A stretch of DNA of 64,000 nucleotides from a virus, in the IMG/VR virus record IMGVR_UViG_3300015360_000025; one strand, written 5' to 3'. Position 1 is the first letter of the stretch. Each line of letters opens with the position of its first letter. Made by a program: the position numbers and the translations under genes. The notes under the pieces were generated by a model. The model ran no database searches, had not been told where the DNA came from, and saw nothing but the letters and a program-made list of their open reading frames with translations. This document shows, piece by piece, positions 1 through 64,000 of the stretch.

Positions 1-3
1 GAA

Positions 4-1035
4 ATGAGACAGATCATTTTGATCTCGTATACTTCTCTGAATGCGGGTGGTGGCGTTCCACGTTGGAACCGTGACTTTGTTGCAGGATTTCCTGGAACTA
101 AACACTATTCATGGGATGACATCCCGAAAGCTCCATTGGGCGTCCAGAACGAATGGGATGGAGCCTTTGCTCTCAACATGTGGTTGCATCTGACAAAGAA
201 GGTGTCAAAGGACGACATCATCATCTCTGATGGCTTTTGGGGAGAACGACTGAGCGACCTGGGTTACAACGTCATTTCGATCGCTCATGGCATCTGGAGC
301 CACCTGACCAAAGACGATGTAGACGCTGGGAAGGATCCTGAGTTTCCTTTCCACAATGCCGTCCAGGTAAAGCACCGTCATGATCATCTGGCCCGTGGTG
401 GGAAGATCGTCGCTGTCTCCAGGTTCATCCAGGAGCAGATGAAGCTCCAGTGGGGTTTTGAATCGAGTGTGATCAACAACGCCATCGATCTCGACAAGTG
501 GAAAAGGCCGGTAGCTCGGATGCCGAACTGGACAGACTCGCGTCTGGTCATCCACGGGGTCACGACTGCCAACAAGGGTTTCGATCACATCGAAGCTGTT
601 AAGAAGGCTCTACCAAACGACGACGTCTGGCTTCTGGATGAGGCTGCCGAAAAGCTCGAACTATCAAAGGTCGACGCCCTCGCTAATGCCGATCTTGTCG
701 TCCAACCATCTGCGTACGAGGGCAACAGCTATTTTGTACTAGAGACTATGGCATGCGACGTCCCTATCGTAGCATACAACGTTGGTCTTCTTCACTCTAT
801 CTCAGTGATAGCAAAGGAGAATGGAATCGAAGCGTGTGTTGGGGCGATCATTGACAGGAAGTATCGTCGACCAGAAGAAACGGCAAAAGTTGCTAGCTTT
901 ATCCTGGACTCCGTCTGTCGTGATCGGAGTACGTATAACCCGAGGCAGGTATCCGAGCTGTTCTCGGTGAAAAGATTCCACGAGCAGTGGCGAGAGTACC
1001 TGGAGGACTATGAGCGTAATATTACGAGTCGATGA
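4..1035 (+). CDS. Glycosyltransferase, GT-B fold (GT4-like)
   Basis: N-terminal GGV motif (NAGGGVPRW), VAVSRF, INNAIDL, and C-terminal PSAYEGNSYFVLETMACDVP with the EX7E motif of retaining GT4 enzymes. Confidence 0.85.
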   Translation: MRQIILISYTSLNAGGGVPRWNRDFVAGFPGTKHYSWDDIPKAPLGVQNEWDGAFALNMWLHLTKKVSKDDIIISDGFWGERLSDLGYNVISIAHGIWSHLTKDDVDAGKDPEFPFHNAVQVKHRHDHLARGGKIVAVSRFIQEQMKLQWGFESSVINNAIDLDKWKRPVARMPNWTDSRLVIHGVTTANKGFDHIEAVKKALPNDDVWLLDEAAEKLELSKVDALANADLVVQPSAYEGNSYFVLETMACDVPIVAYNVGLLHSISVIAKENGIEACVGAIIDRKYRRPEETAKVASFILDSVCRDRSTYNPRQVSELFSVKRFHEQWREYLEDYERNITSR

Positions 1036-1660
1036 CTTCCCAGGTACGAAGCCTGAAGAATTCTGGAAACACAATCTGGATAACTTCAAGCTGTTCGATG
1101 CGGTGTTGGAGAAGTACGTCGATGAATATGTCCTTGGTGTAATCCCGAAATACACGACAGAAGAGATGATTCGTTACCTGGAGCAGAATGACAAGATCAG
1201 GGTCGCCCTCCACGGTGTGGAACACAATGAACGGTTTCCCAATGAATTCAGACCGTGGGAGACCACCGAACAGATCTTCAACAAACTTGTATCTGCCAGA
1301 CAACCTTTCCAGAAGTGTAACGGCGCGCTCGATGTGGTTGACTACATCCCTCCGCACAACGTCATAGACATGAAGACAGTCGATGCTCTGAAGTTGGCTG
1401 GATTCAAGAGAATTTATGGAGGGCCCGGATCTGATGAACACGTAATCTGGCATGCCAAGGACGTGGGATTGAAGTTCGACTACAGCCAGTGGCCGTACTG
1501 GTATGGACGTTCAGATGAACTACTGAACCGAGACAAGGCTCATCTCATGATCAACAGCAATCCTGATCGTGTCGTGACATTGCATTGGCCGTGGGAATGG
1601 AACATCGGACTTGATAACCTCGAAAGGTTCCTCGAGGAGATCAAGGGAGTACTACGTTGA
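1010..1660 (+). CDS. Polysaccharide deacetylase-like (CE4/NodB, DUF2334-like)
   Basis: LRVDDFP (DD motif 1), VALHGVEH (HxxxH metal motif), YIPPHN, TLHW. Confidence 0.75.
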   Translation: MSVILRVDDFPGTKPEEFWKHNLDNFKLFDAVLEKYVDEYVLGVIPKYTTEEMIRYLEQNDKIRVALHGVEHNERFPNEFRPWETTEQIFNKLVSARQPFQKCNGALDVVDYIPPHNVIDMKTVDALKLAGFKRIYGGPGSDEHVIWHAKDVGLKFDYSQWPYWYGRSDELLNRDKAHLMINSNPDRVVTLHWPWEWNIGLDNLERFLEEIKGVLR

Positions 1661-2694
1661 AAAAAACTCTCTTCATAGATGCCAGAAAGGGCGGAGACTT
1701 CACTCTGGACGCGGTCTGGGCTGGGTTGGTAGATCGCAATGGCTTTGAGAACATGATAGACTGGCCACCCTCCGAGAAGCACAGAGAGGGTATCCCGACG
1801 GTGACTGGAGATGTAGAACGCGATTACGGTGCAGAGCGGAGGTCCCTGTGCTACACGTCAGACCACGGACGGCTCCGCAACTACGATGCTCCGCAGATCA
1901 ACGAACTCATCAAGTCTGGACAGATTGAGAGGATCTTCATCGATGAACGAGAAGAATCGTACGTCCTCTACCTCCAACTGGTAGCCCGCTACTACGACAT
2001 CCCGGTCGTGGTTGTGGCCGGTCACGATCGATTCTTGAACACTATCCCGCAGCTTCACAAGTACTATGACAAGAACCTAGAGAAGATTTTTATGGACAAT
2101 TGGCGTCCCGAATACAATTCGTCTTCTGGTGTTTGCCCGATGTCATATGCCACAAATTTTGATCATCTATGGGATGTGTCAGAGAGGGATTCACTGCTGA
2201 ATGATAAGGTGTACGACATCTGCTTCACGGGTTATAATAGCCACGGAGATAGAGGGAAGATCATCGACCACCTTGTCGAGAAGTACGGGGAGAAGGGTAA
2301 CTGCCTCTTCGTAGAGAAGAGACCCAACACGATGGAATGTTTCTTACCAAAGCGGGAGTACTTCAAGAAGATCGCCAAGTCCAGAGTCTGTCTCAATCTC
2401 AGGGGCGCGGCCGAGTGTGGGAAGGCCCTGAGGTTCTATGAGATTCCCTATGTTGGTTCGTACATGCTCTCCCAGAGGGACCAGGCAAACCAAGTCATGC
2501 CTTTCATCTCTCGTATCCACTGCGACTACTTCACGAACATCGAAGAGATGGACGCGATGATCAAATGGGCCTTGGATAATCCAGTCGAACGGGAAGAGAT
2601 CGCACGTTGGGGTTATAGGTACGCGATGGAACACCACACTGCCCGGGCTCGTGTCGATCACATGTACTACAACCTTCGGAATGACTGGGACTGA
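1657..2694 (+). CDS. Glycosyltransferase, CgeB/Glyco_trans_1_2-like
   Basis: C-terminal YDICFTG...YFKKIAKSRVCLN...ALRFYEIPYVGSYMLS...REEIARWGYRYAMEHHTARARV matches the CgeB-like GT tail. Confidence 0.75.
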   Translation: MKKTLFIDARKGGDFTLDAVWAGLVDRNGFENMIDWPPSEKHREGIPTVTGDVERDYGAERRSLCYTSDHGRLRNYDAPQINELIKSGQIERIFIDEREESYVLYLQLVARYYDIPVVVVAGHDRFLNTIPQLHKYYDKNLEKIFMDNWRPEYNSSSGVCPMSYATNFDHLWDVSERDSLLNDKVYDICFTGYNSHGDRGKIIDHLVEKYGEKGNCLFVEKRPNTMECFLPKREYFKKIAKSRVCLNLRGAAECGKALRFYEIPYVGSYMLSQRDQANQVMPFISRIHCDYFTNIEEMDAMIKWALDNPVEREEIARWGYRYAMEHHTARARVDHMYYNLRNDWD

Positions 2695-2695
2695 A

Positions 2696-2965
2696 ATGAA
2701 GACTGTACATGTCATCGGCAACAGCCATGCGTGGTACTTTGCGGGAGCAGAGGTCGGAGTAGACGTCGAAGAAATTCTCCAGAAAGACGATCCTCGACGA
2801 CATCCGTTGATGATGTCTCTGGGAAGTGAGATAGTCGACGCTCGTGGATTTATCAAAGAAGAGTACCAGAAATATCCTGGATCACGTGTTGATGTTCACG
2901 CGGCTCCTGCTAAGGTACAATTAATCGTTCTTGAAAAACTAAAGGTGATACTTGGACAAAGCTGA
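2696..2965 (+). CDS. Short SGNH/GDSL-hydrolase-like ORF, possibly internally deleted
   Basis: ATG at 2696 directly after the upstream stop. VHVIGNSHA resembles SGNH block I and VDVH resembles block V, but the protein is only about 89 aa. Confidence 0.4.
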   Translation: MKTVHVIGNSHAWYFAGAEVGVDVEEILQKDDPRRHPLMMSLGSEIVDARGFIKEEYQKYPGSRVDVHAAPAKVQLIVLEKLKVILGQS

Positions 2966-3755
2966 TCTCTACAACCAGATGGCTGATCGGAAGTTCAAAC
3001 CGAAGGATCTCGAGCCATACGCTGGCGACAACGGTCGAGTGAACAAGGCTTTTGCTCTCTATAAGAGCGGAAAGTTGAAGTCAGGTGGAACGCATGTAGA
3101 CGTCGGAGGAGGGATAGGAGATCTTGGCTTTGCACTCCGTCAGGAGAGGCTCTTCGAGAAGACGCTCACTGTAGATATATCTGCCAAAAATCTACAGGCT
3201 GCCAGTAAGAAGGGAAACTTCGTGATGCTGGCAGACGTGGATAAAAGTGGATTTTCGTCAAACGTGTCTGATCCCGACAACTTCGGTGGTCCACCAGAAT
3301 GGACGAACGACAGCTTTGGGATGAACAGTAACAATCGGATTGATGCGATTTCTGCCCTGGACTTCATCGAACACATCATCGATCCAGGATCTTTCGCATA
3401 TCACTGTGCGTATATGCTCAAATCTGGAGGAGAGGTATTCATCAACACTCCAAACATCCAGTATTGGCGGCACATCGAAAAGTTGATATTCGATGGTCGG
3501 TTTCCTCATACATCTGGAGATCGTGAGGTATACCACGGTGGTCACCTCGCCTTCTTTACGTATCTCGATCTTTGCGAGATCTTCGGTAATGCGGGATTTG
3601 AAAAGTTCGAACAGATCAAGGACGTGGAAGGATACTGCAATCCGTCATCACTTTTCATCGGAAACATTCTGAAACCACAGAATCAACAGCAGTATACAGA
3701 GATGTGCATGAGGATGGGAAACCCAAACTTACTCTTTAAGGCGACCAAGCCTTGA
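2952..3755 (+). CDS. Class I SAM-dependent methyltransferase
   Basis: HVDVGGGIG motif I, LTVDIS, ISALDFIEHI, LKSGGEVFINTPN. Confidence 0.85.
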   Translation: MDKADLYNQMADRKFKPKDLEPYAGDNGRVNKAFALYKSGKLKSGGTHVDVGGGIGDLGFALRQERLFEKTLTVDISAKNLQAASKKGNFVMLADVDKSGFSSNVSDPDNFGGPPEWTNDSFGMNSNNRIDAISALDFIEHIIDPGSFAYHCAYMLKSGGEVFINTPNIQYWRHIEKLIFDGRFPHTSGDREVYHGGHLAFFTYLDLCEIFGNAGFEKFEQIKDVEGYCNPSSLFIGNILKPQNQQQYTEMCMRMGNPNLLFKATKP

Positions 3756-3880
3756 GTTGGCCAAAAGGTAAATCGTGGAATGAGGCTCGTCGAAAAGCTT
3801 TCGTATACCGTCCTCTTGGAAATCACACGGTACAGACAGCTTCGAGACTTCTCTCTTATCTCTCCGAGAGTTCGAAATGA
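3752..3880 (+). pseudogene. Bridging mini-ORF, NUMOD3-like homing endonuclease remnant (42 aa)
   Basis: Hand translation MSWPKGKSWNEARRKAF...SESSK*. TTG start overlaps the upstream TGA and its TGA overlaps the downstream ATG. Confidence 0.5.
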
Positions 3881-4803
3881 GGATACTCTACGGACGTTGC
3901 TTTGGGATCGGAAATTGTGTGATGGCCGTACCCGCCATCAAGGCTCTCCAGTGGAAGCCAGACACGATCGTAGACATCCTCGTTGGGGACACGTCCGATG
4001 ACGTCGGAGCCATCCAAGTGTTGTCCAAGGTGGTACAAGGTCCTGGGAAACTTTGTGTGAACAGCGCCCTCGAGCATGACTACGACGTGGCTGTGATGGC
4101 CATTCCATTTGATGGTCGCTGGCTCAACGGCGTTCACTTTCGAGCCAAGGAAGTCATGGACGGTCGGACCCGACCAGATCCGAAGACGACTGGACTCGTC
4201 TCGTGGAATGATCACGAGTCTGAGTATCAGATGGAGAACGCTAGAAAGCTCGGTTACCTTGGATCGACCCCGTCGTCTCGTTTCCTCCCGTTCACCGGAG
4301 AGGCACTTCCGAATAGGATCTATATCGGAATGGGATACAAAAAAGATCAGTTGGGTTTCTGGAAGAGCAAACACTGGGGAAACGAGAACTACGCCGCACT
4401 CATCACCGGTCTTCTTAAGAACCTCCCTGAGGACTGGAAGATCGTGACGACAGGCGATGTAGGTGATCTCCAGCTTTCCATCGCCCCAGTGGCTCGGATG
4501 GTGAACGACAAGAGGTTTGAGTTCAAGCTTTCCGCCAATTTAGATGAAGCATTCCGAGTAGTCGCCTCCTGCGGGCTATACGTGGGGAACGACACCGGGA
4601 TGATGCATGTCGCCGCCTCCTGTGGGAGGAACGTCGTCGCAATGTTCTTTCTCGAGAACTCTATCGTGAAGAGTCGACCGCTTCTCTCCAGTCAATCAGA
4701 TCGCCCCCTTCAGGAATGCCTCGTACTTGACGGCACCATAGACCGTGCCAAGATTACTCCACAATACGTGCAGACGGCCGTCGAGGTGACACTCTGTGGT
4801 TGA
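3877..4803 (+). CDS. GT9-family glycosyltransferase (ADP-heptose:LPS heptosyltransferase-like)
   Basis: GIGNCVMAVPAIKAL (cf. xIGDxxxxxPxxxxL), SKHWGNENY (cf. KxWPxExF), LYVGNDTGMMHVAASCG (cf. GNDSGPMHLAAA). Confidence 0.85.
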   Translation: MRILYGRCFGIGNCVMAVPAIKALQWKPDTIVDILVGDTSDDVGAIQVLSKVVQGPGKLCVNSALEHDYDVAVMAIPFDGRWLNGVHFRAKEVMDGRTRPDPKTTGLVSWNDHESEYQMENARKLGYLGSTPSSRFLPFTGEALPNRIYIGMGYKKDQLGFWKSKHWGNENYAALITGLLKNLPEDWKIVTTGDVGDLQLSIAPVARMVNDKRFEFKLSANLDEAFRVVASCGLYVGNDTGMMHVAASCGRNVVAMFFLENSIVKSRPLLSSQSDRPLQECLVLDGTIDRAKITPQYVQTAVEVTLCG

Positions 4804-5437
4804 GAAAGAACTGATCAAGGCTTTCAAGTTGATGGCATTAAGAAACGACGTCTTGCAGGACACACACGGGAACCTGTCTGTTTTGGCCAGCGATCAGATC
4901 TACATCAAACCCAGCGGAGTCCCATACGATGAGATCGATATCTGGTCAATCTGCAGGTTCCAGCTTCTCGAGAATGGATCAACGGTCAGCTCCAAGAACA
5001 ATGGATACAAGCCTTCCGTCGATCTGATCCACCATGCTTCTATCTACAAGAACAACCCGCATATCAAGTCCATTTGCCACACACATTCACCGTATGCGGT
5101 CGCCCATGCGATCTGTGGCCTGCCGATTGATTGCCTTTGCACAGAGCACGCTGACTACTTTGGTTGGAGAGTTCCGTGCTTGAGTTACAAAGATCTCGAC
5201 AGTTGGGGATCTGATGTGCGAATACTCGACGGAGCTCGAGCCGTCTTGCTGGAACATCACGGTGCCCTCACGTTCTCAGATGAGCCTGTGAAAGCGGTCA
5301 ATCTTGCGATCCAGTTGGAGAACGTAGCGCGGAAGAATCATCTTGCGATGACTCTCTATCCGAAGCTTCGGATGATGGCATACAATGAATCTCAGAAGTG
5401 GCATGAGAGGTACAATAATGTCTACGGACAACGGTAG
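4796..5437 (+). CDS. Class II aldolase/epimerase, L-ribulose-5-phosphate 4-epimerase (AraD)-like
   Basis: GNLS, IKPSGVPY, PSVD, HTHSPYA and LEHHG Zn-binding histidines. Confidence 0.8.
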   Translation: MVEKELIKAFKLMALRNDVLQDTHGNLSVLASDQIYIKPSGVPYDEIDIWSICRFQLLENGSTVSSKNNGYKPSVDLIHHASIYKNNPHIKSICHTHSPYAVAHAICGLPIDCLCTEHADYFGWRVPCLSYKDLDSWGSDVRILDGARAVLLEHHGALTFSDEPVKAVNLAIQLENVARKNHLAMTLYPKLRMMAYNESQKWHERYNNVYGQR

Positions 5438-5870
5438 GAAGATTTTAATCTCGTCTGATCACAACGGGAATGCCGCCCGTGCGTACATTATCAAGTTCCT
5501 TAGGGCTGACGGTTACGATGTCCAGGATCTTGGCCCGAACTACGATCAGAAGGTCGATTACCCAGAAATGGCTGCCGACCTTTGCCACGCGCTGGAGAAG
5601 ATTTACGGTGCGCGGGGCATCCTTCTATGCGGTACGGGCACTGGGATGTTGATCGCAGCCAATCGGTTTCCGCATATCCGCGCAGGATTGGCGACTGACC
5701 GAGCGACCGCCGAACTGATGCGCCAACACAACGATTGCAACGTTTTAGTTCTTGGACAGTGGCGCACCCCGTTGGGGCAGATGGACGAACTCATCAGGAC
5801 ATTCTTGACCACGCCGTTTGAAGAAGGTCGTCACATCGATCGGGTCGAATCTCTCGGTAGACTTCCATGA
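5418..5870 (+). CDS. rpiB: Ribose-5-phosphate isomerase B (RpiB/LacAB family)
   Basis: SDHNG, DYP, LCGTGTG with catalytic Cys, ANRFPHIRA, RQHNDCNVLVLG, FEEGRHIDR. Start trimmed to the ATG at 5418. Confidence 0.9.
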   Translation: MSTDNGRKILISSDHNGNAARAYIIKFLRADGYDVQDLGPNYDQKVDYPEMAADLCHALEKIYGARGILLCGTGTGMLIAANRFPHIRAGLATDRATAELMRQHNDCNVLVLGQWRTPLGQMDELIRTFLTTPFEEGRHIDRVESLGRLP

Positions 5871-6808
5871 ATGTATTGGTCATCGGGGACGTCGTCATCG
5901 ATCGGTACACACACGGCAATCGTCGGGGGATTTCCGCAGAGACCCCAACGATCGTAGCCAACTTCATCAAGGAAGACGTCTTCGTTGGTGGAGCTGGGTT
6001 GGTTACGCGGAACCTTCTACGTCTGGGAAACACGGTGACCCTCCTCACTGTTGGAAACTGCGAAGAACTCCATCCACTCATGTTGAGGTCAGCCGATCCT
6101 ATTGATAGATTCGAATCCGCAAGATTGAGTGTCATTATGACAAATAAGAACGGGTGGAAGGTTTCCGAAAAACATCGGTACTATGTCGAGCAGTACAAGC
6201 TTCTGCAATACGATCTGATCAATCCTGGAAAGTGGACTCCACATGAAGAGGACCGTTACGCCGAACAAATCATGTACCAACTTGTAGCTTTGAGTTACGA
6301 TGCGGTTGTGATATGCGACAATAGACACGGCGTGATGATCGAACATTTCGCCAGCAAAATCATCGAACGTTGCCATGTCCAGAACAAACCGGTGTACGTA
6401 GACTCCCAGGTCTCTCAGGCAGAATCAAACCATCACTGGTACAAGGGTGCCAGTTTTATCTTCATGAATGAGATAGAAGCCGATTGCGCGGCGAAGAAGA
6501 TTAAGAAACTCAAGAAGGGTGATGCCCAGCTCAACCAGCTGTCGAAGTTTCTCAAGGCAAGCATCGTTTACAAAAGAGGGGAACGTGGGGCCATCACTGT
6601 CTGCCAAGACGGGAAGACGATCGTGTCAGAAGGTTTTGAAGTAAACGCTGTCGATACGTGCGGTGCTGGTGACGCTTTCCTCGCAGCTTTCGTTCATCAC
6701 GGGAACGACCTGGAAGCTGCGAACCGGTGGGCTGCGTTGTCAACTACTTATAAGGGGACCATCGTCCCTAGGACTGAAGACTTGCATCTTCGAAAGGTGA
6801 CGCGATGA
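5867..6808 (+). CDS. PfkB-family sugar-phosphate kinase, HldE/RfaE domain I-like (copy 1)
   Basis: VLVIGDVVIDRY, ISAETP, GGAGLVTRNL, VDTCGAGDAF anion-hole motif. Confidence 0.85.
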   Translation: MNVLVIGDVVIDRYTHGNRRGISAETPTIVANFIKEDVFVGGAGLVTRNLLRLGNTVTLLTVGNCEELHPLMLRSADPIDRFESARLSVIMTNKNGWKVSEKHRYYVEQYKLLQYDLINPGKWTPHEEDRYAEQIMYQLVALSYDAVVICDNRHGVMIEHFASKIIERCHVQNKPVYVDSQVSQAESNHHWYKGASFIFMNEIEADCAAKKIKKLKKGDAQLNQLSKFLKASIVYKRGERGAITVCQDGKTIVSEGFEVNAVDTCGAGDAFLAAFVHHGNDLEAANRWAALSTTYKGTIVPRTEDLHLRKVTR

Positions 6809-7476
6809 AATTGTTACTTGACACGGCAAACATCGATCAGATCCGTCTGTTCATGCAGAGCACTATGCTGGCTGGGGTGACCACCAATCCGTCCCTCATG
6901 GCGAAGGAATCTAAGGGAGATTACGTAGAGAAACTCAAGACGATCGCTGAAGCTGTCCAAAATCAGTTGAGCGCCAGGCACCTAAGCGTTGAGGTGACTA
7001 CACTTGATCCGAATGTGATGATCGTGGAAGCCCAAACTCTCAATGATGCTCTCGGAAGAAATGGAGTTGATGTTCACATCAAGATTCCAGTGATGATGGA
7101 GACCATGAGAGTGATATCCACGCTCAGGCGAAAAGACGTTAAGGTAAATGCCACCGCTTGTATGACCGCATTCCAAGCCAAAATGGCGATGGACGCTGGA
7201 GCAAATATCGTCTCGTTCTTTTATAACAGGATCAAGGATGAAAATGAGAGTCCAGATAGTGTGCTTACGCTCTTCAATCAGATTAGAGTCAATCTAGAAC
7301 AGACGAAGATAATTTGCGGTAGCATAAGAGAACCAGACGATGTTCGGCGCTGTTTTCTTCAGGGAGCTGATTATGTAACCGTCAGCCCAGCCATTCTACA
7401 GAAGATGATCGAGCATCCTCAGACTACCAAAGCTATCGCCCAATTCCAGAAGGATATCGACTCATGGCTCAGTTAA
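6805..7476 (+). CDS. tal: Transaldolase (TalC/FSA-type, short form)
   Basis: LLLDTAN, GVTTNPSL, IKIP Schiff-base Lys, VNAT, GSIR. Glu in SVEV and Phe in SFFYNR are the transaldolase rather than FSA signature. Confidence 0.9.
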   Translation: MKLLLDTANIDQIRLFMQSTMLAGVTTNPSLMAKESKGDYVEKLKTIAEAVQNQLSARHLSVEVTTLDPNVMIVEAQTLNDALGRNGVDVHIKIPVMMETMRVISTLRRKDVKVNATACMTAFQAKMAMDAGANIVSFFYNRIKDENESPDSVLTLFNQIRVNLEQTKIICGSIREPDDVRRCFLQGADYVTVSPAILQKMIEHPQTTKAIAQFQKDIDSWLS

Positions 7477-7835
7477 CTAAGATTCCAATGGGTGGGCAGT
7501 TTCGTATGCTCCGAGGATGGGGGTATGAAACGTGGATTGAGAATCTCCCAGAGTACTGTGGAAAGATTCTGCATGTCTACAAGGGACTGCGCGGGTCCCT
7601 ACACTTTCATATGAATAAGATGGAAACTATGTACCTCCAGTCTGGAAAGGTTCAGCTTCGTTTTGTAGACCCGGAGAAGGGTACCGACTATACGATCGAC
7701 CTGAATCCTGGTGATTCGATTCTGATACCACGCGGGCAGGTTCATCAGATCATTGGAATTGAAGAGAGTGATCTCTTTGAGTTTAGCACCGTGCATGAAG
7801 AGTCAGACTCTCATCGAGTTCAGAAGGGGGACTGA
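7464..7835 (+). CDS. Cupin, sugar isomerase/epimerase-like (mannose-6-P isomerase / D-lyxose isomerase-like)
   Basis: GWGYETWI, SLHFHMNKMET cupin motif 1, GDSILIPRGQVHQI motif 2. Confidence 0.75.
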   Translation: MAQLTKIPMGGQFRMLRGWGYETWIENLPEYCGKILHVYKGLRGSLHFHMNKMETMYLQSGKVQLRFVDPEKGTDYTIDLNPGDSILIPRGQVHQIIGIEESDLFEFSTVHEESDSHRVQKGD

Positions 7836-8722
7836 TGCGTTGGAACATTGTCGGGGCATTCATCCGGAATAATCCCTTTGGGACAGAGATCGCTTTTCGG
7901 AAGGGTCTCGAGAGGATCGGAGAGACTGTGACGGCGGTGGACCCAGGTTACCCCAACCAACAGTTTGATGAAGCTCCAGACGTCACCTTGGTGTTCAAGT
8001 GGGTGGACACGGGACCGTATCGCGATAAAATCGTCTCTCTACCTGGGAAAAAGGTCCTCTACCAGGTTGATGATCTCCGTTTTCCGCACATTAAACAGAT
8101 GATGCTCGAGATGAGATCGGTGTGTAACAATGCGCTGACTTTCGATCAAGATGGAGCAAACCTTGCTCTTGAGTACGGGTACGATTCGGGGCAACGTCTA
8201 TTGTTGACTGCCGATAATCTCCTTTACCGTCATATCACCGGAATGCAGAAGGATATCGATGTTAGTTTTGTTGGAAGTCTGTCGAATGGTCCGAATCATG
8301 CCAGCCGCATGAGGATGATTCAACTTGTTAAGGGAATCCCTGGCCTGCGAGTAGTGATCGCCAGCGAGCTCTTCGACATCGGAAAACTCTGTGAGATCTA
8401 CAATCGTTCCAAGGTTGTCCTGAATCACGCGACAGATGTTGGTCAACCTTTCGGTCATGGGTTTGGGTATCAGTGTCGACACTTCGAAGCCGGGTTCACC
8501 AAGACTTGCATCCTTTCGAACAAGATTGACAACGACGAGACATTGGGATTCATACCGTTCTTTTCGAATGAGTTGGAGCTCGTTGAACGTCTTAAGACAC
8601 TTCTTAACGAACAGAAGCGCAGGGAGTTATATGCACAGTTGACTTACGATCAGCTCTATAAATCACACCTTCCAGAACACCGCGCCAAAGAGATGATCGA
8701 GTTTGTACGGAGTGTCCGGTGA
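7835..8722 (+). CDS. Glycosyltransferase, CgeB/Glyco_trans_1_2-like
   Basis: DIDVSFVGS, IYNRSKVVLN, CRHFEAG, HLPEHRAKEM. Confidence 0.75.
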   Translation: MRWNIVGAFIRNNPFGTEIAFRKGLERIGETVTAVDPGYPNQQFDEAPDVTLVFKWVDTGPYRDKIVSLPGKKVLYQVDDLRFPHIKQMMLEMRSVCNNALTFDQDGANLALEYGYDSGQRLLLTADNLLYRHITGMQKDIDVSFVGSLSNGPNHASRMRMIQLVKGIPGLRVVIASELFDIGKLCEIYNRSKVVLNHATDVGQPFGHGFGYQCRHFEAGFTKTCILSNKIDNDETLGFIPFFSNELELVERLKTLLNEQKRRELYAQLTYDQLYKSHLPEHRAKEMIEFVRSVR

Positions 8723-9312
8723 AGATCAATCTTGGGTGCGGGCCCGATTTGAAAGATGGCCACGTGAACGTCGACTTCAGGGATCTTCCAGGAGTGACGA
8801 AAGTAGATCTCTCCATATTTCCGTGGCCATGGGCTGACGATTCCGCTGATCAGATCTTGATGTTGGATTTTCTGGAACACTTCCCGTACAGGAAGACGAC
8901 TACTATCCTTCGTGAGTGTTGGCGTGTCCTGAAGATGGGTGGGAACCTCGAAGTCCAGGTTCCAGACCTCGAACATTGCGCGCGCGCTGCAGCAATGACA
9001 GGACCATTCCTGTGTAACAGGTGTGGATGGCAGTATCCGATGCACGACCTTCGGGCAGACTTCTTCATCTGCAAGCAGTGTAAGCAACCGTGGACAGAGT
9101 GTGCCCAAGCTGCCATCCACCGTTTGTACGGTGGTCAGGACTACGAAGGAAATTGGCATCACACAGCCTTCACGACTCTCCAGCTGAACAGGTTGTTGCA
9201 GGGGCACGGGTTCGAAGACATCCGCGAGCTGGAGCACGAGCACCAGTACAAGAATTGGAATTTCAAGTTTTCTGCCACAAAGATGAAAGACCTGTGGGGT
9301 GATGAACCGTGA
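8719..9312 (+). CDS. SAM-dependent methyltransferase with a CxxC...CxxC insertion
   Basis: KINLGCG, HVNVD, DFLEHF, WRVLKMGG, inserted CNRC...CKQC, LYGGQ..GNWH. Confidence 0.8.
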   Translation: MKINLGCGPDLKDGHVNVDFRDLPGVTKVDLSIFPWPWADDSADQILMLDFLEHFPYRKTTTILRECWRVLKMGGNLEVQVPDLEHCARAAAMTGPFLCNRCGWQYPMHDLRADFFICKQCKQPWTECAQAAIHRLYGGQDYEGNWHHTAFTTLQLNRLLQGHGFEDIRELEHEHQYKNWNFKFSATKMKDLWGDEP

Positions 9313-10268
9313 ACGACTGGAAAGGAAAGAACGTCCTTGTCACAGGGGCCGCCGGTTTCATCGGTGGCTGCGTAGCTCGTGAGCTTCTTGATCAAGAGGC
9401 TATTGTGACGTGTCTCATCAGGACGAAGGGAAAGAATCCGAATCTCCTGGGGGCGAAGATATTCGAAGGGGATGTGGCGGACTACGCCTTGATGTGTGAG
9501 ATCATCTCTTCGGGAGAAATTGAGTACGTCTTTCATCTGGCGGCAAACGCCATCGTCAGGGTCGGGGCTCGGGATCCGATGAACACATACCGAATCAACG
9601 TGATGGGTACGGTCGCCCTCCTTGAGGCAGTCCGTACGGTTGGCCGATGCAAGAAGGTAGTCGTGGCTTCGAGTGACAAAGCCTACGGTGATCACGATAT
9701 CCTTCCGTACAAGGAGGACATGGCACTCCAACCGAAGAACACGTACGATACTTCCAAGGCTTGCGCAGACATGATCGCGCGCTCGTATGCCCACAACTAC
9801 GATCTTCCGATCGTCGTCACACGTTGCAGCAACGTCTATGGTCCTCGGGATCCTAATATGTCGAGGATCATCCCCAACACGATCAATCGAATTCTGGAAG
9901 GCAAGAAGCCGCAGCTTTATTCGGACGTCAGCGTCATGGAGAGAGAGTTTATCTTCATCGACGACGTGGTCGTTGCCAACTTGGCCCTCGCTCTATCTGG
10001 TCCAGAGACAAACGGGGAGGCATTCAACGTCGGTAGGAACCACGCTCACATGGTTTCGACCGTGGTCGAACAGATCTCCAAGATGATGGGCTTCGAAGAC
10101 GGAGTCGAGATCGTTCCTCGCGAGCCCTCCTTCAAGGAAATCCAGAAGCAGTACATCAGCGCTCGAAAGCTCGAAGAGGCGACCGAATGGAGCGCGCGGG
10201 TCCAACTCATCGACGGTCTGAGGAAGACGATCGACTGGTATAAGGTATTCGGGAGAAGTGACCGATGA
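9309..10268 (+). CDS. NAD-dependent NDP-sugar dehydratase/epimerase (extended SDR, CDP-glucose 4,6-dehydratase-like)
   Basis: TGAAGFIG, HLAA, SSDKAYG, YDTSK (YxxxK), TRCSNVYGP. Confidence 0.9.
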   Translation: MNDWKGKNVLVTGAAGFIGGCVARELLDQEAIVTCLIRTKGKNPNLLGAKIFEGDVADYALMCEIISSGEIEYVFHLAANAIVRVGARDPMNTYRINVMGTVALLEAVRTVGRCKKVVVASSDKAYGDHDILPYKEDMALQPKNTYDTSKACADMIARSYAHNYDLPIVVTRCSNVYGPRDPNMSRIIPNTINRILEGKKPQLYSDVSVMEREFIFIDDVVVANLALALSGPETNGEAFNVGRNHAHMVSTVVEQISKMMGFEDGVEIVPREPSFKEIQKQYISARKLEEATEWSARVQLIDGLRKTIDWYKVFGRSDR

Positions 10269-11302
10269 GAGTTGCCTTCGTCGGGGTCAAGCGTAAGTAC
10301 CAAGAGTTGGCGCCTGAGTACAAAGACTTCTTCAATCAGTATCATCTGGAGCTTCCGTACTACTACGCTCGACATGGACAGAATCATGTCACGATCACGA
10401 CCGTCGATCATGATTCTCCTCCCATCCGTTTTGCCCGAGATTATTCCGATTTCCTGGAATGCCAGACGGAAGAGAAGTACAAGATCGAAGGTCGTAGATA
10501 CGATGTCGTCGTGCACTGGCGTAAGTGGTTCCCCGAGTTACGTAAAGAAGGTACCATCAATCTTCTCAACTGTCAGGATCACTCGTTCAGTCAAGAATGG
10601 AAAGACAGTGTCCGTCAAGCGATGAACGCTGGTCAGCTGCATGGAATACTCTGTTTTCCGACCTGGCACAAGCAGAATATCCACGAAGAGACTGGCATCC
10701 CGCTCGATAGGCTTTTCGATGGAGTCACCCTGGGAGTAGACACTGAAGTTTATAAACCAGCTCTCGTTAAAGATCCATTCCAGATGCTGTGGGCATCCGA
10801 TCCTGGGCGCGGTCTAACTCAAGCGATGTGTCTCGCTGCCGAACTCTTCCAGAGAGACAAGCGGTTTAGACTTCACGTCTGTGTTCCAGACTACGTCAAG
10901 ATGAACTCTTCTCCTTTCAACCACCCAGCGATCGCCTGGCATGGGTGCGTCCCGAATGGTCCGAAGCTCTGGGAGCTCTTCAACAGTTCCGGGATCCTCC
11001 CGTACACTTCTTGCTTCAAAGAGCCGTCTTCCCGGGCCCATCGGCAGGCCCAGGCGGCAGGGTGCCTGGTTCTCTACCCTCCTGGTATGGGAACACCCTC
11101 CGAACTCATCCAGCATGAACGGACGGGCATCGTGGAGCCAATCGGTCAATGGACGGAACGGATTCGAAACTTTGCCGTCCACAGAGAACGTACTGAGATC
11201 GGACCGCAGGCCCGTGAGTTTGCGATCACGGAAAACTGGGAAGTGCAGGCGCAGAACTTCAATCGTCTCATCGAAAAGATCAAGGGAGAACAAAATGATT
11301 GA
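10265..11302 (+). CDS. Glycosyltransferase, GT-B (GT4-like)
   Basis: WASDPGRGL, LYPP..GTPSELI, EPSSRAHRQAQAAG (EX7Q variant of EX7E). Confidence 0.7.
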   Translation: MRVAFVGVKRKYQELAPEYKDFFNQYHLELPYYYARHGQNHVTITTVDHDSPPIRFARDYSDFLECQTEEKYKIEGRRYDVVVHWRKWFPELRKEGTINLLNCQDHSFSQEWKDSVRQAMNAGQLHGILCFPTWHKQNIHEETGIPLDRLFDGVTLGVDTEVYKPALVKDPFQMLWASDPGRGLTQAMCLAAELFQRDKRFRLHVCVPDYVKMNSSPFNHPAIAWHGCVPNGPKLWELFNSSGILPYTSCFKEPSSRAHRQAQAAGCLVLYPPGMGTPSELIQHERTGIVEPIGQWTERIRNFAVHRERTEIGPQAREFAITENWEVQAQNFNRLIEKIKGEQND

Positions 11303-11931
11303 CATCAACGCGAAATCATATTTATCGTGTGAAGACGCGTTATGCGCTGTACCTTATTCTTGATCCATGTTCTGGTATGCCGCGATACGTTGGAATGACA
11401 ACGCGCGGGTTTCATCGGAGAACGAGTGAACATCTAAAAGCAATTCACGACAAGCGATTTAAGACACATCTTTATTTCTGGCTGAGAGTTCTTCATAGCA
11501 AAGGATTGAAACCTTTCTTCGAACTTGTCCGTTGCTTTGAGGAAAGTACTCGAGGGGAAGAAGCTCTTTGTGACGCAGAGATTGATTTTATTTCTCTTCG
11601 TTCTGCGGGAGCGGACTTAACAAATACTGCTCGTGGTGGAAAGGGTAAATCGAGTAACGGTAGAGTGCCTTGGAATAAAGGAAAGTCGGGTGTGTCAGCA
11701 GAGACAAGTGAAAAGATGCGGTCTGAAAAAGTTGGGAAAGTCTCCCCGCGGAAAGGTGTCATTCTCTCTTCGGAAACAAAAGAAAAATTGAGAGTTTCTC
11801 ATCTCGGAAAAGCTGCTTCACCAGAGACAAAAGAAAAGATGAGTTTGACCCATAGGTTAATTTGGAAAAGGAGAAAAAATGCCAGTAGATATCAACTCGA
11901 CGGACTTCATGCAGACATTCAAACTGGCTGA
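11299..11931 (+). mobile_element. Free-standing GIY-YIG homing endonuclease with NUMOD3 repeats (start may be GTG 11329)
   Basis: YALYLILDP...RYVGMT (GIY-YIG variant), conserved R..H and E/N, C-terminal PWNKGK, SAETSEKM, SSETKEKL, SPETKEKM repeats. Visibly AT-richer than its flanks. Confidence 0.8.
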
Positions 11932-12802
11932 CGCCACTGTCGGGGTGGTCGGTCATGGATTCGTGGGACAGGCGGTCGCAGAATTCTTCAAGGGAACGTG
12001 CGGAAACATCGTCATCAACGACAAGGCGAAACCGGAACTGGCGACCCTGAAGGAGGTCGTGACCCGGTCCGAACTGATCTTCGTCTGCGTCCCGACCCCG
12101 ATGCGGAAGGACGGATCATGCTACACAGGGTTCGTGGAAGAGGTGATCGCGAACATCAAGACCACCGCCCAGGAGATCAAGAGGAATTTCGATTCCTTCG
12201 TGGTCGTGGTCAAGAGCACGGTCTACCCGGGATTCATCGAAGATATGCAGAGCAAGCATCTCCCGATGAGGCTGACCTTCTCTCCCGAGTTCATTACGGA
12301 GAAGAATAGCGTCGAAGACTTCAAGAAAACAAACAGGATCATCGTAGGTGGGGATGAGGACGACGCGATGATTGTCCTGAAATACTTTCACGATGTTGAT
12401 CCAAAAAGGATCGAGGATGGTCGACGCGTCCTTCTTCAGTGCAATCCAACAACGGCCGAGATGGTAAAACTCTATGCCAACGGGATTTTGACCGCGAAGG
12501 TCATTTTCTCGAACGAGGTCTACCAGATCTGTCAGAAGCTTGGAGTTGACTTCGAAGAGGTCAGGGCAATATCAGTCCTGGATACTCGAATCGGAACGGG
12601 GCATACTCTTGTCCCTGGCCCAGACGGCCAACTGGGATACGGTGGTCACTGCTTCCCCAAAGACATCCAGAACCTCAGAGCTACAGCTCGGGTGTGCGAA
12701 GTTCCGGAGAAGCTATTTACCGCGATGATCGATCGCAATGAAGAGCTGAGAGAGAAGAAGGACTGGCTAGATATGAAAGAACGGGCTGTCACGGAGAACT
12801 GA
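11879..12802 (+). CDS. ugd: UDP-glucose/GDP-mannose 6-dehydrogenase family (lacks C-terminal domain)
   Basis: GVVGHGFVG, FVCVPTP, VVKSTVYPG, FSPEF, AEMVKLYAN, GYGGHCFPKD catalytic Cys. Confidence 0.9.
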   Translation: MPVDINSTDFMQTFKLADATVGVVGHGFVGQAVAEFFKGTCGNIVINDKAKPELATLKEVVTRSELIFVCVPTPMRKDGSCYTGFVEEVIANIKTTAQEIKRNFDSFVVVVKSTVYPGFIEDMQSKHLPMRLTFSPEFITEKNSVEDFKKTNRIIVGGDEDDAMIVLKYFHDVDPKRIEDGRRVLLQCNPTTAEMVKLYANGILTAKVIFSNEVYQICQKLGVDFEEVRAISVLDTRIGTGHTLVPGPDGQLGYGGHCFPKDIQNLRATARVCEVPEKLFTAMIDRNEELREKKDWLDMKERAVTEN

Positions 12803-13134
12803 TGCCTACGCTTGTCATGGACATGGATGGGACAATCTGCGAGCAGATGCATGGCGATGGGTATTTTATCGCCAGACCCATTCAATTCGTGATCGATAAA
12901 ATGAGATCATACAAACTCAAGGGATGGGATATTGTAATCCACACCGCCCGTGGCATGGGACGTTATGATGGAAACATCGCTCGCATCGAGTTTGAGTTTC
13001 GTTACAAGACGGAGAAGTGGTTACGAGATCACGGCGTCCCATATGATAAGCTGATCTTCGGGAAGCCTGCCGGAGACATCTACGTGGATGACAAGGGGAT
13101 AGTACCTGATGACTTTGCGACCAGAGACGCTTGA
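12802..13134 (+). CDS. HAD phosphatase, capsule-biosynthesis (BcbF/EcbF-like)
   Basis: MDMDGT motif I, HTARG, FGKP, YVDDK motif IV. Confidence 0.85.
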   Translation: MPTLVMDMDGTICEQMHGDGYFIARPIQFVIDKMRSYKLKGWDIVIHTARGMGRYDGNIARIEFEFRYKTEKWLRDHGVPYDKLIFGKPAGDIYVDDKGIVPDDFATRDA

Positions 13135-13609
13135 AAGTGAATCCTACAAAGAGCTTTGCGAATCGATTCGTGCTGAGGGTCGCAAGAAATATGGTTCCCA
13201 GGGGTACTCTCGAGTGGTCTTCGCTAATGGCGTCTTTGATCTTCTTCATTTGGGTCACCTTTCTCTCCTGAACGAGTGTCGAATCTTGGCTGGTCCAAAT
13301 GGCGCCGTTGTCGTCGGAGTGAATTCTGATGCGTCTGTGAAGAGGATCAAAGGTCCCAACAGACCCATCCTGGACGAGGTCACCCGGTGTTCCACTTTGA
13401 TCTTCATGAAGCCGGTGGATCACGTCTTGACATTCGATGAAGACACCCCACTCGAACTGGTGGAAGTTCTCCGTCCTGACGTTATCGTCAAGGGATCTGA
13501 ATACAGAAACAAGAAGGTCGTCGGTTCACACTTGGCTGTCGTGACGTACGTCGATAGTAAGGAAGGCATCTCGACGACCCAGCTGATCGAGAGGATCCGC
13601 AATGGATGA
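13109..13609 (+). CDS. Nucleotidyltransferase, HldE/RfaE domain II-like (heptose-1-P adenylyltransferase-like)
   Basis: VFANGVFDLLHLGH (HxGH), VGVNSDASVKRIKGPNRPI, FDEDTP, PDVIVKG, ISTTQLIERI. Confidence 0.9.
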   Translation: MTLRPETLESESYKELCESIRAEGRKKYGSQGYSRVVFANGVFDLLHLGHLSLLNECRILAGPNGAVVVGVNSDASVKRIKGPNRPILDEVTRCSTLIFMKPVDHVLTFDEDTPLELVEVLRPDVIVKGSEYRNKKVVGSHLAVVTYVDSKEGISTTQLIERIRNG

Positions 13610-14516
13610 ACCAAAAAAGATACTCGTGGTTGGTGATGTGATGATCGACAAGTACATCTTCGCCATGACTTCTCGTCAAGCTCCAGAGGCGCCAATACCG
13701 GTGTGGGACGAGGTGGCATATGAGCTCCGTCTCGGTGGAGCGGCCAACGTCGCTAACAACCTGAAGGCTCTGGGCGGGGATGAGGTCGAAGTCTATCTGG
13801 CGGGTATCGTTGGTTTGATCGACAAGAAGATGATCTCCCGGGCAGGCATCAACACAATCTTGTGCGCCGGCAATGAGTCGATGTACAAGACCAGGTACAT
13901 CGACTCACACAGCAAGAAGCACATGTTCCGTGTCGACAATATTCGGACATTCTCTCCAGAGTCTAAGACACATTTTCTCCGTTGCCTACAACACTTTCTC
14001 AGGGGTCACGTGTTCGATGCGGTCATCTTCTCCGACTACGATAAAGAGACCATCAATCTTGACGTGATGGAGATCGTCATCCCCACTTCCAAATTGACTG
14101 TTGTAGACTCGAAGCGGACAGATCTTTCCATGTACAAGGGTGCGCAATTGCTCAAGATCAATGAATACGAGTATGCGACACAACTTTCTCGTGGTCCGTA
14201 TCTCAACGTCGAGAGTCTGTTCGACTACGTTGTCGTAACCCATGGCTCAAAGGGCGCTGAGCTACGGCAGCATGAAGTGACAAAGAGTGATGAGAGACGA
14301 TACATGGTCCATAGCGAAAACTTCGCCGTCGACCCTGTGAATGTTCAAGACGTGACTGGATGTGGTGACACCCACACGGCAGCCATGACGTTTTCTTTAT
14401 TGAAAAACCAGGACGTCCGCTTGGCTGTTCGATTCGCCAATGCTTGCTCTAGGAATGTCGTACAGAAGTTTGGCACCAGCGTAAGTGATGTCAGCTTGGC
14501 TAGCATTGGTGTATAA
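13602..14516 (+). CDS. PfkB-family sugar-phosphate kinase, HldE/RfaE domain I-like (copy 2)
   Basis: ILVVGDVMIDKY, APEAPIPV, LGGAANVANNL, SDYDK, DVTGCGDTH. Confidence 0.9.
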   Translation: MDEPKKILVVGDVMIDKYIFAMTSRQAPEAPIPVWDEVAYELRLGGAANVANNLKALGGDEVEVYLAGIVGLIDKKMISRAGINTILCAGNESMYKTRYIDSHSKKHMFRVDNIRTFSPESKTHFLRCLQHFLRGHVFDAVIFSDYDKETINLDVMEIVIPTSKLTVVDSKRTDLSMYKGAQLLKINEYEYATQLSRGPYLNVESLFDYVVVTHGSKGAELRQHEVTKSDERRYMVHSENFAVDPVNVQDVTGCGDTHTAAMTFSLLKNQDVRLAVRFANACSRNVVQKFGTSVSDVSLASIGV

Positions 14517-14707
14517 TGGGAATACATGAGGGGATTATGAAACTTAGCGAAGACGTTTTGGTAGAGATCATCGACATCGTACGCCAGGGGATTGCCGAAG
14601 GAAAGGACATCTCTGAACTCTTGAGAAAGATGGAGCTCGGCGTGGAACCCGACAGCGAGCTCGGTCCAGACGACAAGATCTTTCTCGAAAAGAATCGAGC
14701 GTACTGA
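14516..14707 (+). CDS. Small hypothetical protein
   Basis: ORF coupled at both ends (TAATG, TGATG). Alternative start at 14537 with an SD-like GAGGGG. Confidence 0.5.
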   Translation: MGIHEGIMKLSEDVLVEIIDIVRQGIAEGKDISELLRKMELGVEPDSELGPDDKIFLEKNRAY

Positions 14708-14934
14708 TGCCGACGTACGTGTACGAATGCTTGAGCTGTCAGACTCGACTGGAGGTTGTCCAGAAGTTTGACGATCCGGCGCCGATGTGTGAAAGATGCG
14801 AGTCACACTCGACTGAGTGTCCTGACGGATGCTCCAACGTTCCGTATATGGAGAGGGTCATCGTCCCCGGGACATTCATTCTGAAGGGACGTGGCTGGGC
14901 CAAAGACGGATATTCTGTAGGGAAGAAGAAATGA
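14707..14934 (+). CDS. FmdB-family zinc-ribbon protein
   Basis: MPTYVYECLSC...CERC...FILKGRGW. Confidence 0.85.
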   Translation: MPTYVYECLSCQTRLEVVQKFDDPAPMCERCESHSTECPDGCSNVPYMERVIVPGTFILKGRGWAKDGYSVGKKK

Positions 14935-15269
14935 TCGGAATCATCATAGGAATCCTGTTGTTCTTGTCACTTGTGGCGAACGGCGTCATGATCTACATCT
15001 GCTGGAAGTTTGCCAGGCGACTCTTTCAGTTCGATGATCTCTTCGTCATGTTGACAGACGACATCGACGTTAATGCGCGCTACCTTGAGAAGCTGACCAA
15101 TACTCCGCTTCTGGAGAACTCTCCCGAGATAGTCACGGCACACAACAACATGAAGATAGTCGGACAGCGCTTGGACGAGTTCATCGTACGCATGGAAGAG
15201 ATCACGGGCCGCGAGCTGCGGAAAAAAGACGGACTGGAAGTTGGCAAGAATCCACCAGTTATCAGCTAA
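14931..15269 (+). CDS. Membrane-anchored hypothetical protein
   Basis: ATG at 14931 overlaps the upstream TGA. Hydrophobic N-terminus (IGIIIGILLFLSLVANGVMIYICW) followed by a helical region. Confidence 0.6.
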   Translation: MIGIIIGILLFLSLVANGVMIYICWKFARRLFQFDDLFVMLTDDIDVNARYLEKLTNTPLLENSPEIVTAHNNMKIVGQRLDEFIVRMEEITGRELRKKDGLEVGKNPPVIS

Positions 15270-15278
15270 AGGGGAAAA

Positions 15279-15953
15279 ATGGCTCAATACTTTACAAAAG
15301 ATACAGACAAGGCTCTCGCGGCATTCCTGGCAACTGATGAGGTCGCCGACAAACATGAGATTTTTGACAAGAAGATCAGACCGGCTTTCGAGAAACTTGT
15401 CGAGAATCTCATCTTCGTTTACGGATTCTACACCATTGATGACGTGGAGACACTGAAGCGAGAGGGTTTGTCTAACCTGTACGAGATGATCCCGAAGTTC
15501 GATCCAAACAAGGGGACCAAGGGATTTTCTTACTTCAATGTGGTTGCCAAGAACTGGTTTGTCCAGAAAACCCGAGAGCGGAACAGAAAGCACAGAATTG
15601 AAAGCGAGCTTCACACCGACTTGGACAACGAGTCTGCACAGAGCGATCCGAACTTCTCCATCAGTCCGCACGAAGATCTCCTCGAAGACAAGGAACAGTG
15701 GATCAAGTTCTACGAGGCGATGGAATCGTGGAGAGACCAACTGCCGAAGAAATCCGAACGGCAGGTCCTGGAAGCTGTCATCTTCCTCATGAGAAATCCT
15801 GACCTCGTCACTATTTATAACAAGAAGGCAGTATACCTCTATCTTAGAGAGTTGACAAACCTGAATACAAAACAGGTCGTCGTCAATCTGAAAAAGATCA
15901 AGGCCTTGTACAACGAGTGGCAGGAGAAGTACTGTTCAACAGGGGAATCGTGA
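15279..15953 (+). CDS. Phage RNA polymerase sigma-factor-like protein (candidate late sigma)
   Basis: EGLSNLYEMIPKFDPNKGTKGFSYFNVVAKN resembles sigma70 region 2.2-2.3 (FDPxKGxxFxSY). C-terminal HTH-like LRELTNLNTKQV. Confidence 0.65.
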   Translation: MAQYFTKDTDKALAAFLATDEVADKHEIFDKKIRPAFEKLVENLIFVYGFYTIDDVETLKREGLSNLYEMIPKFDPNKGTKGFSYFNVVAKNWFVQKTRERNRKHRIESELHTDLDNESAQSDPNFSISPHEDLLEDKEQWIKFYEAMESWRDQLPKKSERQVLEAVIFLMRNPDLVTIYNKKAVYLYLRELTNLNTKQVVVNLKKIKALYNEWQEKYCSTGES

Positions 15954-16274
15954 TTGGGAAAACGGACAGACGATCTCTTCCAAGAGATTCTGAAGAATGT
16001 CAGGAACGATCGTGAGAAGCTCACGAAGGTCCGAGATAACATCATCAGTGGGATGAACGGTATCGAGTTACAGATCGAACCGTTGGCAATGCTCGGCATC
16101 GCCGAGGCTGTTGGAAAACTATCGGACGTCTTGACTAAGCAAAACGCGCAACTGGTCGAATTGACAAAGGTGAGTGTCAAGGAAGACGCCCCCGAAGAGG
16201 ATGCCGACGCAGATCGCGACAGCCTCTACGACGAGATCGAGTCTTCAGGATCGACCGATGAGAAGGTCAACTGA
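15954..16274 (+). CDS. Hypothetical helical protein with acidic tail
   Basis: ORF abuts the sigma-like gene. No family recognised. Confidence 0.55.
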   Translation: MGKRTDDLFQEILKNVRNDREKLTKVRDNIISGMNGIELQIEPLAMLGIAEAVGKLSDVLTKQNAQLVELTKVSVKEDAPEEDADADRDSLYDEIESSGSTDEKVN

Positions 16275-16285
16275 GGAATCGGTGA

Positions 16286-16900
16286 ATGGGAATCGACTCC
16301 TTCACAAGAGACAATTTTCGTAGACCAGAGCGTGCCCTCCAGGAGTTCATCCGGAAGGGCACGCAGGGAATGTTTGTCGAACGTGACGAGCACACACCCT
16401 TCTTGTATCGAGCCCTTGTCATCGGGGTCGACGTCGAAGGTGGAAAACTCGAGAATCCAGACGCTTCTGGTGGTGGGTTATCACACAACGTCAATGGCAA
16501 GAAGTTTGACGTGCCGCCGCGCTCAGGACCGAAGAACCCACAGAACAGCATTAAGGCTCGTATCTTGTCTGACGGGCTCGACAAGTTCGCCAAGGACGAA
16601 GACCTCCGTGTGTTTTGGCCGTTCTTTCCGGAGAACATGTCGGTGCCCATCAAGCCGGGCGAGCACGTGTACGTAATATTCGAGGATTCGCAGATGCAAC
16701 ACGGTCTGTGGATCTCCAAGATCCCGGGACACCAGGGTGTTAACTACGCGCCGGGCAAGGACTACTACAAGCCGACCCAAGGTGGTCTATCCAAGAAGTT
16801 CAACGACACTGCTGCCGTTTCGAGCGAAGAGAAGAAGTTCGACAAAGACACGGACGCAGCTGAAACAAAACCTGGTAACAAGTTGAGTTCGCTCTTCTGA
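16286..16900 (+). CDS. Baseplate spike/hub N-terminal OB-fold-like protein (gp5/VgrG OB-like)
   Basis: WPFFPENMSVPIKPGEHVYVIFED resembles the PxxGExVxVxF OB-fold motif of spikes; position is upstream of gp25/gp6. Confidence 0.5.
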   Translation: MGIDSFTRDNFRRPERALQEFIRKGTQGMFVERDEHTPFLYRALVIGVDVEGGKLENPDASGGGLSHNVNGKKFDVPPRSGPKNPQNSIKARILSDGLDKFAKDEDLRVFWPFFPENMSVPIKPGEHVYVIFEDSQMQHGLWISKIPGHQGVNYAPGKDYYKPTQGGLSKKFNDTAAVSSEEKKFDKDTDAAETKPGNKLSSLF

Positions 16901-16909
16901 GGTCACTCC

Positions 16910-17698
16910 ATGGCCGCCGACGTCGTCGTTGAGGCAGTCCCCAAGTTTACACGTCGCTACGGTGATTATGTGTTTGAGGGATCCAACAACACCATCTTCA
17001 TCATGGGAACAGATCGTGCCAAGGCTGGTCCGGCCGGTCTTGGCGATGGAAATGGTCACGTCGGTGCGGCCAACAAAGGCGCCGGCACAGCCACTATCCA
17101 CATCATCGCAGGGCGCAATGGAAAAGATCCAGACATGAAGGACGACTCGTCCTTCCTATACCTCAGCAAAAAAACGAAGGCCGACACCAACCTTGCCATC
17201 ACTGGAGTGGCTGGAGTGTCGACTGACGACAAGCCAAGCGCAATCTTGAAGTCTGACGTCATCCGGATCATTGGTCGCAAGGATCTCAAGATCTGCGTGA
17301 ATGACGATGAGAAGCACTACATGTTCATGAATGGATCGAAGTTTAAGGTCGAGTTCAACACAAATGCGACCATCGAGATCGTCGACAAGAAGATCACGGT
17401 TAAGATGGGAAGTGATACGATAGTGATGGACGATAAGAAAGCAGTCGTTACTATTGACAAGACGATCCTGACAATGGACGGTAAGAAAGTGAAGATAGAT
17501 TCTCCAAAGATACATTTGACTGGTGGTTGCGAAGAACCGTGGGATACTCTTTTCGATAAAATAGATACGTTTTGTACTGGGCATAATCACATGTCTGCAG
17601 TTGGTCCAACGACTCCAGTTCCGGCCGGTCCTACTGCGAAAATGGCTGCCGATGTTAAGACTGCCAAAGGTGGTTGGGATACAAAGGTTAAGAGCTGA
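16910..17698 (+). CDS. Baseplate central spike, beta-helix with metal-binding HxH tip
   Basis: About 16-aa beta-strand repeats (ATIEIVDKKITVKMGS / DTIVMDDKKAVVTIDK / TILTMDGKKVKIDSPK) followed by GHNHMSAVGPT. Confidence 0.65.
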   Translation: MAADVVVEAVPKFTRRYGDYVFEGSNNTIFIMGTDRAKAGPAGLGDGNGHVGAANKGAGTATIHIIAGRNGKDPDMKDDSSFLYLSKKTKADTNLAITGVAGVSTDDKPSAILKSDVIRIIGRKDLKICVNDDEKHYMFMNGSKFKVEFNTNATIEIVDKKITVKMGSDTIVMDDKKAVVTIDKTILTMDGKKVKIDSPKIHLTGGCEEPWDTLFDKIDTFCTGHNHMSAVGPTTPVPAGPTAKMAADVKTAKGGWDTKVKS

Positions 17699-18240
17699 TG
17701 CCGTTAAGTAAATCTTCTCTAAAATCAGCCTTGAAAGCCGCTTTCGAGAAACAATTAACTGCCACATCTGGTCCAACCCTTGTTCCGAATATCACTCCCG
17801 CCCTAGCTGCAGATTTGGGGAAAGCATATCACGATTATGCTTCCGATGCTAAGATCGGCGCAGCGAAGTTGTCCAGCAAAGGAACAGCTTCAGCTGTTGC
17901 TGGTGCTTTGACTGGAAATGATTACTTCGACGGATGGGAAGCTGGTACTAAAGCTTGGTGGGACGCCGCATCGGCCGATAGTGGAAACGGCGTGTACATC
18001 ACTGGTGCGAAACCAAAATCGGCAGGGCTCTTAGGAGTTAAGGCCGATATTAGGAAGCTTCTTCCGAAGCCAGCGGGAGATCTTGAAGATCCTCCTGCGA
18101 CTGAGCTCGATGATTTTTGCGGAAAGCTTGCTGACGTCTTAAATAAGTTTACGACCAAGATAGAAGTTCCTACTGACGATGATAACTCGGCAAAGTCTTC
18201 CGGTCCAACTCCGACATCTCCTGTACCGAAGGTCAGCTGA
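17698..18240 (+). CDS. Hypothetical baseplate-region protein
   Basis: Coupled ORF between spike and gp25; Ala/Gly rich. Confidence 0.55.
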   Translation: MPLSKSSLKSALKAAFEKQLTATSGPTLVPNITPALAADLGKAYHDYASDAKIGAAKLSSKGTASAVAGALTGNDYFDGWEAGTKAWWDAASADSGNGVYITGAKPKSAGLLGVKADIRKLLPKPAGDLEDPPATELDDFCGKLADVLNKFTTKIEVPTDDDNSAKSSGPTPTSPVPKVS

Positions 18241-18271
18241 TATCCATTCGGTAAGAATCTAAGAGGTTGTC

Positions 18272-18279
18272 CTACTTAT
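18272..18279 (+). promoter_or_regulatory. Putative late promoter motif CTACTTAT
   Basis: TA(C/T)TTA hexamer in a short intergenic gap upstream of gp25; recurs upstream of at least eight other genes. Confidence 0.5.
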
Positions 18280-18294
18280 ACGAGAGGACGACCC

Positions 18295-18690
18295 ATGGGC
18301 ATTGGTTTCACACTTCCATTTTCTAAGTCGACAACTGAGGTCGGGTACTTCGAGACTACCTCGAGCGATATCGCCGCGGTCAAGGAAAACCTGAAGTCTC
18401 TCCTCCTCACGAACTGGGGAGAGAGAGTCAACCACTACTACTTTGGTTGTAATTTCAAGGAGTTTCTTTTCGAGAACATCCATCCCGCCGAACTGAAATC
18501 GAGGATTGGTGAACGTGTCTTGAGCCAGGTAGAGACCTGGTTGCCGTTTCTGGCGATAGAGACTTTGAACGTCAACCTCACGGAAGACGACTCAAACCTC
18601 CCGGAGAATGCCGTAGGTATACGGATCGACTTTAAATTGGTCTCCAAGCCTGATCTTTCAAGTCGTCTTGAGATAGTCGTAGCACAATGA
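18295..18690 (+). CDS. gp25: Baseplate wedge subunit, gp25/GPW-like
   Basis: GFTLPF, AVKENLKSLLLTNWGER....FGCN....LFE, QVETWLPFLAI. Confidence 0.9.
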   Translation: MGIGFTLPFSKSTTEVGYFETTSSDIAAVKENLKSLLLTNWGERVNHYYFGCNFKEFLFENIHPAELKSRIGERVLSQVETWLPFLAIETLNVNLTEDDSNLPENAVGIRIDFKLVSKPDLSSRLEIVVAQ

Positions 18691-18702
18691 TGGAGAACTG
18701 AG

Positions 18703-20556
18703 ATGTCAATCGACTTCAAAGAACGTACGATCAAGTACGTAAACAAAGACTTCCAGAGCATCAAGCGCGACCTGATGAACTTCACTCAGGCCCACCACAG
18801 CGGTGTGTTCCAGGACTTCAATGAATCATCACCTGGCATGGCCCTTCTGGAACTCGTGGCATACGTCGGAGACGTCCTCTCATTCTATCAGGATCAGCAG
18901 TTCGAGGAACTTCGTCATGAGTCTGCTCGGCAGATAGAGAACGTCACTTCATTTGCAAAGGCTCTCGGATATAGACCATCCGGGAAGAGATCTGCTCGTG
19001 GAATTGTTTCGATCTTTGCCGAGGTCCCAGCATCAAACGTTGGAGGAGCCAGAGTTCCAGACGATGCATACTCTCCGATCATGAGGAGAGGCTCAAAACT
19101 TCAGGGACCTGCCGGGAACATTTTCGAAACGTTATCAGACGTGATCTTTAGCGCATCTGCTCCGTCTGACAATACTGATAGCAACCGGATGGTGACTGGA
19201 TCTCAATTTGACGACACCACTGGACTTCCGACGCACTTTGCTCTACGCAAAGATGTGGAAGTCATTGCTGGTGAAACAAAGACTGAGACGTTTACGATCG
19301 ACCAGTTCGAAGCTTTCCGCACGATCGAGCTTACCGAAGAGGACGTCATCGAGGTACTTTCCGTCGTCGACAGTGATGGAAACGAGTGGCTGCAGGTTGA
19401 CTACCTCACACAGGAAGTGATCTTCAACGCTTCCAATAACGACGGCTCTGACAGTCGCGTCGTACCCTACGTCCTAAAGCTCAAGGCGGTACCAAGACGC
19501 TTCATTATAGATCGTGAACCTACGAATAACAAGACGTCCTTGATCTTCGGTTCTGGCGACGGCGTGAACTTTGACGATGAGTTGATCCCGAACATCGCAG
19601 ACTTCGCGCTGCCAATCTCTGGACGTCAAGCATTCTCTTCGTTCAACATCGATCCACAGAACTTTTTGAAGACAAGAACGCTCGGGCTTAGCCCGTTTAG
19701 CACGACACTGACCATCACCTACCGAGTTGGTGGCGGAATTCAAACAAACGTTCCACCAGGTTCAATCAAGTCCGTCAGTGAAGCGATACTAGAGTTCACG
19801 TCGACAAACGTCGATCCTATCAGAAAGTCTGACGTCGTTGGATCTATAGAATGCCTGAACGTCAAGAAGACGGAAGGTGGAGCTCCGGAGGAGTCAATCT
19901 CTGAGATTAAGGCGAACAGTTCAGCTTTCTTTGCAGCTCAGGATCGCGTCGTCACCCGCGAAGACTACCTTGCTCGTCTCTTCTCGATGCCGTCCAAGTT
20001 TGGAAAGGTCGAGAAAGCTTTCGTCCGCAAAGACGTCGTCAACGACACGGCGCTGGACATCCACGTCCTCTCGAAAGATGAATTCGGTCACATGGCCCAA
20101 GCCACTGCGACACTTATCAACAACATCAAGCGGTATCTCGCCAAATATAGGATGCTGACAGACGGGGTGAACATCCTCCAGACTGACATCATAAACATCA
20201 AGGTAAACTTCGGAGTCGTGATCTCTCCCAAGTACAACAGGAATGAAGTCATAGCCAAGTGTCTTAGCGTCCTCAAGGACAATTTGGAAATCGATATGAT
20301 GCAGATCGGACAACCTATTGTGATCTCAGATCTCATCAGTCAGTTACAGAACGTTGTCGGCGTCATTTCTGTTTACGACATCCAAATCAAGAATGTCTTC
20401 GGAATACTTGGAGGACTTGACTACACAGACAATGTTGGGAACTCCGTTCGCTTCGACGTCCAGTCTTGGACGCAGAACGGTATCCTCTACTGTCCAGAGA
20501 ACGCGATTTTCGAAGTGAAGTATCCGATGAAGGACATCAATGGAGAATCGAAATGA
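18703..20556 (+). CDS. gp6: Baseplate wedge subunit, gp6/baseplate J-like
   Basis: NKDFQSIK, DFNESSPGMALLELVAYVGDVLSFYQD, AKALGYRP, YRVGGG, AQDRVVTREDY. Confidence 0.9.
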   Translation: MSIDFKERTIKYVNKDFQSIKRDLMNFTQAHHSGVFQDFNESSPGMALLELVAYVGDVLSFYQDQQFEELRHESARQIENVTSFAKALGYRPSGKRSARGIVSIFAEVPASNVGGARVPDDAYSPIMRRGSKLQGPAGNIFETLSDVIFSASAPSDNTDSNRMVTGSQFDDTTGLPTHFALRKDVEVIAGETKTETFTIDQFEAFRTIELTEEDVIEVLSVVDSDGNEWLQVDYLTQEVIFNASNNDGSDSRVVPYVLKLKAVPRRFIIDREPTNNKTSLIFGSGDGVNFDDELIPNIADFALPISGRQAFSSFNIDPQNFLKTRTLGLSPFSTTLTITYRVGGGIQTNVPPGSIKSVSEAILEFTSTNVDPIRKSDVVGSIECLNVKKTEGGAPEESISEIKANSSAFFAAQDRVVTREDYLARLFSMPSKFGKVEKAFVRKDVVNDTALDIHVLSKDEFGHMAQATATLINNIKRYLAKYRMLTDGVNILQTDIINIKVNFGVVISPKYNRNEVIAKCLSVLKDNLEIDMMQIGQPIVISDLISQLQNVVGVISVYDIQIKNVFGILGGLDYTDNVGNSVRFDVQSWTQNGILYCPENAIFEVKYPMKDINGESK

Positions 20557-20740
20557 ACGGGATCATTTATCACGCTTTCGATACGAGCACTGGATGACAG
20601 TTCTGAATGCTACTCCCGAAACTAGATTAAACATGTCTCGAGCTGCCTCTTTGCGGAAAGCTTCTCTTGAAACAAAAATGAAAATGTCATCTTCACAAAA
20701 AGCAAGAAGAGAGCGCGAGCAAATCGGAGAACGACTCTAA
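20553..20740 (+). pseudogene. Degenerate GIY-YIG/NUMOD3 endonuclease split into two mini-ORFs (20553-20597 and 20594-20740)
   Basis: MNGIIYHAFDTSTG* (GIY motif only), then MTVLNATPETRLNMS...SLETKMKMSSSQK (NUMOD3-like). All junctions are ATGA or TAATG overlaps. Confidence 0.7.
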
Positions 20741-22080
20741 TGTTCTATAGGATCTTCTCATCCAAAGATACGTTCATCACGAACGAACGACTAAACGGTG
20801 GAACTCCGCTCACGTCTTCCAACTGTGGCGCATCTGAGATCCTGCATGTTCATAAGCAGGCTGGGTTTGACCTCACGGCAAGCTTTGCCCATGCCATTAC
20901 AGAATTTGATCTCGCGGAACTCGTCGATGTAACTGGCTCTGCCACGAGTATCGCATACTGGCTTAAGCTGACAGATACACAGCACGACCAGACTCTTCCT
21001 TCCAGTTTTGATCTCGAAGTTCAAGCGCTATCTCAGGATTGGGACGAAGGTCGTGGACGTGACGTCGATTTCTTCTCTGACAAGGGTTTCGCAAACTGGG
21101 ATAAGGCCAAGTCGAATTCTTTCTGGTCAGTTCCAGGCGCTTCAGGATCTGGACCGATCATCTCGACTCACTTCGATACGGGCCATGAAAATCTGGATGT
21201 CGATGTTACATCAATTGTCCAAGAGTGGTTGAGTGGTAACATCACCAACAATGGATTCCTTGTGAAGATCTCTTCGTCACTCGAGGCCGATGATAAAGAT
21301 TACTACGTCAAGATGTTTCATGGTCGGTCGACTCACTTTCTTGACAAGCGTCCGTTCCTAGAGGCGAGGTGGAACGATGCCGCCAGCGACGATCGAAACA
21401 ACTTTTTCTTCGGTATCTCCGGTAGTCTCTTTCTGAACCACGTTGTCCATGGACAACTCGTGAACATTCCTGAAGTCGGGACTGGACAGATTGGTGTTAG
21501 AGTAGTTGATGCTTCCGGTACCGTCGGGATCTTCACGGGGTCGCACTATCTTCCAGGGCAGTACAGTGTTACCTTCGCATTGCCAAGTGCGAGCTTCTCC
21601 GGTTCTCTCTTCCGTGACATCTGGTTCGATCTGGCGACGACCCCGCGTTGGTACATGACTGGATCGTTCGGGATCGCAAATGACCTGAACTCCACAAACG
21701 TTCAGACGAAGAGGTATTTCGTCAATGTTACGAACCTCAAAGATGTGTACGACCTGGACGAGTCACCGCGGCTAGACCTGTTCGTCAGACCAAACGATTA
21801 CAACCCAGCCCGAGTGCTCACCGCTTCACTGGATGCCAACGGGACCGTGGTGACCAGGGGATACTACCGGATCGTAAACGATCGCACCGATGAGGTCGTT
21901 GTGCCCTTCGGCACGGGTTCCCTTCAATACACAAAGATGTCCTACGATCAGAAGGGAAACTACTTCAAACTTTTCATGAAGTCTCTGTCTTTGGGGAACG
22001 TGTACCGAATCATGTTCCTTCTCGATGTAGATGGACAGAGGCAATACATAGATCAAGGTTTCAAGTTTCGCGTGATCTAA
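20740..22080 (+). CDS. Virion structural protein (DNRLRE-like N-terminal domain plus Ig-like domains)
   Basis: SKDTFIT, LEVQALSQDWDEG, LDVDVTSIVQEWLSG..TNNGFLVK, PFLEARWND resemble DNRLRE/TGF-beta-propeptide-like beta-sandwiches. Confidence 0.55.
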   Translation: MFYRIFSSKDTFITNERLNGGTPLTSSNCGASEILHVHKQAGFDLTASFAHAITEFDLAELVDVTGSATSIAYWLKLTDTQHDQTLPSSFDLEVQALSQDWDEGRGRDVDFFSDKGFANWDKAKSNSFWSVPGASGSGPIISTHFDTGHENLDVDVTSIVQEWLSGNITNNGFLVKISSSLEADDKDYYVKMFHGRSTHFLDKRPFLEARWNDAASDDRNNFFFGISGSLFLNHVVHGQLVNIPEVGTGQIGVRVVDASGTVGIFTGSHYLPGQYSVTFALPSASFSGSLFRDIWFDLATTPRWYMTGSFGIANDLNSTNVQTKRYFVNVTNLKDVYDLDESPRLDLFVRPNDYNPARVLTASLDANGTVVTRGYYRIVNDRTDEVVVPFGTGSLQYTKMSYDQKGNYFKLFMKSLSLGNVYRIMFLLDVDGQRQYIDQGFKFRVI

Positions 22081-22293
22081 TGAAACAATACGGGATTATC
22101 TATCATGCGCTTTGTATTAAGAATGGCAAAACCTATGTGGGCCAGACTATCAAATCACTCGATTGTCGGAAGGCAGCTCATCTCAAACCAACTGGAGGCT
22201 GCGCATATTGAGAGTCTAAAAAAATCACACCAGGGACTTTCCTGGAAAAAAGATCAGATCTCCGGCAAACTGATTTGGTCTAGGGTGGTGTGA
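22080..22293 (+). pseudogene. Degenerate, frameshifted GIY-YIG endonuclease remnant
   Basis: 22080-22211 translates as MKQYGIIYHALCIKNGKTYVGQTIKSLDCRKAAHL...*. A second frame ends KSHQGLSW...* (NUMOD1-like) at 22293. Confidence 0.75.
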
Positions 22294-22481
22294 TGGACTC
22301 AGAGGAATTTCGTTTTGGCAAGAAGACAGAGTACGAGCTCGAACTGGCTCGTCTCCTTGCTGAGATAGGACAGCGACGCCGCCTGAAGCTTAGAATCACG
22401 AAACACGAAGAGAAGTACGAAGAGTTGGTGGAAGAGTACGTGAGATTCTGCGGATCGGAGGAGGGAGATGGCCAAGAATAA
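22290..22481 (+). CDS. Small coiled-coil hypothetical protein
   Basis: Coupled ORF (GTGATG overlap upstream; overlaps the next start), charged helical sequence. Confidence 0.45.
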   Translation: MMDSEEFRFGKKTEYELELARLLAEIGQRRRLKLRITKHEEKYEELVEEYVRFCGSEEGDGQE

Positions 22482-25404
22482 GCTCTTCTCTCTCTTCGAT
22501 GAGAAGTTGTCACATCCTAACGAGCTGGTGTCCAGCCCGTCGCAGAACCTTGATTCGATCGGGAACGGTGTCGAGAGCTCTGATACTCTGCTTCGTAAGA
22601 TCCAGCAGTTCGAGATCGTACGACCCAAGGTCGACTACTCAGATTTTGCGAACTTCGTATTCTTCAATTCGGCCCTTGACTACTTCAATATCACCGGCGA
22701 GAAGCTGCTGAACGAGTACCCTGTAGGAGGATCTAGCGAGAATCTGGAGTTCTTCCTGAATTCTCTGGACGATTACCAGCGAGATGTTGTCAGAGTATGG
22801 CCTAAGAGTCAAGGACACTTGAGGTTCCAGCCAACTTCTGGGTTTGCCTATATTGCCGTAGACGACGTGGGAAAGGATGCTGGTGTCTCACGCACGTCGA
22901 TCATGAGTCCAGGTACTGGTTCTATCTCTATAGAATTCTGGGCCGTGTCTCCTCCGATATTAACTGGATCGAACAACGTTATGGTCGTCGCCCAGAAGGT
23001 GACCGGTTCTGGTGACGGATTCTCCGTTTTCTACTCTGGGTCAAATGCCTTTTTCACTATAAAATCAGGATCATCGACTGATTCGATTTCAGCTCCGCTT
23101 TCCCCGAACTCTCTACAGTACTTCTGCTTTGTATATGATCGTGGCGCAGCCAGTCCTATCGTGAAGTCATTCACCGGCAGCGTTGGTGAATTTCCAGTAC
23201 TGGTGTCATCTGTGACAGGATCAATCATGGGGTCCGTTGATGCTGGTACGAGTCGCTTCAACATAGGGTCAGGTTCTCTTTCTTCAAAGGTTGTTCGTCC
23301 GTTTACAGGTTCTCTAGACGACGTTCGTTTCTGGCGTGCCGCTCGATCACTTGTTGATATAAGTTCAAGTTTTAACGCTCGTATCTACGCACAGGATGGA
23401 CTATACGGTCTGTGGCGTTTCAATGAATCTGGATCTGTTCCATCTGGCGACGAGCGAACAATTGTCCAAGATCACTCAGGCTTCAAGCTCAATGGTCGGA
23501 TTAAGAATTATTACACTGCGATACGTGGTTCAGGATCGATCCTACCTTACGACTCGTCAGATCTGATCCTTTCATTGAACGCTCCAGAAGTAGCTGTATA
23601 CATTGAGACGCAACAATTGTCTGGGACACTTTACGATAGATACAATGACAACGGAATCACGCGACTTCTACCAGAGCAATTCTTCCTGTTAGAAGAATTC
23701 AAGAACACTGACGTCCTGAAGAATTTCCTATACGTCCTTGGCAGATACTTCGATTCAATTAAGGTCCGCATTGACCAGTTCGCGCATATTTTGCGTAGCA
23801 ACTACGGTCAATTCAACCAGACACCAGATGCACTCCTCCAAGACATCGCAAAATTCTTTGGATGGGAATTCACAGGAAACTTCCTCAATTCTGACGTCAT
23901 CCAGTACATCATCGGTAAGCAGGTACTTGCTAATACTGAGAGTAACAAACAACTTGATGTGAAGTTGTTTGAGATCAAGAATGAGTTCTGGAAGCGCACG
24001 CTCATAAACCTGATGCACCTATACAAGACGAAGGGGACCAGGGAGAGCGTGGAGTCGTTGCTACGAATCTACGGTGTGAACAAGAACTTTATCAGATTGA
24101 AGGAGTACGGATCCAAGCCAAATGCGGGCATCAGTACGTTCCGCATTTCTTCGGAGAAATCAGTACCCGCCATCACGTTCGGCAGTGGTAGTGCCATATC
24201 GACCAACAAAGTGACGTCAAAAGAGTTCAGAGGTCCAGTGAGGACGATAGAGACTCGGCTAAGATTTCCGACTGATCTCTCAGTCGAGATGACAGCCAGT
24301 CTTCTAACCGGCTCTATCTGGTCGATGAATACGGCGTCAGACGGATCTATGAAGCAGCGGTTGTACTTCACGAAGTCGTCTGTTTCTTCGACCACTGGAA
24401 GCCTCATCTATACAGGTTCCGAAGGAAACGTCGTCCTCGCGTCAGTTCCGATCTTCGACAACAAATGGTACAATGTCGTCGTCCTTAAAGACTATCTCTC
24501 ATCTTCAGTGAGGATTGACGTACGAAAAATCGATCAGGGAGAGGTCACGTATCACTCGACATCCAGCCTGTTTACGCCACTCACATCAGATTCCAGTTCA
24601 GTCTACAAACTTCTGCTTGGATCTACAGGATCGTTACCTAGCCAACAGTGGATGCAGGAAGTCAGAGTGTGGACCGAGCCTCTCAGTGAAACGGAATTGA
24701 ACGATCACGTCTTGAATTTCCAGAGCTACGGAACAGAAGAGATCAACGGACTCACTGAACTTACCTTGCACTGGAGACTCAACGAGAACGTGGAAGCTGG
24801 ACTGACCGGTCAACTCTACAATCTGATCTTTGATTTTTCGGGACAAAATGTCACCGGTTCCGGTGAGGGATTCATCCCAGACATAACCCCGTATAAGAAA
24901 TTCCTGAATGAATTCAACTACATTGCCTCGCCGGAGTATGGCTGGAATGAAGAGAAGATCCGAAGTCTGGAGACTTCTACGGTGCTGCCCGCTGATGCAT
25001 TCGTCGACAACCCACTGATCGGTCTAGAATTCAACCTGACCGATGCACTCAATGAAGACATCTCCCAGATTTTGGCCACGATGGATGGCTTCAATGAATC
25101 TATGGGAGCTTCAGTGAACCTATACCGGGACAGCTATCAAGATCTTGATGTTCTCAGAGAGAACTATTTCAAGAGATTGAATGGATCGATCAACTTCCGG
25201 GTCTTCGCTGACCTCTTGGAGTTCTTTGATCGTTCCTTCATCGATCTTATACGAAGGCTCATTCCAGCGAGGGCCACATTCCTCGGTGACGAGTTCGTGG
25301 TCGAGAGCCATATGCTAGAACGTCCGAAGCTTCAGTGGAACTATCGGAGACGTGAAAGAGAGTTTCAGCCAGAAGGCGTGATCAAAGTCTTCATTAGATC
25401 CTAA
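22468..25404 (+). CDS. Large baseplate/tail protein with LamG domains and a P2 gpI / gp7-like segment
   Basis: LamG motifs (ISIEFW, FTGSLDDVRFW, LYGLWRFNE; second copy QEVRVW..LHWRLNE) and PDALLQDIAKFFGW...LYKTKGTRESVESLLRIYG (gpI-like). Confidence 0.7.
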   Translation: MAKNKLFSLFDEKLSHPNELVSSPSQNLDSIGNGVESSDTLLRKIQQFEIVRPKVDYSDFANFVFFNSALDYFNITGEKLLNEYPVGGSSENLEFFLNSLDDYQRDVVRVWPKSQGHLRFQPTSGFAYIAVDDVGKDAGVSRTSIMSPGTGSISIEFWAVSPPILTGSNNVMVVAQKVTGSGDGFSVFYSGSNAFFTIKSGSSTDSISAPLSPNSLQYFCFVYDRGAASPIVKSFTGSVGEFPVLVSSVTGSIMGSVDAGTSRFNIGSGSLSSKVVRPFTGSLDDVRFWRAARSLVDISSSFNARIYAQDGLYGLWRFNESGSVPSGDERTIVQDHSGFKLNGRIKNYYTAIRGSGSILPYDSSDLILSLNAPEVAVYIETQQLSGTLYDRYNDNGITRLLPEQFFLLEEFKNTDVLKNFLYVLGRYFDSIKVRIDQFAHILRSNYGQFNQTPDALLQDIAKFFGWEFTGNFLNSDVIQYIIGKQVLANTESNKQLDVKLFEIKNEFWKRTLINLMHLYKTKGTRESVESLLRIYGVNKNFIRLKEYGSKPNAGISTFRISSEKSVPAITFGSGSAISTNKVTSKEFRGPVRTIETRLRFPTDLSVEMTASLLTGSIWSMNTASDGSMKQRLYFTKSSVSSTTGSLIYTGSEGNVVLASVPIFDNKWYNVVVLKDYLSSSVRIDVRKIDQGEVTYHSTSSLFTPLTSDSSSVYKLLLGSTGSLPSQQWMQEVRVWTEPLSETELNDHVLNFQSYGTEEINGLTELTLHWRLNENVEAGLTGQLYNLIFDFSGQNVTGSGEGFIPDITPYKKFLNEFNYIASPEYGWNEEKIRSLETSTVLPADAFVDNPLIGLEFNLTDALNEDISQILATMDGFNESMGASVNLYRDSYQDLDVLRENYFKRLNGSINFRVFADLLEFFDRSFIDLIRRLIPARATFLGDEFVVESHMLERPKLQWNYRRREREFQPEGVIKVFIRS

Positions 25405-25425
25405 TTAAGGAGCGAGGAACAAGAG

Positions 25426-27267
25426 ATGGCTGACTTCATTATCACAGGTGGTACCAATTCCGGGACTTTGAACTTCCCGAAGACGGATCGTCACGCCACT
25501 CCACCCGGGACCGATCCTACCAAGATCATCTCTGGTTCGGAGTGGAACTCGTTGTGCCAAGCAGCTGTCGACATCCGGACGAATATCATCTCCGGATCTA
25601 TCTTCGGCTTCGGGACACGATACGCCAATGCCGGTTCTATTCCGAGCATTCCGGGCCACAGCAAGGCCACCGGCGATTACTTCTGGATCGATACTGATGC
25701 AGAGTTGAACTTCCACAAGAGAGACAATACTGACCATCAGATGGTCACGAAGGATGTCTTCAATAGGATCGGCCTAAACGTTTTGGTCGCCTCTGGAACT
25801 GTGCACGCATATAGTGACGGCACAGATGCCAGGATGTTGATCCTCCAGCAGGCGAACGTCTCCTCGATAAAGAACACGGCCGAATTCTTCCGAGAAGTAA
25901 CTAACCACAAGATCCGCATCGGACAGTTCCAGAATGCCACGGATGGTTGGGTCCCAGCGAATGCGATGATCGTTGAAGTGTTCGACGGTTCGACAACTCG
26001 TAACGTCATGCATGCCGACGTAGGTGGCACCCGAATCACCCTGGGTCACACCACATCCTCCCCACAGTTGAGGGTTGGGATCAACACCATCACCCCGCTC
26101 AAACGTCTGGATATCAACGGTGACCTTCGAGTCGCCCAGACCTCTTCCTTCGAAGATTCCGTCTACGTCACCGGTGCGTTGGGAGTCACTGGATCTTCAG
26201 ACGTCATCGGACCGCTATCGGCATCAAGCGTAAGCGCCGGTGGAGCAAGACTTCAACCGCTTAACAACATCATCAACGGAAATTTCCAATTCTGGCAGCG
26301 TGGTGTCACTCCCGTCGTCCAGAATACGTCAAGTCCAACGAGGACCTTCCATTCTGATCGTTGGTACTCTTACACACTAAAGTTTGGCGCTCCTGATACG
26401 CAGTTCACGACTTCCAAACAGACCTCGAGTCTTCCCAACGACTATTGCGTTCGCATCAAGTGCGACACTTCTTCGGGAATCTTCACGGACAATTGGGGAC
26501 TCATCGTACAAGAGGTTGACCGAGATCTTGTAAAACTCATGCGCGGGAAGCGTGTCACTCTGACCGCCAAGCTGCGGACAGGATCTTCCTTCAGTGATTT
26601 CATTACCGCGTATATCGTTGAGAACACCGGATCTTCGACTCAGAATCTGACGACATTTGGCGGCAGCAACGAGTTAAGTGCCAATTTCATTTCTACTGGT
26701 CTGACGACGTCATTCAAGAAGTTCTCCGTCACTTCGGCCAATCCCGTGTCGTCGATCGCGAATGGAGTAGCTATCTATTTCGGTTACGTTATCCAGGGTG
26801 GCCATCCTGGAACTGCTGATGACTACATTGATGTTTCCGAGGTCATGCTTACGATCGGAGAGTCGGTCCCCGAATTGTACGAGATGACTGGACAATCAGA
26901 AGCCGGAGAATTTAATCTCTGTCAGAGATACTACGAGAAATCGTACGAACAAGATACCGCTCCCGGAACGAGTACTAGTTCTGGTTACCACGTCACTAAC
27001 GTGCTCGCCATTACTGCTAACGACACTGATGCATGGTTCGTTGGTGCAAATCCTCGCTTTTTGGCAGATAAGCGCGTCGCCCCAACAGTATCTCTTTGGG
27101 ACACCGACGGATCATCTGGGCAATGGCAGCTCGGCGGTGACTATCTCTCTACTTCCGCCATCGCACTTAGCACTAAGGGATTCGTTATTGCGAATAATAC
27201 GGGAGGTCCTGTGACCCCAACAGCAGGATATGCCTTTGGTCAGTGGATCGCTGACGCGGAGATTTGA
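25426..27267 (+). CDS. Tail fibre protein
   Basis: LDINGDLRV/SLGVTGS-type beta repeats, NNIINGNFQFWQRG carbohydrate-binding-like module, NLCQRYYEKSY motif typical of phage fibres. Confidence 0.75.
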   Translation: MADFIITGGTNSGTLNFPKTDRHATPPGTDPTKIISGSEWNSLCQAAVDIRTNIISGSIFGFGTRYANAGSIPSIPGHSKATGDYFWIDTDAELNFHKRDNTDHQMVTKDVFNRIGLNVLVASGTVHAYSDGTDARMLILQQANVSSIKNTAEFFREVTNHKIRIGQFQNATDGWVPANAMIVEVFDGSTTRNVMHADVGGTRITLGHTTSSPQLRVGINTITPLKRLDINGDLRVAQTSSFEDSVYVTGALGVTGSSDVIGPLSASSVSAGGARLQPLNNIINGNFQFWQRGVTPVVQNTSSPTRTFHSDRWYSYTLKFGAPDTQFTTSKQTSSLPNDYCVRIKCDTSSGIFTDNWGLIVQEVDRDLVKLMRGKRVTLTAKLRTGSSFSDFITAYIVENTGSSTQNLTTFGGSNELSANFISTGLTTSFKKFSVTSANPVSSIANGVAIYFGYVIQGGHPGTADDYIDVSEVMLTIGESVPELYEMTGQSEAGEFNLCQRYYEKSYEQDTAPGTSTSSGYHVTNVLAITANDTDAWFVGANPRFLADKRVAPTVSLWDTDGSSGQWQLGGDYLSTSAIALSTKGFVIANNTGGPVTPTAGYAFGQWIADAEI

Positions 27268-27512
27268 CGATGGCCAATAAGAGAGTCTACTACGCAGTCA
27301 TAGTCTCAGGGTCGACGGTCTGTCTTGTCGATACGTTCATGTCTGGGAATATCCCGTTGGCGGCGAATAACAAGGATTATCAGCAGTATCTACTTTTGTC
27401 CGCATCTAATAGGGCGATCGCAGTGGTAGATGAGGGATCGATTCCGAGCGGAACGATCAACAGTCCAGAAGTCTATTCCGACTTCACTGTTCCAGTGACA
27501 TCTTCGCTCTAA
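27264..27512 (+). CDS. Tail fibre assembly chaperone-like
   Basis: IPLAANNKDYQQYL resembles the IPxDxxNxDYQxYL motif; lies immediately after the fibre gene. Confidence 0.6.
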   Translation: MTMANKRVYYAVIVSGSTVCLVDTFMSGNIPLAANNKDYQQYLLLSASNRAIAVVDEGSIPSGTINSPEVYSDFTVPVTSSL

Positions 27513-27552
27513 ATGCGATCGACATAAGCGGTTCGGAGAACCTGTAAATCTG

Positions 27553-29106
27553 ATGCCTGCTTCATACTCTTGGAATCTCGTTTCTGCCCCTCTATCAGGA
27601 TCTCCTCCGAACGTCGGGACGTTTGTACCTCAAACCCCATCTGGTATTGATCAACGTCGGAAACAGTTCGAAAGAGGAATCAAGTTCGCCAATGTTCCTG
27701 GCGGACGAGCAGATTTCGTAGTTCATGGCGGACCACGTGTCCATCATGTGAATAGTCTCCTGAATGTCTACCATGGACCTGGAGATGTAATCGTCGAAGA
27801 TGGTCGATACAGCGGTGTCGTGAAGTTCAGGTTCAGAGATTACCGTCGTTTCAAGATGCCTGATAGCATCAATAATCTTGAATTTCGGTCATCTGACAGA
27901 TTTACCAATCCGGTCTTTCCGTTTACTGGACAATACTCTGCTGACCATATTTTCTTCACAGTCGCCTCTGGGTCTGTTTCTTTCCAGGGATCGATGAATG
28001 TGGGGAGATCTCGATATGTCTCTGGTCGTCTTCTCACTGATCTGGCGATAGTGGCAGGTGGTTGGCTCTCGAACGGAATCACAGGAAGCGCTCTCAATTC
28101 AGCGCAGACTTTCTTCTCCGGGACTGGTCTGTGGACGACCATAGCTACGATGCCGTTTTTCAAGAGTCAAGCGGCGGGAGTAGTTCTTTCAGGATCTGGA
28201 GACTTTGTTGTCTTCGGTGGGACGACTTCTAGCTTCTGGGATGCTGCTGAAGGTGCACGTGCCTGTCGGTACATAAGCGCAAGTGGCACATGGATTCCTA
28301 CTGCCAACTCCGCCTCCGTGTCACGGCGTGACTTTGAAGTGGTTCAGATCCCAGATGGAAGGGTATTCCTACCGGGCGGCTTAGGACCATCCTTCACCGG
28401 AAGTGAGTTTTACAATCCAGCGACCAACACTTTCTCTGGAACTTCAGCTCTTCCACTCCCACCACTCAATCGGGAATCTTTTACCACGACGCTTTTGAGT
28501 GACGGAACCGTACTTGTCTGCGGCGGTCGTGATCCAGTAGATCTGGAGCCTTCAAGACATGCATTTAGATTCTATCCGACGATCCAGAGCTGGTCCATTG
28601 AACCATCGATGTCTGTCGGTAGAGCAGCTCATCAGGCAACGTTCATCGATGGACAAGTCGTCGTCATGGGAGGATTTACTTCTGCGGCGACTGCTTCATT
28701 TCCATTCGGATTCCCGGGCCCAATCGGTGGGACTGGAGATGACTTCGGAGCTAACGCTGACGTGGAGATGTATGATCCGAACTTAGGAACATGGCGGACC
28801 ACTGCCCCGATGCCAGTGCCACGAGCTAGGTTTTCGACGTTCGGATATATCAAGGACGGTGGTCGGATCATTGTTTTCGGTGGGTATGGAAACGCTGAAG
28901 ATCCAATCGAGCAGGTTGATTTGTACGCATTCGAAAATGATGATTGGACGACTGTCACTCCATTGCCATCTGGAGTTTTCGATATAGACGTTGTTCAACT
29001 CAATTCTGTCGGTCAGACAACCCTTGATTTCAAGATACTAATTCCAGGAGGAGCTCTCTCAGGTTCGACATTCAGCGGTTCTCAACTGTACAGAACTTCT
29101 GGATGA
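27553..29106 (+). CDS. Kelch-repeat beta-propeller virion protein
   Basis: Repeated GG-containing blades: FVVFGG, RVFLPGG, TVLVCGG, VVVMGG, IIVFGG, IPGG, each with Y...W motifs (YDPNLGTWRTTAPMPVPR). Confidence 0.85.
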   Translation: MPASYSWNLVSAPLSGSPPNVGTFVPQTPSGIDQRRKQFERGIKFANVPGGRADFVVHGGPRVHHVNSLLNVYHGPGDVIVEDGRYSGVVKFRFRDYRRFKMPDSINNLEFRSSDRFTNPVFPFTGQYSADHIFFTVASGSVSFQGSMNVGRSRYVSGRLLTDLAIVAGGWLSNGITGSALNSAQTFFSGTGLWTTIATMPFFKSQAAGVVLSGSGDFVVFGGTTSSFWDAAEGARACRYISASGTWIPTANSASVSRRDFEVVQIPDGRVFLPGGLGPSFTGSEFYNPATNTFSGTSALPLPPLNRESFTTTLLSDGTVLVCGGRDPVDLEPSRHAFRFYPTIQSWSIEPSMSVGRAAHQATFIDGQVVVMGGFTSAATASFPFGFPGPIGGTGDDFGANADVEMYDPNLGTWRTTAPMPVPRARFSTFGYIKDGGRIIVFGGYGNAEDPIEQVDLYAFENDDWTTVTPLPSGVFDIDVVQLNSVGQTTLDFKILIPGGALSGSTFSGSQLYRTSG

Positions 29107-29109
29107 ACC

Positions 29110-29115
29110 TACTTA
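29110..29115 (+). promoter_or_regulatory. Putative late promoter motif TACTTA
   Basis: In the 15-bp gap before the 29122 gene. Confidence 0.45.
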
Positions 29116-29121
29116 CTACAA

Positions 29122-32100
29122 ATGGCTGACAACTTCGGTGTATACAATCTGACTGGACGTGTTGAGTCCGTCATATCGAGTTCTCTCGAGACGGCGTTGC
29201 AACCGGTGTCTGGGAATATCAACATCCGTCGGTTGCCAGAAAGACATCTTCGAGATTTGGCAGAATTTGATCTACAAGACGAATCGTTCGCGAAAATCAA
29301 AAATTCGTTTGTCATCGCCGAGCTGTCGTCCTCTCAACATGAAGTGACGTCTAGGAATGCCTTCCTAAGTGGAACGGAACAACTTGAGTTCACCGATGTT
29401 CCAGCAACTGGTTCCGTATATTACTCCAAGACTAACAGATTTCGGCAGTTGACGTACAAATTGTCGGCTTCTGCTAATCTTCCGATTGTCCCAGGAAATA
29501 CTCGTGACCCAAGCACTATTGAGAACGTTTCTCGCGGAACATTCCACCCAGTTTCTGGTTCGTACAGGAACAATAGTTACTTCGATCCCGCTGTTTTTAC
29601 GATTGATGTTCCCGAATATGGGAAGATCCGTGACATCAAGGTGTGGGTCGAACTCGTCCATGATCATCGTGGCGGAACGGGTCAGTGTCTGACGGCGTCC
29701 AGTCCTTTCTACGGTGGTGGCTCCGGGACGTTAGAGGACGATCTAAAACACGGACTTCAAGGACTTCAGATTGCTCTTCGCAGTCCTAACACAAACTTCA
29801 AATACTCCCATCCTCTTTGGAATGATCCTACGACGTTTGGTTTCGAAAAACGTCCAGACTCTGTCGTAGACGGCCGTTTCAAGGGAGTCCCAGATCTACT
29901 TAAGAATTCATATCTTCTGTGGGGCGGTCACTCTTTGGAGAGTGATCTTGGTATTACTCTTGGTTCGCTGACGTCTTCTTCGCCATCCGAATATACACTG
30001 GGCATCGTTGTGACTGGGTCATTCGACAATCAGATTACGTATCCATCCATGCAAGTCGACAAAGATGATCAGCCAGTGATCATCTTCGACATGCCCTTTG
30101 AAGGAAAGATGAAGATCCGTCGGTCATATTTCGACGGTGTCAATCCTCTTCTCTTTGCGGAAGAGGTAGTCACTTCGACATTCAACGTTGCGGGTATGAC
30201 ACTACTTTTAGGGTCAGACAAGAGGACCCCGCATATCCTCTTTGCAGAGAATGGGAATACAAGTCTTCGTTACATTCGGTCAAGTCCGACCGGCTGGGTC
30301 GGACCAGACGTCGTGACCGCGTGTACTAACCAGTTGGCTCACGACTTTGCTATAGATTCCAACAACAAGGTCATGATTTTCAGTCGTGGTAATGATTTCA
30401 TTCCAAGTATCTTTGTCTCTTCTTCGGTCGCAGGCTGGGAGAGAAATAAAGTCGGAAAAAACTCAGCGTATTTCTTTTTCCACTCTATCCAAGTAGATTC
30501 AAACGATGTATTCCACTTCTCTTATCTAGATCATGACGATGCTGGAGATTGGGTCTTCTACGGTACGACAGGTTCGGCAGGATTGACAATCGAGAAGGCT
30601 ACCATTGTTGATTTCACACTATCGGCAAATCCGTTTCTCGCTTTGGCGTTAAATTCGCGTGGTGTACCAACGATCGCCATCGGCGCAAACGAGAGCGGAA
30701 TACGACTTATTACGTCTGGTACCACCGGGTGGTCTTCAAAGGTTCACTTCGACAATATTCTCTTTTCTCCCAAGTTTTTTCCGAAAAACGCAGTATTCGA
30801 TAGTAACGACGATCTTCACATCATCACAGACATGTACAAGTACAGAGGGGTGAATAATTTCGATCTCGGAATTGTAAGATCGAGTTCGAACGGGATGTCT
30901 CTTGAACCTGTCGTGGATAGAACTGTCAATACGGGTAACGGCGGATATCCTGATCGATCTGTCGACTTTGATTCGGTCGGTAATCTTCATATCATGCACA
31001 ATGAGGCCTCCGGCTTAGGGGTTTTTGGAAGCATCCATCATTTGAAGAAAAATTTTCACAACTACAACGATGCTGCGTACTATGAGTATGATACCGACAT
31101 CGATATGCGCACTGTTTTTACGGATTCATCTCGAGTGTCGAATCCTAGGCATCTTGAGGACAACTACGAAAGTTCCACGTCCATCTCGCCTGGTCCATCG
31201 TCCATTCAGGTGGAGCGAGTTAGGAAAGAAGGTTCATACCCTAGCCCCACGTCGGCATCCGTCAAATTGTTCAACTACGGGTATCTAGACACCCCGTATT
31301 TCCAGAGTGCGTGGATGAGTGGCGCCAACTTTCCGTGGATGTTAGATTCTCGTGTTCCGCCAGGAAATTTTCAGGGACGCAACTTTAGCGCGACCTCGTC
31401 TTTGAACATCCCAATTCCTCCAGGCTGGTTGTCAGGACCAGCATACACTCCCACGGCCGGGGAATTCCCGACCAGCGGCTCTCAGATTGGTCCCGCTAAC
31501 ATCAAGCCCGTGTATCCACTGCTGGATGATATCTTTGCAGAGAATGTCGTACGGCAGTCTTCTTTGACGTCCACCCCAGCACCTGATTCGTTCTCCAAGA
31601 AAATCGTAGGGTTTAGACCAGGGTTGAGAGGGACCGAGATCAATGGGAAATGGCAACTGCTGATCGGGAATAACGCTGACTACATTACCGGAAACATGAC
31701 TGGGAGTCTACGTGGCGGGTATTGGTTTAGACAATTCAGGATCGAATTTCTCGTTGATCAGGGAGAAGATGACCAGTACAAGTCGATGCCAAGTCGAGCA
31801 TTCAAGTACAAGAAGCCAGGATACGTGACTGGTGGCGCAGGACGACGTCTCTTCCACATCGTGTCTGGTAGTGCTGCTTGGGACATAGGCGTCAATAACA
31901 TTTTTACGGTCCAACGAGATGAATACGGTAGAAGCGTAGGGATTACCAGCGTGACCGGGTCTACCCAGTTCGCCGTTTTCTCTCAATTGACTGGTGTCCT
32001 TCCCGATATTCTCTCGGCCGCTGGTTCGTACGATCAGGTCCAGTCCACGTATCTCTCGAACGAGTTCGGGACACCATACGTGCCCATCACTTCAGGTTCT

Positions 32101-32286
32101 GCCGAAATTCCGTCCTTCGATGTATTCGACGTCGACGAAGCGAAGAAGTCTCGTTTGGTCTTCGATCAAGTTCTAAACCCGAAGACTTTGATTCCTAAGG
32201 ACAACACTCTCCGTGCTTCCTTGGCTCGGGCTGACATCGTAAAATCTACCCGCGACTTCATTCTGACCAAGATCGGTAAGGGTTGA
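29122..32286 (+). CDS. Large structural protein: proprotein-convertase P-domain-like module with an inserted 7-blade beta-propeller
   Basis: FTIDVPEYGKIRDIKVWVELVHD...LQIALRSP (N half) and GTEINGKWQLLI...FRIEF (C half) flank seven VDSND.FH-type repeats. Confidence 0.6.
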   Translation: MADNFGVYNLTGRVESVISSSLETALQPVSGNINIRRLPERHLRDLAEFDLQDESFAKIKNSFVIAELSSSQHEVTSRNAFLSGTEQLEFTDVPATGSVYYSKTNRFRQLTYKLSASANLPIVPGNTRDPSTIENVSRGTFHPVSGSYRNNSYFDPAVFTIDVPEYGKIRDIKVWVELVHDHRGGTGQCLTASSPFYGGGSGTLEDDLKHGLQGLQIALRSPNTNFKYSHPLWNDPTTFGFEKRPDSVVDGRFKGVPDLLKNSYLLWGGHSLESDLGITLGSLTSSSPSEYTLGIVVTGSFDNQITYPSMQVDKDDQPVIIFDMPFEGKMKIRRSYFDGVNPLLFAEEVVTSTFNVAGMTLLLGSDKRTPHILFAENGNTSLRYIRSSPTGWVGPDVVTACTNQLAHDFAIDSNNKVMIFSRGNDFIPSIFVSSSVAGWERNKVGKNSAYFFFHSIQVDSNDVFHFSYLDHDDAGDWVFYGTTGSAGLTIEKATIVDFTLSANPFLALALNSRGVPTIAIGANESGIRLITSGTTGWSSKVHFDNILFSPKFFPKNAVFDSNDDLHIITDMYKYRGVNNFDLGIVRSSSNGMSLEPVVDRTVNTGNGGYPDRSVDFDSVGNLHIMHNEASGLGVFGSIHHLKKNFHNYNDAAYYEYDTDIDMRTVFTDSSRVSNPRHLEDNYESSTSISPGPSSIQVERVRKEGSYPSPTSASVKLFNYGYLDTPYFQSAWMSGANFPWMLDSRVPPGNFQGRNFSATSSLNIPIPPGWLSGPAYTPTAGEFPTSGSQIGPANIKPVYPLLDDIFAENVVRQSSLTSTPAPDSFSKKIVGFRPGLRGTEINGKWQLLIGNNADYITGNMTGSLRGGYWFRQFRIEFLVDQGEDDQYKSMPSRAFKYKKPGYVTGGAGRRLFHIVSGSAAWDIGVNNIFTVQRDEYGRSVGITSVTGSTQFAVFSQLTGVLPDILSAAGSYDQVQSTYLSNEFGTPYVPITSGSAEIPSFDVFDVDEAKKSRLVFDQVLNPKTLIPKDNTLRASLARADIVKSTRDFILTKIGKG

Positions 32287-32310
32287 TCCGAAGAATGCCT
32301 GGCGGACCCA

Positions 32311-32316
32311 TACTTA
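32311..32316 (+). promoter_or_regulatory. Putative late promoter motif TACTTA
   Basis: Intergenic, 17 bp before the TTG start at 32334. Confidence 0.45.
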
Positions 32317-32333
32317 GAAGGGGATGATTTGAC

Positions 32334-32984
32334 TTGGCTGGATTTCTAGACAAAAATACTCGTATCATCGACATGGTCTTGACCAGTCATGGGAAACGTT
32401 TGTTTTCGAAGGGAGAGCTACATTTTTGTTACTGGATTCCCTACGACGATGAGATCGACTATCAACCCTTCATCGCCGAAAGTGGATCCCTGAGCGCTGA
32501 TCAGCTGAGCGCTTCTATTTACCAAGCCATTGAGACGACACCTCTTCGTGAAGCTACGACAGGCTACAGAAACTTCAATGGCAGTGGATCAGACTTCACC
32601 AATGTCAACAATCCGATCTTTACTATGGCTCAGGGACAAGAGGTACTTCCACGAACTGTTTTCCCCGAGAATTTCCAGAGGACAATCGAGTCTAAACAGA
32701 GACAGGTGGAGCAGATCTTCCAAGATCGAGATGACAGGGGAAAGTACGACAATCCTCTTGAATCTAGAGATCTCGGGATCGAGAGGTATGATTCCTCGAC
32801 ATTCGTTCTAGAATTCACGTATTCGAAAGATAGTTTTCCTACTGACTTTCAGCCTTATGGGTTTTTCCTAAGAATGCTTCGTAGTGGTTCGAACGGGTGG
32901 ACTGAAGTACTTTCTCGAAGGGACATGAGTAACGATCTCTCGTACAACAACGATGTTCGTATCTTCACGGGTAGGAGGGGTTGA
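32334..32984 (+). CDS. Conserved structural protein, paralog of 41432
   Basis: AGFLDKNTRIIDMVLTSHGKRLF...DDEIDY aligns by eye with GFQDNSGEIFIDAVLTDEGRERL...DDEVDY. Confidence 0.6.
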   Translation: MAGFLDKNTRIIDMVLTSHGKRLFSKGELHFCYWIPYDDEIDYQPFIAESGSLSADQLSASIYQAIETTPLREATTGYRNFNGSGSDFTNVNNPIFTMAQGQEVLPRTVFPENFQRTIESKQRQVEQIFQDRDDRGKYDNPLESRDLGIERYDSSTFVLEFTYSKDSFPTDFQPYGFFLRMLRSGSNGWTEVLSRRDMSNDLSYNNDVRIFTGRRG

Positions 32985-32987
32985 TAA

Positions 32988-35900
32988 ATGCCATTTTTCT
33001 TCGGGACAGCTCCGGGAACGTCGACGAACATCGACTCTGATGCGGCCAAACGCTTTCCGAGCACGGGCACTGGGCAGAGGAAATTTTCAGGTCCCGATCT
33101 TTCTTCAGAGCAAGAGACCAGAGATGTAACTGTAGTCTCAAACGGCGAACACCTCGTCGAACAAGCTTCTTCTATGAAGGGTGTAGCCATGGTTGCCGAG
33201 CACATCGCCGCCGCGGCTCGTTCAAGCCTCCAACTGGCCCGGACACAGATCTTGTCTACTCCTGGTCTGCTGTCGCTTGACATCCGTGAGACACTCTCAA
33301 ATTTTACCGAAGACGATCTTGCCCATTCCAGAGATCTAAAGGCTAGAGAACTTGTGACTCGCACGCCAGTCGGATTTCTTGATACTGGAAGAATCTCCGC
33401 CGATCTATATAAGCGACTGCCATCTTCAGTTTTTCAAACAAGAATCCAGGACTCATCACCAAAGATGTTCAATCCAGCTGTTCCGCAACTCGATAACATT
33501 CGTATAGAGATGAGTAAGAATAAAGGAACGGTAGACTGTTTCTTTTCAACATTGAAGTTCAGTCTTCCGTTGGCTCAAGTTTGGGATGGAAGGGTGAAAG
33601 CCATCCGGATATTTCGGACGACTATACTTAATCCCATCTTCCAGCGTGGGGAACCTCCTGTCATTACCCTTCACGGGATGGAGAAACTTTCGGTCGACAA
33701 GATGCGTTCGCGCTCAAAGAGCAATGATCTATTGGGAGCCATGGAACACCGATTCCGCGAAGCTGGCGTTTTGAATGCAATCTCCGTTTTGAATCCGATC
33801 AATCCCGGGACAAACCTGCGTCTGTCGACCAATTCGTCAGATATCTCTGCTCAGCCCATACAAAACCCTGCGGGGGTGTCATCAGTTCTACCTGGCGCCA
33901 TTCCTCACATCGAATCATTCATGGATCCCGTGAAGTTTGGAAGTATTGATTCGGGAGTGGCACAGGATCTGAATGTTCTACAAAATATTCGAAACCAGGA
34001 TCCCGCTGGATTGATTCCCACCTTGACTCACCTGACGACTCTAAATGTATTCTCTCCGTTGAAGCAGGGGCTTCTGAACAAAACTCAGGTCAAAGATCTC
34101 CGTTCAAATCCACTTGCTGGACTGGTCGTCGATTCCAACAACGCCGCCGAGTTTAGAGAGCTCGCCTTCATCTCTTTGGACAAGCTCAAGTCTGTAGTTA
34201 TTGGGGATCACATTGAGTACACACACAATGATGAGTCAGTAGGCTATGGTCGCGCATATCGGTACTATGTCTTGTCGGTCGACAAAGACATGGTTGAAAG
34301 TATTCGATCTAGAATAATCGATGTAACTGTAGAAGGTCTGCGAATCCCGGAACGTCCGAAGCGTGTGTTCGCGTACAACATCTCCGACGCTGTAGCAATG
34401 AACATCATCGTGGACGACCAGTTGGTCGAGAAATTTGAATTGTTCCGAAAATCGACAGATACGTCACTCGGCGCGAATCTTCGTCTAGTTTCGTTTGACG
34501 TCGGTAACATCAAGGGATTCAATACTGGAAACAGTATCTCTTCCAGACTTGAGAACAACTACATCAAGATCGGCGAGTCGTTGAATGGTACTCGGCAGAC
34601 GGGGGCGACGTTCTACGATCGGCGTGTGACTCCTGGTAGGAAGTACTCGTACCGAGTGTACTCAGTCGATGTCTTTGGCAACAAATCGGAGAGTCCATAC
34701 GAATTTGAGATGTACTTGCCAGAGCAGATGAGACCAAACGAACTTCTCAAACCATCTTTAACGGTTGAGATCGACGCGCAGACAAGCAAGGCCCGTGTCT
34801 CTTTCCGTTGTAACGATGCGAGAGTTTCCACTCTCTTCCTCGCACGTCGAGATCTAACAATCAAGCAGAAAGCTTTCACTACTCCCGGGCAGGTCAACAT
34901 CATTAAGTTGGGAGCTCCGACTTCCGGACACAGCGCCATCCAGTTCGAAGACGTTATATTGAGGGGAGACAATAAGGACACGATCTGGACTGGGTACTTC
35001 CCCAATGACACTAACGATAACGTGTTCATCGATCGGACCGTTTCTATCGATCATGTCTATCAGTATCAAGTCTATGGCATCGATAAGTTCGGTAATTCGA
35101 CACCGTACGAAGTATCTAGACCCGTGATGATGATCCGTCGTCCGCTCATCGATGCACCTTTGAACCTCCTTGCAGAGGTCGTCCAGGGGCCTAAGTTCAC
35201 TGTCGGAGGGATTAAGCTTTCCTGGCAGGATGGTAATGTGGACATTTCATCCGAGGATCGCCTTGGCAGTCGTGGCGATCTTAGTAACTCTTCAGTACGG
35301 ACTCTCTATCAGATCGAGCGGAGACGTGTCGGGGAGGAACGTTGGATCGAATTTCCGATGATCGAAGACAAGCGGTTTTTCGATCCTTCGGAATCGACAG
35401 CTGCCCCAGTGTCTAGGAAGACACTGTCCAGTCGTATTGGTATCGAACATGCTCGCTTCCGTCCACCACTCGTAGAAGCCAACCAGACGTATGTCTACCG
35501 TGTGAAGGCGTATCAGACAGGATCGTACCAAAGCAACTACGGAAACTTCGTAGAAGTCTTCGCCGCCCTACCTGTAGCCGTGCCAACCAATTTCAGGTTA
35601 AAGGCCAGCGATACGAAAATCAGTCCGTTCTACGTTGTCCTCAATTGGGACACTCCGAATGGCTCAGGAGTTATTGACAAATGGGAGATCGAACGATCGG
35701 CTGTTAACAACTTCGCCGCAAGCAAGTTAAATGTAAAGAACCCCCGAGATTTCCAGTCTCTTCACTTTCAGACGTTTCGAACTATTTTTCATGAGTCCAG
35801 CAGATTCCGAGCGCAAGCTGTCGATAACGTCGCAACGGAGCGGGCGCTGACCAGACAGTTCAAGTCTCCTCCCACCGTCTTCACGGGAGACCATCATTTC

Positions 35901-36296
35901 CAAGATACGAGCGTGAGCTTCGGGAATACATACTTCTATAGGATCAGGTCGATCGCTCTCAACGGCGTTGCTTCGGCATGGACATACAGAGGATTGAAAC
36001 TCACTGAAGAGTCGTTCGAAAGAAAGATCGTTCCGTTCATCAATTCGGACGTCAAATTGAATCTCGTCAAAAATTTCACTCCGATCTTGATTCCAGCCAT
36101 GACTTTGGTGCATGGGGCATCATCTTTTACCTTCCAGCCTTCTTTTTCACAACCGATGATTCTACCTACAGTATCCATCATTGTCGCTTCGAACGTTCCG
36201 ATTACGCTGAATCCTGTTGCACTTCCTACTTACAATCCTCCTGTCGTGGCCGCTTCTTTCACCAAACAAAGAACGACAGTCTTCGGTAAGAAATAA
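32988..36296 (+). CDS. Large fibronectin type III-like repeat structural protein
   Basis: Recurrent FN3-like units ending F.D..V..G..Y.YRV (DESVGYGRAYRYYV, DRRVTPGRKYSYRVYSVDVFGN, DRTVSIDHVYQYQV, DTSVSFGNTYFYRIRS). Confidence 0.7.
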   Translation: MPFFFGTAPGTSTNIDSDAAKRFPSTGTGQRKFSGPDLSSEQETRDVTVVSNGEHLVEQASSMKGVAMVAEHIAAAARSSLQLARTQILSTPGLLSLDIRETLSNFTEDDLAHSRDLKARELVTRTPVGFLDTGRISADLYKRLPSSVFQTRIQDSSPKMFNPAVPQLDNIRIEMSKNKGTVDCFFSTLKFSLPLAQVWDGRVKAIRIFRTTILNPIFQRGEPPVITLHGMEKLSVDKMRSRSKSNDLLGAMEHRFREAGVLNAISVLNPINPGTNLRLSTNSSDISAQPIQNPAGVSSVLPGAIPHIESFMDPVKFGSIDSGVAQDLNVLQNIRNQDPAGLIPTLTHLTTLNVFSPLKQGLLNKTQVKDLRSNPLAGLVVDSNNAAEFRELAFISLDKLKSVVIGDHIEYTHNDESVGYGRAYRYYVLSVDKDMVESIRSRIIDVTVEGLRIPERPKRVFAYNISDAVAMNIIVDDQLVEKFELFRKSTDTSLGANLRLVSFDVGNIKGFNTGNSISSRLENNYIKIGESLNGTRQTGATFYDRRVTPGRKYSYRVYSVDVFGNKSESPYEFEMYLPEQMRPNELLKPSLTVEIDAQTSKARVSFRCNDARVSTLFLARRDLTIKQKAFTTPGQVNIIKLGAPTSGHSAIQFEDVILRGDNKDTIWTGYFPNDTNDNVFIDRTVSIDHVYQYQVYGIDKFGNSTPYEVSRPVMMIRRPLIDAPLNLLAEVVQGPKFTVGGIKLSWQDGNVDISSEDRLGSRGDLSNSSVRTLYQIERRRVGEERWIEFPMIEDKRFFDPSESTAAPVSRKTLSSRIGIEHARFRPPLVEANQTYVYRVKAYQTGSYQSNYGNFVEVFAALPVAVPTNFRLKASDTKISPFYVVLNWDTPNGSGVIDKWEIERSAVNNFAASKLNVKNPRDFQSLHFQTFRTIFHESSRFRAQAVDNVATERALTRQFKSPPTVFTGDHHFQDTSVSFGNTYFYRIRSIALNGVASAWTYRGLKLTEESFERKIVPFINSDVKLNLVKNFTPILIPAMTLVHGASSFTFQPSFSQPMILPTVSIIVASNVPITLNPVALPTYNPPVVAASFTKQRTTVFGKK

Positions 36297-36299
36297 GAC

Positions 36300-38675
36300 A
36301 TGGGCTTCAATTTCTTCGGCATAAACGTCCCGACCACAGTCCAAGATTTCGTCGACATCTTTCTCCCTACAGATAAGAGCAAGGAAAATTCAGACAGTTC
36401 ATCCAACGCCGCTTCTCCCGTCACCAATCCGACTCAAGCTCCTCCACCGGCTCCAGAAATCAAAGAGACTGCAGGTACCTCTGGAGCTGCCGTTGAGCCA
36501 CCTTCACCGCCTCCTGGTGTGGCATATCCGGCAGGAACGCTTCCTGACCTCTCTGGTCGGTATATCGGAAACTACGAGAAGGAGATAGTCCTAGATTTGA
36601 TTGATTCACTTCAACGTCCGCCACCGAGCATTAATTCAGAGTACATCACCATCTTGAGTCGTACTCTCTCGTGGTTGGCTCGGGAAGCTCCTTCTTCTCC
36701 AGATGCTCTCTTCAATGCCACTGGTGCGCAAGCCATGTGGAACGCTGTTGCTTTCGCTGAATCCAAAGCGTTCGGATTCCCGCTCAATGTCCTACAGCCT
36801 ATTTTCGCTGGAAACGGTCTCGATTCTCAAGAGAAGATGAGAAATGAAGCCAACAGGATTAGGAACATCATATACGATGTTGTCAATCGTGTGAATTCGT
36901 TTCTTGCGCGCGCAAAGAATGCTGGTTTTATCCCTCCAGAGAATCCATTCGCTCTCGCAATGTCACTCAACGTTGGCCGTCTCGGATTTTCTCCGGTAGA
37001 TCTGCAAGGGGACGTCGCGACACGCGTATCGTCTAATGTCCAGACGTATCTGACTCTTTTGGAAGCCGAAGCTACCGGAAAATTGAATCTCGATCAGAAT
37101 TCTTTCAAAGCTGCGCAGTTGTCATCCGCAAACTTTTCTCTGGATGGTTACGGTGGCACTGGCAACTCATCCGTTGATCTCTCGAAGCTTCTTCCAGATG
37201 CGGATGCGATCAAGGCTCAGAAGTCTTTGGAAGCGCTGTCTGTTTTTGATTTCACCAAGCGCGTTCCGAAGATACTCTTCACCGCATTCTATGCACCAGC
37301 TGGTATCCCGAAGGGCGTCATCATCGGTTGGAAAAAGTCTCCAGATGCTTCTGGATATGTGATCCGACGAAAGAACATCTTCGATGATCGCGAAGCTGTG
37401 TACACCGTGACCAACGCGGAAGCTGTGAAGAACACTGCCAGACTGCGTGAATACGTGAGTGCCTGGATCATTTCGTTCTACGACAACGTCCAGGAAGACG
37501 TCGTCTTCGATTTCCTGGATACCGACATTCCGCCTCATGGATATTTCTTCTATAAGATCCAAGCGTACCAATTGCAAAATGACTCTCCGGGAGCGATGTT
37601 CGCCGTCCCGACAACTACGGTGAGTCTCCCTCAACACTTGAAGAACAGTATTCGTGCTGAGCTGGAATTATTGGATCCGAACAAGAAAAGTAGTGTTGTC
37701 GACTTTGCTGCCGGAACAGCTACGACTGTGATTGAGAACACGCCAGATACGATCAGTCCGTATCCGATCTTGGCGAAGTTCTTCTTCCAAGCTCCTGAGT
37801 ACGACTGGATTCTTGCCGCCCTAAACATTCGGGCGTCCATCAATCGTGGTGATTCACGCACTACCACTCGAAATTTTTCGTACCTGACAGCCCAACTAGA
37901 TTTTCTATTTTCTCAGATTGACTCTGGGAGGTTTGTTCTCCCAAGCGGCGACATCACGAATATCTTGAAGAACATCGAATATTCTATCTCTAAGTTTGGA
38001 GTGAACCAAGTCGTCAAGGAAATACTACAGGAGACTGGCGCCCTGTATCATTTTGAAGGGAAAGATCCGAGTGACAACGCGCTGTTTAAGAATGTCGACA
38101 CGGCGGAGGCTACTGAAAGTGGGCTCATCGCAGCTGTCGCGGCCGCCGTAGATCCCGAGACGATGACGATGAATCTCAAGACTCTGTCAAACAATCTTCC
38201 CGCGCTCCTCAGCGGAGAATTTGTGACAAGCGGACAATCGTTGACGGGAAAGGTTGGAAATCATAAATACAAGGCAAAAACGGCTAGACCGACCGAGATA
38301 AAAGTTCCAACTGCCGATCACGATACTTCGACCGGTGTCAAAGCTGAGGATGAGATCCACTACTTGAGGGAATTGGATAACCTCCACGCTAGTGTTATCG
38401 ATCTAACTACATCTGATGGGATCAGCGTCTTCATGAGAGTAATTCGCATTTTCTCGGATATTGGACCAAACCGTGGCACGCCGATTGCTTCCGCCGCTAC
38501 ACCAGAGATCGTGGATCCGATAGTCGCACCGCTGCCGCCAGCTCCACAGCCAAGTCCTGTCCAGCCAGTCCTGTCTCCAGAACAACAAGAAGAAGCCGCC
38601 CACGATGCTGCCGTAGCTGCGGGCGTGACACCAGCCTACTACGTCGTAGACGGTATAAAAGTGTATATCACCTGA
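36300..38675 (+). CDS. Large hypothetical structural protein (one FN3-like unit, Pro-rich termini)
   Basis: VIIGWKKSPDASGYVIRRKN...DFLDTDIPPHGYFFYKIQ FN3-like segment. Confidence 0.55.
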   Translation: MGFNFFGINVPTTVQDFVDIFLPTDKSKENSDSSSNAASPVTNPTQAPPPAPEIKETAGTSGAAVEPPSPPPGVAYPAGTLPDLSGRYIGNYEKEIVLDLIDSLQRPPPSINSEYITILSRTLSWLAREAPSSPDALFNATGAQAMWNAVAFAESKAFGFPLNVLQPIFAGNGLDSQEKMRNEANRIRNIIYDVVNRVNSFLARAKNAGFIPPENPFALAMSLNVGRLGFSPVDLQGDVATRVSSNVQTYLTLLEAEATGKLNLDQNSFKAAQLSSANFSLDGYGGTGNSSVDLSKLLPDADAIKAQKSLEALSVFDFTKRVPKILFTAFYAPAGIPKGVIIGWKKSPDASGYVIRRKNIFDDREAVYTVTNAEAVKNTARLREYVSAWIISFYDNVQEDVVFDFLDTDIPPHGYFFYKIQAYQLQNDSPGAMFAVPTTTVSLPQHLKNSIRAELELLDPNKKSSVVDFAAGTATTVIENTPDTISPYPILAKFFFQAPEYDWILAALNIRASINRGDSRTTTRNFSYLTAQLDFLFSQIDSGRFVLPSGDITNILKNIEYSISKFGVNQVVKEILQETGALYHFEGKDPSDNALFKNVDTAEATESGLIAAVAAAVDPETMTMNLKTLSNNLPALLSGEFVTSGQSLTGKVGNHKYKAKTARPTEIKVPTADHDTSTGVKAEDEIHYLRELDNLHASVIDLTTSDGISVFMRVIRIFSDIGPNRGTPIASAATPEIVDPIVAPLPPAPQPSPVQPVLSPEQQEEAAHDAAVAAGVTPAYYVVDGIKVYIT

Positions 38676-38683
38676 GGTTTTGG

Positions 38684-41185
38684 ATGTCAATAAAGATTTT
38701 CGGTAAGGGACTTGGAGTGTTTGAACACCCGTTCGACGTCGTCGACCGTGAACGGATCAGTGTCGACGAAACTAAGAAGATCCTTGTCAATGATACGAAT
38801 CGTGCGCAGCTCGGGAACTTGGGCACCATCCAACAGATTAGAGAAGTGTTGCTACCGCAGGCACTTCCGATCTTCGACACCCTGCATAGCACTGTAGCTA
38901 TTCCACGGGCGGACATACGTCAGAACTTTGATCTGATCCCGATCCCTCGGCCTGTCCAGAAGTTCAAGATTACACCGCAAGTGTATTCGGCCGAATCTGG
39001 TCCCGCTCCCTTTGAGACTTTGTTTAACGACTTTGAGATAGAGGCATTTCCGTTCTACAACTTCTGGACTCCTGACGAGTTGACCAACGACCGTGACGAA
39101 CGTGGCAATCGTAAGATCGAAGATATTCCACGTTTTATCAAGGTGACGTGGAATTCTGCTCCCAATCTTCCAGACCCAGAGGAGCGTGTCATCCCTAAGC
39201 CGATGGACGTTCGTCCCATTCAACCTATCTTGTTCTCTCATGAGAACATTCGCCCCAACGTGTTCACCCTTAAGGGCATCTCGTTCACCCCCGAACATCT
39301 CCAGCCCTCCGGTTTTACTCTCATCAAGGGTATCATAGGCAATGGTTACCTTGCCCCAGGCGTCCTCGAGACGATCGTGGAGATGCCACTCCACAACACT
39401 GGGATCGAATCCCATCGGACGTTCGCCAACACTGATCCGATCCACCACTTTGATGAAGATATGTTCCTAACGCACCCAGACATGCAGGGCATCTCTGTAC
39501 ACGAGCTCAAGTCGCAGATCAACCAGCTCACGAATGGGATTGCTAACATGTCGACCCCGACTCCACCGGGAGTATCAACGAACTTGACTGGTCGGAAGGC
39601 GAATCTCGTCGACGGAAAGTACATGATGTCCAAGGCGATCGAGCCGGGCGGTTTCATGCAGCTTACCAGCATTCATCCATCATCTCCATCAATCTCACTC
39701 AAGTCGAAGACGGCCAAATCCGACCGAAAGGGTCCTGTAGACAACGTGATTGAGTTAGCTAAGATTATCTCACAGCCTCTCTCCGTGTCCAACATGAAAT
39801 CCACTGCGCAGGTGAAGGTAAAGTTCTCAGATCCTTCTATCGGAGGCCTCGTCGATCCAAGCAAGATCAATCTGATGTCATTGCCACACCACGTGGAGAT
39901 GATGTCAGCGATCGCCCCACAACTGCCACAGCTTGAGATGCTCTCTCGGACGAATTTCAAGAATCTTCCGCGTCAAATCAATCCCCCTTCCCTCCCGTCT
40001 CCGAAGATGAAGCCGCTTGAGTACATCGGATACATCATCGAAAAGTATAAACGACAGACATCTGGGGTGTTCATAAAGGTCGAAGAGATCGATATTCCAA
40101 TAAGAGATGCAGATTTCTACATCGACACTAAGGTCCTGTACGGGGAAGTCTACCGGTACCGGATCAAGACGGTCGTCCGATGGACGAGATCCAAGGATCA
40201 CAATATCGCCGGTCCAGATCCGACCATCGAGGCAAAGTTCGGGTCCCAGACGGTATCTGTGAGCACACACAAGAGCTCTTACTTCACGAGTGAATGGGGT
40301 CACGAGTGGGCATACGGCAGTTGCATCGATGATCAACCACCATTACCACCCGACGAGTTGACCGTCCGTCCTGAATCTCACAGGAAGCGGGTCGTGGTGA
40401 CCTTTCGTCTACCCGACAATCCACAGCGCGACATCCTCAAGATGAGACTCTACCGGAAGGTCCAGGACGAGAACGGACGTGACATCTCTGACTGGATGCA
40501 AGTGCAAGAATCCAATGCAACCAACCGTGGCATCGATTTCGCCCCGTCAAACGTCATCTACTTTGATACGAATGTAGACTTCTGTCAAAAGTCGCATATG
40601 AAGTACATCTACGCCGCCTCATGCATCTCCAGACACAATGAAGATTCTACCCTCTCTGAACAGCTCGGAGCCAGGTTAAATGAGGACTACTTCTCCAGAG
40701 GAGAATTCCCAGTGGAATTCCACTCTTGCTCGGGGGTCCGGTTGGACTACTACGGTGCATTCTCGACTTCTCCGCACAAGATCACTAAGACTGAGGTCGT
40801 CGTTCCTCCACCTCCGACTAGAGTTGGAAAGATCCCTGGTGTGGCTGCCATCATCTTCTCTGGACGGAATACGATGGGGAATACCCACATGGACGAGGGT
40901 TCATACACGATCCGTGTACAATCTCTTGATACGGGAGAAGTCAGAGACATCCCGCTCACGACCAAGTTCAGGCAGATCCAGAAGAGACAACGGGTCTCGA
41001 AGACAGACTACTATGTGCGATCACACACAGTTTCAGGAAAGAACTCCGATGATTTTGAAGATCTTTCTACGCAGAGGTTGAAAGAAGAATTGACGAAATA
41101 CCAGGATGGGCCGGTACGTCATGAAAGAGGCGAAGAATTTGAGGTTCTGCCGTTCGACAGATCCTCACGGGGCGAGAGATGGTGA
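38684..41185 (+). CDS. Large hypothetical structural protein with FN3-like units
   Basis: IGYIIEKY...YIDTKVLYGEVYRYRIK and PPLPPDELTV...MRLYRK...YFDTNV. Confidence 0.6.
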   Translation: MSIKIFGKGLGVFEHPFDVVDRERISVDETKKILVNDTNRAQLGNLGTIQQIREVLLPQALPIFDTLHSTVAIPRADIRQNFDLIPIPRPVQKFKITPQVYSAESGPAPFETLFNDFEIEAFPFYNFWTPDELTNDRDERGNRKIEDIPRFIKVTWNSAPNLPDPEERVIPKPMDVRPIQPILFSHENIRPNVFTLKGISFTPEHLQPSGFTLIKGIIGNGYLAPGVLETIVEMPLHNTGIESHRTFANTDPIHHFDEDMFLTHPDMQGISVHELKSQINQLTNGIANMSTPTPPGVSTNLTGRKANLVDGKYMMSKAIEPGGFMQLTSIHPSSPSISLKSKTAKSDRKGPVDNVIELAKIISQPLSVSNMKSTAQVKVKFSDPSIGGLVDPSKINLMSLPHHVEMMSAIAPQLPQLEMLSRTNFKNLPRQINPPSLPSPKMKPLEYIGYIIEKYKRQTSGVFIKVEEIDIPIRDADFYIDTKVLYGEVYRYRIKTVVRWTRSKDHNIAGPDPTIEAKFGSQTVSVSTHKSSYFTSEWGHEWAYGSCIDDQPPLPPDELTVRPESHRKRVVVTFRLPDNPQRDILKMRLYRKVQDENGRDISDWMQVQESNATNRGIDFAPSNVIYFDTNVDFCQKSHMKYIYAASCISRHNEDSTLSEQLGARLNEDYFSRGEFPVEFHSCSGVRLDYYGAFSTSPHKITKTEVVVPPPPTRVGKIPGVAAIIFSGRNTMGNTHMDEGSYTIRVQSLDTGEVRDIPLTTKFRQIQKRQRVSKTDYYVRSHTVSGKNSDDFEDLSTQRLKEELTKYQDGPVRHERGEEFEVLPFDRSSRGERW

Positions 41186-41249
41186 TGTGTCATCTTTAGA
41201 AGTCAATTCTGAAAGAGATCCATACCTATCTACAACGAGGAACATACGT

Positions 41250-41375
41250 GTGACTGGGATCATCTACAATTTGCTGAACACTGCGAATGGAAAGGGCTAT
41301 GTCGGGCAGACGTAGATGACACTCGACGAGCGCCGGGCTCAGCATTGTCGGCGTGATGGGTGTGGCTCGCGGTGA
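41250..41375 (+). pseudogene. Degenerate GIY-YIG endonuclease remnant with in-frame TAG
   Basis: MTGIIYNLLNTANGKGYVGQT*MTLDERRAQHCRRDGCGSR*; preceded by SD-like GAGGA. Confidence 0.75.
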
Positions 41376-41431
41376 AAGAAGCCACTATAACGGACTCCAG
41401 TTTGACTGGAAAGTCCAAGGAAATCAATAAC

Positions 41432-42148
41432 ATGGGCTTCCAAGACAATTCTGGGGAAATTTTTATAGACGCTGTCCTTACGGACGAGGGTCGGGAGCGT
41501 CTGGCGAGGAATGATGGCAGCTTCGCCATCGTCAGGTTCAGACTCGGCGATGACGAGGTGGACTATCGTTTCTGGAACGAGCTTACTGGCTCCGATTCCA
41601 AAGATAGGAAGATCCTCGATACACCGGTCTTCGAGGCATTTACCAACGAGGTGGTTGCTCTACGATCTCCTCTCGTGACAATCCGGAACGCGAGACTACA
41701 GTTTCTCCCGACGATGGTGGCCAAGCCAGCTTCCATCTCGCTCAAAGAGCAGAACGACTCCGTTGGTGGAGGTGCAGATATCTCCGTGAGCCAGGAGATT
41801 GCCCGATCCCAGACGATCCTCCCGTCCGAGATCATCGACGTGAACTATGCAGTTGAACTAGACAATGATATCATCTTCGTCTCAGGTGAGACTCCGATCG
41901 CGATCACACCGTTCGGAACGGCACGTTATATCATTCCAGCTGCAGCTGGTCGACAGACGGCATCTGGCGGTACGGAATGCAAGTTCAACGTCCGTGTCCA
42001 GACGTTGACGACAGAGGCATTCGACACACTGGTAGGAAGCAGCGTGCCCAGGCCGAGAACGATCAGTACTACGATCGTGGTCACTGGTCAGCAGTCCGGT
42101 ATGAACGTCCGGATCCCGGTATCCATTGTCGAATTCGCCACGACTTGA
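41432..42148 (+). CDS. Conserved structural protein (paralog of 32334)
   Basis: Start trimmed to ATG 41432 (SD AAGGA). IDAVLTDEGRERLARNDGSFAIVRFRLGDDEVDY...ILDTPVFEAFT. Confidence 0.7.
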   Translation: MGFQDNSGEIFIDAVLTDEGRERLARNDGSFAIVRFRLGDDEVDYRFWNELTGSDSKDRKILDTPVFEAFTNEVVALRSPLVTIRNARLQFLPTMVAKPASISLKEQNDSVGGGADISVSQEIARSQTILPSEIIDVNYAVELDNDIIFVSGETPIAITPFGTARYIIPAAAGRQTASGGTECKFNVRVQTLTTEAFDTLVGSSVPRPRTISTTIVVTGQQSGMNVRIPVSIVEFATT

Positions 42149-42163
42149 TTTAGGAGCTAAACG

Positions 42164-43150
42164 ATGTCATTCAAGACCTTCGATCTCTCGCACGACGTCG
42201 CCTCGATCGTTTCATCGATCAATGAGGTCGTGTCTGTGTCGAGTTCGATCTATGCGTTCGACCAGAACGTCAAGAAGTTTTCAAACATCTCCTCGGCTTC
42301 TGCTGGAGCAGACCTTGGCGGGTACTGGGAGACGATTTTCGATTCCTCTCCGACCAGCTCTCTTAGCACCGCATTGATGGACATGACCTTTGGGTATGCT
42401 ACAGGGTCCGCCTATAACTTGCCCGTTACTGCGACCAGCTCTCAGAATGAGAAGATCAAGGTCTACAGGATGATGGCTTCTGCCCTCCTGGGAGATTCAA
42501 ACTCTCTCTTCACAATCAACAACGTTCCGACTTCTGAGTGCTTCTTCATTATGGTGAAGAGAAACATTCAGAAGGACGAGATCAAGAAAGGATCAACGGC
42601 GCTAGTAGTCAATAGGACGTCGACGCAGCTGACTGGATCAGACGAGGGTGCATCAGTTAACTTCAAGCAGACTGTCGGCGGAGATTACGCTCCTCTCAGG
42701 AGTGGTACGACAGAGTTTGGTCAAGTGTGGTACAACGCTGGCGTCATTGTTCTTGGTGTAACAGCTAGCTGGCCAGCTGACACGTTCTGGTCAGGTACCA
42801 AGACGGTCCAGAACATGGAATCGTCCAGCAGCATCAATCAGCTGGTCGATGGTCTTCGAACGCACATCGAGAAGATCAACCTGCACAACCAGACGAACCT
42901 GTACTCGACTATCTACTTCTGTCGGGCAACCAACTCTGAGTTCAACTACTCCAGTAACCCAACCTTCGTGGATGACAACAAGCGGATTAGAGTCACATCG
43001 GGAAGCAACATCCTCCAGACACGGTCGTACGTTACGACTGTCGGTCTCTACGATGCCAATGACAACCTACTGGCCGTCGCCAAGGTGAACAAGCCGATCA
43101 CCAAGTCGCCCGACAATGAGGCTATCTTCCGAATCCGGCTTGACTACTGA
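42164..43150 (+). CDS. Conserved virion/baseplate-associated protein
   Basis: C-terminal YFCRATNSEFNYSSNPTF...SYVTTVGLYDANDNLLAVAKVNKPITK...IRLDY shared with the 43178 gene. Confidence 0.65.
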   Translation: MSFKTFDLSHDVASIVSSINEVVSVSSSIYAFDQNVKKFSNISSASAGADLGGYWETIFDSSPTSSLSTALMDMTFGYATGSAYNLPVTATSSQNEKIKVYRMMASALLGDSNSLFTINNVPTSECFFIMVKRNIQKDEIKKGSTALVVNRTSTQLTGSDEGASVNFKQTVGGDYAPLRSGTTEFGQVWYNAGVIVLGVTASWPADTFWSGTKTVQNMESSSSINQLVDGLRTHIEKINLHNQTNLYSTIYFCRATNSEFNYSSNPTFVDDNKRIRVTSGSNILQTRSYVTTVGLYDANDNLLAVAKVNKPITKSPDNEAIFRIRLDY

Positions 43151-43177
43151 TCCTGTAGATCCAAAAAGAGACCTGAG

Positions 43178-45079
43178 ATGTCCGTTTACAGAAAGTTCAC
43201 CAGAAACGACATTCTCTTCTCGACCGTCCATGCTAAGCCAAGGGTAGCCGTAAAGTACGGTGTAGCTGGTGGGCAGACTGGTTGGTTCGGGAATTCGGGT
43301 GTCTCGGGTTCCTTGAGCCTGTACGGGGGCGTACGCGCCAGATACAATGTCAAAGCTAGTGATTTCCAGACTTCTGGTCTGTCGATCTACCCGCTAGATC
43401 TGCTCGATACTCACAGCATTGACAAAGTGATCTTTGTTTCAGGGTCCTATCCTGCGACTGGGTCGATCAGGTTTGTACGTTGCCGGAACCAGTCTGTCGC
43501 CTCATTCTTGCAGGTGACCGATCTCAACTGGTTCGAAGAACACTATCGGCCGATTGAACTGTTATACGATCACTACAGCACACGTGACGACAACTACTTC
43601 ACGGGATCGTACGATTTCTACGATTCACTGCTGTTAGCCGACACTTCCTTGACCTCGTCTGTGACCGGGTCATATTTCTACCCTGGATCGTACTGGGCAT
43701 TTTCTGGTGCCTTCGCGACGACTCCGATCACCAGTCCATCTTCGTCGTTCACGGCCATGGCATGGGTGAAGCCGATTCCCACCAATTTTGCGACCGGTAC
43801 TCTTGAACCGTTTCAAAATTATCCGACCATCTTGGCGCAACGTGATACTTGGGATTTCTCGATCAATCCAGATGGGACCCTCCAGTTAAATGTCGAGCAC
43901 TCCGCTAGCTCAAGTTACCCTGCGAGTTCGACGAATACAGTCACTGCGGGAAAATGGAATAACGTCGCCATGGTTGTTAAAGGCGGACAGACTGCTAGCT
44001 TCTGGATTAATGGTCAATACGGTGGACAGAGTTTTCTGGGTAACGATGTCTTGGGAACTGGTTCTAACACTCATCCATTACTGGTTGGAGGTTGGGAGAC
44101 AGGCACGGGCTACGTGGTTGGAATAGGCGGACACCAACATGGCAATAATCTGAATGGATTCATCTTTGAAACTCAGGTCTGGAACAGAGCTTTGAGCGGA
44201 AGTGAGATCCAAGCGTATGCCAGTGGTACTTTGGTCAATAGTTCGTCGACGGGCCTCGTCCACTACGCCCGCTACAACGATGGTCCTTTCGGGACAGCTC
44301 ACGGGTTTGCATCTGGCAGCGGTGCCTTTGACTACAGTCCGAACGCGAAACACGGGTACGTGGTCCCGTGGTCTTTCGCGCACACTAATCACTGGCAACC
44401 AAACGATCACCAAAGCTTCATTCCGGTCACCAAGAAGATCAACCTCGACATCCACGACCTGCGTCTGTTCCACGTCCCAAGCATGTTCTACGGGAAGCAA
44501 ATCGATCCTGGCAGTGTGCGGATCACGGACGGCGTCTACAACAAGCGCCGGATCGTCCGTGTCTTTAACGATGATGGTCGCGGCGGGTTGTATGTCTCAG
44601 GTTCGATGACAAGAGACATCTCCGGGGAAGAATATACGGGAGAGAAGCGTAGAAAGGTTGGTAACGTCTTCTATTCTGAAGGATTGATCGTCTTTACAGA
44701 CCCGGCGTTATACGACACGTTCGATAGCGGATCACTCTTCTGGGATCCACAGATCTCTGTCTCTGGAGTCTTTGGGGATCTCATCAGTGCCGACTTCAAG
44801 GGTCAGGCTACGATGCGTACCAAGACGTTCAATTGTCGTCTTCCAACCGCCCAAGGGAACGCGTCCAATAATCCGACCTTCAGCTACGTCGACGACCGTG
44901 GTACAGTGAACACAGATGACGACAGAGTGACTGTTGAGCGGCACGATGGTGTCACCTACATCACGGCCATCGGTCTCTACAATGAGGATCGGCAGCTTGT
45001 GGCGGTGGCCAAGCTGGCGCAACCGATCAGGAAGCGCGAGAAAGAAAAGATTAATCTTAGATTAAAGATGGATTTCTAG
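43178..45079 (+). CDS. Paralog of 42164 with an inserted LamG domain
   Basis: SFTAMAWVKP...GKWNNVAMV...IFETQVWNRALSGSEI (LamG). C-terminal TYITAIGLYNEDRQLVAVAKLAQPIRK...LKMDF. Ends in TAG. Confidence 0.7.
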   Translation: MSVYRKFTRNDILFSTVHAKPRVAVKYGVAGGQTGWFGNSGVSGSLSLYGGVRARYNVKASDFQTSGLSIYPLDLLDTHSIDKVIFVSGSYPATGSIRFVRCRNQSVASFLQVTDLNWFEEHYRPIELLYDHYSTRDDNYFTGSYDFYDSLLLADTSLTSSVTGSYFYPGSYWAFSGAFATTPITSPSSSFTAMAWVKPIPTNFATGTLEPFQNYPTILAQRDTWDFSINPDGTLQLNVEHSASSSYPASSTNTVTAGKWNNVAMVVKGGQTASFWINGQYGGQSFLGNDVLGTGSNTHPLLVGGWETGTGYVVGIGGHQHGNNLNGFIFETQVWNRALSGSEIQAYASGTLVNSSSTGLVHYARYNDGPFGTAHGFASGSGAFDYSPNAKHGYVVPWSFAHTNHWQPNDHQSFIPVTKKINLDIHDLRLFHVPSMFYGKQIDPGSVRITDGVYNKRRIVRVFNDDGRGGLYVSGSMTRDISGEEYTGEKRRKVGNVFYSEGLIVFTDPALYDTFDSGSLFWDPQISVSGVFGDLISADFKGQATMRTKTFNCRLPTAQGNASNNPTFSYVDDRGTVNTDDDRVTVERHDGVTYITAIGLYNEDRQLVAVAKLAQPIRKREKEKINLRLKMDF

Positions 45080-45129
45080 CGATACTCACAAGGCTGGATG
45101 TTCGAAGTCTGGACTCAGGAGAAGCTTAC

Positions 45130-45783
45130 GTGAACTTTGGATGGGACATCTCTACATCTGTTATCGGTGCCACTGTCCTGGACGAGAATGGGAAGTGGAT
45201 CAAAACCGATCACTTCGATTTCTCAAAGATCGATGCCAAGTCTCTACACGACAAGATGGACGAGTCTCAATGGTGGGTCGAAGAATTCCTCGAGCCTTAC
45301 ATCGCTGGCAGTCACATGCATTATTTTGAAGAGCGCCTCGCAAATTTCTCTGCTGGAAGGACGATGCTTCAGACTCTCATGATACTCGCTGGTTTCAACG
45401 CGCTTTTCTCATACGAGGTCTGGAGGATCCATCGTGAGCTTGGAGAGAAGTCCAGGTGGAACGAATCTGATCCTTCTCATCCAGAGAAGATGATAGGCGT
45501 TTGTACTACTCACATCCATCCATCGACCGTCAAGGCGATCATGAAACGCGATGGTCTGATCATCCCGAAAGGTGGTGATAAGAAGAAACTGACCCTTGAC
45601 TTTGTCAAGAACAAGATCCAAGGATGGGAAGTTTTTCTCAATAGGAATGACAATCCACACCCTTACAACTTCGATCGGGCCGACTCGTACATCACCGCAC
45701 GTGCTGGGTACCTGAGAGCCTACCTATCCCGTAATGCAAAGAGAGCGGAAACTTCAAGCGATTCAGGTGACGCTGGGGCATGA
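45130..45783 (+). CDS. RuvC-like Holliday junction resolvase
   Basis: FGWDISTSVIG (catalytic Asp), HYFEER (Glu), FDRADS (DxxD). Confidence 0.75.
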   Translation: MNFGWDISTSVIGATVLDENGKWIKTDHFDFSKIDAKSLHDKMDESQWWVEEFLEPYIAGSHMHYFEERLANFSAGRTMLQTLMILAGFNALFSYEVWRIHRELGEKSRWNESDPSHPEKMIGVCTTHIHPSTVKAIMKRDGLIIPKGGDKKKLTLDFVKNKIQGWEVFLNRNDNPHPYNFDRADSYITARAGYLRAYLSRNAKRAETSSDSGDAGA

Positions 45784-46648
45784 GCAGCTTCGCAAGGGTG
45801 CTGAGGCTGTCTTTTTCTGTCCTCGGTGCAAACACCGGAAGCCGAAGCTAAGCGTCAACCTCGATACCGATCGTTTTCATTGTTGGTCGTGTGACTGGGG
45901 TGGGAAGACTCTTATCCCTTTGATGAGCAGGGATTCCAAGGAGCGGAACGAGTACGTTGCTGAGCTAGAGGCGAACAAACTCAAGCCGGCTACTCCAGAA
46001 AAGAAGTACGACGCACCGGCACTTCCTACAGAATTCCGCACGTTGACGAAGGAGTGGCCTGGTCCGTATTACAAATCGGCAATGCGCTACCTGCAAGATC
46101 GCGGGATCACCATCCAAGATATCAGACACTGGAAGCTTGGATACTGTGAGGAGGGGAACTACAAACACAGAATCATCGTTCCTTCTTTCGATGAGTATGG
46201 CGTTCTAAACTTTGTGGTCGGTCGGTCGTTCTACGATAACCCGCAGAAGTATAAACACGAAAACCTCTGTAAGGATGTCATTTTCAACGAATACATGGTC
46301 GACTGGAACAAACCGATCGTAGTGACAGAAGGTCCGTTCGATGCGTTCAAGACAGGGGACAACGTCACCGCCCTGCAGGGAAGCATACTTAGAGAGGACT
46401 CCAAGCTCTTCTCTAGGCTTGTCTTCTCTGGAGTCGAAGTCTACTTTGCGATGGATCAAGATGCATTTCGTAAGCAACTGAAGATCCTTACGAACTTGGT
46501 CGCCTATGGAGTCGATTGTTACTACGTTCCGATGGGTGGCAAGAAGGACGTGGGCGAGATGAGCAAGACTGAATTCCGGGAAGCCAAGCTCCAAGCTCTT
46601 CCTGTGGGATCATCGATCGATATTCTTAGACTGAGGATGAAAGCTTGA
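45734..46648 (+). CDS. DNA primase (Zn finger plus TOPRIM)
   Basis: CPRCKH...FHCWSC, YLQDRGI, RIIVP, KY, VTEGPFD, AMDQD, KDVGEM. Confidence 0.9.
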   Translation: MQRERKLQAIQVTLGHEQLRKGAEAVFFCPRCKHRKPKLSVNLDTDRFHCWSCDWGGKTLIPLMSRDSKERNEYVAELEANKLKPATPEKKYDAPALPTEFRTLTKEWPGPYYKSAMRYLQDRGITIQDIRHWKLGYCEEGNYKHRIIVPSFDEYGVLNFVVGRSFYDNPQKYKHENLCKDVIFNEYMVDWNKPIVVTEGPFDAFKTGDNVTALQGSILREDSKLFSRLVFSGVEVYFAMDQDAFRKQLKILTNLVAYGVDCYYVPMGGKKDVGEMSKTEFREAKLQALPVGSSIDILRLRMKA

Positions 46649-49600
46649 GTCTGAAAGTCGTGCAGATCAGTGACGTACATATCAGGAACTTGAAGTACCA
46701 TCCAGAGTACCGAAAGGTCTTCGAGAACCTGTATCGTCACCTGGATGAACTCAAGCCCGACATCGTTGTTAATACGGGAGACACGGCCCATACAAAAACA
46801 CAGATCAGTCCTGAGTTCGTGGAGATGGCTTCAGAGCACTTGAAACGAGTGGCAGAGTATGCGCCCTATCATCTGATCCTTGGCAATCACGACCTGAACC
46901 TGATGAACAAGGATCGCCAGGACGCGATCACTCCGATCGTGGAGAGCATTAAGAGTGGCAAGATCTTCCTCCACAAGAAGTCTGGACTTGGTTTCACGGA
47001 GGAGAACGACGGTCAGAAGTATAACTTCTGGGTTTTCTCTCTCGCCGATCGTGACAACTACCCGGTCCCGGCCAGTTGGGCCCTTCATCCCGACTCTGTA
47101 AACATCGGCCTGTTCCACGGATCCGTCGCTTCCTGTGTCACCGACATGAACTGGCGGATGACAGTCGTAGAGCACGACCTTAGCATCTTCGATGGTCTAG
47201 ACTTCGCCATGCTCGGCGACATCCACAAGCAACAGTACTTCAGGGATCGTACGATCGCTTACCCTGGCTCTTTGATCCAACAGAACTTTGGTGAGGAAGT
47301 TGACAAGGGATTCCTTCTCTGGGAGTTAGCCAAGAAGGGTCAGCCACACGACGTTTCTCCCTACATCCTCCGTGGTAGCCGAAAGTTCCATACAATCCGT
47401 CTGAACGACGACCTCTCGGTCCCGCAGATGGGGATCGAAGAGGGTTCTCGCGTTCGTATCAGTCCTCCAATGTCCATTACACTGGCCCAACAGGGAGAGA
47501 TTGAGAAGATCGTCCGGAAGATGTACAAGCCGTACGACGTGATCACGCTTTCTGCGGCTAACATCGGTATCCAGAAGACGATGGCCGGGAAGAATTCAGT
47601 AGACATAGAGAACCTACGCAGTCTTCCTGTCCAAGAGAAGCTGATCAGAGACCACCTAGCCGACAAGAAATTAGACGATGCGATCCTGCAGAAGGTCTTG
47701 GACCTGAACAGGAAGTACCAGATCCACGTCGAACAAGAAGACGACACAAGCCGTAACGTAAAGTGGAAGCTCAACCGCCTGGTGTGGTCGAACTTCTTCA
47801 ACTACGGTGAGAAGAACGTAGTTGATTTTTCACTGCTCCCTGGTCTAACGGGCATCTTTGCTCCGAACGGTTCTGGCAAGTCGAACCTAATCGACATCAT
47901 CCTTGAGACGTGCTTCGACAGTACGACTAAGGGGATCAACAAGAACGTTCACCTGATCAACGATAATAAAGACACTGCTACGGCGATCGCCGACATCACG
48001 GTGAACGACCAGAACTATATCATCGAGAGGACCATCGACCGGATCAAGTACGGGCAGAAGAAGTTCGAAGAGACCAAGGAGTGGGGAAAGACCACGGTCA
48101 ACTTCTCGATGGTAGACAACGACGGTGGCATGGAGCCGCTGGTCGGTACCCTACGTCCTGAGACCGAGAAGAATATCCGGCAGAGGATCGGGACCTTCGA
48201 CGACTTCATGTTGACGTCCCTCTCGGCGCAGTGGAACCAGATGGACATTATCGCCAACAAGGAGACAAAACGGAAGGAGATCTTCTACAAGTTCTTCGAC
48301 CTCGACCTATTCGAGCAGAAGGGACTTCTGGCGAAGGCTGAAGGGAAGGATCTCTCACGACAGCTCGCGGATTTGGAAGGTAGCGGAATCGAAGACACTG
48401 TCCGTCGAAACAAGGTGAGCATCGACACCCGCGCAGATATGATCAGTGAGAAGCAAGAAGAACTTTCTGTCCAAGAGAATCGCATCTGCGAGTTGGATGA
48501 ACGGATCGTTGATCTTTCCTCACAACGTGTTCCAGTCGATCTCACGAGGTTCGATCTCAGTGGATGGGCCGGAGGGGTGGCGAGGATCGACCAACAGGTT
48601 ACCACCAACAAGGTAAAGTTGGGTGAAATCGAGACCCGCCTGGGTGCTCTAGAGGGGGACCTGGGGAAGGTCCTTAAGTTGGAGCAGCGTTTTGACCTCA
48701 AATCTCATGAGGAGAAGAACGAAAGATACCACGAGCTTGATGTGCGGATCGTCGCTCTCGAGATGAATATGAAGGACCGGGAATCTGAATTCAAGTCTCA
48801 TTTGAAGAATGCGACACTCCTCGGTGAAGTTCCGTGTGGTGACCAGTTCCCGACCTGCAAGTTCCTCGTGAACGCGTTCGACTCCAAGAACAAACTCGCC
48901 TCACTTGAAATGAAGATCTCTGGTTCGTTGCAGGAAGCGACAGCTGCTCGTCAAGAAAGAGAGTCTTTGGTGCCCGAGGTCAGGAAGCTTGAATCGTACA
49001 TAAAGTTCGTGGGTGAGAAGGAGAGCTTGACCGGTCGCCGGGACAACTTGAAGCTCCAGATGGAGAACATGCGTCTCAAGATCGAACAACTCGAGGCCGA
49101 GAAGGTAAAGAAGCTTGAGGACATGTCCAGGTTTGAGAAGGCTGAAGCTGGCATCAAGAAGAACGAAGAGATCGATGCCGAGGTCGGAAAGCTGCAGTAC
49201 GAGAAGAAGAAGACTTCCGCCGAGATGCAGGAGCTCCAGGAGTCTATCGTCGAGCTGAACCGTCTGATGGGTGGGGACCAAAGTATCCTGGAGAAACTGG
49301 ACGCCCAGCTGGTGACACTGCAAGAGCTCCGAGACACCTGCTCAGCCTACGAGCACTACATCAAGGCGATGGGGAAGGACGGGATCGCATACGAGATTCT
49401 CACCCAAAAGCTTCCACTCTTGAACGAAGAGATCAACAAGATCCTCTCGAATTCTGCCGACTTCAATGTGTCCATCGAGCACGACAACGAAGAACAATCG
49501 ATAAGGTTCTACATTCAATACGGTCAGTACAAGCGTCGTCTGCTTGAATTGGGATCAGGCGCTGAGAAGTTCCTGGGCTCGATCGCCATCAGAACAGCCC

Positions 49601-49860
49601 TTCTCAATGTCTCCAATCTTCCCAAGACGAACATGTTCATCATAGACGAGGGGTTTGGCAAACTCGATGTTAAGAACCTCGAGAGCGTGCAGCGCATGTT
49701 TGACTACTTAAGGACAGTCTTCGATCACATCATCGTGATCAGTCACCTCGATTCCATGAAAGACATGGTAGACAACATCATTGAGTTCACGACAGATGAG
49801 GAAGGATACGCGCACGTAGATATTGGAGGACGAGAAGATGATCTGGATCAAGAACTCTGA
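46645..49860 (+). CDS. Fused SbcD/Mre11 (gp47) nuclease - SbcC/Rad50 (gp46) ATPase
   Basis: N-terminal ISDVH, NTGDTAH, LGNHD, LFHG, LGDIH, YPGS. C-terminal APNGSGKS (Walker A), coiled coil with PCGDQFPTC, LGSGAE signature, IIDEGFGKLD (Walker B/D-loop), ISH. No internal stop. Confidence 0.92.
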   Translation: MSLKVVQISDVHIRNLKYHPEYRKVFENLYRHLDELKPDIVVNTGDTAHTKTQISPEFVEMASEHLKRVAEYAPYHLILGNHDLNLMNKDRQDAITPIVESIKSGKIFLHKKSGLGFTEENDGQKYNFWVFSLADRDNYPVPASWALHPDSVNIGLFHGSVASCVTDMNWRMTVVEHDLSIFDGLDFAMLGDIHKQQYFRDRTIAYPGSLIQQNFGEEVDKGFLLWELAKKGQPHDVSPYILRGSRKFHTIRLNDDLSVPQMGIEEGSRVRISPPMSITLAQQGEIEKIVRKMYKPYDVITLSAANIGIQKTMAGKNSVDIENLRSLPVQEKLIRDHLADKKLDDAILQKVLDLNRKYQIHVEQEDDTSRNVKWKLNRLVWSNFFNYGEKNVVDFSLLPGLTGIFAPNGSGKSNLIDIILETCFDSTTKGINKNVHLINDNKDTATAIADITVNDQNYIIERTIDRIKYGQKKFEETKEWGKTTVNFSMVDNDGGMEPLVGTLRPETEKNIRQRIGTFDDFMLTSLSAQWNQMDIIANKETKRKEIFYKFFDLDLFEQKGLLAKAEGKDLSRQLADLEGSGIEDTVRRNKVSIDTRADMISEKQEELSVQENRICELDERIVDLSSQRVPVDLTRFDLSGWAGGVARIDQQVTTNKVKLGEIETRLGALEGDLGKVLKLEQRFDLKSHEEKNERYHELDVRIVALEMNMKDRESEFKSHLKNATLLGEVPCGDQFPTCKFLVNAFDSKNKLASLEMKISGSLQEATAARQERESLVPEVRKLESYIKFVGEKESLTGRRDNLKLQMENMRLKIEQLEAEKVKKLEDMSRFEKAEAGIKKNEEIDAEVGKLQYEKKKTSAEMQELQESIVELNRLMGGDQSILEKLDAQLVTLQELRDTCSAYEHYIKAMGKDGIAYEILTQKLPLLNEEINKILSNSADFNVSIEHDNEEQSIRFYIQYGQYKRRLLELGSGAEKFLGSIAIRTALLNVSNLPKTNMFIIDEGFGKLDVKNLESVQRMFDYLRTVFDHIIVISHLDSMKDMVDNIIEFTTDEEGYAHVDIGGREDDLDQEL

Positions 49861-50092
49861 AGGTAAGAAAGACGCTGTGCTAACGATGGCGCTGGCCGGT
49901 TTCTCGGTCGTCTGCATCAAGGTGCTCTTCGCTGGAGCGATCTTTGATCTTGGTGTTCGGACCATCACCATCGGGACCATCGATGCCGCCACCGTAGCCG
50001 CCATTCTCACTCCGACTCTGGGAGCCTACGTTTCTCGCAAGTACACGGACAGGAAGTACCACAAGTCGGTCGAACCGGCTAAGAAGGAGTAA
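49838..50092 (+). CDS. Small membrane protein (holin-like candidate)
   Basis: SD GGAGG, two hydrophobic segments, basic C-terminus. Function inferred from architecture only. Confidence 0.45.
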   Translation: MIWIKNSEGKKDAVLTMALAGFSVVCIKVLFAGAIFDLGVRTITIGTIDAATVAAILTPTLGAYVSRKYTDRKYHKSVEPAKKE

Positions 50093-50095
50093 CGG

Positions 50096-50908
50096 ATGGA
50101 CATCAGTCTTAAGACGATTGGAATCGCGGCTGGTATCGTATTACTTTCATTCATCGCGATCGCCGGAGTCATGACGATCAAGAAGAATGCGTATGACGCC
50201 AGAATCGTCGAACTCCAGAACGCTGTTGCAACACGTGATCAGACGATCGAGGTACAGAAGGGAGTATTCCAAAAGCTCTCGATCCAGAGCCGTGATCTCC
50301 AAGATCTTCTTGACCAGAATGATGCGCAACTCAAACTTCTCCAAGAGCAGCTCAAAAAGAGCGGTGACCAACTTCTGACAGCCGCAACGCTGATCGTGAA
50401 ACTAAAGAAGGACCTTGAATCAAAGGGGACTGGTACCACAGTCATCATCGATAGCAATGGGAAGGCAATGGCGCTGGTGAAGTTCGATACCCAGGATGAT
50501 CTGTCTCCCTTTAGAGTCACTGGGGAAACAGTTGCCTCCTGTGATATTACTAGTAACAAGTTCGACTACAACCTAAAGCTCTATCAGATCAAACCTCTGA
50601 AGCTGAGTGTCGTCGTTTCTCAGGGCAAAGACGGCGCCTGGAAGACCTCGACCACTTCGTCAGAAGAGAATTTTCAGGTCGACATCGGTCTCGCGGCTGT
50701 CAATCCGTACATTCTTGAACCTAGGTGGTATGAGAACATTGGACTATCGGTAGATCTCGGTGGTGGAACAGGATTTATTGCCGGTGTTGGAGCATCCTAC
50801 AAAATCGGAAAGTTCGAAGTTGGACCGAAGGGATGGTTCACAGTCGGAGGCGGACCGGTCGGCGGGTTCGTCGGAGCGCAACTTCTCTGGCATCCGTTCG
50901 CGAGGTGA
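50096..50908 (+). CDS. Membrane-anchored coiled-coil protein with C-terminal amphipathic beta strands (spanin-like candidate)
   Basis: N-terminal TM (GIAAGIVLLSFIAIAGV), long coiled coil, Gly/aromatic beta-strand tail ending LLWHPFAR. Confidence 0.45.
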   Translation: MDISLKTIGIAAGIVLLSFIAIAGVMTIKKNAYDARIVELQNAVATRDQTIEVQKGVFQKLSIQSRDLQDLLDQNDAQLKLLQEQLKKSGDQLLTAATLIVKLKKDLESKGTGTTVIIDSNGKAMALVKFDTQDDLSPFRVTGETVASCDITSNKFDYNLKLYQIKPLKLSVVVSQGKDGAWKTSTTSSEENFQVDIGLAAVNPYILEPRWYENIGLSVDLGGGTGFIAGVGASYKIGKFEVGPKGWFTVGGGPVGGFVGAQLLWHPFAR

Positions 50909-50911
50909 CAC

Positions 50912-51220
50912 TTGGCTGCTACACAGAAGTTTGTCGTGTACAATCTAAGAGAAACATACCATGAGCTCGGTAGTTTCGAATTCAAGGTCGTCTTAGATCC
51001 TCGTTACTTCAAGAATGGACACCTTTCTGAAGTCTCGTTGATGGATTCTGATGGTCGATCGTTAAAGTACAATGTCCAGAAGTGGGGGAGGAAGATCAAT
51101 TGTTCTTTTTCACTGGATCAGTCCGTGGCCGACGGCATCTCTACTGTGAAGATGGTTCTACGTGACGACGAAGGCCACGAGATGGCCGCCCGGGCTTCTT
51201 TCTGGGTTATCAAACCGTAG
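50912..51220 (+). CDS. Hypothetical beta-rich protein
   Basis: TTG start, ends in TAG; no family recognised. Confidence 0.5.
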   Translation: MAATQKFVVYNLRETYHELGSFEFKVVLDPRYFKNGHLSEVSLMDSDGRSLKYNVQKWGRKINCSFSLDQSVADGISTVKMVLRDDEGHEMAARASFWVIKP

Positions 51221-51228
51221 TCTCCTCA

Positions 51229-51234
51229 TATTTA
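51229..51234 (+). promoter_or_regulatory. Putative late promoter motif TATTTA
   Basis: Directly upstream of the GIY remnant at 51239. Confidence 0.4.
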
Positions 51235-51238
51235 CAGC

Positions 51239-51292
51239 ATGACATATGGTCTAATTTACAGAGCTTTTGATTTGACAAATGGAAAATCGTAA
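51239..51292 (+). pseudogene. 17-aa GIY-YIG N-terminal remnant
   Basis: MTYGLIYRAFDLTNGKS*; its TAA is immediately followed by the ATG at 51293. Confidence 0.7.
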
Positions 51293-51514
51293 ATGAACGA
51301 ACACACAAAAAGCCTAAGAGTTCCAACGTTTTGCCCACTCTGCGACTTCTTGATGAAGGGCAAGTCAACCAACACTTTCTACGACCACGGCGTCTGCATG
51401 AACTGCTTCATCCAGTTCATCGATGGTCGGGTCGAGAAGTGGAAGTCAGGCTGGAGACCAGACGAAAAGCAGCTAGAGGCCCACAAAGAGGCCATGTCTC
51501 GCTCCAGTCTCTGA
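51293..51514 (+). CDS. Small Zn-finger protein
   Basis: CPLC...CMNC, then WKSGWRP. Confidence 0.65.
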   Translation: MNEHTKSLRVPTFCPLCDFLMKGKSTNTFYDHGVCMNCFIQFIDGRVEKWKSGWRPDEKQLEAHKEAMSRSSL

Positions 51515-51531
51515 TTTCCTGGCATCTTTCC

Positions 51532-51549
51532 ACTAGTCATCTCTATTTA
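51532..51549 (+). promoter_or_regulatory. Extended promoter-like element ACTAGTCATCTCTATTTA
   Basis: 17/18 identical to 60412-60429; both are intergenic and lie upstream of operon starts. Confidence 0.6.
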
Positions 51550-51580
51550 GAAGTGACTGTTTCTTTCAGGAGAATGGAAA

Positions 51581-51973
51581 ATGGACGATAAGGCTCAGGG
51601 TTTCGAGACTTCCGAATACGGGCGTGAGCATGTGCACCCTGACAAGGTCTATTCGGTGATCGAAGAGATCATCCGTGACCAGGTCAGTAGGTCTCCGGCC
51701 TCAAACGTACGGGTCTCTTTCACTGGCAATCTCATGAGGATTGCCTACCACTGCTACGAGATGCACCTTCCGGTCAAGATGAAGGAGATCGAGGCGACTG
51801 CTAAGAGTGTCTTGGATGAGACGTTCAAGAACCTCAAGAAGCAATTCAAGGAGCGGACCTCCGACACTCTGAAGGCCAAGGAACAGAAGGACATGGCCAA
51901 CTATAGCGTCCAGAAGGTCTCCCTGAACGAAAGATACTACTACGTTGCCTGGCGGTTCTACGAGCTTGGCTGA
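51581..51973 (+). CDS. Hypothetical protein coupled to terminase
   Basis: SD GGAG; TGATG overlap with the terminase start. Confidence 0.6.
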   Translation: MDDKAQGFETSEYGREHVHPDKVYSVIEEIIRDQVSRSPASNVRVSFTGNLMRIAYHCYEMHLPVKMKEIEATAKSVLDETFKNLKKQFKERTSDTLKAKEQKDMANYSVQKVSLNERYYYVAWRFYELG

Positions 51974-53634
51974 TGAACAAGTCCACTCTACGCAGTGAGA
52001 TTATCGCTTGCGGGAGGGATCCTTGCTACTTCATCCGTAAGTATGTGAAGATCAAGCATCCTGTGAGGGGACTCATACCCTTCGAGATGTTTGACTACCA
52101 GGAAGACCTCGTCCGTGATTTCGTCGCCGAACGATTCAACATCGTCCTGAAGGCTCGTCAGTTGGGTATCTCTGAGATCACGGCCGCCTACGCTACGTGG
52201 CTGATGCTCTTTCATCGAGAAAAGAACGTAGTCGTTATGGCCTCCAAGGCTGAGACGGCGAAGAACATCATACGTAAGATTGAGACCGCCCTTAAGAAGC
52301 TCCCGAAGTGGCTGGTCCTCGCGGACATCATCACCGACAACAAGCTCTCCATTGAACTGAGCAACGGTTCACGCTGTAAAGCTATCGCTACGTCTGGAGA
52401 CGCTGGTCGTTCTGAAGCTGTCTCATTCCTGATCATCGACGAGGCCGCCTTCGTCCCAAACTTCGAAGAGCTTTGGACCGGCCTCTATCCGACGGTCGCG
52501 GCCGGTGGACGTGTCGCTGTCCTCTCGACCCCAAATGGCGTCGGAAACAAGTTCCACACCCTGTACGTGGATGCTGAATCGAAGGTAAACGAGTTCAAGC
52601 CACACAAGTTTATGTGGTACTGTCATCCAGAAAGGATTGTTGAACTTCATGATGATCCTGATCGTCCAGGTTTCAAGACTTCTCCGTGGTTCGTGAAGGA
52701 AGTCAACTCGGCCAACATGTCGGCACGAGACGTTGCACAAGAATTGGAGTGCAACTTTAATGCATCTGGTGATACGGTCATTCCTGTCGCCGCCCTTAAG
52801 TGGATCGGCGACGGATTGTTACCACCTATCCTCAAGGAACACTGGGACAGGAATCTCCTTAAATGGTTTCTGCCTCAGAAACAGATGCGGTACTTCATCT
52901 CGGCAGACGTTGCCCGCGGAGACGGACGCGACTACTCTGCAGCCCATGTCTGGGATGCTGCAACCATGTCTCAGGTGGCGGAGTACTACGGTAAGATTCC
53001 TCCGGAGGAGTTCGCGAAACTCCTGGTAGACCTGGGTCACGAGTATAACAATGCTATGTTGGTTATCGAAAACAATACTATTGGCCTGGCATGCATCGAA
53101 CACGTAAAACTCGCACATTACGAGAGTGTGTACTACTCCAGGAGAGGCGATCAGAAGCCAGGTGAGGCTGTGAGCATGCACTGGGGTCCCTCGACCGATG
53201 ATCTCGTTCCAGGATTTACAACTTCTCAGAAGAACCGTCCTCTCATGATTGCTAAGTTCGAGGAGTACATTCGAAACAAGACGATTGTCATTCGTTCGAA
53301 GCGGATGCTTTCGGAGCTTACGACGTTCATCTGGCACAACGGTCGAGCTGAGGCTATGAGCGGAGCAAACGACGACGCCATCATGGCAGCTGCGATTGGT
53401 GCTTGGATCCGTGATACATTCCTCTCCCCGTCCTTTGCGTCCATCGACATCCAGAAAAAGATGCTGAGTGGGATCGGGATGAACCGCACGTACAACAACC
53501 AGATAGAAGGGGCTTCCAAGGATCCCGTCGACTCACGAGCGGGCCAGATGGGTACTTATACGAAAGACCAAGGCTTAAATCGGGTCCGTTTGCCCCGCGG
53601 ACGGGAAGAAGATTTCTCTTGGCTTCTCAAGTAA
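51973..53634 (+). CDS. gp17: Terminase large subunit (T4 gp17-like)
   Basis: CGRDPCYFIRKY, LKARQLGIS (Walker A variant), LIIDEAAF (Walker B), STPNG, QELEC, ADVARGDGRDYS, IENN, NDDAIMA (RNase H-like nuclease). Confidence 0.95.
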   Translation: MNKSTLRSEIIACGRDPCYFIRKYVKIKHPVRGLIPFEMFDYQEDLVRDFVAERFNIVLKARQLGISEITAAYATWLMLFHREKNVVVMASKAETAKNIIRKIETALKKLPKWLVLADIITDNKLSIELSNGSRCKAIATSGDAGRSEAVSFLIIDEAAFVPNFEELWTGLYPTVAAGGRVAVLSTPNGVGNKFHTLYVDAESKVNEFKPHKFMWYCHPERIVELHDDPDRPGFKTSPWFVKEVNSANMSARDVAQELECNFNASGDTVIPVAALKWIGDGLLPPILKEHWDRNLLKWFLPQKQMRYFISADVARGDGRDYSAAHVWDAATMSQVAEYYGKIPPEEFAKLLVDLGHEYNNAMLVIENNTIGLACIEHVKLAHYESVYYSRRGDQKPGEAVSMHWGPSTDDLVPGFTTSQKNRPLMIAKFEEYIRNKTIVIRSKRMLSELTTFIWHNGRAEAMSGANDDAIMAAAIGAWIRDTFLSPSFASIDIQKKMLSGIGMNRTYNNQIEGASKDPVDSRAGQMGTYTKDQGLNRVRLPRGREEDFSWLLK

Positions 53635-53653
53635 CGAAACAAGGAAGTGAACG

Positions 53654-55642
53654 ATGGCCGATCTAATCTCAAGAGAAAGCGTTTGGAAGCGGTTGACACG
53701 GCTCTTCAAGAGCGGTCCAATCGTCCGTCACAAGATTGCCACTGGCGAGAAGTTCTCCGAACCGCAGGGGACCGCCCGGGCCTACAAGCGAGAGCTGTCC
53801 CACCTCTACGTGCATTCGCTCGCTTCGTACGGTCAGTACGAACGTATGTCAAGGTACGCAGACTATAGCGAGATGGAGTTTACTCCTGAGATCGCTTCGG
53901 CCCTGGACATCTACGCCGATGAAGTTACGGTCTACAACGAGAAGAACGCGATCATCGAGATCGTCACGAAGAATGCCGAGATCAAGCGGTTGCTTGAGAC
54001 ACTCTTCTACGACGTCCTGAACATCGAGTTCAACATCTGGAGCTGGACTCGGAACCTCTGTAAGTACGGCGACTTCATGATGTTCGTCGACGCTTCAGAG
54101 TCGAACGGTATCCTGAATATGCTTCCCATCCCGATCAATGAGATCGAGAGGGAAGAGGGATACGACAAGGCTGATCCGTTCGCCGTGCGCTTCCGCTGGA
54201 TGACCCAGGGAAACTCGATCCTGGAGAACTGGCAGGTCGTCCATTTCCGTCTGCTCGGTAACGACAACTTCCTTCCGTACGGCCAGAGCATCATCGAGCC
54301 TGCGCGCCGGATTTGGCGTCAGCTGATCCTTATCGAGGACGCGATGTTGGTGTACCGCATCGTCCGTTCTCCTGAGCGTCGTGTGTTCTACATTGATGTC
54401 GGTAACATCCAGCCCGACCAGGTCGACACATTCATGGAGCAGATCAAGACTCGTCTCCGTCGGAACCAGGTCGTTGACCCCTCTACCGGTCGAGTGGATT
54501 TGCGTTACAACCCACTCTCCGTTGACGAGGATTACTTCGTCCCAGTCCGTGGAGATAAGAGTTCTAAGATCGAAACACTCCCTGGCGGTCAATTCACTGG
54601 AGACATCGACGACGTCCAGTACATCCAGAACAAACTCTTCGCAGCCCTCAAGGTTCCCAAGGCGTATCTGGGATATGAAGCAGATCTGGGATCGAAGGCA
54701 ACGCTCTCTCAGCAGGATGTGCGGTTCGCCAGGACCATTGAGCGCATCCAGAAGATCGTCATCTCAGAACTGAATAAGATCGCAATCATCCACCTCTTCC
54801 TCCTCGGGTACAACGGGGAAGACCTGGTGGACTTTGAGATCAAGCTCGCTAACGCCTCGACTGTTGCCGAACAACAGAAGCTTGAGCTCTGGCGGATGCG
54901 GTTTGAGATCGCCGGCTCGGCCACCGAAGGTATTCTCGACCGCGAGACGATCTATCGAAAGATCTTCAATATGACGGACGAAGAGATAGAGAAGGTGCGT
55001 GAAGGGAAGCGGGTCGACAAGCTCGAAGATCTCACCCTCGAGAGCATGCAAGCGCCCACTCCAGAGGGAGGGGAAGCAACGGCGCCCGCTGTACCAGGTG
55101 AAGAGGAACTCCCGGCCACGTTGGGAGGGGAGGAGCCAGCTGCTGCTGAAGCCACCCCAGCGGCCGGTGCTGAAGCGCCACCAGCCCCTGAAGGTGTATC
55201 CATTGGTAGCGCTGGGACGATCCTACATGAGATCGAGCGTAGCCTGGAGACAGAGAAGAAGAACATGGGAAGTACCGGTAATGATGCCTCAATCGCGGTC
55301 GACAAGGGAAAGGACCTCTTCTCGACTGGTGAAGATCAACACACACTGGTTTTTGGAACGGAGAAGCAGACTGCTTCCGATCCAAACGACAAAGCTTCTC
55401 TGAAGCGCCTTATCACCCGTCCATTCTCGGAGGCTAAGAGTCTGACCAAGAAGGGTGACGTGGATGTTGTAGACGCCAGGCTGAAAGAGGCTGTCAAGCG
55501 GACGGAATTGATCGCAGAGGGTATTTCGGAGAAGATGGAAGAGTTTTCACGTGGACTGGAACTCAAGAACCGGAAGATGCTTAAGGAATTCAAGCGGGCT
55601 TCACGTAGATCCAGAAATCTCAACTCGAAGGACGACGAGTAA
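53654..55642 (+). CDS. gp20: Portal protein (T4 gp20-like)
   Basis: PEIASALDIYADE, WQVVHFR, LILIEDAMLVYRIVRSPERRVFYIDVGN, EDYFVPVRG, IETLPGG, DDVQYIQNKLFAALKVPKAYL. Confidence 0.95.
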   Translation: MADLISRESVWKRLTRLFKSGPIVRHKIATGEKFSEPQGTARAYKRELSHLYVHSLASYGQYERMSRYADYSEMEFTPEIASALDIYADEVTVYNEKNAIIEIVTKNAEIKRLLETLFYDVLNIEFNIWSWTRNLCKYGDFMMFVDASESNGILNMLPIPINEIEREEGYDKADPFAVRFRWMTQGNSILENWQVVHFRLLGNDNFLPYGQSIIEPARRIWRQLILIEDAMLVYRIVRSPERRVFYIDVGNIQPDQVDTFMEQIKTRLRRNQVVDPSTGRVDLRYNPLSVDEDYFVPVRGDKSSKIETLPGGQFTGDIDDVQYIQNKLFAALKVPKAYLGYEADLGSKATLSQQDVRFARTIERIQKIVISELNKIAIIHLFLLGYNGEDLVDFEIKLANASTVAEQQKLELWRMRFEIAGSATEGILDRETIYRKIFNMTDEEIEKVREGKRVDKLEDLTLESMQAPTPEGGEATAPAVPGEEELPATLGGEEPAAAEATPAAGAEAPPAPEGVSIGSAGTILHEIERSLETEKKNMGSTGNDASIAVDKGKDLFSTGEDQHTLVFGTEKQTASDPNDKASLKRLITRPFSEAKSLTKKGDVDVVDARLKEAVKRTELIAEGISEKMEEFSRGLELKNRKMLKEFKRASRRSRNLNSKDDE

Positions 55643-55679
55643 GAATCGCCGAGATCGAGCGGTTAGTCTTCCTGGAAGC

Positions 55680-55685
55680 TACTTA
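55680..55685 (+). promoter_or_regulatory. Putative late promoter motif TACTTA
   Basis: Intergenic, upstream of the 55717 gene. Confidence 0.45.
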
Positions 55686-55716
55686 CAGAGTAGACGTAGA
55701 CAGGGGTACATTCAAA

Positions 55717-56574
55717 ATGTCCTTCAGACACAATAAGAAGAGAAATTCCGGGTTGGTATACGAGTTCCTCGTTCGGCGCATGGCGTCGACGATGGTCGAC
55801 CGTGATCCGGAGGGATACCTCAAGGCGGTCGGTATCGTCAAGAAGTATTTCTCGTATGGTCAGCCTTTGGCGGAAGAGAAGGAGATCTTTGACGTCATCT
55901 CCGCTTCACGTGGTCTTGCCGAACCGGCCGCTCGTCGAGTTCTGAGCCAGCTGGAAAATCACGCACGTGCCCTCGATTCTAAGAAGATCGAGATCAAGAA
56001 GAGCAATCTGATCAAGGACGTACACTACAAGTTTGGACAGGACTTCTTCTCTGTGCACCGGGTTCCAGAGTATCGTCTTCTGGCATCAGTCCAGATGTTG
56101 GTCGAACGGTATCGGCAGGTCGGGGCCAACCTGACTGAAGATGTCCAGAAGATCCAACTCGAGGAAGCTCTCGTAAAGTTCATGACCACCCCAGCCCAAG
56201 ACAAAAGTGCCGGTCCAAACGGACAGAAGGTCGACGGTCTGGTGGCTTCCCTCGCGATGCGGAAGTTCGAGGAGAGGTATTCGGGTGTCCTGAGTGAGTC
56301 CCAAAAGAAGACCATTCGTCGTTTCATGAACTATTCTATGACCGGGAACCGGGAGCAGTTTTCTCGGGAGATGGAAGAGGAACGGCAGGGTCTCATACAG
56401 AAGATTAAGGAGTCACGAGAGTTGAAGTGCTTCTCCGAAGACTCTGTGATGGCCGCACGGCTAGATGAGGCGACAGCCTCTCTCACTGCCCTGACCAATC
56501 TATCCTCAGAGGATTCTGTCCAAGAACTTCTCCTCTACCACAAGCTTGCTTCGGAGATCGATTCAGATGAGTGA
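55717..56574 (+). CDS. Hypothetical helical head-region protein
   Basis: FRHNKKRNSGLVYEFLVR; long ORF with phage-like codon usage after the portal. Confidence 0.7.
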   Translation: MSFRHNKKRNSGLVYEFLVRRMASTMVDRDPEGYLKAVGIVKKYFSYGQPLAEEKEIFDVISASRGLAEPAARRVLSQLENHARALDSKKIEIKKSNLIKDVHYKFGQDFFSVHRVPEYRLLASVQMLVERYRQVGANLTEDVQKIQLEEALVKFMTTPAQDKSAGPNGQKVDGLVASLAMRKFEERYSGVLSESQKKTIRRFMNYSMTGNREQFSREMEEERQGLIQKIKESRELKCFSEDSVMAARLDEATASLTALTNLSSEDSVQELLLYHKLASEIDSDE

Positions 56575-57937
56575 TCCGCGTGACTCAGAACAGAACGAAA
56601 TGGGAGTCACCGGCATTGCCGGTGTCCAGGCTCCCCCGATGAAGGACGACGAGCGTATGGCCGCCGTCCGCGAAATGATCCGAAGCAAGGTAAGGGAGGT
56701 GGTCCGCAAGAAGGCTGGAGGCGGTGGCTATACGCTCTACGCTCCAAACCCAGATAAGAAAGGTGGATCGAAGCCTGTCGGAAATTTCCCGACCAAGATG
56801 GGAGCCAAAAGAGCTGAGCTTGCCCGGTACCCTCCGAAGGATCCAGACAAGTTGAAACGGCTCCGCAAAGACATTGAAAAGACGTCCAAGGATACAAAGA
56901 AGGCCGTTGAGAAGGAAAGGACTGCCGCCAAACAGAAGGGTACCGACAAGGGACCGAAGAAGACGACTCCGAAGAATGATTCTGTCAACGAGGCCGGTTC
57001 TCCGTTTTCTTCGTCTGTTGCCGCTCCCGCCGCACCTTCTACTTCCGCGACCAAGCCTCTCAATCAGGACCCAAAGGCGTTCTTTATGGGTCTCAAGGCG
57101 ATCCCTGCCGACAAGTCAATCGATCGAGCCAACTACATCCAGAACCACCTGAAGGATCCGACCTTCCTCTCCAACGTAAAGAAGACCCCGAACGGCGACC
57201 AGGCCATTAAACAACTCTATTCTTTGGCCAACAAGGCCGCAGCTTTCAAGCCCGGTCAGTCGAAGACGACAGTTCAATCACAGATCCCTGGCATGGCCGA
57301 GGCGACCACAAGGCGCATTGAATTCATGCACCGAAGCGTGTTGTCAAAGATCATCACTCGATCGTTAACCGAGTCATTGTTTCGTGAAGAGAAAACGGAA
57401 AGCGAATGGGATGATTATATCTCGAAGCTTTCCAAGCAGGCACTGGCTGGTGACACAAAGTTCCAGTCGCTGCAGAAGAACATCAGTAAAAAGACCGAAG
57501 GGATCCTGAACGACGCCTTTAACTCGATCAAGAAGGCGGTTGGGAAGGGCATCAAGCTTAAGAGCTTCGGACTTAAGCATGATCCCAATTCCGGGCAGAC
57601 GTACCTAGCTTTTAGCGCTGACTTTGATGGCGTCGCTGTCGAACCAATCTACATTCACATCGAAGGTGGAGTTCCAAGGATCGAGGTATCAACCAATGCC
57701 AAGGTCGCCCTGACAAAGACGGATCCTGACGATGGCAAACTGTTCCGGGCAGAGCTGGTGACGGTACAGGAACGAGTGTTGGACGATATGGACGTCCTCT
57801 CCAAGGCGATCCAGAACCGTGACAAGTACCTTTCCAAGTTGGAAAGCGAGGTCGACGGATACGTAGCTAGCCTGGCACCACTCCAAATTTCGCTGCTCAA
57901 ACAATTACTGGTGAAGAAGTATAGGAAGATCACATGA
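56567..57937 (+). CDS. Hypothetical head-region protein (Lys-rich N-terminus, multi-domain)
   Basis: Start trimmed to ATG 56567 (SD GGAG); low-complexity linkers with VNE/LTE motifs. Confidence 0.65.
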   Translation: MSDPRDSEQNEMGVTGIAGVQAPPMKDDERMAAVREMIRSKVREVVRKKAGGGGYTLYAPNPDKKGGSKPVGNFPTKMGAKRAELARYPPKDPDKLKRLRKDIEKTSKDTKKAVEKERTAAKQKGTDKGPKKTTPKNDSVNEAGSPFSSSVAAPAAPSTSATKPLNQDPKAFFMGLKAIPADKSIDRANYIQNHLKDPTFLSNVKKTPNGDQAIKQLYSLANKAAAFKPGQSKTTVQSQIPGMAEATTRRIEFMHRSVLSKIITRSLTESLFREEKTESEWDDYISKLSKQALAGDTKFQSLQKNISKKTEGILNDAFNSIKKAVGKGIKLKSFGLKHDPNSGQTYLAFSADFDGVAVEPIYIHIEGGVPRIEVSTNAKVALTKTDPDDGKLFRAELVTVQERVLDDMDVLSKAIQNRDKYLSKLESEVDGYVASLAPLQISLLKQLLVKKYRKIT

Positions 57938-58278
57938 ACATCTGGGAGAAGCTCCAGAGAATGATAGAGGCTCCACCACCGGCAACGATGGGGAGCTCTG
58001 ACTCCATGATGACTGGTCCCACGTCCCAGTCCACAGGAATGGCCACCAGGGCATCTGCCGCGGGACGGAAGAACATCCAGTTGCTGAACGTTGAGCTGGA
58101 CGCGCTGATCAAGGAGCTAGAAAGTCCGAAGACCGCGCTCATCAACGGGGTTGACATGAAGAAACTGGGAGACAAGCTCTACCAGATGAAGGTCAAGCAG
58201 GAATCTATGGGAAGTGGGAACAGCACTTCGCATGGTGATGGGGCTGAGGACGAATCGGAAGTTGAGGAGGTCTACTGA
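57934..58278 (+). CDS. Hypothetical head-region protein
   Basis: ATGA-coupled ORF. Confidence 0.55.
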   Translation: MNIWEKLQRMIEAPPPATMGSSDSMMTGPTSQSTGMATRASAAGRKNIQLLNVELDALIKELESPKTALINGVDMKKLGDKLYQMKVKQESMGSGNSTSHGDGAEDESEVEEVY

Positions 58279-58279
58279 A

Positions 58280-58876
58280 ATGCAGAAGAAACAACTCTTG
58301 AGGGAATGGATCGCCCTCGACTACAACCCCAAGCTGATTAAGGAGGACCGTGAGAAGAACGGCGGCAAGCTCATCCTCCAGGGGATCATCCAGAAGGCCG
58401 ATACCAAGAATCAGAACAAGCGGATCTACCCGCACGATGTCCTGGCCAGGGAGATCGAGAACTACCAGAAGGCTGTTCGGGAGAACCGCGCAGTCGGTGA
58501 GCTCGACCATCCTGAGACGTCGTCCGTTTCTCTGAAGAACGTCTCTCACATCATCCGAGAAATGATGTGGGATGGACAAAACGTGATCGGCCGCGTCGAG
58601 GTACTTCCTACGCCACAGGGGAAGGTGCTTGAGAGCCTGCTCGAGGCCGGTGTGACCATCGGGATCTCCAGCCGTGGGGTAGGATCCACCGAGAAGACCA
58701 ACGAAGGTCTAGACATGGTGCAACCTGACTACCAGATCATCTGCTTCGACATCGTCTCCGAACCGTCGACCCCGGGCGCGTACCTGATGCCCGAGAGCCG
58801 GCAGTACACAGATGCTGTCAGGTTCTCCAAGGAAGATAGGATCTTCAGGGCTCTCAACGATATCGTCAGGAAGTGA
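58280..58876 (+). CDS. gp21: Prohead core protease (T4 gp21-like, peptidase S77-type)
   Basis: LQGIIQKAD.KNQNKRIYP, GELDHP, VSHII, LPTPQG, GISSRGVGS, FDIVSEPSTPGA. Start trimmed to 58280. Confidence 0.95.
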   Translation: MQKKQLLREWIALDYNPKLIKEDREKNGGKLILQGIIQKADTKNQNKRIYPHDVLAREIENYQKAVRENRAVGELDHPETSSVSLKNVSHIIREMMWDGQNVIGRVEVLPTPQGKVLESLLEAGVTIGISSRGVGSTEKTNEGLDMVQPDYQIICFDIVSEPSTPGAYLMPESRQYTDAVRFSKEDRIFRALNDIVRK

Positions 58877-58883
58877 TGACAAC

Positions 58884-59111
58884 ATGATTTCTCTTAAAGA
58901 TCTCTTTTTGATTAAAGAAACTTCACCAGAGAAGCAAGATGCGTACGCACAGGCCACGGCACCTCAAAACGTGAAGTTTTCGATGTCTTCTCCTGAAGCT
59001 GAAAAACTTCATCAAGCATTAGCAGATCTTCGTAGGACTACACCCAATGATCATTTTTTGAATGCCATATTTTTTCGCTTAGACAGGTTGTTGAAGAGTG
59101 GAATTAAATGA
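58884..59111 (+). CDS. Small hypothetical protein (AT-rich)
   Basis: MISLKDLFLIKE...; coupled to the next gene by an ATGA overlap. Confidence 0.5.
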   Translation: MISLKDLFLIKETSPEKQDAYAQATAPQNVKFSMSSPEAEKLHQALADLRRTTPNDHFLNAIFFRLDRLLKSGIK

Positions 59112-59665
59112 GAGTTGATGCCAAGGCACTCTTTGAGGTAGTACGTCAGGTCGTCCAGGACGAGATCCGTAAGTCTCTTCCTGGGATGGTCCGTCAACAC
59201 CTCACCGAGAGCTACATGAAGAAGTTGGTTCAAGAACAGATCCAGCCCATCCAGAAGCCCGCAGTCCGTCGGCAACCGACCATGACTGAACTCCTAATGA
59301 CTCCAAAGGGCGACGAGGAGCTTGAGGAGATTCCGGAACCGTTGTCGAATGCTGATCAGGGGATCTACGACAAAGGCATGCCTGGATTGAAGAAGGACGA
59401 AGTTGTCTCTAAGCTTCTGTCCAAGAATAATCCTCTCGCCTACGTATTCGAGGGAGTGAAGCCAATTCCTAGTGAAGACGACGCTTCTGCTGGCGCCCCT
59501 CCGTCGATTCCTCTGGAGAAGGTAGGATTCGACTTCAGTGGGATGAACAAGTTAGTCGCCGGTATGGAGAGACGAGCTTCACAGCAGGGAGAAACGTCTA
59601 CTGCTGAGATGAAGATGAGAGAGTTGGAAGCGAAGCGGAAGGCACTCGAGGTAAAGGTAGGATGA
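59108..59665 (+). CDS. Hypothetical head-region protein
   Basis: Coupled ORF; helical N-terminus VRQVVQDEIRKSL...LTESY. Confidence 0.6.
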   Translation: MRVDAKALFEVVRQVVQDEIRKSLPGMVRQHLTESYMKKLVQEQIQPIQKPAVRRQPTMTELLMTPKGDEELEEIPEPLSNADQGIYDKGMPGLKKDEVVSKLLSKNNPLAYVFEGVKPIPSEDDASAGAPPSIPLEKVGFDFSGMNKLVAGMERRASQQGETSTAEMKMRELEAKRKALEVKVG

Positions 59666-60396
59666 AAGTTCGCACGATCTTCGAACGACTGGAGGAGTAC
59701 GATCGACTTGGGTTCGCCGGACACCCCGATGCATCAGGAATCCGAGGTCAGGGTCCCAATCGTCAGCCATACTCTAGGCTTCAGAATTTCCCGTACGATC
59801 GTGATGACCAGTACGGAGAACCACGGGTGTACGATCGTGGCAGCTCTGCCGCGTTCGGTCTCCACCGTCCGTTGACCCCACACGACGACGAACACTTTTC
59901 TCTGTCTCTCCTCGATCTGGAAGAGATCTTTAATGAGATCGGCAGTGGCAACAGTCCCTCCAGCCCCTCCAAGGGGAATTCTAGCAACCTGGGCAGTGCC
60001 ATCCCAGGTATGGGCGGGAGTTGGGCGGTGAACCCTCCGAGGGACTGGGACAGTGCTCCTGAGATCACGGACGGTCCTCCGTCTGACGAGGACGAGATCC
60101 CAATGACTCCACTTCCTCCTCCAGTTGAACCTGTGACCGGGATGTTGCCAGACTACCGATCTGAGACGGACGAAGATCTGGAGAACAGGCTCAATCGGAT
60201 CTACGGTCGTGAGGACAATGAAGACTTCGTCCAGAGACAGGCTTTTGCCAATCCTGACTTTCATGCTCTGCAACGTGATCCGTTCTCCGTTGTTAACAAG
60301 AACTTTGTTGATCGCGGGCTGTACGGTCTCCTTTCTAAGGAGTCCGCGTGGGATCGGGTGACTTCAATGTCCAGGAAGAAGAGAGAGAATTCCTAA
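59662..60396 (+). CDS. Acidic, Pro/Ser-rich hypothetical protein
   Basis: Coupled ORF; likely disordered. Confidence 0.55.
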   Translation: MKVRTIFERLEEYDRLGFAGHPDASGIRGQGPNRQPYSRLQNFPYDRDDQYGEPRVYDRGSSAAFGLHRPLTPHDDEHFSLSLLDLEEIFNEIGSGNSPSSPSKGNSSNLGSAIPGMGGSWAVNPPRDWDSAPEITDGPPSDEDEIPMTPLPPPVEPVTGMLPDYRSETDEDLENRLNRIYGREDNEDFVQRQAFANPDFHALQRDPFSVVNKNFVDRGLYGLLSKESAWDRVTSMSRKKRENS

Positions 60397-60411
60397 GAAC
60401 CAAGCAAAGAA

Positions 60412-60429
60412 ACTAGTCACCTCTATTTA
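60412..60429 (+). promoter_or_regulatory. Extended promoter-like element ACTAGTCACCTCTATTTA
   Basis: Near-identical to 51532-51549; followed by SD GGAGAGG and ATG 60445. Confidence 0.6.
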
Positions 60430-60444
60430 TCGGAGAGGAAGAAG

Positions 60445-60888
60445 ATGAAAGCTACCCTTGCAGAAATCAGAACAATCGTCTCCGAAGTCTTGACGGAAGT
60501 CAAGAAGAAGAAGGAGAAGTCAGACAAGGCCAAGAAGGAGGTGCACCCGGCCGCGTATTCCTATGACGAAGCTTTCGACTTCTCCGCTCCACTTGGAGCG
60601 TATAACCTATACCGGAACCAGGGTGCAGTGAACTGGGGACCGATGACGAGTGCTGGCACCAAGATCGATGACAGGATCGCGGGTGGTCGGGCCGAGACTG
60701 AATCGATACTCCGCTCCTTTATCAAGGAAGCGATCCGCGACGAAGTCAATGAGGACACGTCTTCTTGGCACCGTCTTTCCGAGATGATTGATCCTCCAGC
60801 TAAGCATTTCGGCAACGTCTGGGAAGCTGCCGCCCACTGGTACGATTTTCAGAACCGCGGCCTTGGGAAGGCAAAGGCCAAGAAGTGA
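60445..60888 (+). CDS. Hypothetical head-region protein
   Basis: MKATLAEIRTIVSEVLTEV..., FIKEAIRDEVNED. Confidence 0.6.
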   Translation: MKATLAEIRTIVSEVLTEVKKKKEKSDKAKKEVHPAAYSYDEAFDFSAPLGAYNLYRNQGAVNWGPMTSAGTKIDDRIAGGRAETESILRSFIKEAIRDEVNEDTSSWHRLSEMIDPPAKHFGNVWEAAAHWYDFQNRGLGKAKAKK

Positions 60889-61124
60889 ACGCCAACAAGC
60901 TCAACAAGAATCCTCGTAAGGATAGTTTGTCAGTCTCGGCTTCCCCAGAAGAAAAGGTAGAGCAAATGATCCGCCGTTTCATCAAGAATGTCCGGAACAG
61001 CGGGTTGGTCCAAGAGTTACTGGAACGTAGGGCGTACGATAAGCCCTCTATCCGAAAGAAGAAGAAGGCCATCAAGGCGAAGTTTGCTAGGCTTAGTGAA
61101 GAAAAAGAAAAACGAAATCTTTGA
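60885..61124 (+). CDS. rpsU: Ribosomal protein bS21 homolog
   Basis: EKVEQMIRRFIKNVRNSGLVQELLERRAYDKPSIRKKKK matches the bS21 pattern (E.xx.ALRRFKR...G++.E+..R..YEKPS..+K). Confidence 0.85.
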   Translation: MNANKLNKNPRKDSLSVSASPEEKVEQMIRRFIKNVRNSGLVQELLERRAYDKPSIRKKKKAIKAKFARLSEEKEKRNL

Positions 61125-61151
61125 GAAGTGGTCGAAAATTTTTCCTTCATT

Positions 61152-61157
61152 TACTTA
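61152..61157 (+). promoter_or_regulatory. Putative late promoter motif TACTTA
   Basis: Intergenic, upstream of the scaffold/capsid genes. Confidence 0.5.
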
Positions 61158-61188
61158 GAGGTAGATTCAATCGTTCAGGGAGAATCAA

Positions 61189-62400
61189 ATGTCCGTGAAG
61201 AAAGAAGGCAGAGATTTGGTGAGTGAAGCGGTAAACGACGCCAAGGCGTTGCGGAATGCCGCCCTTGCTGCTGCCAAGAATGAGCTGGTCGAGTCGATGA
61301 CTCCGGGCCTCAAAGCTCTTCTGGAAAAAAGCATTAAAGGAGTCCTCGCAAAGAATGAGGACACCGACAGGATTCGACGTGGAATCCAGGACAACTGGCC
61401 CGGAGAGAGCCACACCGGCTTCGAAGAAGCCAAAGAAAAAGGAGATCCCCAGATGGATAAGGTACCCCCGCAGGACGACCAGGAACTCGATCTCGAGTCC
61501 CTTGCTAGCTTCTTCCCCGCGATGAGCGAGATGCCTGAAGAGGATCCGATGGCTCTCGCCCCGAAGGTCGATGAAGACCCTTCGATGCAGATGGGACAGA
61601 TTCCTACTCTCGGTATGCCGGGAATGGGGATGGGCGGAATGCCTGAAGCAATCGCTCCTGAAGGTGAAGAGGGCGAGGAAGAGATGAAGGTCGAAGGCAA
61701 GAAGAAGAAGGACAAGGACGAAGACGACAAGGAGAAGGATACCATGGACGAGGAGATCGAGATCTCTGAGGCGGAACTCAAGAAGGTCTACGAGGCTGCT
61801 CTTCAGACTGAAGCACAGGTCACCAAGGGATTCGGTGAGATGACCAAGGCAGGGGAGCTCGACGACGTCGCGAAGGATGTCGACAAGGGCCTCGCCGATG
61901 TCAAGAAGGGCGAGCATGAGTGGGCGAAGGAGACCCCTCCCGCTGCCCAGGACTTCACTGTCAAGGAGATGCGTGCCCTCATCGGCAAGGGTCTCACTGA
62001 GAACAAGTCCCTCCGCGAAAATCTGAAGAAGGCCGTCGGCTTGATCCGTCACCTTGGAGCTCGCCTCCATGAGGTGAACCTCTTCAATGCCAAGGTCCTC
62101 CATGTCAACCGCATCCTGAACACCAACGGGCGGCTGACCAAGGAACAGAAGAAGGTCGTCCTCGAGTCCATCGATCGGGCCAAGTCCATCGATGAGGTCA
62201 AGACGGTCTACGAAGTCATCAACAACTCTTTCGCGGTTGCGACCCAACTTTCCGAGGACAAGTCTCGGAAGCCTGTCGCGAACGCACAACGGCCGCGCAC
62301 CTCTGGTGCAGCGGACCAAAAAGTCCTCAGAGAATCTGTGGATCGTCAAACCAACGATGGCTTCGGGCGGCTTCAGCAGCTGGCCGGGCTGATCAAGTAA
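61189..62400 (+). CDS. Prohead scaffolding/core protein (gp22-like)
   Basis: Acidic and helical; EAVNDAKALRNAALAAAKNELVESMTP and LHEVNLFNAKVLHVNRIL...QKKVVLESIDRA; lies between protease and capsid genes. Confidence 0.75.
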   Translation: MSVKKEGRDLVSEAVNDAKALRNAALAAAKNELVESMTPGLKALLEKSIKGVLAKNEDTDRIRRGIQDNWPGESHTGFEEAKEKGDPQMDKVPPQDDQELDLESLASFFPAMSEMPEEDPMALAPKVDEDPSMQMGQIPTLGMPGMGMGGMPEAIAPEGEEGEEEMKVEGKKKKDKDEDDKEKDTMDEEIEISEAELKKVYEAALQTEAQVTKGFGEMTKAGELDDVAKDVDKGLADVKKGEHEWAKETPPAAQDFTVKEMRALIGKGLTENKSLRENLKKAVGLIRHLGARLHEVNLFNAKVLHVNRILNTNGRLTKEQKKVVLESIDRAKSIDEVKTVYEVINNSFAVATQLSEDKSRKPVANAQRPRTSGAADQKVLRESVDRQTNDGFGRLQQLAGLIK

Positions 62401-62431
62401 GGCGTCCACCAGGACAACAGGAGAAAATCAA

Positions 62432-64000
62432 ATGGATCTGAAGTCACTCACGGAAGGCATGCACCAAATCGACCGCCAGAAGGAAACTGTGGCGCTCGTT
62501 GAGAAGTGGGACCGCACCGGCCTCCTCAAGGGGTTGAACGACAACCCGACCAACAAGCTGAAGAGCAACATGGCTCGGCTGTTGGAGAACCAGGCTGGGC
62601 AGCTCCTCAGGGAGTCCAGCCAGGTCGCTGACATCGCTGGTTTCCAGAATGTCGCGTTCCCGATCGTCCGTCGCGTGTTCGCTGGTCTCATCGCCAACGA
62701 GCTCGTCTCTGTCCAGCCGATGAGCTTGCCTTCAGGCCTGCTCTTCTACATGGACTACCGGTACGACTCGGTCAAGGCTGGTAACAAGTCGAAGTCGTTC
62801 GCCGCGGGCGGATCGCTCTTCGGCGACCAGAACTCGCTCCAGGATGCACAGGGCGCAGGCTCGCTCTACAACCTGGCCACCTCGTTCTCACAGCGTGAGA
62901 AGATCGCGACCGGTTCGTTCTCCGGCTCGCTGTCGACCCCGACGCTCGCCGAGATCGGATATGACCCCGACCTCTCAGGCACCCTGGCTGCAGGCCTCGT
63001 CCAGAAGCTGACCCTCGCGGGCGCGTTCTTGGCAATCTCCTCGTCTCCGGAGTCTGTTGGTGACGTGGCGTCGGTCAAGCAGTGGGTGGCGGCCTCCGGC
63101 TCGTCTGTCGTGGCTTCCTCGACCACGGACGGTACCCCCGTTCGCCTCGGTCTTAGCACGATCGTTCGTCGGCACACCAAGATCAGCGGCAACGATCTGT
63201 TGTTCATCCTCGACAACACGGACGGCGCCCCGACCGGTCTCGAAGCAGTCAAGGTCTCCTACCTGGTCGGCTCCAAGCTGCTCGGTGGAACCTCCGGTAC
63301 CCTCACGATGCCTGAGTGGGAATCGGACCTGGGCGCGAGCCCGATGCCGGTCATCCCGGAACTCGATCTTCGGATCCAGTCCGTGGCCGTCACCGCCTCG
63401 AGCCGCAAGCTGCGCGCGAAGTGGACCCCAGAGCTTGCTCAGGACCTCGCGGCCTACCAGAACCTGGACGCCGAAGTTGAGCTCACCCAGGTCCTCTCCG
63501 AGGCCATCGCCCTCGAGATCGATCGTGAGATCCTAGCCGAGCTGCTCTACCGTGCAACGGGAGCGAACGAGTTCTGGAGCCGCAAGCCAGGCAAGTTCCT
63601 CAACAAGTTCACTGGCGACACCGCAACCGGCGCATCGTTCACCGGTACGGTCCGCGAGTGGTACGAGACCCTGATCGAGACGATCATCGACGTCGCCAAC
63701 CAGATCCACCGCAAGACTCTGCGTGGAGCTGCCAACTTCATCGTCACGTCACCCGACGTGGCGACCGTCCTCGAAGCATCGGTGTTGTACAAGCCGGTTC
63801 TCTCGATGGACCCGAAGGAGACCATGTTCTCCGTCGGAACTGAGAAGGTCGGCACGCTGAACAGCCGGTTCACGGTCTACAAGGACCCGTACTTCCCCAG
63901 GAACAAGATCCTGGTCGGGTACAAGGGATCGAGCTTCCTAGAGACCGGGTTCGTGTACGCCCCGTACGTCCCGCTGATCGTCACCCCGACCATCTACGCT
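62432..64000 (+). CDS. gp23: Major capsid protein (T4 gp23-like), truncated by the window edge
   Basis: Not in the ORF track. Hand translation from ATG 62432 (SD AGGAG): LVEKWDRTGLLKGL, LLENQA, AFPIVRRVFAGLIANELVSVQPMSLPSGLLFY, SRKLRAKWTPELAQDLAAYQNLDAEVELTQVLSEAIALEIDREI, GAANFIVTSP, YAPYVPL. Confidence 0.97.
   Translation, partial: MDLKSLTEGMHQIDRQKETVALVEKWDRTGLLKGLNDNPTNKLKSNMARLLENQAGQLLRESSQVADIAGFQNVAFPIVRRVFAGLIANELVSVQPMSLPSGLLFYMDYRYDSVKAGNKSKSFAAGGSLFGDQNSLQDAQGAGSLYNLATSFSQREKIATGSFSGSLSTPTLAEIGYDPDLSGTLAAGLVQKLTLAGAFLAISSSPESVGDVASVKQWVAASGSSVVASSTTDGTPVRLGLSTIVRRHTKISGNDLLFILDNTDGAPTGLEAVKVSYLVGSKLLGGTSGTLTMPEWESDLGASPMPVIPELDLRIQSVAVTASSRKLRAKWTPELAQDLAAYQNLDAEVELTQVLSEAIALEIDREILAELLYRATGANEFWSRKPGKFLNKFTGDTATGASFTGTVREWYETLIETIIDVANQIHRKTLRGAANFIVTSPDVATVLEASVLYKPVLSMDPKETMFSVGTEKVGTLNSRFTVYKDPYFPRNKILVGYKGSSFLETGFVYAPYVPLIVTPTIYA

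Follow-up and report, generated by a model that had tools for sequence, protein, structure and literature searches.

A conserved locus of an uncultured T4-like myophage with a predicted route to a nucleotide-activated higher-carbon sugar

The left end of the window, the whole 64,000-nucleotide stretch of viral DNA analysed here, holds a gene module that is genuine and conserved and belongs to an uncultured T4-like myophage. On balance we favour the view that this module lets the phage produce a nucleotide-activated higher-carbon sugar of its own and put together a tailored oligosaccharide in the cytoplasm. Most likely an activated seven-carbon (or eight-carbon) sugar is made without the usual first enzyme and becomes part of a methylated glycan. 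As the product we consider an ADP-heptose-like sugar likeliest, with a lincomycin-style octose as its main rival.

Gene content and conservation of the locus

The locus comprises about 20 densely packed genes, most of whose junctions are start/stop codon overlaps of 1-13 nt (Table 1). A sequence-only reading of this DNA had proposed 19 co-oriented genes. All of them are present on the + strand with the boundaries proposed, as judged by Pfam and NCBIfam, but a homing endonuclease and a small ORF had been overlooked. The latter, which encodes 104 amino acids and is possibly no gene, matches nothing in Pfam or PHROG. Every NCBIfam equivalog match falls under its cut-off and only the subfamily-type models NF004051 and TIGR00689 pass, both for RpiB. 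Membrane segments are found neither in the five glycosyltransferases nor in the other enzymes of the locus. Directly 3′ of the locus the late sigma factor gene is followed by baseplate wedge genes from position 18295 on.

Table 1. Features of the locus and of its downstream boundary
Feature	Position	Strand	Evidence or remark
Whole locus	4-14516	+	Pfam/NCBIfam backing for the 19 genes first proposed
GT4-like glycosyltransferase (GT-B)	4-1035	+	Pfam Glyco_trans_1_4 1.4e-08, Glycos_transf_1
DUF2334 polysaccharide-deacetylase-like protein	1010-1660	+	Pfam DUF2334 1.6e-08
CgeB-like glycosyltransferase 1	1657-2694	+	Pfam Glyco_trans_1_2 7.7e-11
104-aa ORF, possibly no gene	2651-2965	+	occupies the 2694-2952 gap
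SAM-dependent methyltransferase 1	2952-3755	+	Pfam Methyltransf_23 2.9e-15
GT9 (heptosyltransferase-family) glycosyltransferase	3877-4803	+	Pfam Glyco_transf_9, 42 bits vs cut-off 22
AraD-type class II aldolase-fold 4-epimerase	4796-5437	+	Pfam Aldolase_II 4.4e-36
RpiB-type sugar-phosphate isomerase	5385-5870	+	Pfam LacAB_rpiB 1.4e-43; NF004051 146 bits, cut-off 135
Kinase 1, PfkB/HldA-like	5867-6808	+	TIGR02198 3.5e-34
Small TalC/FSA-type transaldolase	6805-7476	+	Pfam TAL_FSA 6.7e-41; TIGR00875 3e-43, under cut-off
Metal-binding mini-cupin	7464-7835	+	HxH..E..H metal site; candidate GmhA stand-in
CgeB-like glycosyltransferase 2	7835-8722	+	Pfam Glyco_trans_1_2 2e-10
SAM-dependent methyltransferase 2	8719-9312	+	Pfam Methyltransf_11 7.4e-06; clade-conserved
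SDR NDP-sugar 4,6-dehydratase/epimerase, variable gene	9309-10268	+	Pfam Epimerase, GDP_Man_Dehyd 6e-53
Second GT4-like GT-B glycosyltransferase	10265-11302	+	ESM Atlas
Free-standing homing endonuclease	11299-11931	+	Pfam NUMOD3, PHROG 314 (phrog_314)
UDP-glucose/GDP-mannose-dehydrogenase-family enzyme, short form	11879-12802	+	N-terminal and central domains only
Mini-HAD phosphatase (1xpj family)	12802-13134	+	DxDGT motif, 110 aa
HldC/HldE-domain-II-like sugar-1-phosphate nucleotidyltransferase	13109-13609	+	TIGR02199 1.3e-39
Kinase 2, HldA/HldE-domain-I-like sugar-phosphate kinase	13602-14516	+	TIGR02198 4e-50
Downstream boundary: three small ORFs and gp55-like late sigma factor	14516-15953	+	all conserved with the locus
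Late sigma transcription factor	15279-15953	+	PHROG 234

A search for syntenic clusters, proposed in the sequence-only reading, finds the identical gene order and the late-sigma/baseplate junction in at least nine independent IMG/VR contigs and, at 45-77% identity, in at least 15 IMG/VR loci. The GC content is even across the junction at about 0.5. The homing endonuclease has zero tblastn matches in these relatives, where its flanking genes are directly adjacent. Since order and junction are shared with IMG/VR relatives, the GC content is even and a homing endonuclease lies inside, the locus is phage DNA, which upholds the original description of a phage-borne, operon-like locus adjoining a virion module. 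Its suspected continuation to the left is also borne out because relatives carry additional glycosyltransferases upstream.

The GT9 enzyme has WaaF (1psw) as its top PDB match and retains the donor-domain motif NDTGxMHxAA, while the acceptor domain is divergent. The first GT4-like gene is kept in eight related loci (L008, L088, L090 and L092-L096) and CgeB-like glycosyltransferase 2 in every relative of the clade. The second GT4-like protein has no match in Pfam or PDB sequence searches and is assigned to GT4 through the ESM Atlas by features (0.99) and structure (TM 0.81-0.85); the matching GT4 clusters are often viral. A homologue of the DUF2334 protein in L022 matches Polysacc_deac_1 too. 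Methyltransferase 1 is found in some relatives only, and the SDR gene occupies the same position in L092-L094 and is missing from L088, L090 and L008. The SDR protein matches NCBIfam dTDP-/CDP-glucose 4,6-dehydratases at 1e-42 to 1e-48 and heptose 6-epimerase at 3.5e-30. The sugar dehydrogenase lacks the C-terminal nucleotide-sugar-binding domain and retains the catalytic GGHCFPKD motif. This short form is kept in relatives, in which the 307-aa query aligns over about 306-315 aa with the next gene close behind.

Core cassette and proposed activation route

A core cassette encodes the cupin, the mini-HAD phosphatase, the HldC-like nucleotidyltransferase and an HldA-like kinase, and the same four are found in cyanophage P-SSM2. 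Among 80 viral loci the partners encoded within 10 kb of the cupin are the HAD in 65, the nucleotidyltransferase in 61 and the kinase in 59, and a mini-HAD within that distance is usually the immediate neighbour of the cupin. Kinase 2, whose top PDB match is HldA (4e84, 8e-18), retains the GxGD motif and clusters with cellular HldE kinase domains and P-SSM2-type kinases. The nucleotidyltransferase matches 5x9q best (3e-22) and has HxGH and GISTT motifs. The HldA/HldC-type activation pair, phosphatase and GT9 enzyme claimed in the sequence-only reading are thus present by NCBIfam and PDB matches.

The heptose route proposed there fares less well. Pfam detects no SIS/GmhA gene in the locus, and tblastn detects no GmhA across the window and none at 79 of the 80 viral cupin loci, with the positive control detected. 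The HAD protein is not GmhB-like, the 110-aa mini-HAD matching PDB entry 1xpj at 5.5e-19 versus an E-value of 0.15-0.2 for GmhB. With no GmhA in the window and a phosphatase other than GmhB, the route differs from the textbook heptose pathway; heptose is the product that we infer.

The likeliest replacement for GmhA in our model is the mannose-phosphate-isomerase-like cupin, acting as a ketose-phosphate/aldose-phosphate isomerase. His47, His49, Glu54 and His94 of its canonical metal site are invariant across 36 homologues (AF2 model pLDDT 95.9), and among the proteins of similar fold are D-lyxose isomerase and the 110-aa phosphomannose isomerase of T. kodakarensis. In deltaproteobacterial genomes the cupin adjoins GDP-mannose 4,6-dehydratase, an arrangement compatible with a manno-type isomerase. 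Against this role, the structural matches are generic: oxalate decarboxylase and the epimerase domain of CapF rank equal to the isomerases, and the pairing with Gmd or other SDR enzymes in cellular genomes is equally compatible with an NDP-4-keto-sugar epimerase.

In the proposed route the cupin would act in place of GmhA on a ketose phosphate, of which sedoheptulose-7-P is the likeliest, and yield a manno-type aldose phosphate. Kinase 2 would phosphorylate C1, the mini-HAD would take off the distal phosphate as a functional stand-in for GmhB, and the HldC-like transferase would form the NDP-sugar, with ADP as the probable nucleotide since the nucleotidyltransferase lacks the Arg at the STTR5 position that permits the use of CTP/UTP. 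Against this route, heptose-7-P may instead come from the host. GT9 and the four other GT-B transferases would then build a glycan, destined perhaps for the virion or the host surface, that is tailored by the two methyltransferases, the deacetylase-like protein, the SDR and the truncated sugar dehydrogenase.

The accessory block and the pathway

The AraD-like, RpiB, kinase 1 and transaldolase genes behave as an all-or-none block in the clade of the window, inserted exactly between GT9 and the cupin. The top NCBIfam matches of the AraD-like enzyme are L-ribulose-5-P 4-epimerases and it keeps the equivalents of E. coli AraD Asp76, His95/97, HADYF Asp120 and His171, which are epimerase-type residues. 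Kinase 1 has HldA as its top PDB match (4e84, 1.9e-12) and forms, with the kinase of L046, its own clade (support 100/99) apart from the HldE-type kinases. L046 represents a second, unrelated lineage and carries an RpiB::nucleotidyltransferase fusion beside a kinase, AraD, cupin, Tal, HAD, another cupin and GT9. Among marine relatives, this fusion of the RpiB orthologue is seen in L046 and in at least 120 metagenome protein clusters, counted among the top matches. The fusion and the all-or-none behaviour make the block part of the sugar pathway, so the earlier proposal that these pentose-phosphate-type enzymes are tied to nucleotide-sugar synthesis and are not random metabolic genes stands.

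The block would feed the core machinery. The transaldolase could form the C3-C4 bond of heptulose-7-P (or octulose-8-P), the AraD-type enzyme would invert C4, RpiB would interconvert ketose and aldose or supply ribose-5-P, and kinase 1 would phosphorylate the product of the block. Supply of sedoheptulose-7-P is one of two readings that we infer for the transaldolase, the other being a lincomycin-type transaldol step onto ribose-5-P. Two findings on the block count against the favoured reading, namely that RpiB scores like an ordinary ribose-5-P isomerase, pointing to pentose chemistry, and that the glycosyltransferase set is identical with and without the block.

Alternative products and known systems

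A tentative alternative is that an LmbR-like transaldolase takes a C3 unit off fructose-6-P or sedoheptulose-7-P and adds it to ribose-5-P supplied by RpiB. The resulting octulose-8-P would become an NDP-octose through epimerisation by AraD, isomerisation by the cupin, phosphorylation, dephosphorylation and nucleotide activation. The lincosamide pathway uses ribose-5-P as acceptor and comprises a transaldolase (LmbR), an isomerase (LmbN), a kinase (LmbP), a phosphatase (LmbK) and a nucleotidyltransferase (LmbO) (PMC4351081, PMC5854111). The locus has all five enzyme categories, a likeness drawn at the level of category. RpiB and transaldolase always co-occur in one four-gene block with only kinase 1 between them, and both the distinct clade of kinase 1 and the score of RpiB as a true ribose-5-P isomerase would suit an octose. 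However, three lineages of the clade, like the P-SSM2-type loci, have the core cassette but no transaldolase, and heptose donors are, to our knowledge, the only ones known for the neighbouring GT9 family. Activation of a hexose or pentose by the bisphosphate route is unlikely. Mannose-6-P might be converted via mannose-1,6-P2 and mannose-1-P to NDP-mannose, bypassing phosphomannomutase, or ribose/arabinose-5-P might be activated as in the NDP-arabinose pathway of RB69/DLP3. The kinase and nucleotidyltransferase best match the heptose-specific HldA, HldC and HldE, GT9 is kept beside the pathway in both lineages, and the RB69/DLP3 pathway has a SIS isomerase with kinase and nucleotidyltransferase folds unrelated to those of this locus. 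What speaks for a smaller sugar is the phosphomannose-isomerase-like cupin beside GDP-mannose dehydratase in cellular genomes, the pentose-phosphate enzymes that are the top matches of RpiB and AraD, and the 1xpj-family mini-HAD, whose predicted substrate in RB69 and DLP3 is arabinose-1,5-bisphosphate and which thereby counts against heptose.

T4-like cyanophages commonly carry talC-type transaldolases, and the transaldolase, RpiB and AraD-like enzyme could by analogy be ordinary auxiliary metabolic genes that direct pentose-phosphate flux to nucleotides and lie in the locus by chance. The unaltered glycosyltransferase set where the block is missing agrees with this, but we hold it to be improbable: the HldA-like kinase is always among the genes of the block, which comes and goes whole, exactly between GT9 and the cupin, and the unrelated lineage has RpiB translationally fused to the nucleotidyltransferase, with Tal and AraD in the same compact cassette. 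Glycosylation of the phage DNA (base hypermodification) in place of a protein or lipid acceptor is very improbable. Within the locus and next to it, Pfam and PHROG reveal neither a hydroxymethylase or hydroxylase nor a dCTPase or dNMP kinase, and five glycosyltransferases with methyltransferases and a deacetylase far exceed the known DNA systems, even though T4-like phages do glycosylate their DNA and the RB69/DLP3 system also consists of an isomerase, a kinase, a 1xpj-like HAD, a nucleotidyltransferase and GT4-like transferases.

Returning to the favoured higher-carbon sugar module, the presence of precursor-supply enzymes among phage glycosyltransferases, which had been put forward as the most system-like feature, is not new in outline. 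This type of locus is known in outline from the "LPS gene" islands of cyanomyophages and pelagimyophages and from viral heptose enzymes, which are reported to produce ADP-heptose in vitro (Tang et al. 2024, as cited in PMC11461863 and PMC11573728). P-SSM2 has the same set of nucleotidyltransferase, kinase, mini-HAD (gp311, 40% identity to the protein described here) and cupin (gp312, 52% identity).

Gene content, phage setting and extent of the locus

The locus is an unbroken chain of 20 ORFs on the plus strand (4-14516), with start/stop overlaps of 1-13 nt at most junctions. Each family named in the sequence-only reading is borne out by Pfam and NCBIfam searches; all equivalog-level NCBIfam scores fall short of their cut-offs. 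The 345-aa GT4-like product has no Pfam or PDB sequence match. It is placed with GT4 by the ESM Atlas (features 0.99, structure TM 0.81-0.85, many of the neighbours being viral), so the earlier count of five glycosyltransferases stands. No enzyme of the locus contains a hydrophobic segment of the membrane-span type, and no flippase, polymerase, ligase or initiating phosphoglycosyl transferase is encoded in the part of the locus covered by the window. Between the 345-aa GT4-like gene and the dehydrogenase gene sits a homing endonuclease that the earlier gene list had missed. At its 3′ end it runs about 50 nt into the dehydrogenase ORF as annotated, and tblastn finds no such gene in the relatives, where the two flanking genes are adjacent. 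There are no tRNAs within the window.

Genes of the locus, with their positions in the window and the basis of each assignment
Feature	Position	Strand	Basis or remark
GT4-like glycosyltransferase	4-1035	+	Pfam/NCBIfam
DUF2334 deacetylase-like protein	1010-1660	+	Pfam/NCBIfam
CgeB-like glycosyltransferase (CgeB1)	1657-2694	+	Pfam/NCBIfam
104-aa ORF without assignment	2651-2965	+	missing from the sequence-only list
Methyltransferase	2952-3755	+	Pfam/NCBIfam
GT9	3877-4803	+	Pfam/NCBIfam
AraD-like, class II aldolase fold	4796-5437	+	Pfam/NCBIfam
RpiB	5385-5870	+	Pfam/NCBIfam
Kinase 1, PfkB/HldE-I	5867-6808	+	Pfam/NCBIfam
Small TalC/FSA-type transaldolase	6805-7476	+	Pfam/NCBIfam
Cupin	7464-7835	+	Pfam/NCBIfam
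CgeB-like glycosyltransferase, second	7835-8722	+	Pfam/NCBIfam
Methyltransferase, second	8719-9312	+	Pfam/NCBIfam
SDR dehydratase/epimerase	9309-10268	+	Pfam/NCBIfam
GT4-like glycosyltransferase, 345 aa	10265-11302	+	ESM Atlas
Free-standing homing endonuclease	11299-11931	+	NUMOD3, PHROG 314
UDP-glucose-dehydrogenase family	11879-12802	+	Pfam/NCBIfam
HAD (mini-HAD)	12802-13134	+	Pfam/NCBIfam
HldE-II nucleotidyltransferase	13109-13609	+	Pfam/NCBIfam
Kinase 2, HldE-I	13602-14516	+	Pfam/NCBIfam

Downstream of the locus lie genes for a gp55-like late sigma factor, baseplate wedge subunits, a tail-fibre-like protein, the large terminase, the portal (about 40% identical to the portals of Flavobacterium phage immuto and Microcystis phage Mel-JY01) and a gp23-type major head protein. 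Megablast of the first 15 kb gives no DNA-level match to cultured phages. The cupin of the window is recorded on a contig of 187,020 bases. A search with kinase 2 returns 18 IMG/VR loci, 15 of which belong to the clade of the window; these share an identical gene set downstream of kinase 2, the longer ones also keep the upstream order, and protein identities are 45-77%. The cupin-alignment sweep added further clade members (L092-L096); a single-protein locus search with CgeB1 gave zero matches. In the clade the junction from kinase 2 through small ORFs to sigma factor and baseplate genes is constant, and GC content is even (about 0.5) across the passage from the locus to the downstream genes. 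A chimeric assembly or a join to host DNA, the weakness that the sequence-only reading had itself pointed to, is ruled out by junctions kept in many independent contigs. Its suspicion that the locus continues beyond the left edge of the window is very probably right, because in a relative the 8 kb to the left carry further genes of this kind (a 1041-aa GT4+GT9+GT2 fusion, a GT2, another GT4, an SDR and another methyltransferase). The fusion protein is encoded at 1594-4719 of that relative (L022), just upstream of the equivalent of the window's left edge.

Several features outside the locus were also observed. A 75-aa ORF (14707-14934) with two CxxC pairs, zinc-ribbon-like, is kept by every relative in the interval from kinase 2 to the late sigma factor, and the ORF after it (14829-15269) contains one strong hydrophobic segment. 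GC content is 0.61 in the region of the major head protein (62001-64000) versus about 0.50 elsewhere, and a 403-aa plus-strand ORF at 61147-62409 lies opposite a minus-strand ORF of 420 aa.

The core cassette and its likeness to ADP-heptose biosynthesis

Both kinases have Burkholderia HldA (4e84) as their best PDB match and keep the GxGD catalytic motif; against TIGR02198 (cut-off 345) kinase 2 scores 170.7 bits and kinase 1 118.3 bits. The nucleotidyltransferase scores 135.3 bits on TIGR02199 versus a cut-off of 181.5 and carries HxGH and GISTT motifs. Its best PDB match (E 3e-22) is 5x9q, deposited as a putative cytidylyltransferase, which we take to be Burkholderia HldC. An ADP-sugar is the best guess for its product, since it lacks the Arg that Tang et al. 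tie to CTP/UTP use. The GT9 assignment holds at 42.4 bits on PF01075 (cut-off 22), and the protein aligns to WaaF (1psw) over the donor-binding NDTGxMHxAA, the match being confined to the C-terminal donor domain and the acceptor domain divergent.

The remaining steps depart from the textbook. No ORF of the locus has an SIS domain of the GmhA type in Pfam, and with E. coli GmhA as query tblastn yields no match at E<=10 across the 64-kb window, nor any in 79 of 80 viral cupin loci; as a positive control, the search recovers a gene beside a cellular hldE in L084 at 2.8e-35. Two distant complete phage genomes with only the nucleotidyltransferase and the kinase give no match for SIS_2 or the cupin, a result that is uninformative. 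The mini-HAD (110 aa, DxDGT) matches a Vibrio protein (1xpj) at 5.5e-19 and GmhB structures only at E 0.15-0.2; its family differs from GmhB, although the role may be shared. The SDR protein matches the HldD model TIGR02197 at 3.5e-30 and scores best as a 4,6-dehydratase (1e-42 to 1e-48); its gene is variable in the clade and missing from several relatives. With GmhA missing and the HAD not GmhB, the predicted pathway would work like the heptose route while standing outside it at two of the four steps. The sequence-only reading is supported in its HldE-type activation enzymes and GT9; its heptose is a probable product, by a route other than the textbook one.

The cupin is a plausible stand-in for GmhA. 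All of 36 homologues keep its His47, His49, Glu54 and His94, which occupy the canonical HxH..E..H positions of the metal site, and the AlphaFold model of the cupin (pLDDT 95.9) has fold matches among generic metal cupins: D-lyxose isomerases, the 110-aa phosphomannose isomerase of Thermococcus kodakarensis, oxalate decarboxylase and the cupin domain of CapF. Conversion of sedoheptulose-7-P into D-glycero-D-manno-heptose-7-P is chemically equal to the step from fructose-6-P to mannose-6-P, and for this reason a cupin resembling mannose-phosphate isomerases is a sensible candidate for the first step. In deltaproteobacterial genomes the cupin (45-54% identity) lies between a WecA-like transferase and a GDP-mannose 4,6-dehydratase, as identified in L057, the sole locus of this type scanned with Pfam. 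Such a neighbourhood would fit a manno-type isomerase, but also an epimerase acting on an NDP-4-keto sugar. At 5842-9365 of L057 and in similar loci on Mb-sized cellular contigs (L041, L044, L047 and others) an SDR gene is directly 3′ of the cupin. A tie between the cupin and HldE in cellular genomes was considered and rejected: no HldA/HldC kinase or nucleotidyltransferase is found near the cupin in the deltaproteobacterial-type loci, and the HldE homologues there are located elsewhere.

In viruses the cassette is common. The cupin is present on at least 573 IMG/VR contigs. Of the best 80 of these loci, 65 have the mini-HAD, 61 the nucleotidyltransferase and 59 the kinase no more than 10 kb away, most often in the order nucleotidyltransferase-kinase-HAD-cupin. 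In Prochlorococcus phage P-SSM2 the genes gp309-312 encode a nucleotidyltransferase, a kinase, a 114-aa protein and a 118-aa protein. The 114-aa protein (PSSM2_311) is a mini-HAD 40% identical to that of the window and without a Pfam SIS match; the 118-aa protein (PSSM2_312) is the sugar-pathway cupin, with 52% identity. The published annotation differs, naming the former 'phosphoheptose isomerase' and the latter 'cysteine dioxygenase'; these RefSeq names (NC_006883.2, 9716-10397 of locus L023) look wrong.

The accessory block and the identity of the sugar

Within the clade of the window, the genes for the AraD-like protein, RpiB, kinase 1 and transaldolase occur all four or not at all. They are present in the window, L088/89/91, L090, L093, L094 and L095 and absent from L008, L092 and L096, where the GT9 and cupin genes are separated by 25 nt (L008), about 0.6 kb (L092) or an SDR gene (L096). 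The GT9, cupin, CgeB-like glycosyltransferase, methyltransferase, GT4, truncated dehydrogenase, nucleotidyltransferase and kinase 2 are kept with or without the block, as is the mini-HAD, except in L095 and L096, where tblastn does not detect it. In a 116-kb contig binned as 'Pelagibacter TMED166' (L046), which is most likely a pelagimyophage given PMC7029224, the order is GT9, an RpiB::nucleotidyltransferase fusion (4177-5046), kinase, AraD, cupin, transaldolase, mini-HAD, cupin and GT4. Fusions of RpiB to an HldC-like nucleotidyltransferase (286-289 aa) are very common and show both Pfam domains in all of the 120 best-listed protein clusters (54-98% identity), many of which come from marine metagenomes (Tara Oceans), on contigs of up to 364 kb; none occurs among the cultured phages of the collection. 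The fusion and the all-or-none occurrence argue against an ordinary pentose-phosphate auxiliary set, and the block is best read as part of the sugar pathway.

A maximum-likelihood tree separates the two kinases: kinase 2 groups with the cellular HldE kinase domains and P-SSM2-type kinases and kinase 1 does not, forming one clade with the kinase of the fused cassette (support 100/99 for both clades; two branches are long). Kinase 1 and kinase 2 therefore probably use different sugar phosphates. As the glycosyltransferase set is identical with and without the block, the latter may contribute to one shared end product or to a close epimer of it. Compared with the L-ribulose-5-P 4-epimerase of E. 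coli, the AraD-like protein has retained the counterparts of Asp76, His95/97, the Asp120 of HADYF and His171, which makes it, by its residues, an enzyme of the epimerase rather than the aldolase type. Epimerases of the AraD class invert C4 through cleavage and re-formation of the C3-C4 bond, the same bond that transaldolase makes. Acting together, the two enzymes would yield a ketose phosphate with the 'wrong' configuration at C4.

A heptose is favoured as the product: the kinases and nucleotidyltransferase are kin to HldA and HldC, a GT9 is conserved, and viral enzymes of this type are reported to make ADP-heptose in vitro (Tang et al., Science 2024, via PMC11461863 and PMC11573728). The main rival is an octose made in the manner of lincomycin biosynthesis. 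There a transaldolase (LmbR) opens a dedicated route to a higher-carbon NDP-sugar by adding a C3 unit to ribose-5-P, and isomerase, kinase, phosphatase and nucleotidyltransferase (LmbN, LmbP, LmbK, LmbO) then lead to GDP-octose (PMC4351081, PMC5854111); the ribose-5-P could come from RpiB in the window. This likeness is one of functional categories alone, to an actinomycete antibiotic route ending in a GDP-sugar, and that route is not reported to include an AraD-type epimerase, RpiB or GT9. The product may also be a smaller sugar, a hexose or pentose: RpiB scores above the threshold of an ordinary RpiB model, and the mini-HAD family is predicted to act in the NDP-arabinose pathway used for DNA arabinosylation in RB69, DLP3 and HY126 (PMC13326640, RB69 and DLP3 for the prediction). 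That pathway shares with the window a phage bisphosphate route, a 1xpj-like HAD and GT4-like transferases, but its SIS arabinose-5-P isomerase, its unrelated kinase and nucleotidyltransferase folds and its linked dCMP hydroxylase are all absent from the locus.

Tailoring, acceptor and relation to known systems

The dehydrogenase keeps the catalytic GGHCFPKD and lacks the entire C-terminal domain, a short form that is conserved. In UDP-glucose dehydrogenases this domain binds the nucleotide sugar. Full membership of the annotated family is therefore rejected, and the missing domain together with the conservation of the short form suggests that the substrate is probably not a standard UDP-hexose. 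From the two methyltransferases and the deacetylase-like protein we infer a glycan that is O-methylated and contains an N-acetyl sugar at some stage.

Gene order gives a faint hint of timing. The locus passes without a gap into the late-sigma gene, whose product must be made before late-gene transcription; this is a weak hint that expression is early or middle. A single copy of the T4 late promoter TATAAATA, no more than chance would give, lies on the wrong strand, and scans for sigma-70 promoters and terminators do not rise above shuffled sequence. Several intergenic gaps (18241-18294, 32287-32333, 51221-51330, 55643-55716, 60397-60444 and 61125-61188) share an A/T-rich element, (C/A)YTTA(Y/G)(A/C)G, 15-35 nt before the start codons of structural genes. 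This very degenerate motif may be the late promoter of the clade; the T4 consensus is absent at these gaps.

Host LPS core would fit as acceptor, as soluble GT9 and GT4 enzymes without lipid-carrier machinery are suited to acting at the cytoplasmic face, as happens when LPS core is assembled; for cyano- and pelagimyophages the published guess is likewise that they remodel the host surface (PMC7029224). Virion proteins are another candidate, given that the locus abuts virion genes. GT9-like enzymes are known to heptosylate proteins as well (AAH/TibC), and capsids of mycobacteriophages are glycosylated by the phage. The boldest combination of these ideas is a GmhA-independent route in which cupin and mini-HAD serve for GmhA and GmhB, and transaldolase, AraD-type 4-epimerase and RpiB lead to an ADP-heptose or octose of unusual stereochemistry, a non-canonical higher sugar, with which the five soluble glycosyltransferases coat the phage's own virion proteins as a methylated oligosaccharide. 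We regard this whole as doubtful; if true, this would be the first T4-like virion decorated with glycans from a sugar supply that the phage itself encodes. DNA is improbable as the target because the locus has no hydroxymethylase or hydroxylase. The known cases of phage DNA glycosylation (glucosyl-hmC in T4, arabinosyl-5hoC in RB69 and DLP3) have a linked dCMP hydroxymethylase or hydroxylase, nucleotide-pool enzymes and dedicated DNA glycosyltransferases, whereas no domain of these kinds is found among the ORFs at 1-18.7 kb.

The locus and its relatives would constitute a self-contained and complete cassette, with unrelated small proteins in the place of two textbook enzymes, and the pathway can be tested directly with four to eight purified proteins. 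Because the cassette is so common, with its proteins abundant in marine metagenomes, a new way of making an activated sugar of seven or eight carbons would bear on phage-host biology in ocean and soil. It could affect the masking of phage receptors or the coating of virions, and the ADP-heptose-type pool sensed by animal immune systems. The window itself contributes the layout with two kinases and two modules, natural variants with and without the accessory block, and more linked glycosyltransferases than any other locus examined.

Functional viral NDP-heptose enzymes are already known, their role being called unsolved (Tang et al., via PMC11461863 and PMC11573728), and a commentary on that work describes the phosphatase as absent in viruses. 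The literature searched holds no description of a cupin and mini-HAD as the missing first and third steps, of the RpiB fusion or the AraD/transaldolase block, or of such a large syntenic glycosyltransferase set. Like the ADP-heptose pathway, the predicted route runs from ketose phosphate through aldose phosphate, 1,omega-bisphosphate and 1-phosphate to an NDP-sugar, with homologous kinase and nucleotidyltransferase that are adjoined by a GT9 in the window. It differs in having no SIS-type GmhA, a 110-aa 1xpj-type mini-HAD instead of GmhB and no clear HldD, and in adding a cupin, RpiB, an AraD-type epimerase, a transaldolase and a second kinase. 'LPS'/glycan gene islands in T4-like cyanomyophages (e.g., P-SSM2 gp309-312) and the host-recognition cluster of pelagimyophages are likewise already known (PMC7029224). 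The window qualifies as such an island, with an rfaE-like kinase and nucleotidyltransferase, glycosyltransferases and a UGDH-like gene near tail/baseplate genes in a T4-like genome that also encodes portal, terminase and capsid, and it has the four-gene cassette of nucleotidyltransferase, kinase, mini-HAD and cupin in common with P-SSM2. Its clade differs from these islands by adding the AraD-RpiB-kinase-transaldolase block and a far larger syntenic set of glycosyltransferases and methyltransferases.

Follow-up and report, generated by a model that had tools for sequence, protein, structure and literature searches.

The bacterial ADP-heptose pathway follows a four-step logic involving an isomerase, an anomeric kinase, a distal phosphatase and a nucleotidyltransferase. 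The isomerase is the SIS-domain protein GmhA, the phosphatase is GmhB, a HAD-IIIA enzyme with a Zn-binding CxH...CxC loop, and the kinase and transferase belong to the PfkB and cytidylyltransferase-like families, respectively; GT9 enzymes are found alongside. A pathway sharing the isomerase-kinase-phosphatase-transferase logic, the UDP-D-arabinofuranose route of HY126, RB69 and DLP3, is phage-encoded, and its AfhF protein is a characterised D-arabinose-1,5-bisphosphate phosphatase (PMC13326640). In lincomycin biosynthesis, LmbR joins a C3 unit to ribose-5-P, yielding octulose-8-P (PMC5854111).

The locus presented here lies in a 64-kb stretch of DNA (referred to as the window) that is part of the 187-kb genome of a large uncultured phage. 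Its gene cluster looks like a sugar-activation pathway resembling the ADP-heptose route, with a cupin and a mini-HAD instead of GmhA and GmhB. Comparative genomics and structure models suggest four steps: a 123-aa metal cupin (7464-7835) would isomerise sedoheptulose-7-P, kinase 2 (13602-14516) would phosphorylate heptose-7-P at O1, a 110-aa HAD (12802-13134) would take off the 7-phosphate and an HldC-like transferase (13109-13609) would nucleotidylate heptose-1-P. The activated sugar would supply the GT9 and the other glycosyltransferases of a phage glycan cluster of ~22 kb. To this reading as a whole, i.e. a cupin-based heptose route with a detachable accessory block, RpiB not being the GmhA replacement, we give a probability of about 0.68. 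No publication describing a swap to cupin and mini-HAD in a heptose-type pathway was found.

Heptose-type genes of the window

Pfam and NCBIfam searches identified two HldE-type kinases, one HldE-type nucleotidyltransferase, a GT9, RpiB, a transaldolase, an AraD-like protein, a cupin and a HAD in the window. All genes listed in the original prediction were recovered where it had placed them, on the + strand; kinase 1, the transaldolase and the AraD-like enzyme were missing from its text. The GT9 glycosyltransferase of the heptosyltransferase family (3877..4803, + strand; PF01075 42 bits, cut-off 22) adjoins the cassette throughout the lineage and probably uses the activated sugar. Among NCBIfam families it matches heptosyltransferase II best, at 43 bits and far under the cut-off. 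The nucleotidyltransferase (13109..13609, +) resembles HldE domain II (rfaE_dom_II, TIGR02199, 135 bits, cut-off 181.5) and carries the HxGH and ISTT motifs. Kinase 2 (13602..14516, +) is a PfkB protein resembling HldE domain I (rfaE_dom_I, TIGR02198, 171 bits, cut-off 345). It is present in every relative, its clade is sister to the cellular HldA/HldE kinases including E. coli HldE, and it is proposed to be the core heptose-7-P kinase. Kinase and transferase are homologous to those of the canonical pathway, from which they differ in being separate genes that score under the equivalog cut-offs. The family rfaE_dom_I is the best one for both window kinases, with scores well under the 345-bit cut-off, and the HAD likewise falls under its NCBIfam cut-off. 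An SDR nucleotide-sugar dehydratase/epimerase (9309..10268, +; PF01370 180 bits) matched dTDP-glucose 4,6-dehydratase at 166 bits and heptose 6-epimerase at 105 bits, both below the cut-offs; it could possibly modify the NDP-heptose.

The absence of GmhA and GmhB from the window, on which the original prediction was built, holds in any frame. The E. coli GmhA and GmhB proteins gave no phmmer match against the six-frame ORFs of at least 40 aa, and a GmhA profile made from 14 sequences gave none at E<=10 against ORFs of at least 35 aa. E. coli GmhB was also without match in 166 viral loci. Upstream of the window, the 7 kb covered by L003 contain glycosyltransferases and an SDR, and no SIS gene was found there.

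The cupin and its complementarity with GmhA

The cupin (7464..7835, +) scored above the cut-offs of Pfam Cupin_1 (40 bits) and Cupin_2 (33 bits), and its AlphaFold2 model reached a pLDDT of 93. The residues of the metal site, His47-x-His49...Glu54...His94, do not vary among 20 homologues or between the lineage, cyanophage and cellular groups. The window cupin has the two-His/Glu/His site in a single jelly-roll that is expected of metal-dependent cupin sugar isomerases. Fold and sequence matches are generic and include oxalate decarboxylase, quercetinase, the CapF cupin domain, a small archaeal phosphomannose isomerase and lyxose isomerase. Since oxalate decarboxylase and quercetinase score above the sugar isomerases, the cupin fold alone gives no reaction assignment. 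The small cupin phosphomannose isomerases of Thermococcus (PDB 7zvy/7zvm) and the D-lyxose isomerases are also single-domain metal cupins of similar size and their chemistry, from ketose phosphate to C2 'manno' aldose phosphate, is analogous, but they share only 21-23% identity with the window cupin (profile E ~1e-3).

It is from gene context and complementarity with GmhA that a sedoheptulose-7-P isomerase activity is proposed. Among 58 CPR/DPANN genomes with a heptose kinase, GmhA was found in 39, the cupin in 13, both in none and neither in six (Fisher p = 8.6e-9 for the pooled counts, uncorrected for phylogeny, the genomes being phylogenetically non-independent and the MAGs incomplete). The rfaE_dom_I kinase occurred in 12 of 151 sampled Patescibacteria genomes. 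A SIS_2/GmhA gene lies immediately upstream of the kinase in ten of these; the remaining two lack GmhA and have a cupin (144 and 152 bits) in that very position. In the 46 kinase-bearing DPANN genomes, GmhA was detected in 29 (in 26 of them no more than 3 kb from the kinase, or fused with it) and a cupin of at least 80 bits in 11 (seven within ~1 kb upstream of the kinase or fused), while no genome had both and six had neither. Across CPR and DPANN, the adjacent copies of either isomerase gene are located at most 3 kb from the kinase gene or are joined to its C-terminal end, giving kinase-GmhA fusions of 506-521 aa and kinase-cupin fusions of ~446-449 aa (open frames 438-457 aa). A single clade, supported at 97%, holds cupin-linked and GmhA-linked kinases in mixed order, E. 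coli HldE included. The cupin-linked operons carry a GmhB near the equivalog score (NF006506, cut-off 178; 181 bits in L104 and 171 bits in L128) and kinases reaching 353 bits (cut-off 345). The cupin also occurs with an HldE-type kinase in five larger bacterial genomes (Planctomycetota, 'delta proteobacteria', Terriglobia), none of which codes for a GmhA-sized SIS_2 protein. One Methanosarcinales MAG has a cupin operon plus a separate HddA-GmhA-GmhB operon, and the kinase is absent within 10 kb at about half of the cellular cupin loci and at some phage loci. Every invariant residue of the cellular GmhA-replacing cupins is present in the window cupin, which groups in the cupin tree with the cyanophage/cellular type, apart from the divergent cassette-A type.

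The original prediction had offered RpiB or the cupin as a substitute for GmhA. Because of the positional and phyletic complementarity, the kinase-cupin fusions and the orthologous kinases, the cupin half of this proposal is supported as a non-orthologous replacement, and the cupin is the likely GmhA substitute rather than RpiB, which belongs to a detachable accessory block. An improbable alternative is that the phage relies on the GmhA and GmhB of its host, the HAD being an unrelated phosphatase and the cupin, for instance, a CapF-like NDP-sugar epimerase or a phosphomannose isomerase. The cupin fold fits CapF and the cupin phosphomannose isomerases about equally, some relatives and cyanophages have an SDR beside the cupin, and most Gram-negative hosts have gmhA and gmhB. 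Such a role would nevertheless leave unexplained the mutual exclusion of GmhA and cupin in the 58 CPR/DPANN genomes, where each adjoins or is fused to the kinase, the orthology of the kinases linked to either, and the HldE- and cupin-bearing genomes that are devoid of a GmhA-sized SIS protein; the use of a sugar 1,n-bisphosphate by the closest characterised relative of the HAD also speaks against it.

The small HAD phosphatase and the phage modules

Replacement of GmhB by a BcbF-type HAD, the second substitution put forward originally, is supported by the structural kinship of the HAD to AfhF and by the occupation of the GmhB slot in phage modules. The proposed heptose-1,7-bisphosphate 7-phosphatase (12802..13134, +) is a cap-less HAD of 110 aa of the BcbF/1xpj/AfhF type (TIGR01689 EcbF-BcbF 88 bits, cut-off 162) and, in contrast with GmhB, is devoid of the Zn-binding loop. 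Its gene overlaps that of the nucleotidyltransferase by 26 nt. The DxDGT, T-A-R, K and DD motifs are invariant and the AlphaFold2 model has a pLDDT of 92. With this model, the structurally nearest Foldseek matches were 1xpj (37% identity) and HY126 AfhF (9iqw; 29% identity, TM 0.76), the latter being the closest characterised structural relative; E. coli GmhB was retrieved as well (E 2.6e-4). As AfhF acts on a sugar-1,5-bisphosphate, its role is the same as that of GmhB. Alignment of the HAD with GmhB by hhalign covered only motifs I-II in the N-terminal 72 columns (probability 83%), and the mini-HAD and GmhB are mutually exclusive across the loci examined.

With the HY126-type route the window shares the phage-encoded isomerase-kinase-phosphatase-transferase logic and the small-HAD type of the phosphatase. 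In HY126, RB69 and DLP3 the isomerase (arabinose-5-P isomerase) is a SIS enzyme, kinase and transferase (AfhE is a kinase/pyrophosphorylase) are of the APH/choline-kinase and NTP_transferase types, respectively, and the sugar ends on DNA cytosines (PMC13326640), whereas the window has a cupin as candidate isomerase, PfkB kinases, an HldE domain II-like transferase, and polysaccharide-type glycosyltransferases and virion genes as neighbours. An activated pentose is nonetheless conceivable by analogy with the AfhE/AfhF route on record for T-even-like phages (PMC13326640): RpiB and then the cupin would take ribose-5-P via ribulose-5-P to D-arabinose-5-P, which a PfkB kinase, the AfhF-like HAD and finally the transferase would turn into NDP-arabinose. 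The AfhF resemblance (29% identity, TM 0.76) is in line with such a route, which would also account for the presence of RpiB and cupin in single-kinase operons. Furthermore, GmhA and arabinose-5-P isomerase are alike in being SIS enzymes that yield a 'C2-left' aldose. It is quite improbable all the same, as it gives no role to the transaldolase, the kinase, transferase and GT9 are all heptose-type, the cupin pathway is kept in relatives without RpiB, and GmhB and heptose kinase of equivalog level occur in the cellular cupin operons.

The proposed cupin-based heptose module is not restricted to the window. About 50 IMG/VR contigs as well as cultured cyanomyophages have an uninterrupted nucleotidyltransferase-kinase-HAD-cupin run. 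Kinase, transferase, HAD and cupin are encoded by the complete cyanophage S-T4 and by two near-complete IMG/VR cyanophage genomes (rated 97% and 100% complete), and SIS_2 (PF13580) is absent from all three. Among 50,697 phage records, 13 GmhA matches were obtained, none of them from a cupin-bearing phage. At one phage locus (L052), a related cupin adjoins a SIS gene, apparently as part of another pathway that includes a transketolase.

The accessory block and its possible products

Sequence comparison indicates that the genes for the AraD-like protein, RpiB, kinase 1 and the transaldolase (4796-7476) form a detachable block, related to a widespread cassette with an RpiB-nucleotidyltransferase fusion. 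The whole block is absent from the relatives L006, L007, L012, L015, L016 and L021, which keep the cupin, HAD, nucleotidyltransferase, kinase 2 and GT9, and the transaldolase is gained or lost jointly with the other three genes. The AraD-like class II aldolase/epimerase (4796..5437, +; PF00596 125 bits) matched the L-ribulose-5-P 4-epimerase subfamily NF005123 at 141 bits (cut-off 251); its gene is optional in the marine cassette and missing from the bacterial operon. The RpiB-type sugar-phosphate isomerase (5385/5418..5870, +) probably starts at 5418. It belongs to the RpiB/LacAB family (NF004051 146 bits, cut-off 135; TIGR00689 139 bits, cut-off 88), and has the motifs DH, CGTG, HN and RHxxR; the catalytic Asp-His, Cys-x-Thr and His-Asn are in place and are invariant in the fusion family, in which RpiB is joined to an rfaE_dom_II nucleotidyltransferase in the relative L005 and in at least 120 other proteins. 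Kinase 1 (5867..6808, +), a PfkB protein resembling HldE domain I (rfaE_dom_I 118 bits, cut-off 345), falls in a separate clade with 100% support that also holds the kinases from the RpiB-fusion cassette and from the bacterial operons L138 and L140. The transaldolase (6805..7476, +) is of the TalC/FSA type (PF00923 141 bits; TIGR00875 148 bits, below the cut-off), always co-occurs with RpiB in the cassette, and overlaps the cupin start by 13 nt.

RpiB is not supported as GmhA substitute, since it moves with a block that is missing from relatives retaining the cupin, HAD, transferase and kinase 2. It is an intact aldose-ketose isomerase, and many genomes encode it as a fusion with a heptose-type nucleotidyltransferase, as would suit a sedoheptulose-7-P isomerase, the role originally suggested for it. 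This role is very improbable, however, given that the cyanophage, CPR and DPANN modules have no RpiB, that several close relatives keep the pathway without it, and that the cupin always accompanies it where it occurs. RpiB and cupin are found together in single-kinase operons of bacteria and marine phages and are therefore not alternatives for one step.

The block may make an octose in the manner of lincomycin biosynthesis, or a pentose, or may supply additional sedoheptulose-7-P. It would yield either a second activated sugar via the shared cupin, HAD and transferase, or more substrate for the first. A non-heptose product, another suggestion of the original prediction, is possible for this block only. 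Tentatively, and by analogy, the block could make an NDP-octose: RpiB would convert ribulose-5-P to ribose-5-P, the transaldolase would form octulose-8-P, and octose-8-P, the 1,8-bisphosphate, octose-1-P and NDP-octose would follow. An LmbR-type reaction on ribose-5-P would supply a role for RpiB. The GDP-octose branch of lincomycin likewise has a dedicated transaldolase within an isomerase/kinase/phosphatase/transferase module, whose members we take to be LmbN, LmbP, LmbK and LmbO, respectively. The lincomycin enzymes other than the transaldolase all come from families different from, and unrelated to, those of the window.

A single sugar, a heptose, would be made if the block only lifted the sedoheptulose-7-P supply for the cupin route, transaldolase and RpiB being auxiliary genes of the pentose-phosphate pathway and kinase 1 a redundant paralogue. 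Cyanophages commonly carry TalC as an auxiliary gene (PMC7378029), it is found in an archaeal HddA-GmhA-GmhB operon (L134), and the transaldolase overlaps the cupin start. This explanation is unlikely: it leaves aside the second, deeply diverged kinase that always accompanies the block and the widespread RpiB-nucleotidyltransferase fusion, and the ribose-5-P produced by RpiB is no transaldolase substrate for sedoheptulose-7-P synthesis.

Overall, many phages of the ocean, as well as tiny bacteria and archaea, show the swap from GmhA and GmhB to cupin and mini-HAD. The octose reading of the accessory block would extend to the related cassette with the RpiB fusion that marine phages and soil bacteria carry. 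If it is true, octoses would be widespread in phages and bacteria as sugars of the surface or the virion.

Organisation of the glycan cluster

The window comes from an uncultured phage contig of 187,020 bp. The genes at positions 1-14516 (+) all point the same way and overlap or abut, forming a single run with baseplate and tail-fibre genes directly downstream. According to Pfam and NCBIfam, genes for a GT4 glycosyltransferase, a DUF2334 protein, a further glycosyltransferase (GT) and a methyltransferase precede, in this order, the GT9 gene (3877-4803). They are followed on the same strand by genes for an AraD-like class II aldolase/epimerase (4796-5437), RpiB (5385/5418-5870), a PfkB kinase whose best match is HldE domain I (kinase 1, 5867-6808), a TalC/FSA-type transaldolase (6805-7476) and a cupin of 123 residues (7464-7835). 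A GT and then a methyltransferase separate the cupin from an SDR (9309-10268). The run ends with a 345-residue protein without Pfam match (10265-11302), a homing endonuclease carrying the NUMOD3 motif (11299-11931), a UDP-glucose/GDP-mannose dehydrogenase-like protein of 307 residues with N-terminal and central domains only (11879-12802), a HAD of 110 residues (12802-13134), an HldE domain II-like nucleotidyltransferase (13109-13609) and a second, HldE domain I-like kinase (kinase 2, 13602-14516). The text of the original prediction leaves out the transaldolase, the AraD-like gene and the second kinase. The kinase, transferase and HAD score under the curated family cut-offs. The heptose route proposed here for the window is deduced from sequence, gene context and models, and should be read as such.

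The overlapping contig L003 places the beginning of the cluster ~7 kb 5' of the window start and contributes a GT, an SDR and a 1085-residue protein joining GT4, GT9 and GT2 domains (L003:3297-6554, ~4 kb 5' of the window start). With the window enzymes this makes approximately nine glycosyltransferase domains in a cluster adjoining baseplate and tail-fibre genes. The position of the 345-residue protein is kept in 18/18 lineage relatives examined. The NUMOD3 endonuclease gene lies between the gene for this protein and the dehydrogenase-like gene, whose start it overlaps, and looks like a recent insertion because the flanking genes abut, without endonuclease, in the relatives L005 and L006. The dehydrogenase-like protein has 359 residues in the relatives L006 and L007; since a short form similar to that of the window (302 residues) also occurs in L005, the short form is a conserved variant and not a truncation.

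Neither E. coli GmhA nor E. coli GmhB matched any six-frame ORF of the window, and a GmhA profile of 14 bacterial and archaeal sequences found no match in it at E<=10, which bears out the prediction that both enzymes are absent from the window. The SIS_2 domain is also absent from the complete record of cyanophage S-T4 and from two IMG/VR records with completeness ratings of 97% and 100%. Among 50,697 phage records, tblastn retrieved just 13 matches to GmhA, none of which (0/13) falls in a cupin-bearing phage. An S-T4 gene annotated 'phosphoheptose isomerase' was considered as a phage GmhA and rejected, as its product is a BcbF-type HAD. The sole viral locus with a SIS gene is on the 186-kb IMG/VR contig L052, where a related PMI-type cupin adjoins the SIS gene. 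Its gene row (L052:1131-6385) comprises a GT, the PMI-type cupin, SIS, a split transketolase (N half first, then Pyr+C half), a HAD and a shikimate-dehydrogenase-like protein. This locus was not retained as a counter-example to the replacement of GmhA by a cupin: it looks like a different pathway because the SIS gene is accompanied by those for a split transketolase, a HAD and a dehydrogenase, and the row may serve a chain-extended or branched sugar.

The RpiB block

The AraD-like, RpiB, kinase 1 and transaldolase genes (4796-7476) are either all present or all missing, as one block, in the window lineage. The relatives L006, L007, L012, L015, L016 and L021 are without all four and keep the cupin, HAD, transferase, kinase 2 and GT9. 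The relative L005 has its RpiB joined to a second HldE domain II-like transferase. Both domains of this RpiB-nucleotidyltransferase fusion occur together in at least 120 proteins, with invariant RpiB catalytic residues. Two bacterial contigs (299 and 484 kb) each have an operon that opens with the fusion and continues with a kinase 1-type kinase, a bicupin, a transaldolase and a BcbF-type, cap-less HAD (hereafter mini-HAD); one of the two has an extra transferase and a GT9 next door. In ~57 IMG/VR contigs it heads a run of kinase 1, usually AraD-like, cupin, transaldolase and HAD genes, after which L142, L143 and L149 present a set of separate transferase, kinase 2 and second cupin. The cupin of the marine fusion cassette is long-branched and remodelled, its first metal-binding His being changed to Glu and approximately nine other otherwise-invariant positions altered; the window cupin, unlike it, is of the ordinary, putatively GmhA-replacing type. 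Kinase 1-type kinases form a clade of their own (100% support, quick tree).

RpiB and a cupin occur side by side in single-kinase operons and are therefore not alternatives for one step. The proposal that RpiB occupies the GmhA position was not supported, as relatives without the RpiB block keep the cupin module, and RpiB was rejected as a GmhA substitute on its distribution. What the block makes can only be weighted roughly. An octose, made by a route resembling the lincomycin branch, would use every enzyme and is put tentatively at about 0.3: the transaldolase LmbR of that branch puts a C3 unit on ribose-5-P to give octulose-8-P (PMC5854111), RpiB would here supply the ribose-5-P, with the AraD-like enzyme perhaps serving as an optional C4 epimerase. 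That the block only raises the supply of sedoheptulose-7-P for heptose synthesis is a doubtful but serious reading, in favour of which TalC is also present in an archaeal HddA-GmhA-GmhB operon. A pentose, with RpiB and the cupin acting in series to give arabinose-5-P, is suggested by the AfhF-like HAD discussed below and appears improbable. The rest of the weight goes to other products.

The phage module and a candidate GmhB substitute

Close homologues of the window cupin (55-74% identity) are found on many long contigs. Approximately 50 of the 80 cupin-bearing IMG/VR loci fetched display a contiguous run of nucleotidyltransferase, kinase 2-type kinase, BcbF-type HAD and cupin, often followed by an SDR. 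The same run is found in cultured cyanomyophages, including P-SSM2, P-SSM5, S-SM2, S-CAM1, S-CAM3, S-T4 and P-TIM68, whose records label the cupin 'cysteine dioxygenase' or 'nucleotidyltransferase'. In S-T4 the gene labelled 'phosphoheptose isomerase 1' (L002:11554-11901) encodes the BcbF-type HAD, and the kinase and transferase names are swapped. The Sf-CH5 and Sf-CH8 records (among H61-H95) also appear to mislabel this HAD as phosphoheptose isomerase. The finding thus corrects recurrent mis-annotations of HAD and cupin in cyanophages.

All four HAD motifs are invariant in the 110-residue protein (model pLDDT 92). Its top structural matches are the uncharacterised Vibrio cholerae protein 1xpj (37% identity) and AfhF of phage HY126 (9iqw; 29% identity, TM 0.76), with E. 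coli GmhB next (E 2.6e-4). In the UDP-arabinose pathway of a phage, AfhF takes the 5-phosphate off D-arabinose-1,5-bisphosphate (PMC13326640), a GmhB-type step on another sugar. For the N-terminal 72 columns, hhalign aligned the window HAD with GmhB at a probability of 83%; the HAD is missing the GmhB Cys/His loop and is a remote GmhB relative only. In the loci examined GmhB and the mini-HAD never co-occur, the mini-HAD being found in phage modules and bacterial RpiB-fusion operons, and GmhB in CPR and DPANN operons. The suggestion that a BcbF-like HAD may replace GmhB fits this exclusivity and the likeness to AfhF. A 2024 cross-kingdom survey of heptose-biosynthetic enzymes, as a commentary outlines it, relied on homology to the four enzymes of the canonical route, and the phosphatase appeared in that account to be absent in viruses (PMC11461863). 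The mini-HAD is an obvious candidate for this missing phosphatase.

The cupin as a candidate GmhA substitute

In the window lineage, the cyanophage copies and the cellular copies alike, the cupin shows no variation in its His-x-His...Glu...His metal site or in ~20 further residues. Fold search with its AlphaFold2 model (pLDDT 93) and PDB profile search returned generic metal-cupin matches only, which do not separate an isomerase from a CapF-like epimerase; of these, small archaeal phosphomannose isomerases and lyxose isomerases can be aligned along almost their whole length. The reaction of phosphomannose isomerase corresponds, on a six-carbon sugar, to that of GmhA. By this analogy GmhA-type isomerase chemistry is plausible for the cupin, the fold being no proof. 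No paper in the literature searched connects a cupin with sedoheptulose-7-P isomerase or with the heptose genes of cyanophages.

With one genome scanned per species, 45 genomes proved to contain the cupin. In CPR, DPANN and Methanosarcinales its gene comes first in operons that go on to encode the kinase, GmhB and nucleotidyltransferase, and in three cases the cupin is joined to the kinase C-terminus. Their GmhB scores 181 bits (L104) and 171 bits (L128) against NF006506 (cut-off 178), and their kinases up to 353 bits (cut-off 345). Several DPANN and Methanosarcinales operons hold a 307-residue gene between cupin and kinase (e.g. L131:10372-11295), the sole match of its product being a weak deoxyhypusine-synthase-like Rossmann hit.

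The kinase was found in 12 of 151 sampled Patescibacteria, with GmhA immediately 5' of it in 10; the remaining two are without GmhA and have the cupin (144 and 152 bits) in that place. Of 201 DPANN genomes, 46 had the kinase (>200 bits): 29 with GmhA (26 fused to the kinase or <=3 kb away), 11 with the cupin at >=80 bits (seven fused or no more than ~1 kb upstream), none with both and six with neither. The pooled counts (0 both, 13 cupin-only, 39 GmhA-only, 6 neither) give a Fisher p of 8.6e-9 without phylogenetic correction, for incomplete MAGs and counts that are not phylogenetically independent. GmhA and the cupin are also alternative C-terminal domains of the same architecture, kinase-GmhA fusions measuring 506-521 residues (single frames in DPANN G257:C2, G208:C5, G327:C8, G304:C11 and G289:C1) and kinase-cupin fusions ~446-449 (frames of 438-457 in L123, L124, L126, G243 and G219). 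When the kinases were placed in a quick maximum-likelihood tree, those linked to the cupin and those linked to GmhA, including E. coli HldE (hldE from the MG1655 annotation), were interleaved in one clade with 97% support; orthologous kinases would therefore be served by either isomerase. An archaeal kinase searched by blastn against E. coli genomes gave no match. In five larger bacterial genomes (Planctomycetota, 'delta proteobacteria', Terriglobia) the cupin lies apart from the kinase; all five have an HldE-type kinase and none (0/5) a GmhA-sized SIS_2 protein.

Together, the cellular distribution, the fusions and the kinase tree form the pattern expected if the cupin had displaced a non-orthologous GmhA. 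The non-orthologous replacement originally envisaged is thus fitted by the cupin, through its exclusivity with GmhA in 58 kinase-bearing genomes, the fusions and the interleaved kinases. Many cupin loci have no kinase within 10 kb, and one Methanosarcinales MAG (G006) has both a cupin-kinase-GmhB-transferase operon and a GmhA operon. The latter (L134:478-3201) is compact and combines GmhA and GmhB with an HddA-type GHMP heptose kinase and a TalC/FSA transaldolase, an alpha-type heptose route that includes a transaldolase of its own.

ADP-heptose is the precursor of the LPS core and also a potent innate-immune signal sensed by ALPK1. The cupin offers a candidate new enzyme activity that lends itself to direct testing. 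A cupin isomerase and a mini-HAD phosphatase, if true, would close the gap of the phosphatase that the commentary describes as missing in viruses. Heptose synthesis without gmhA would then take place in abundant marine cyanophages and many uncultured soil and freshwater phages, as well as in CPR bacteria, DPANN archaea, Planctomycetota and others, and genome-based calls of 'no heptose pathway' would therefore miss such organisms.
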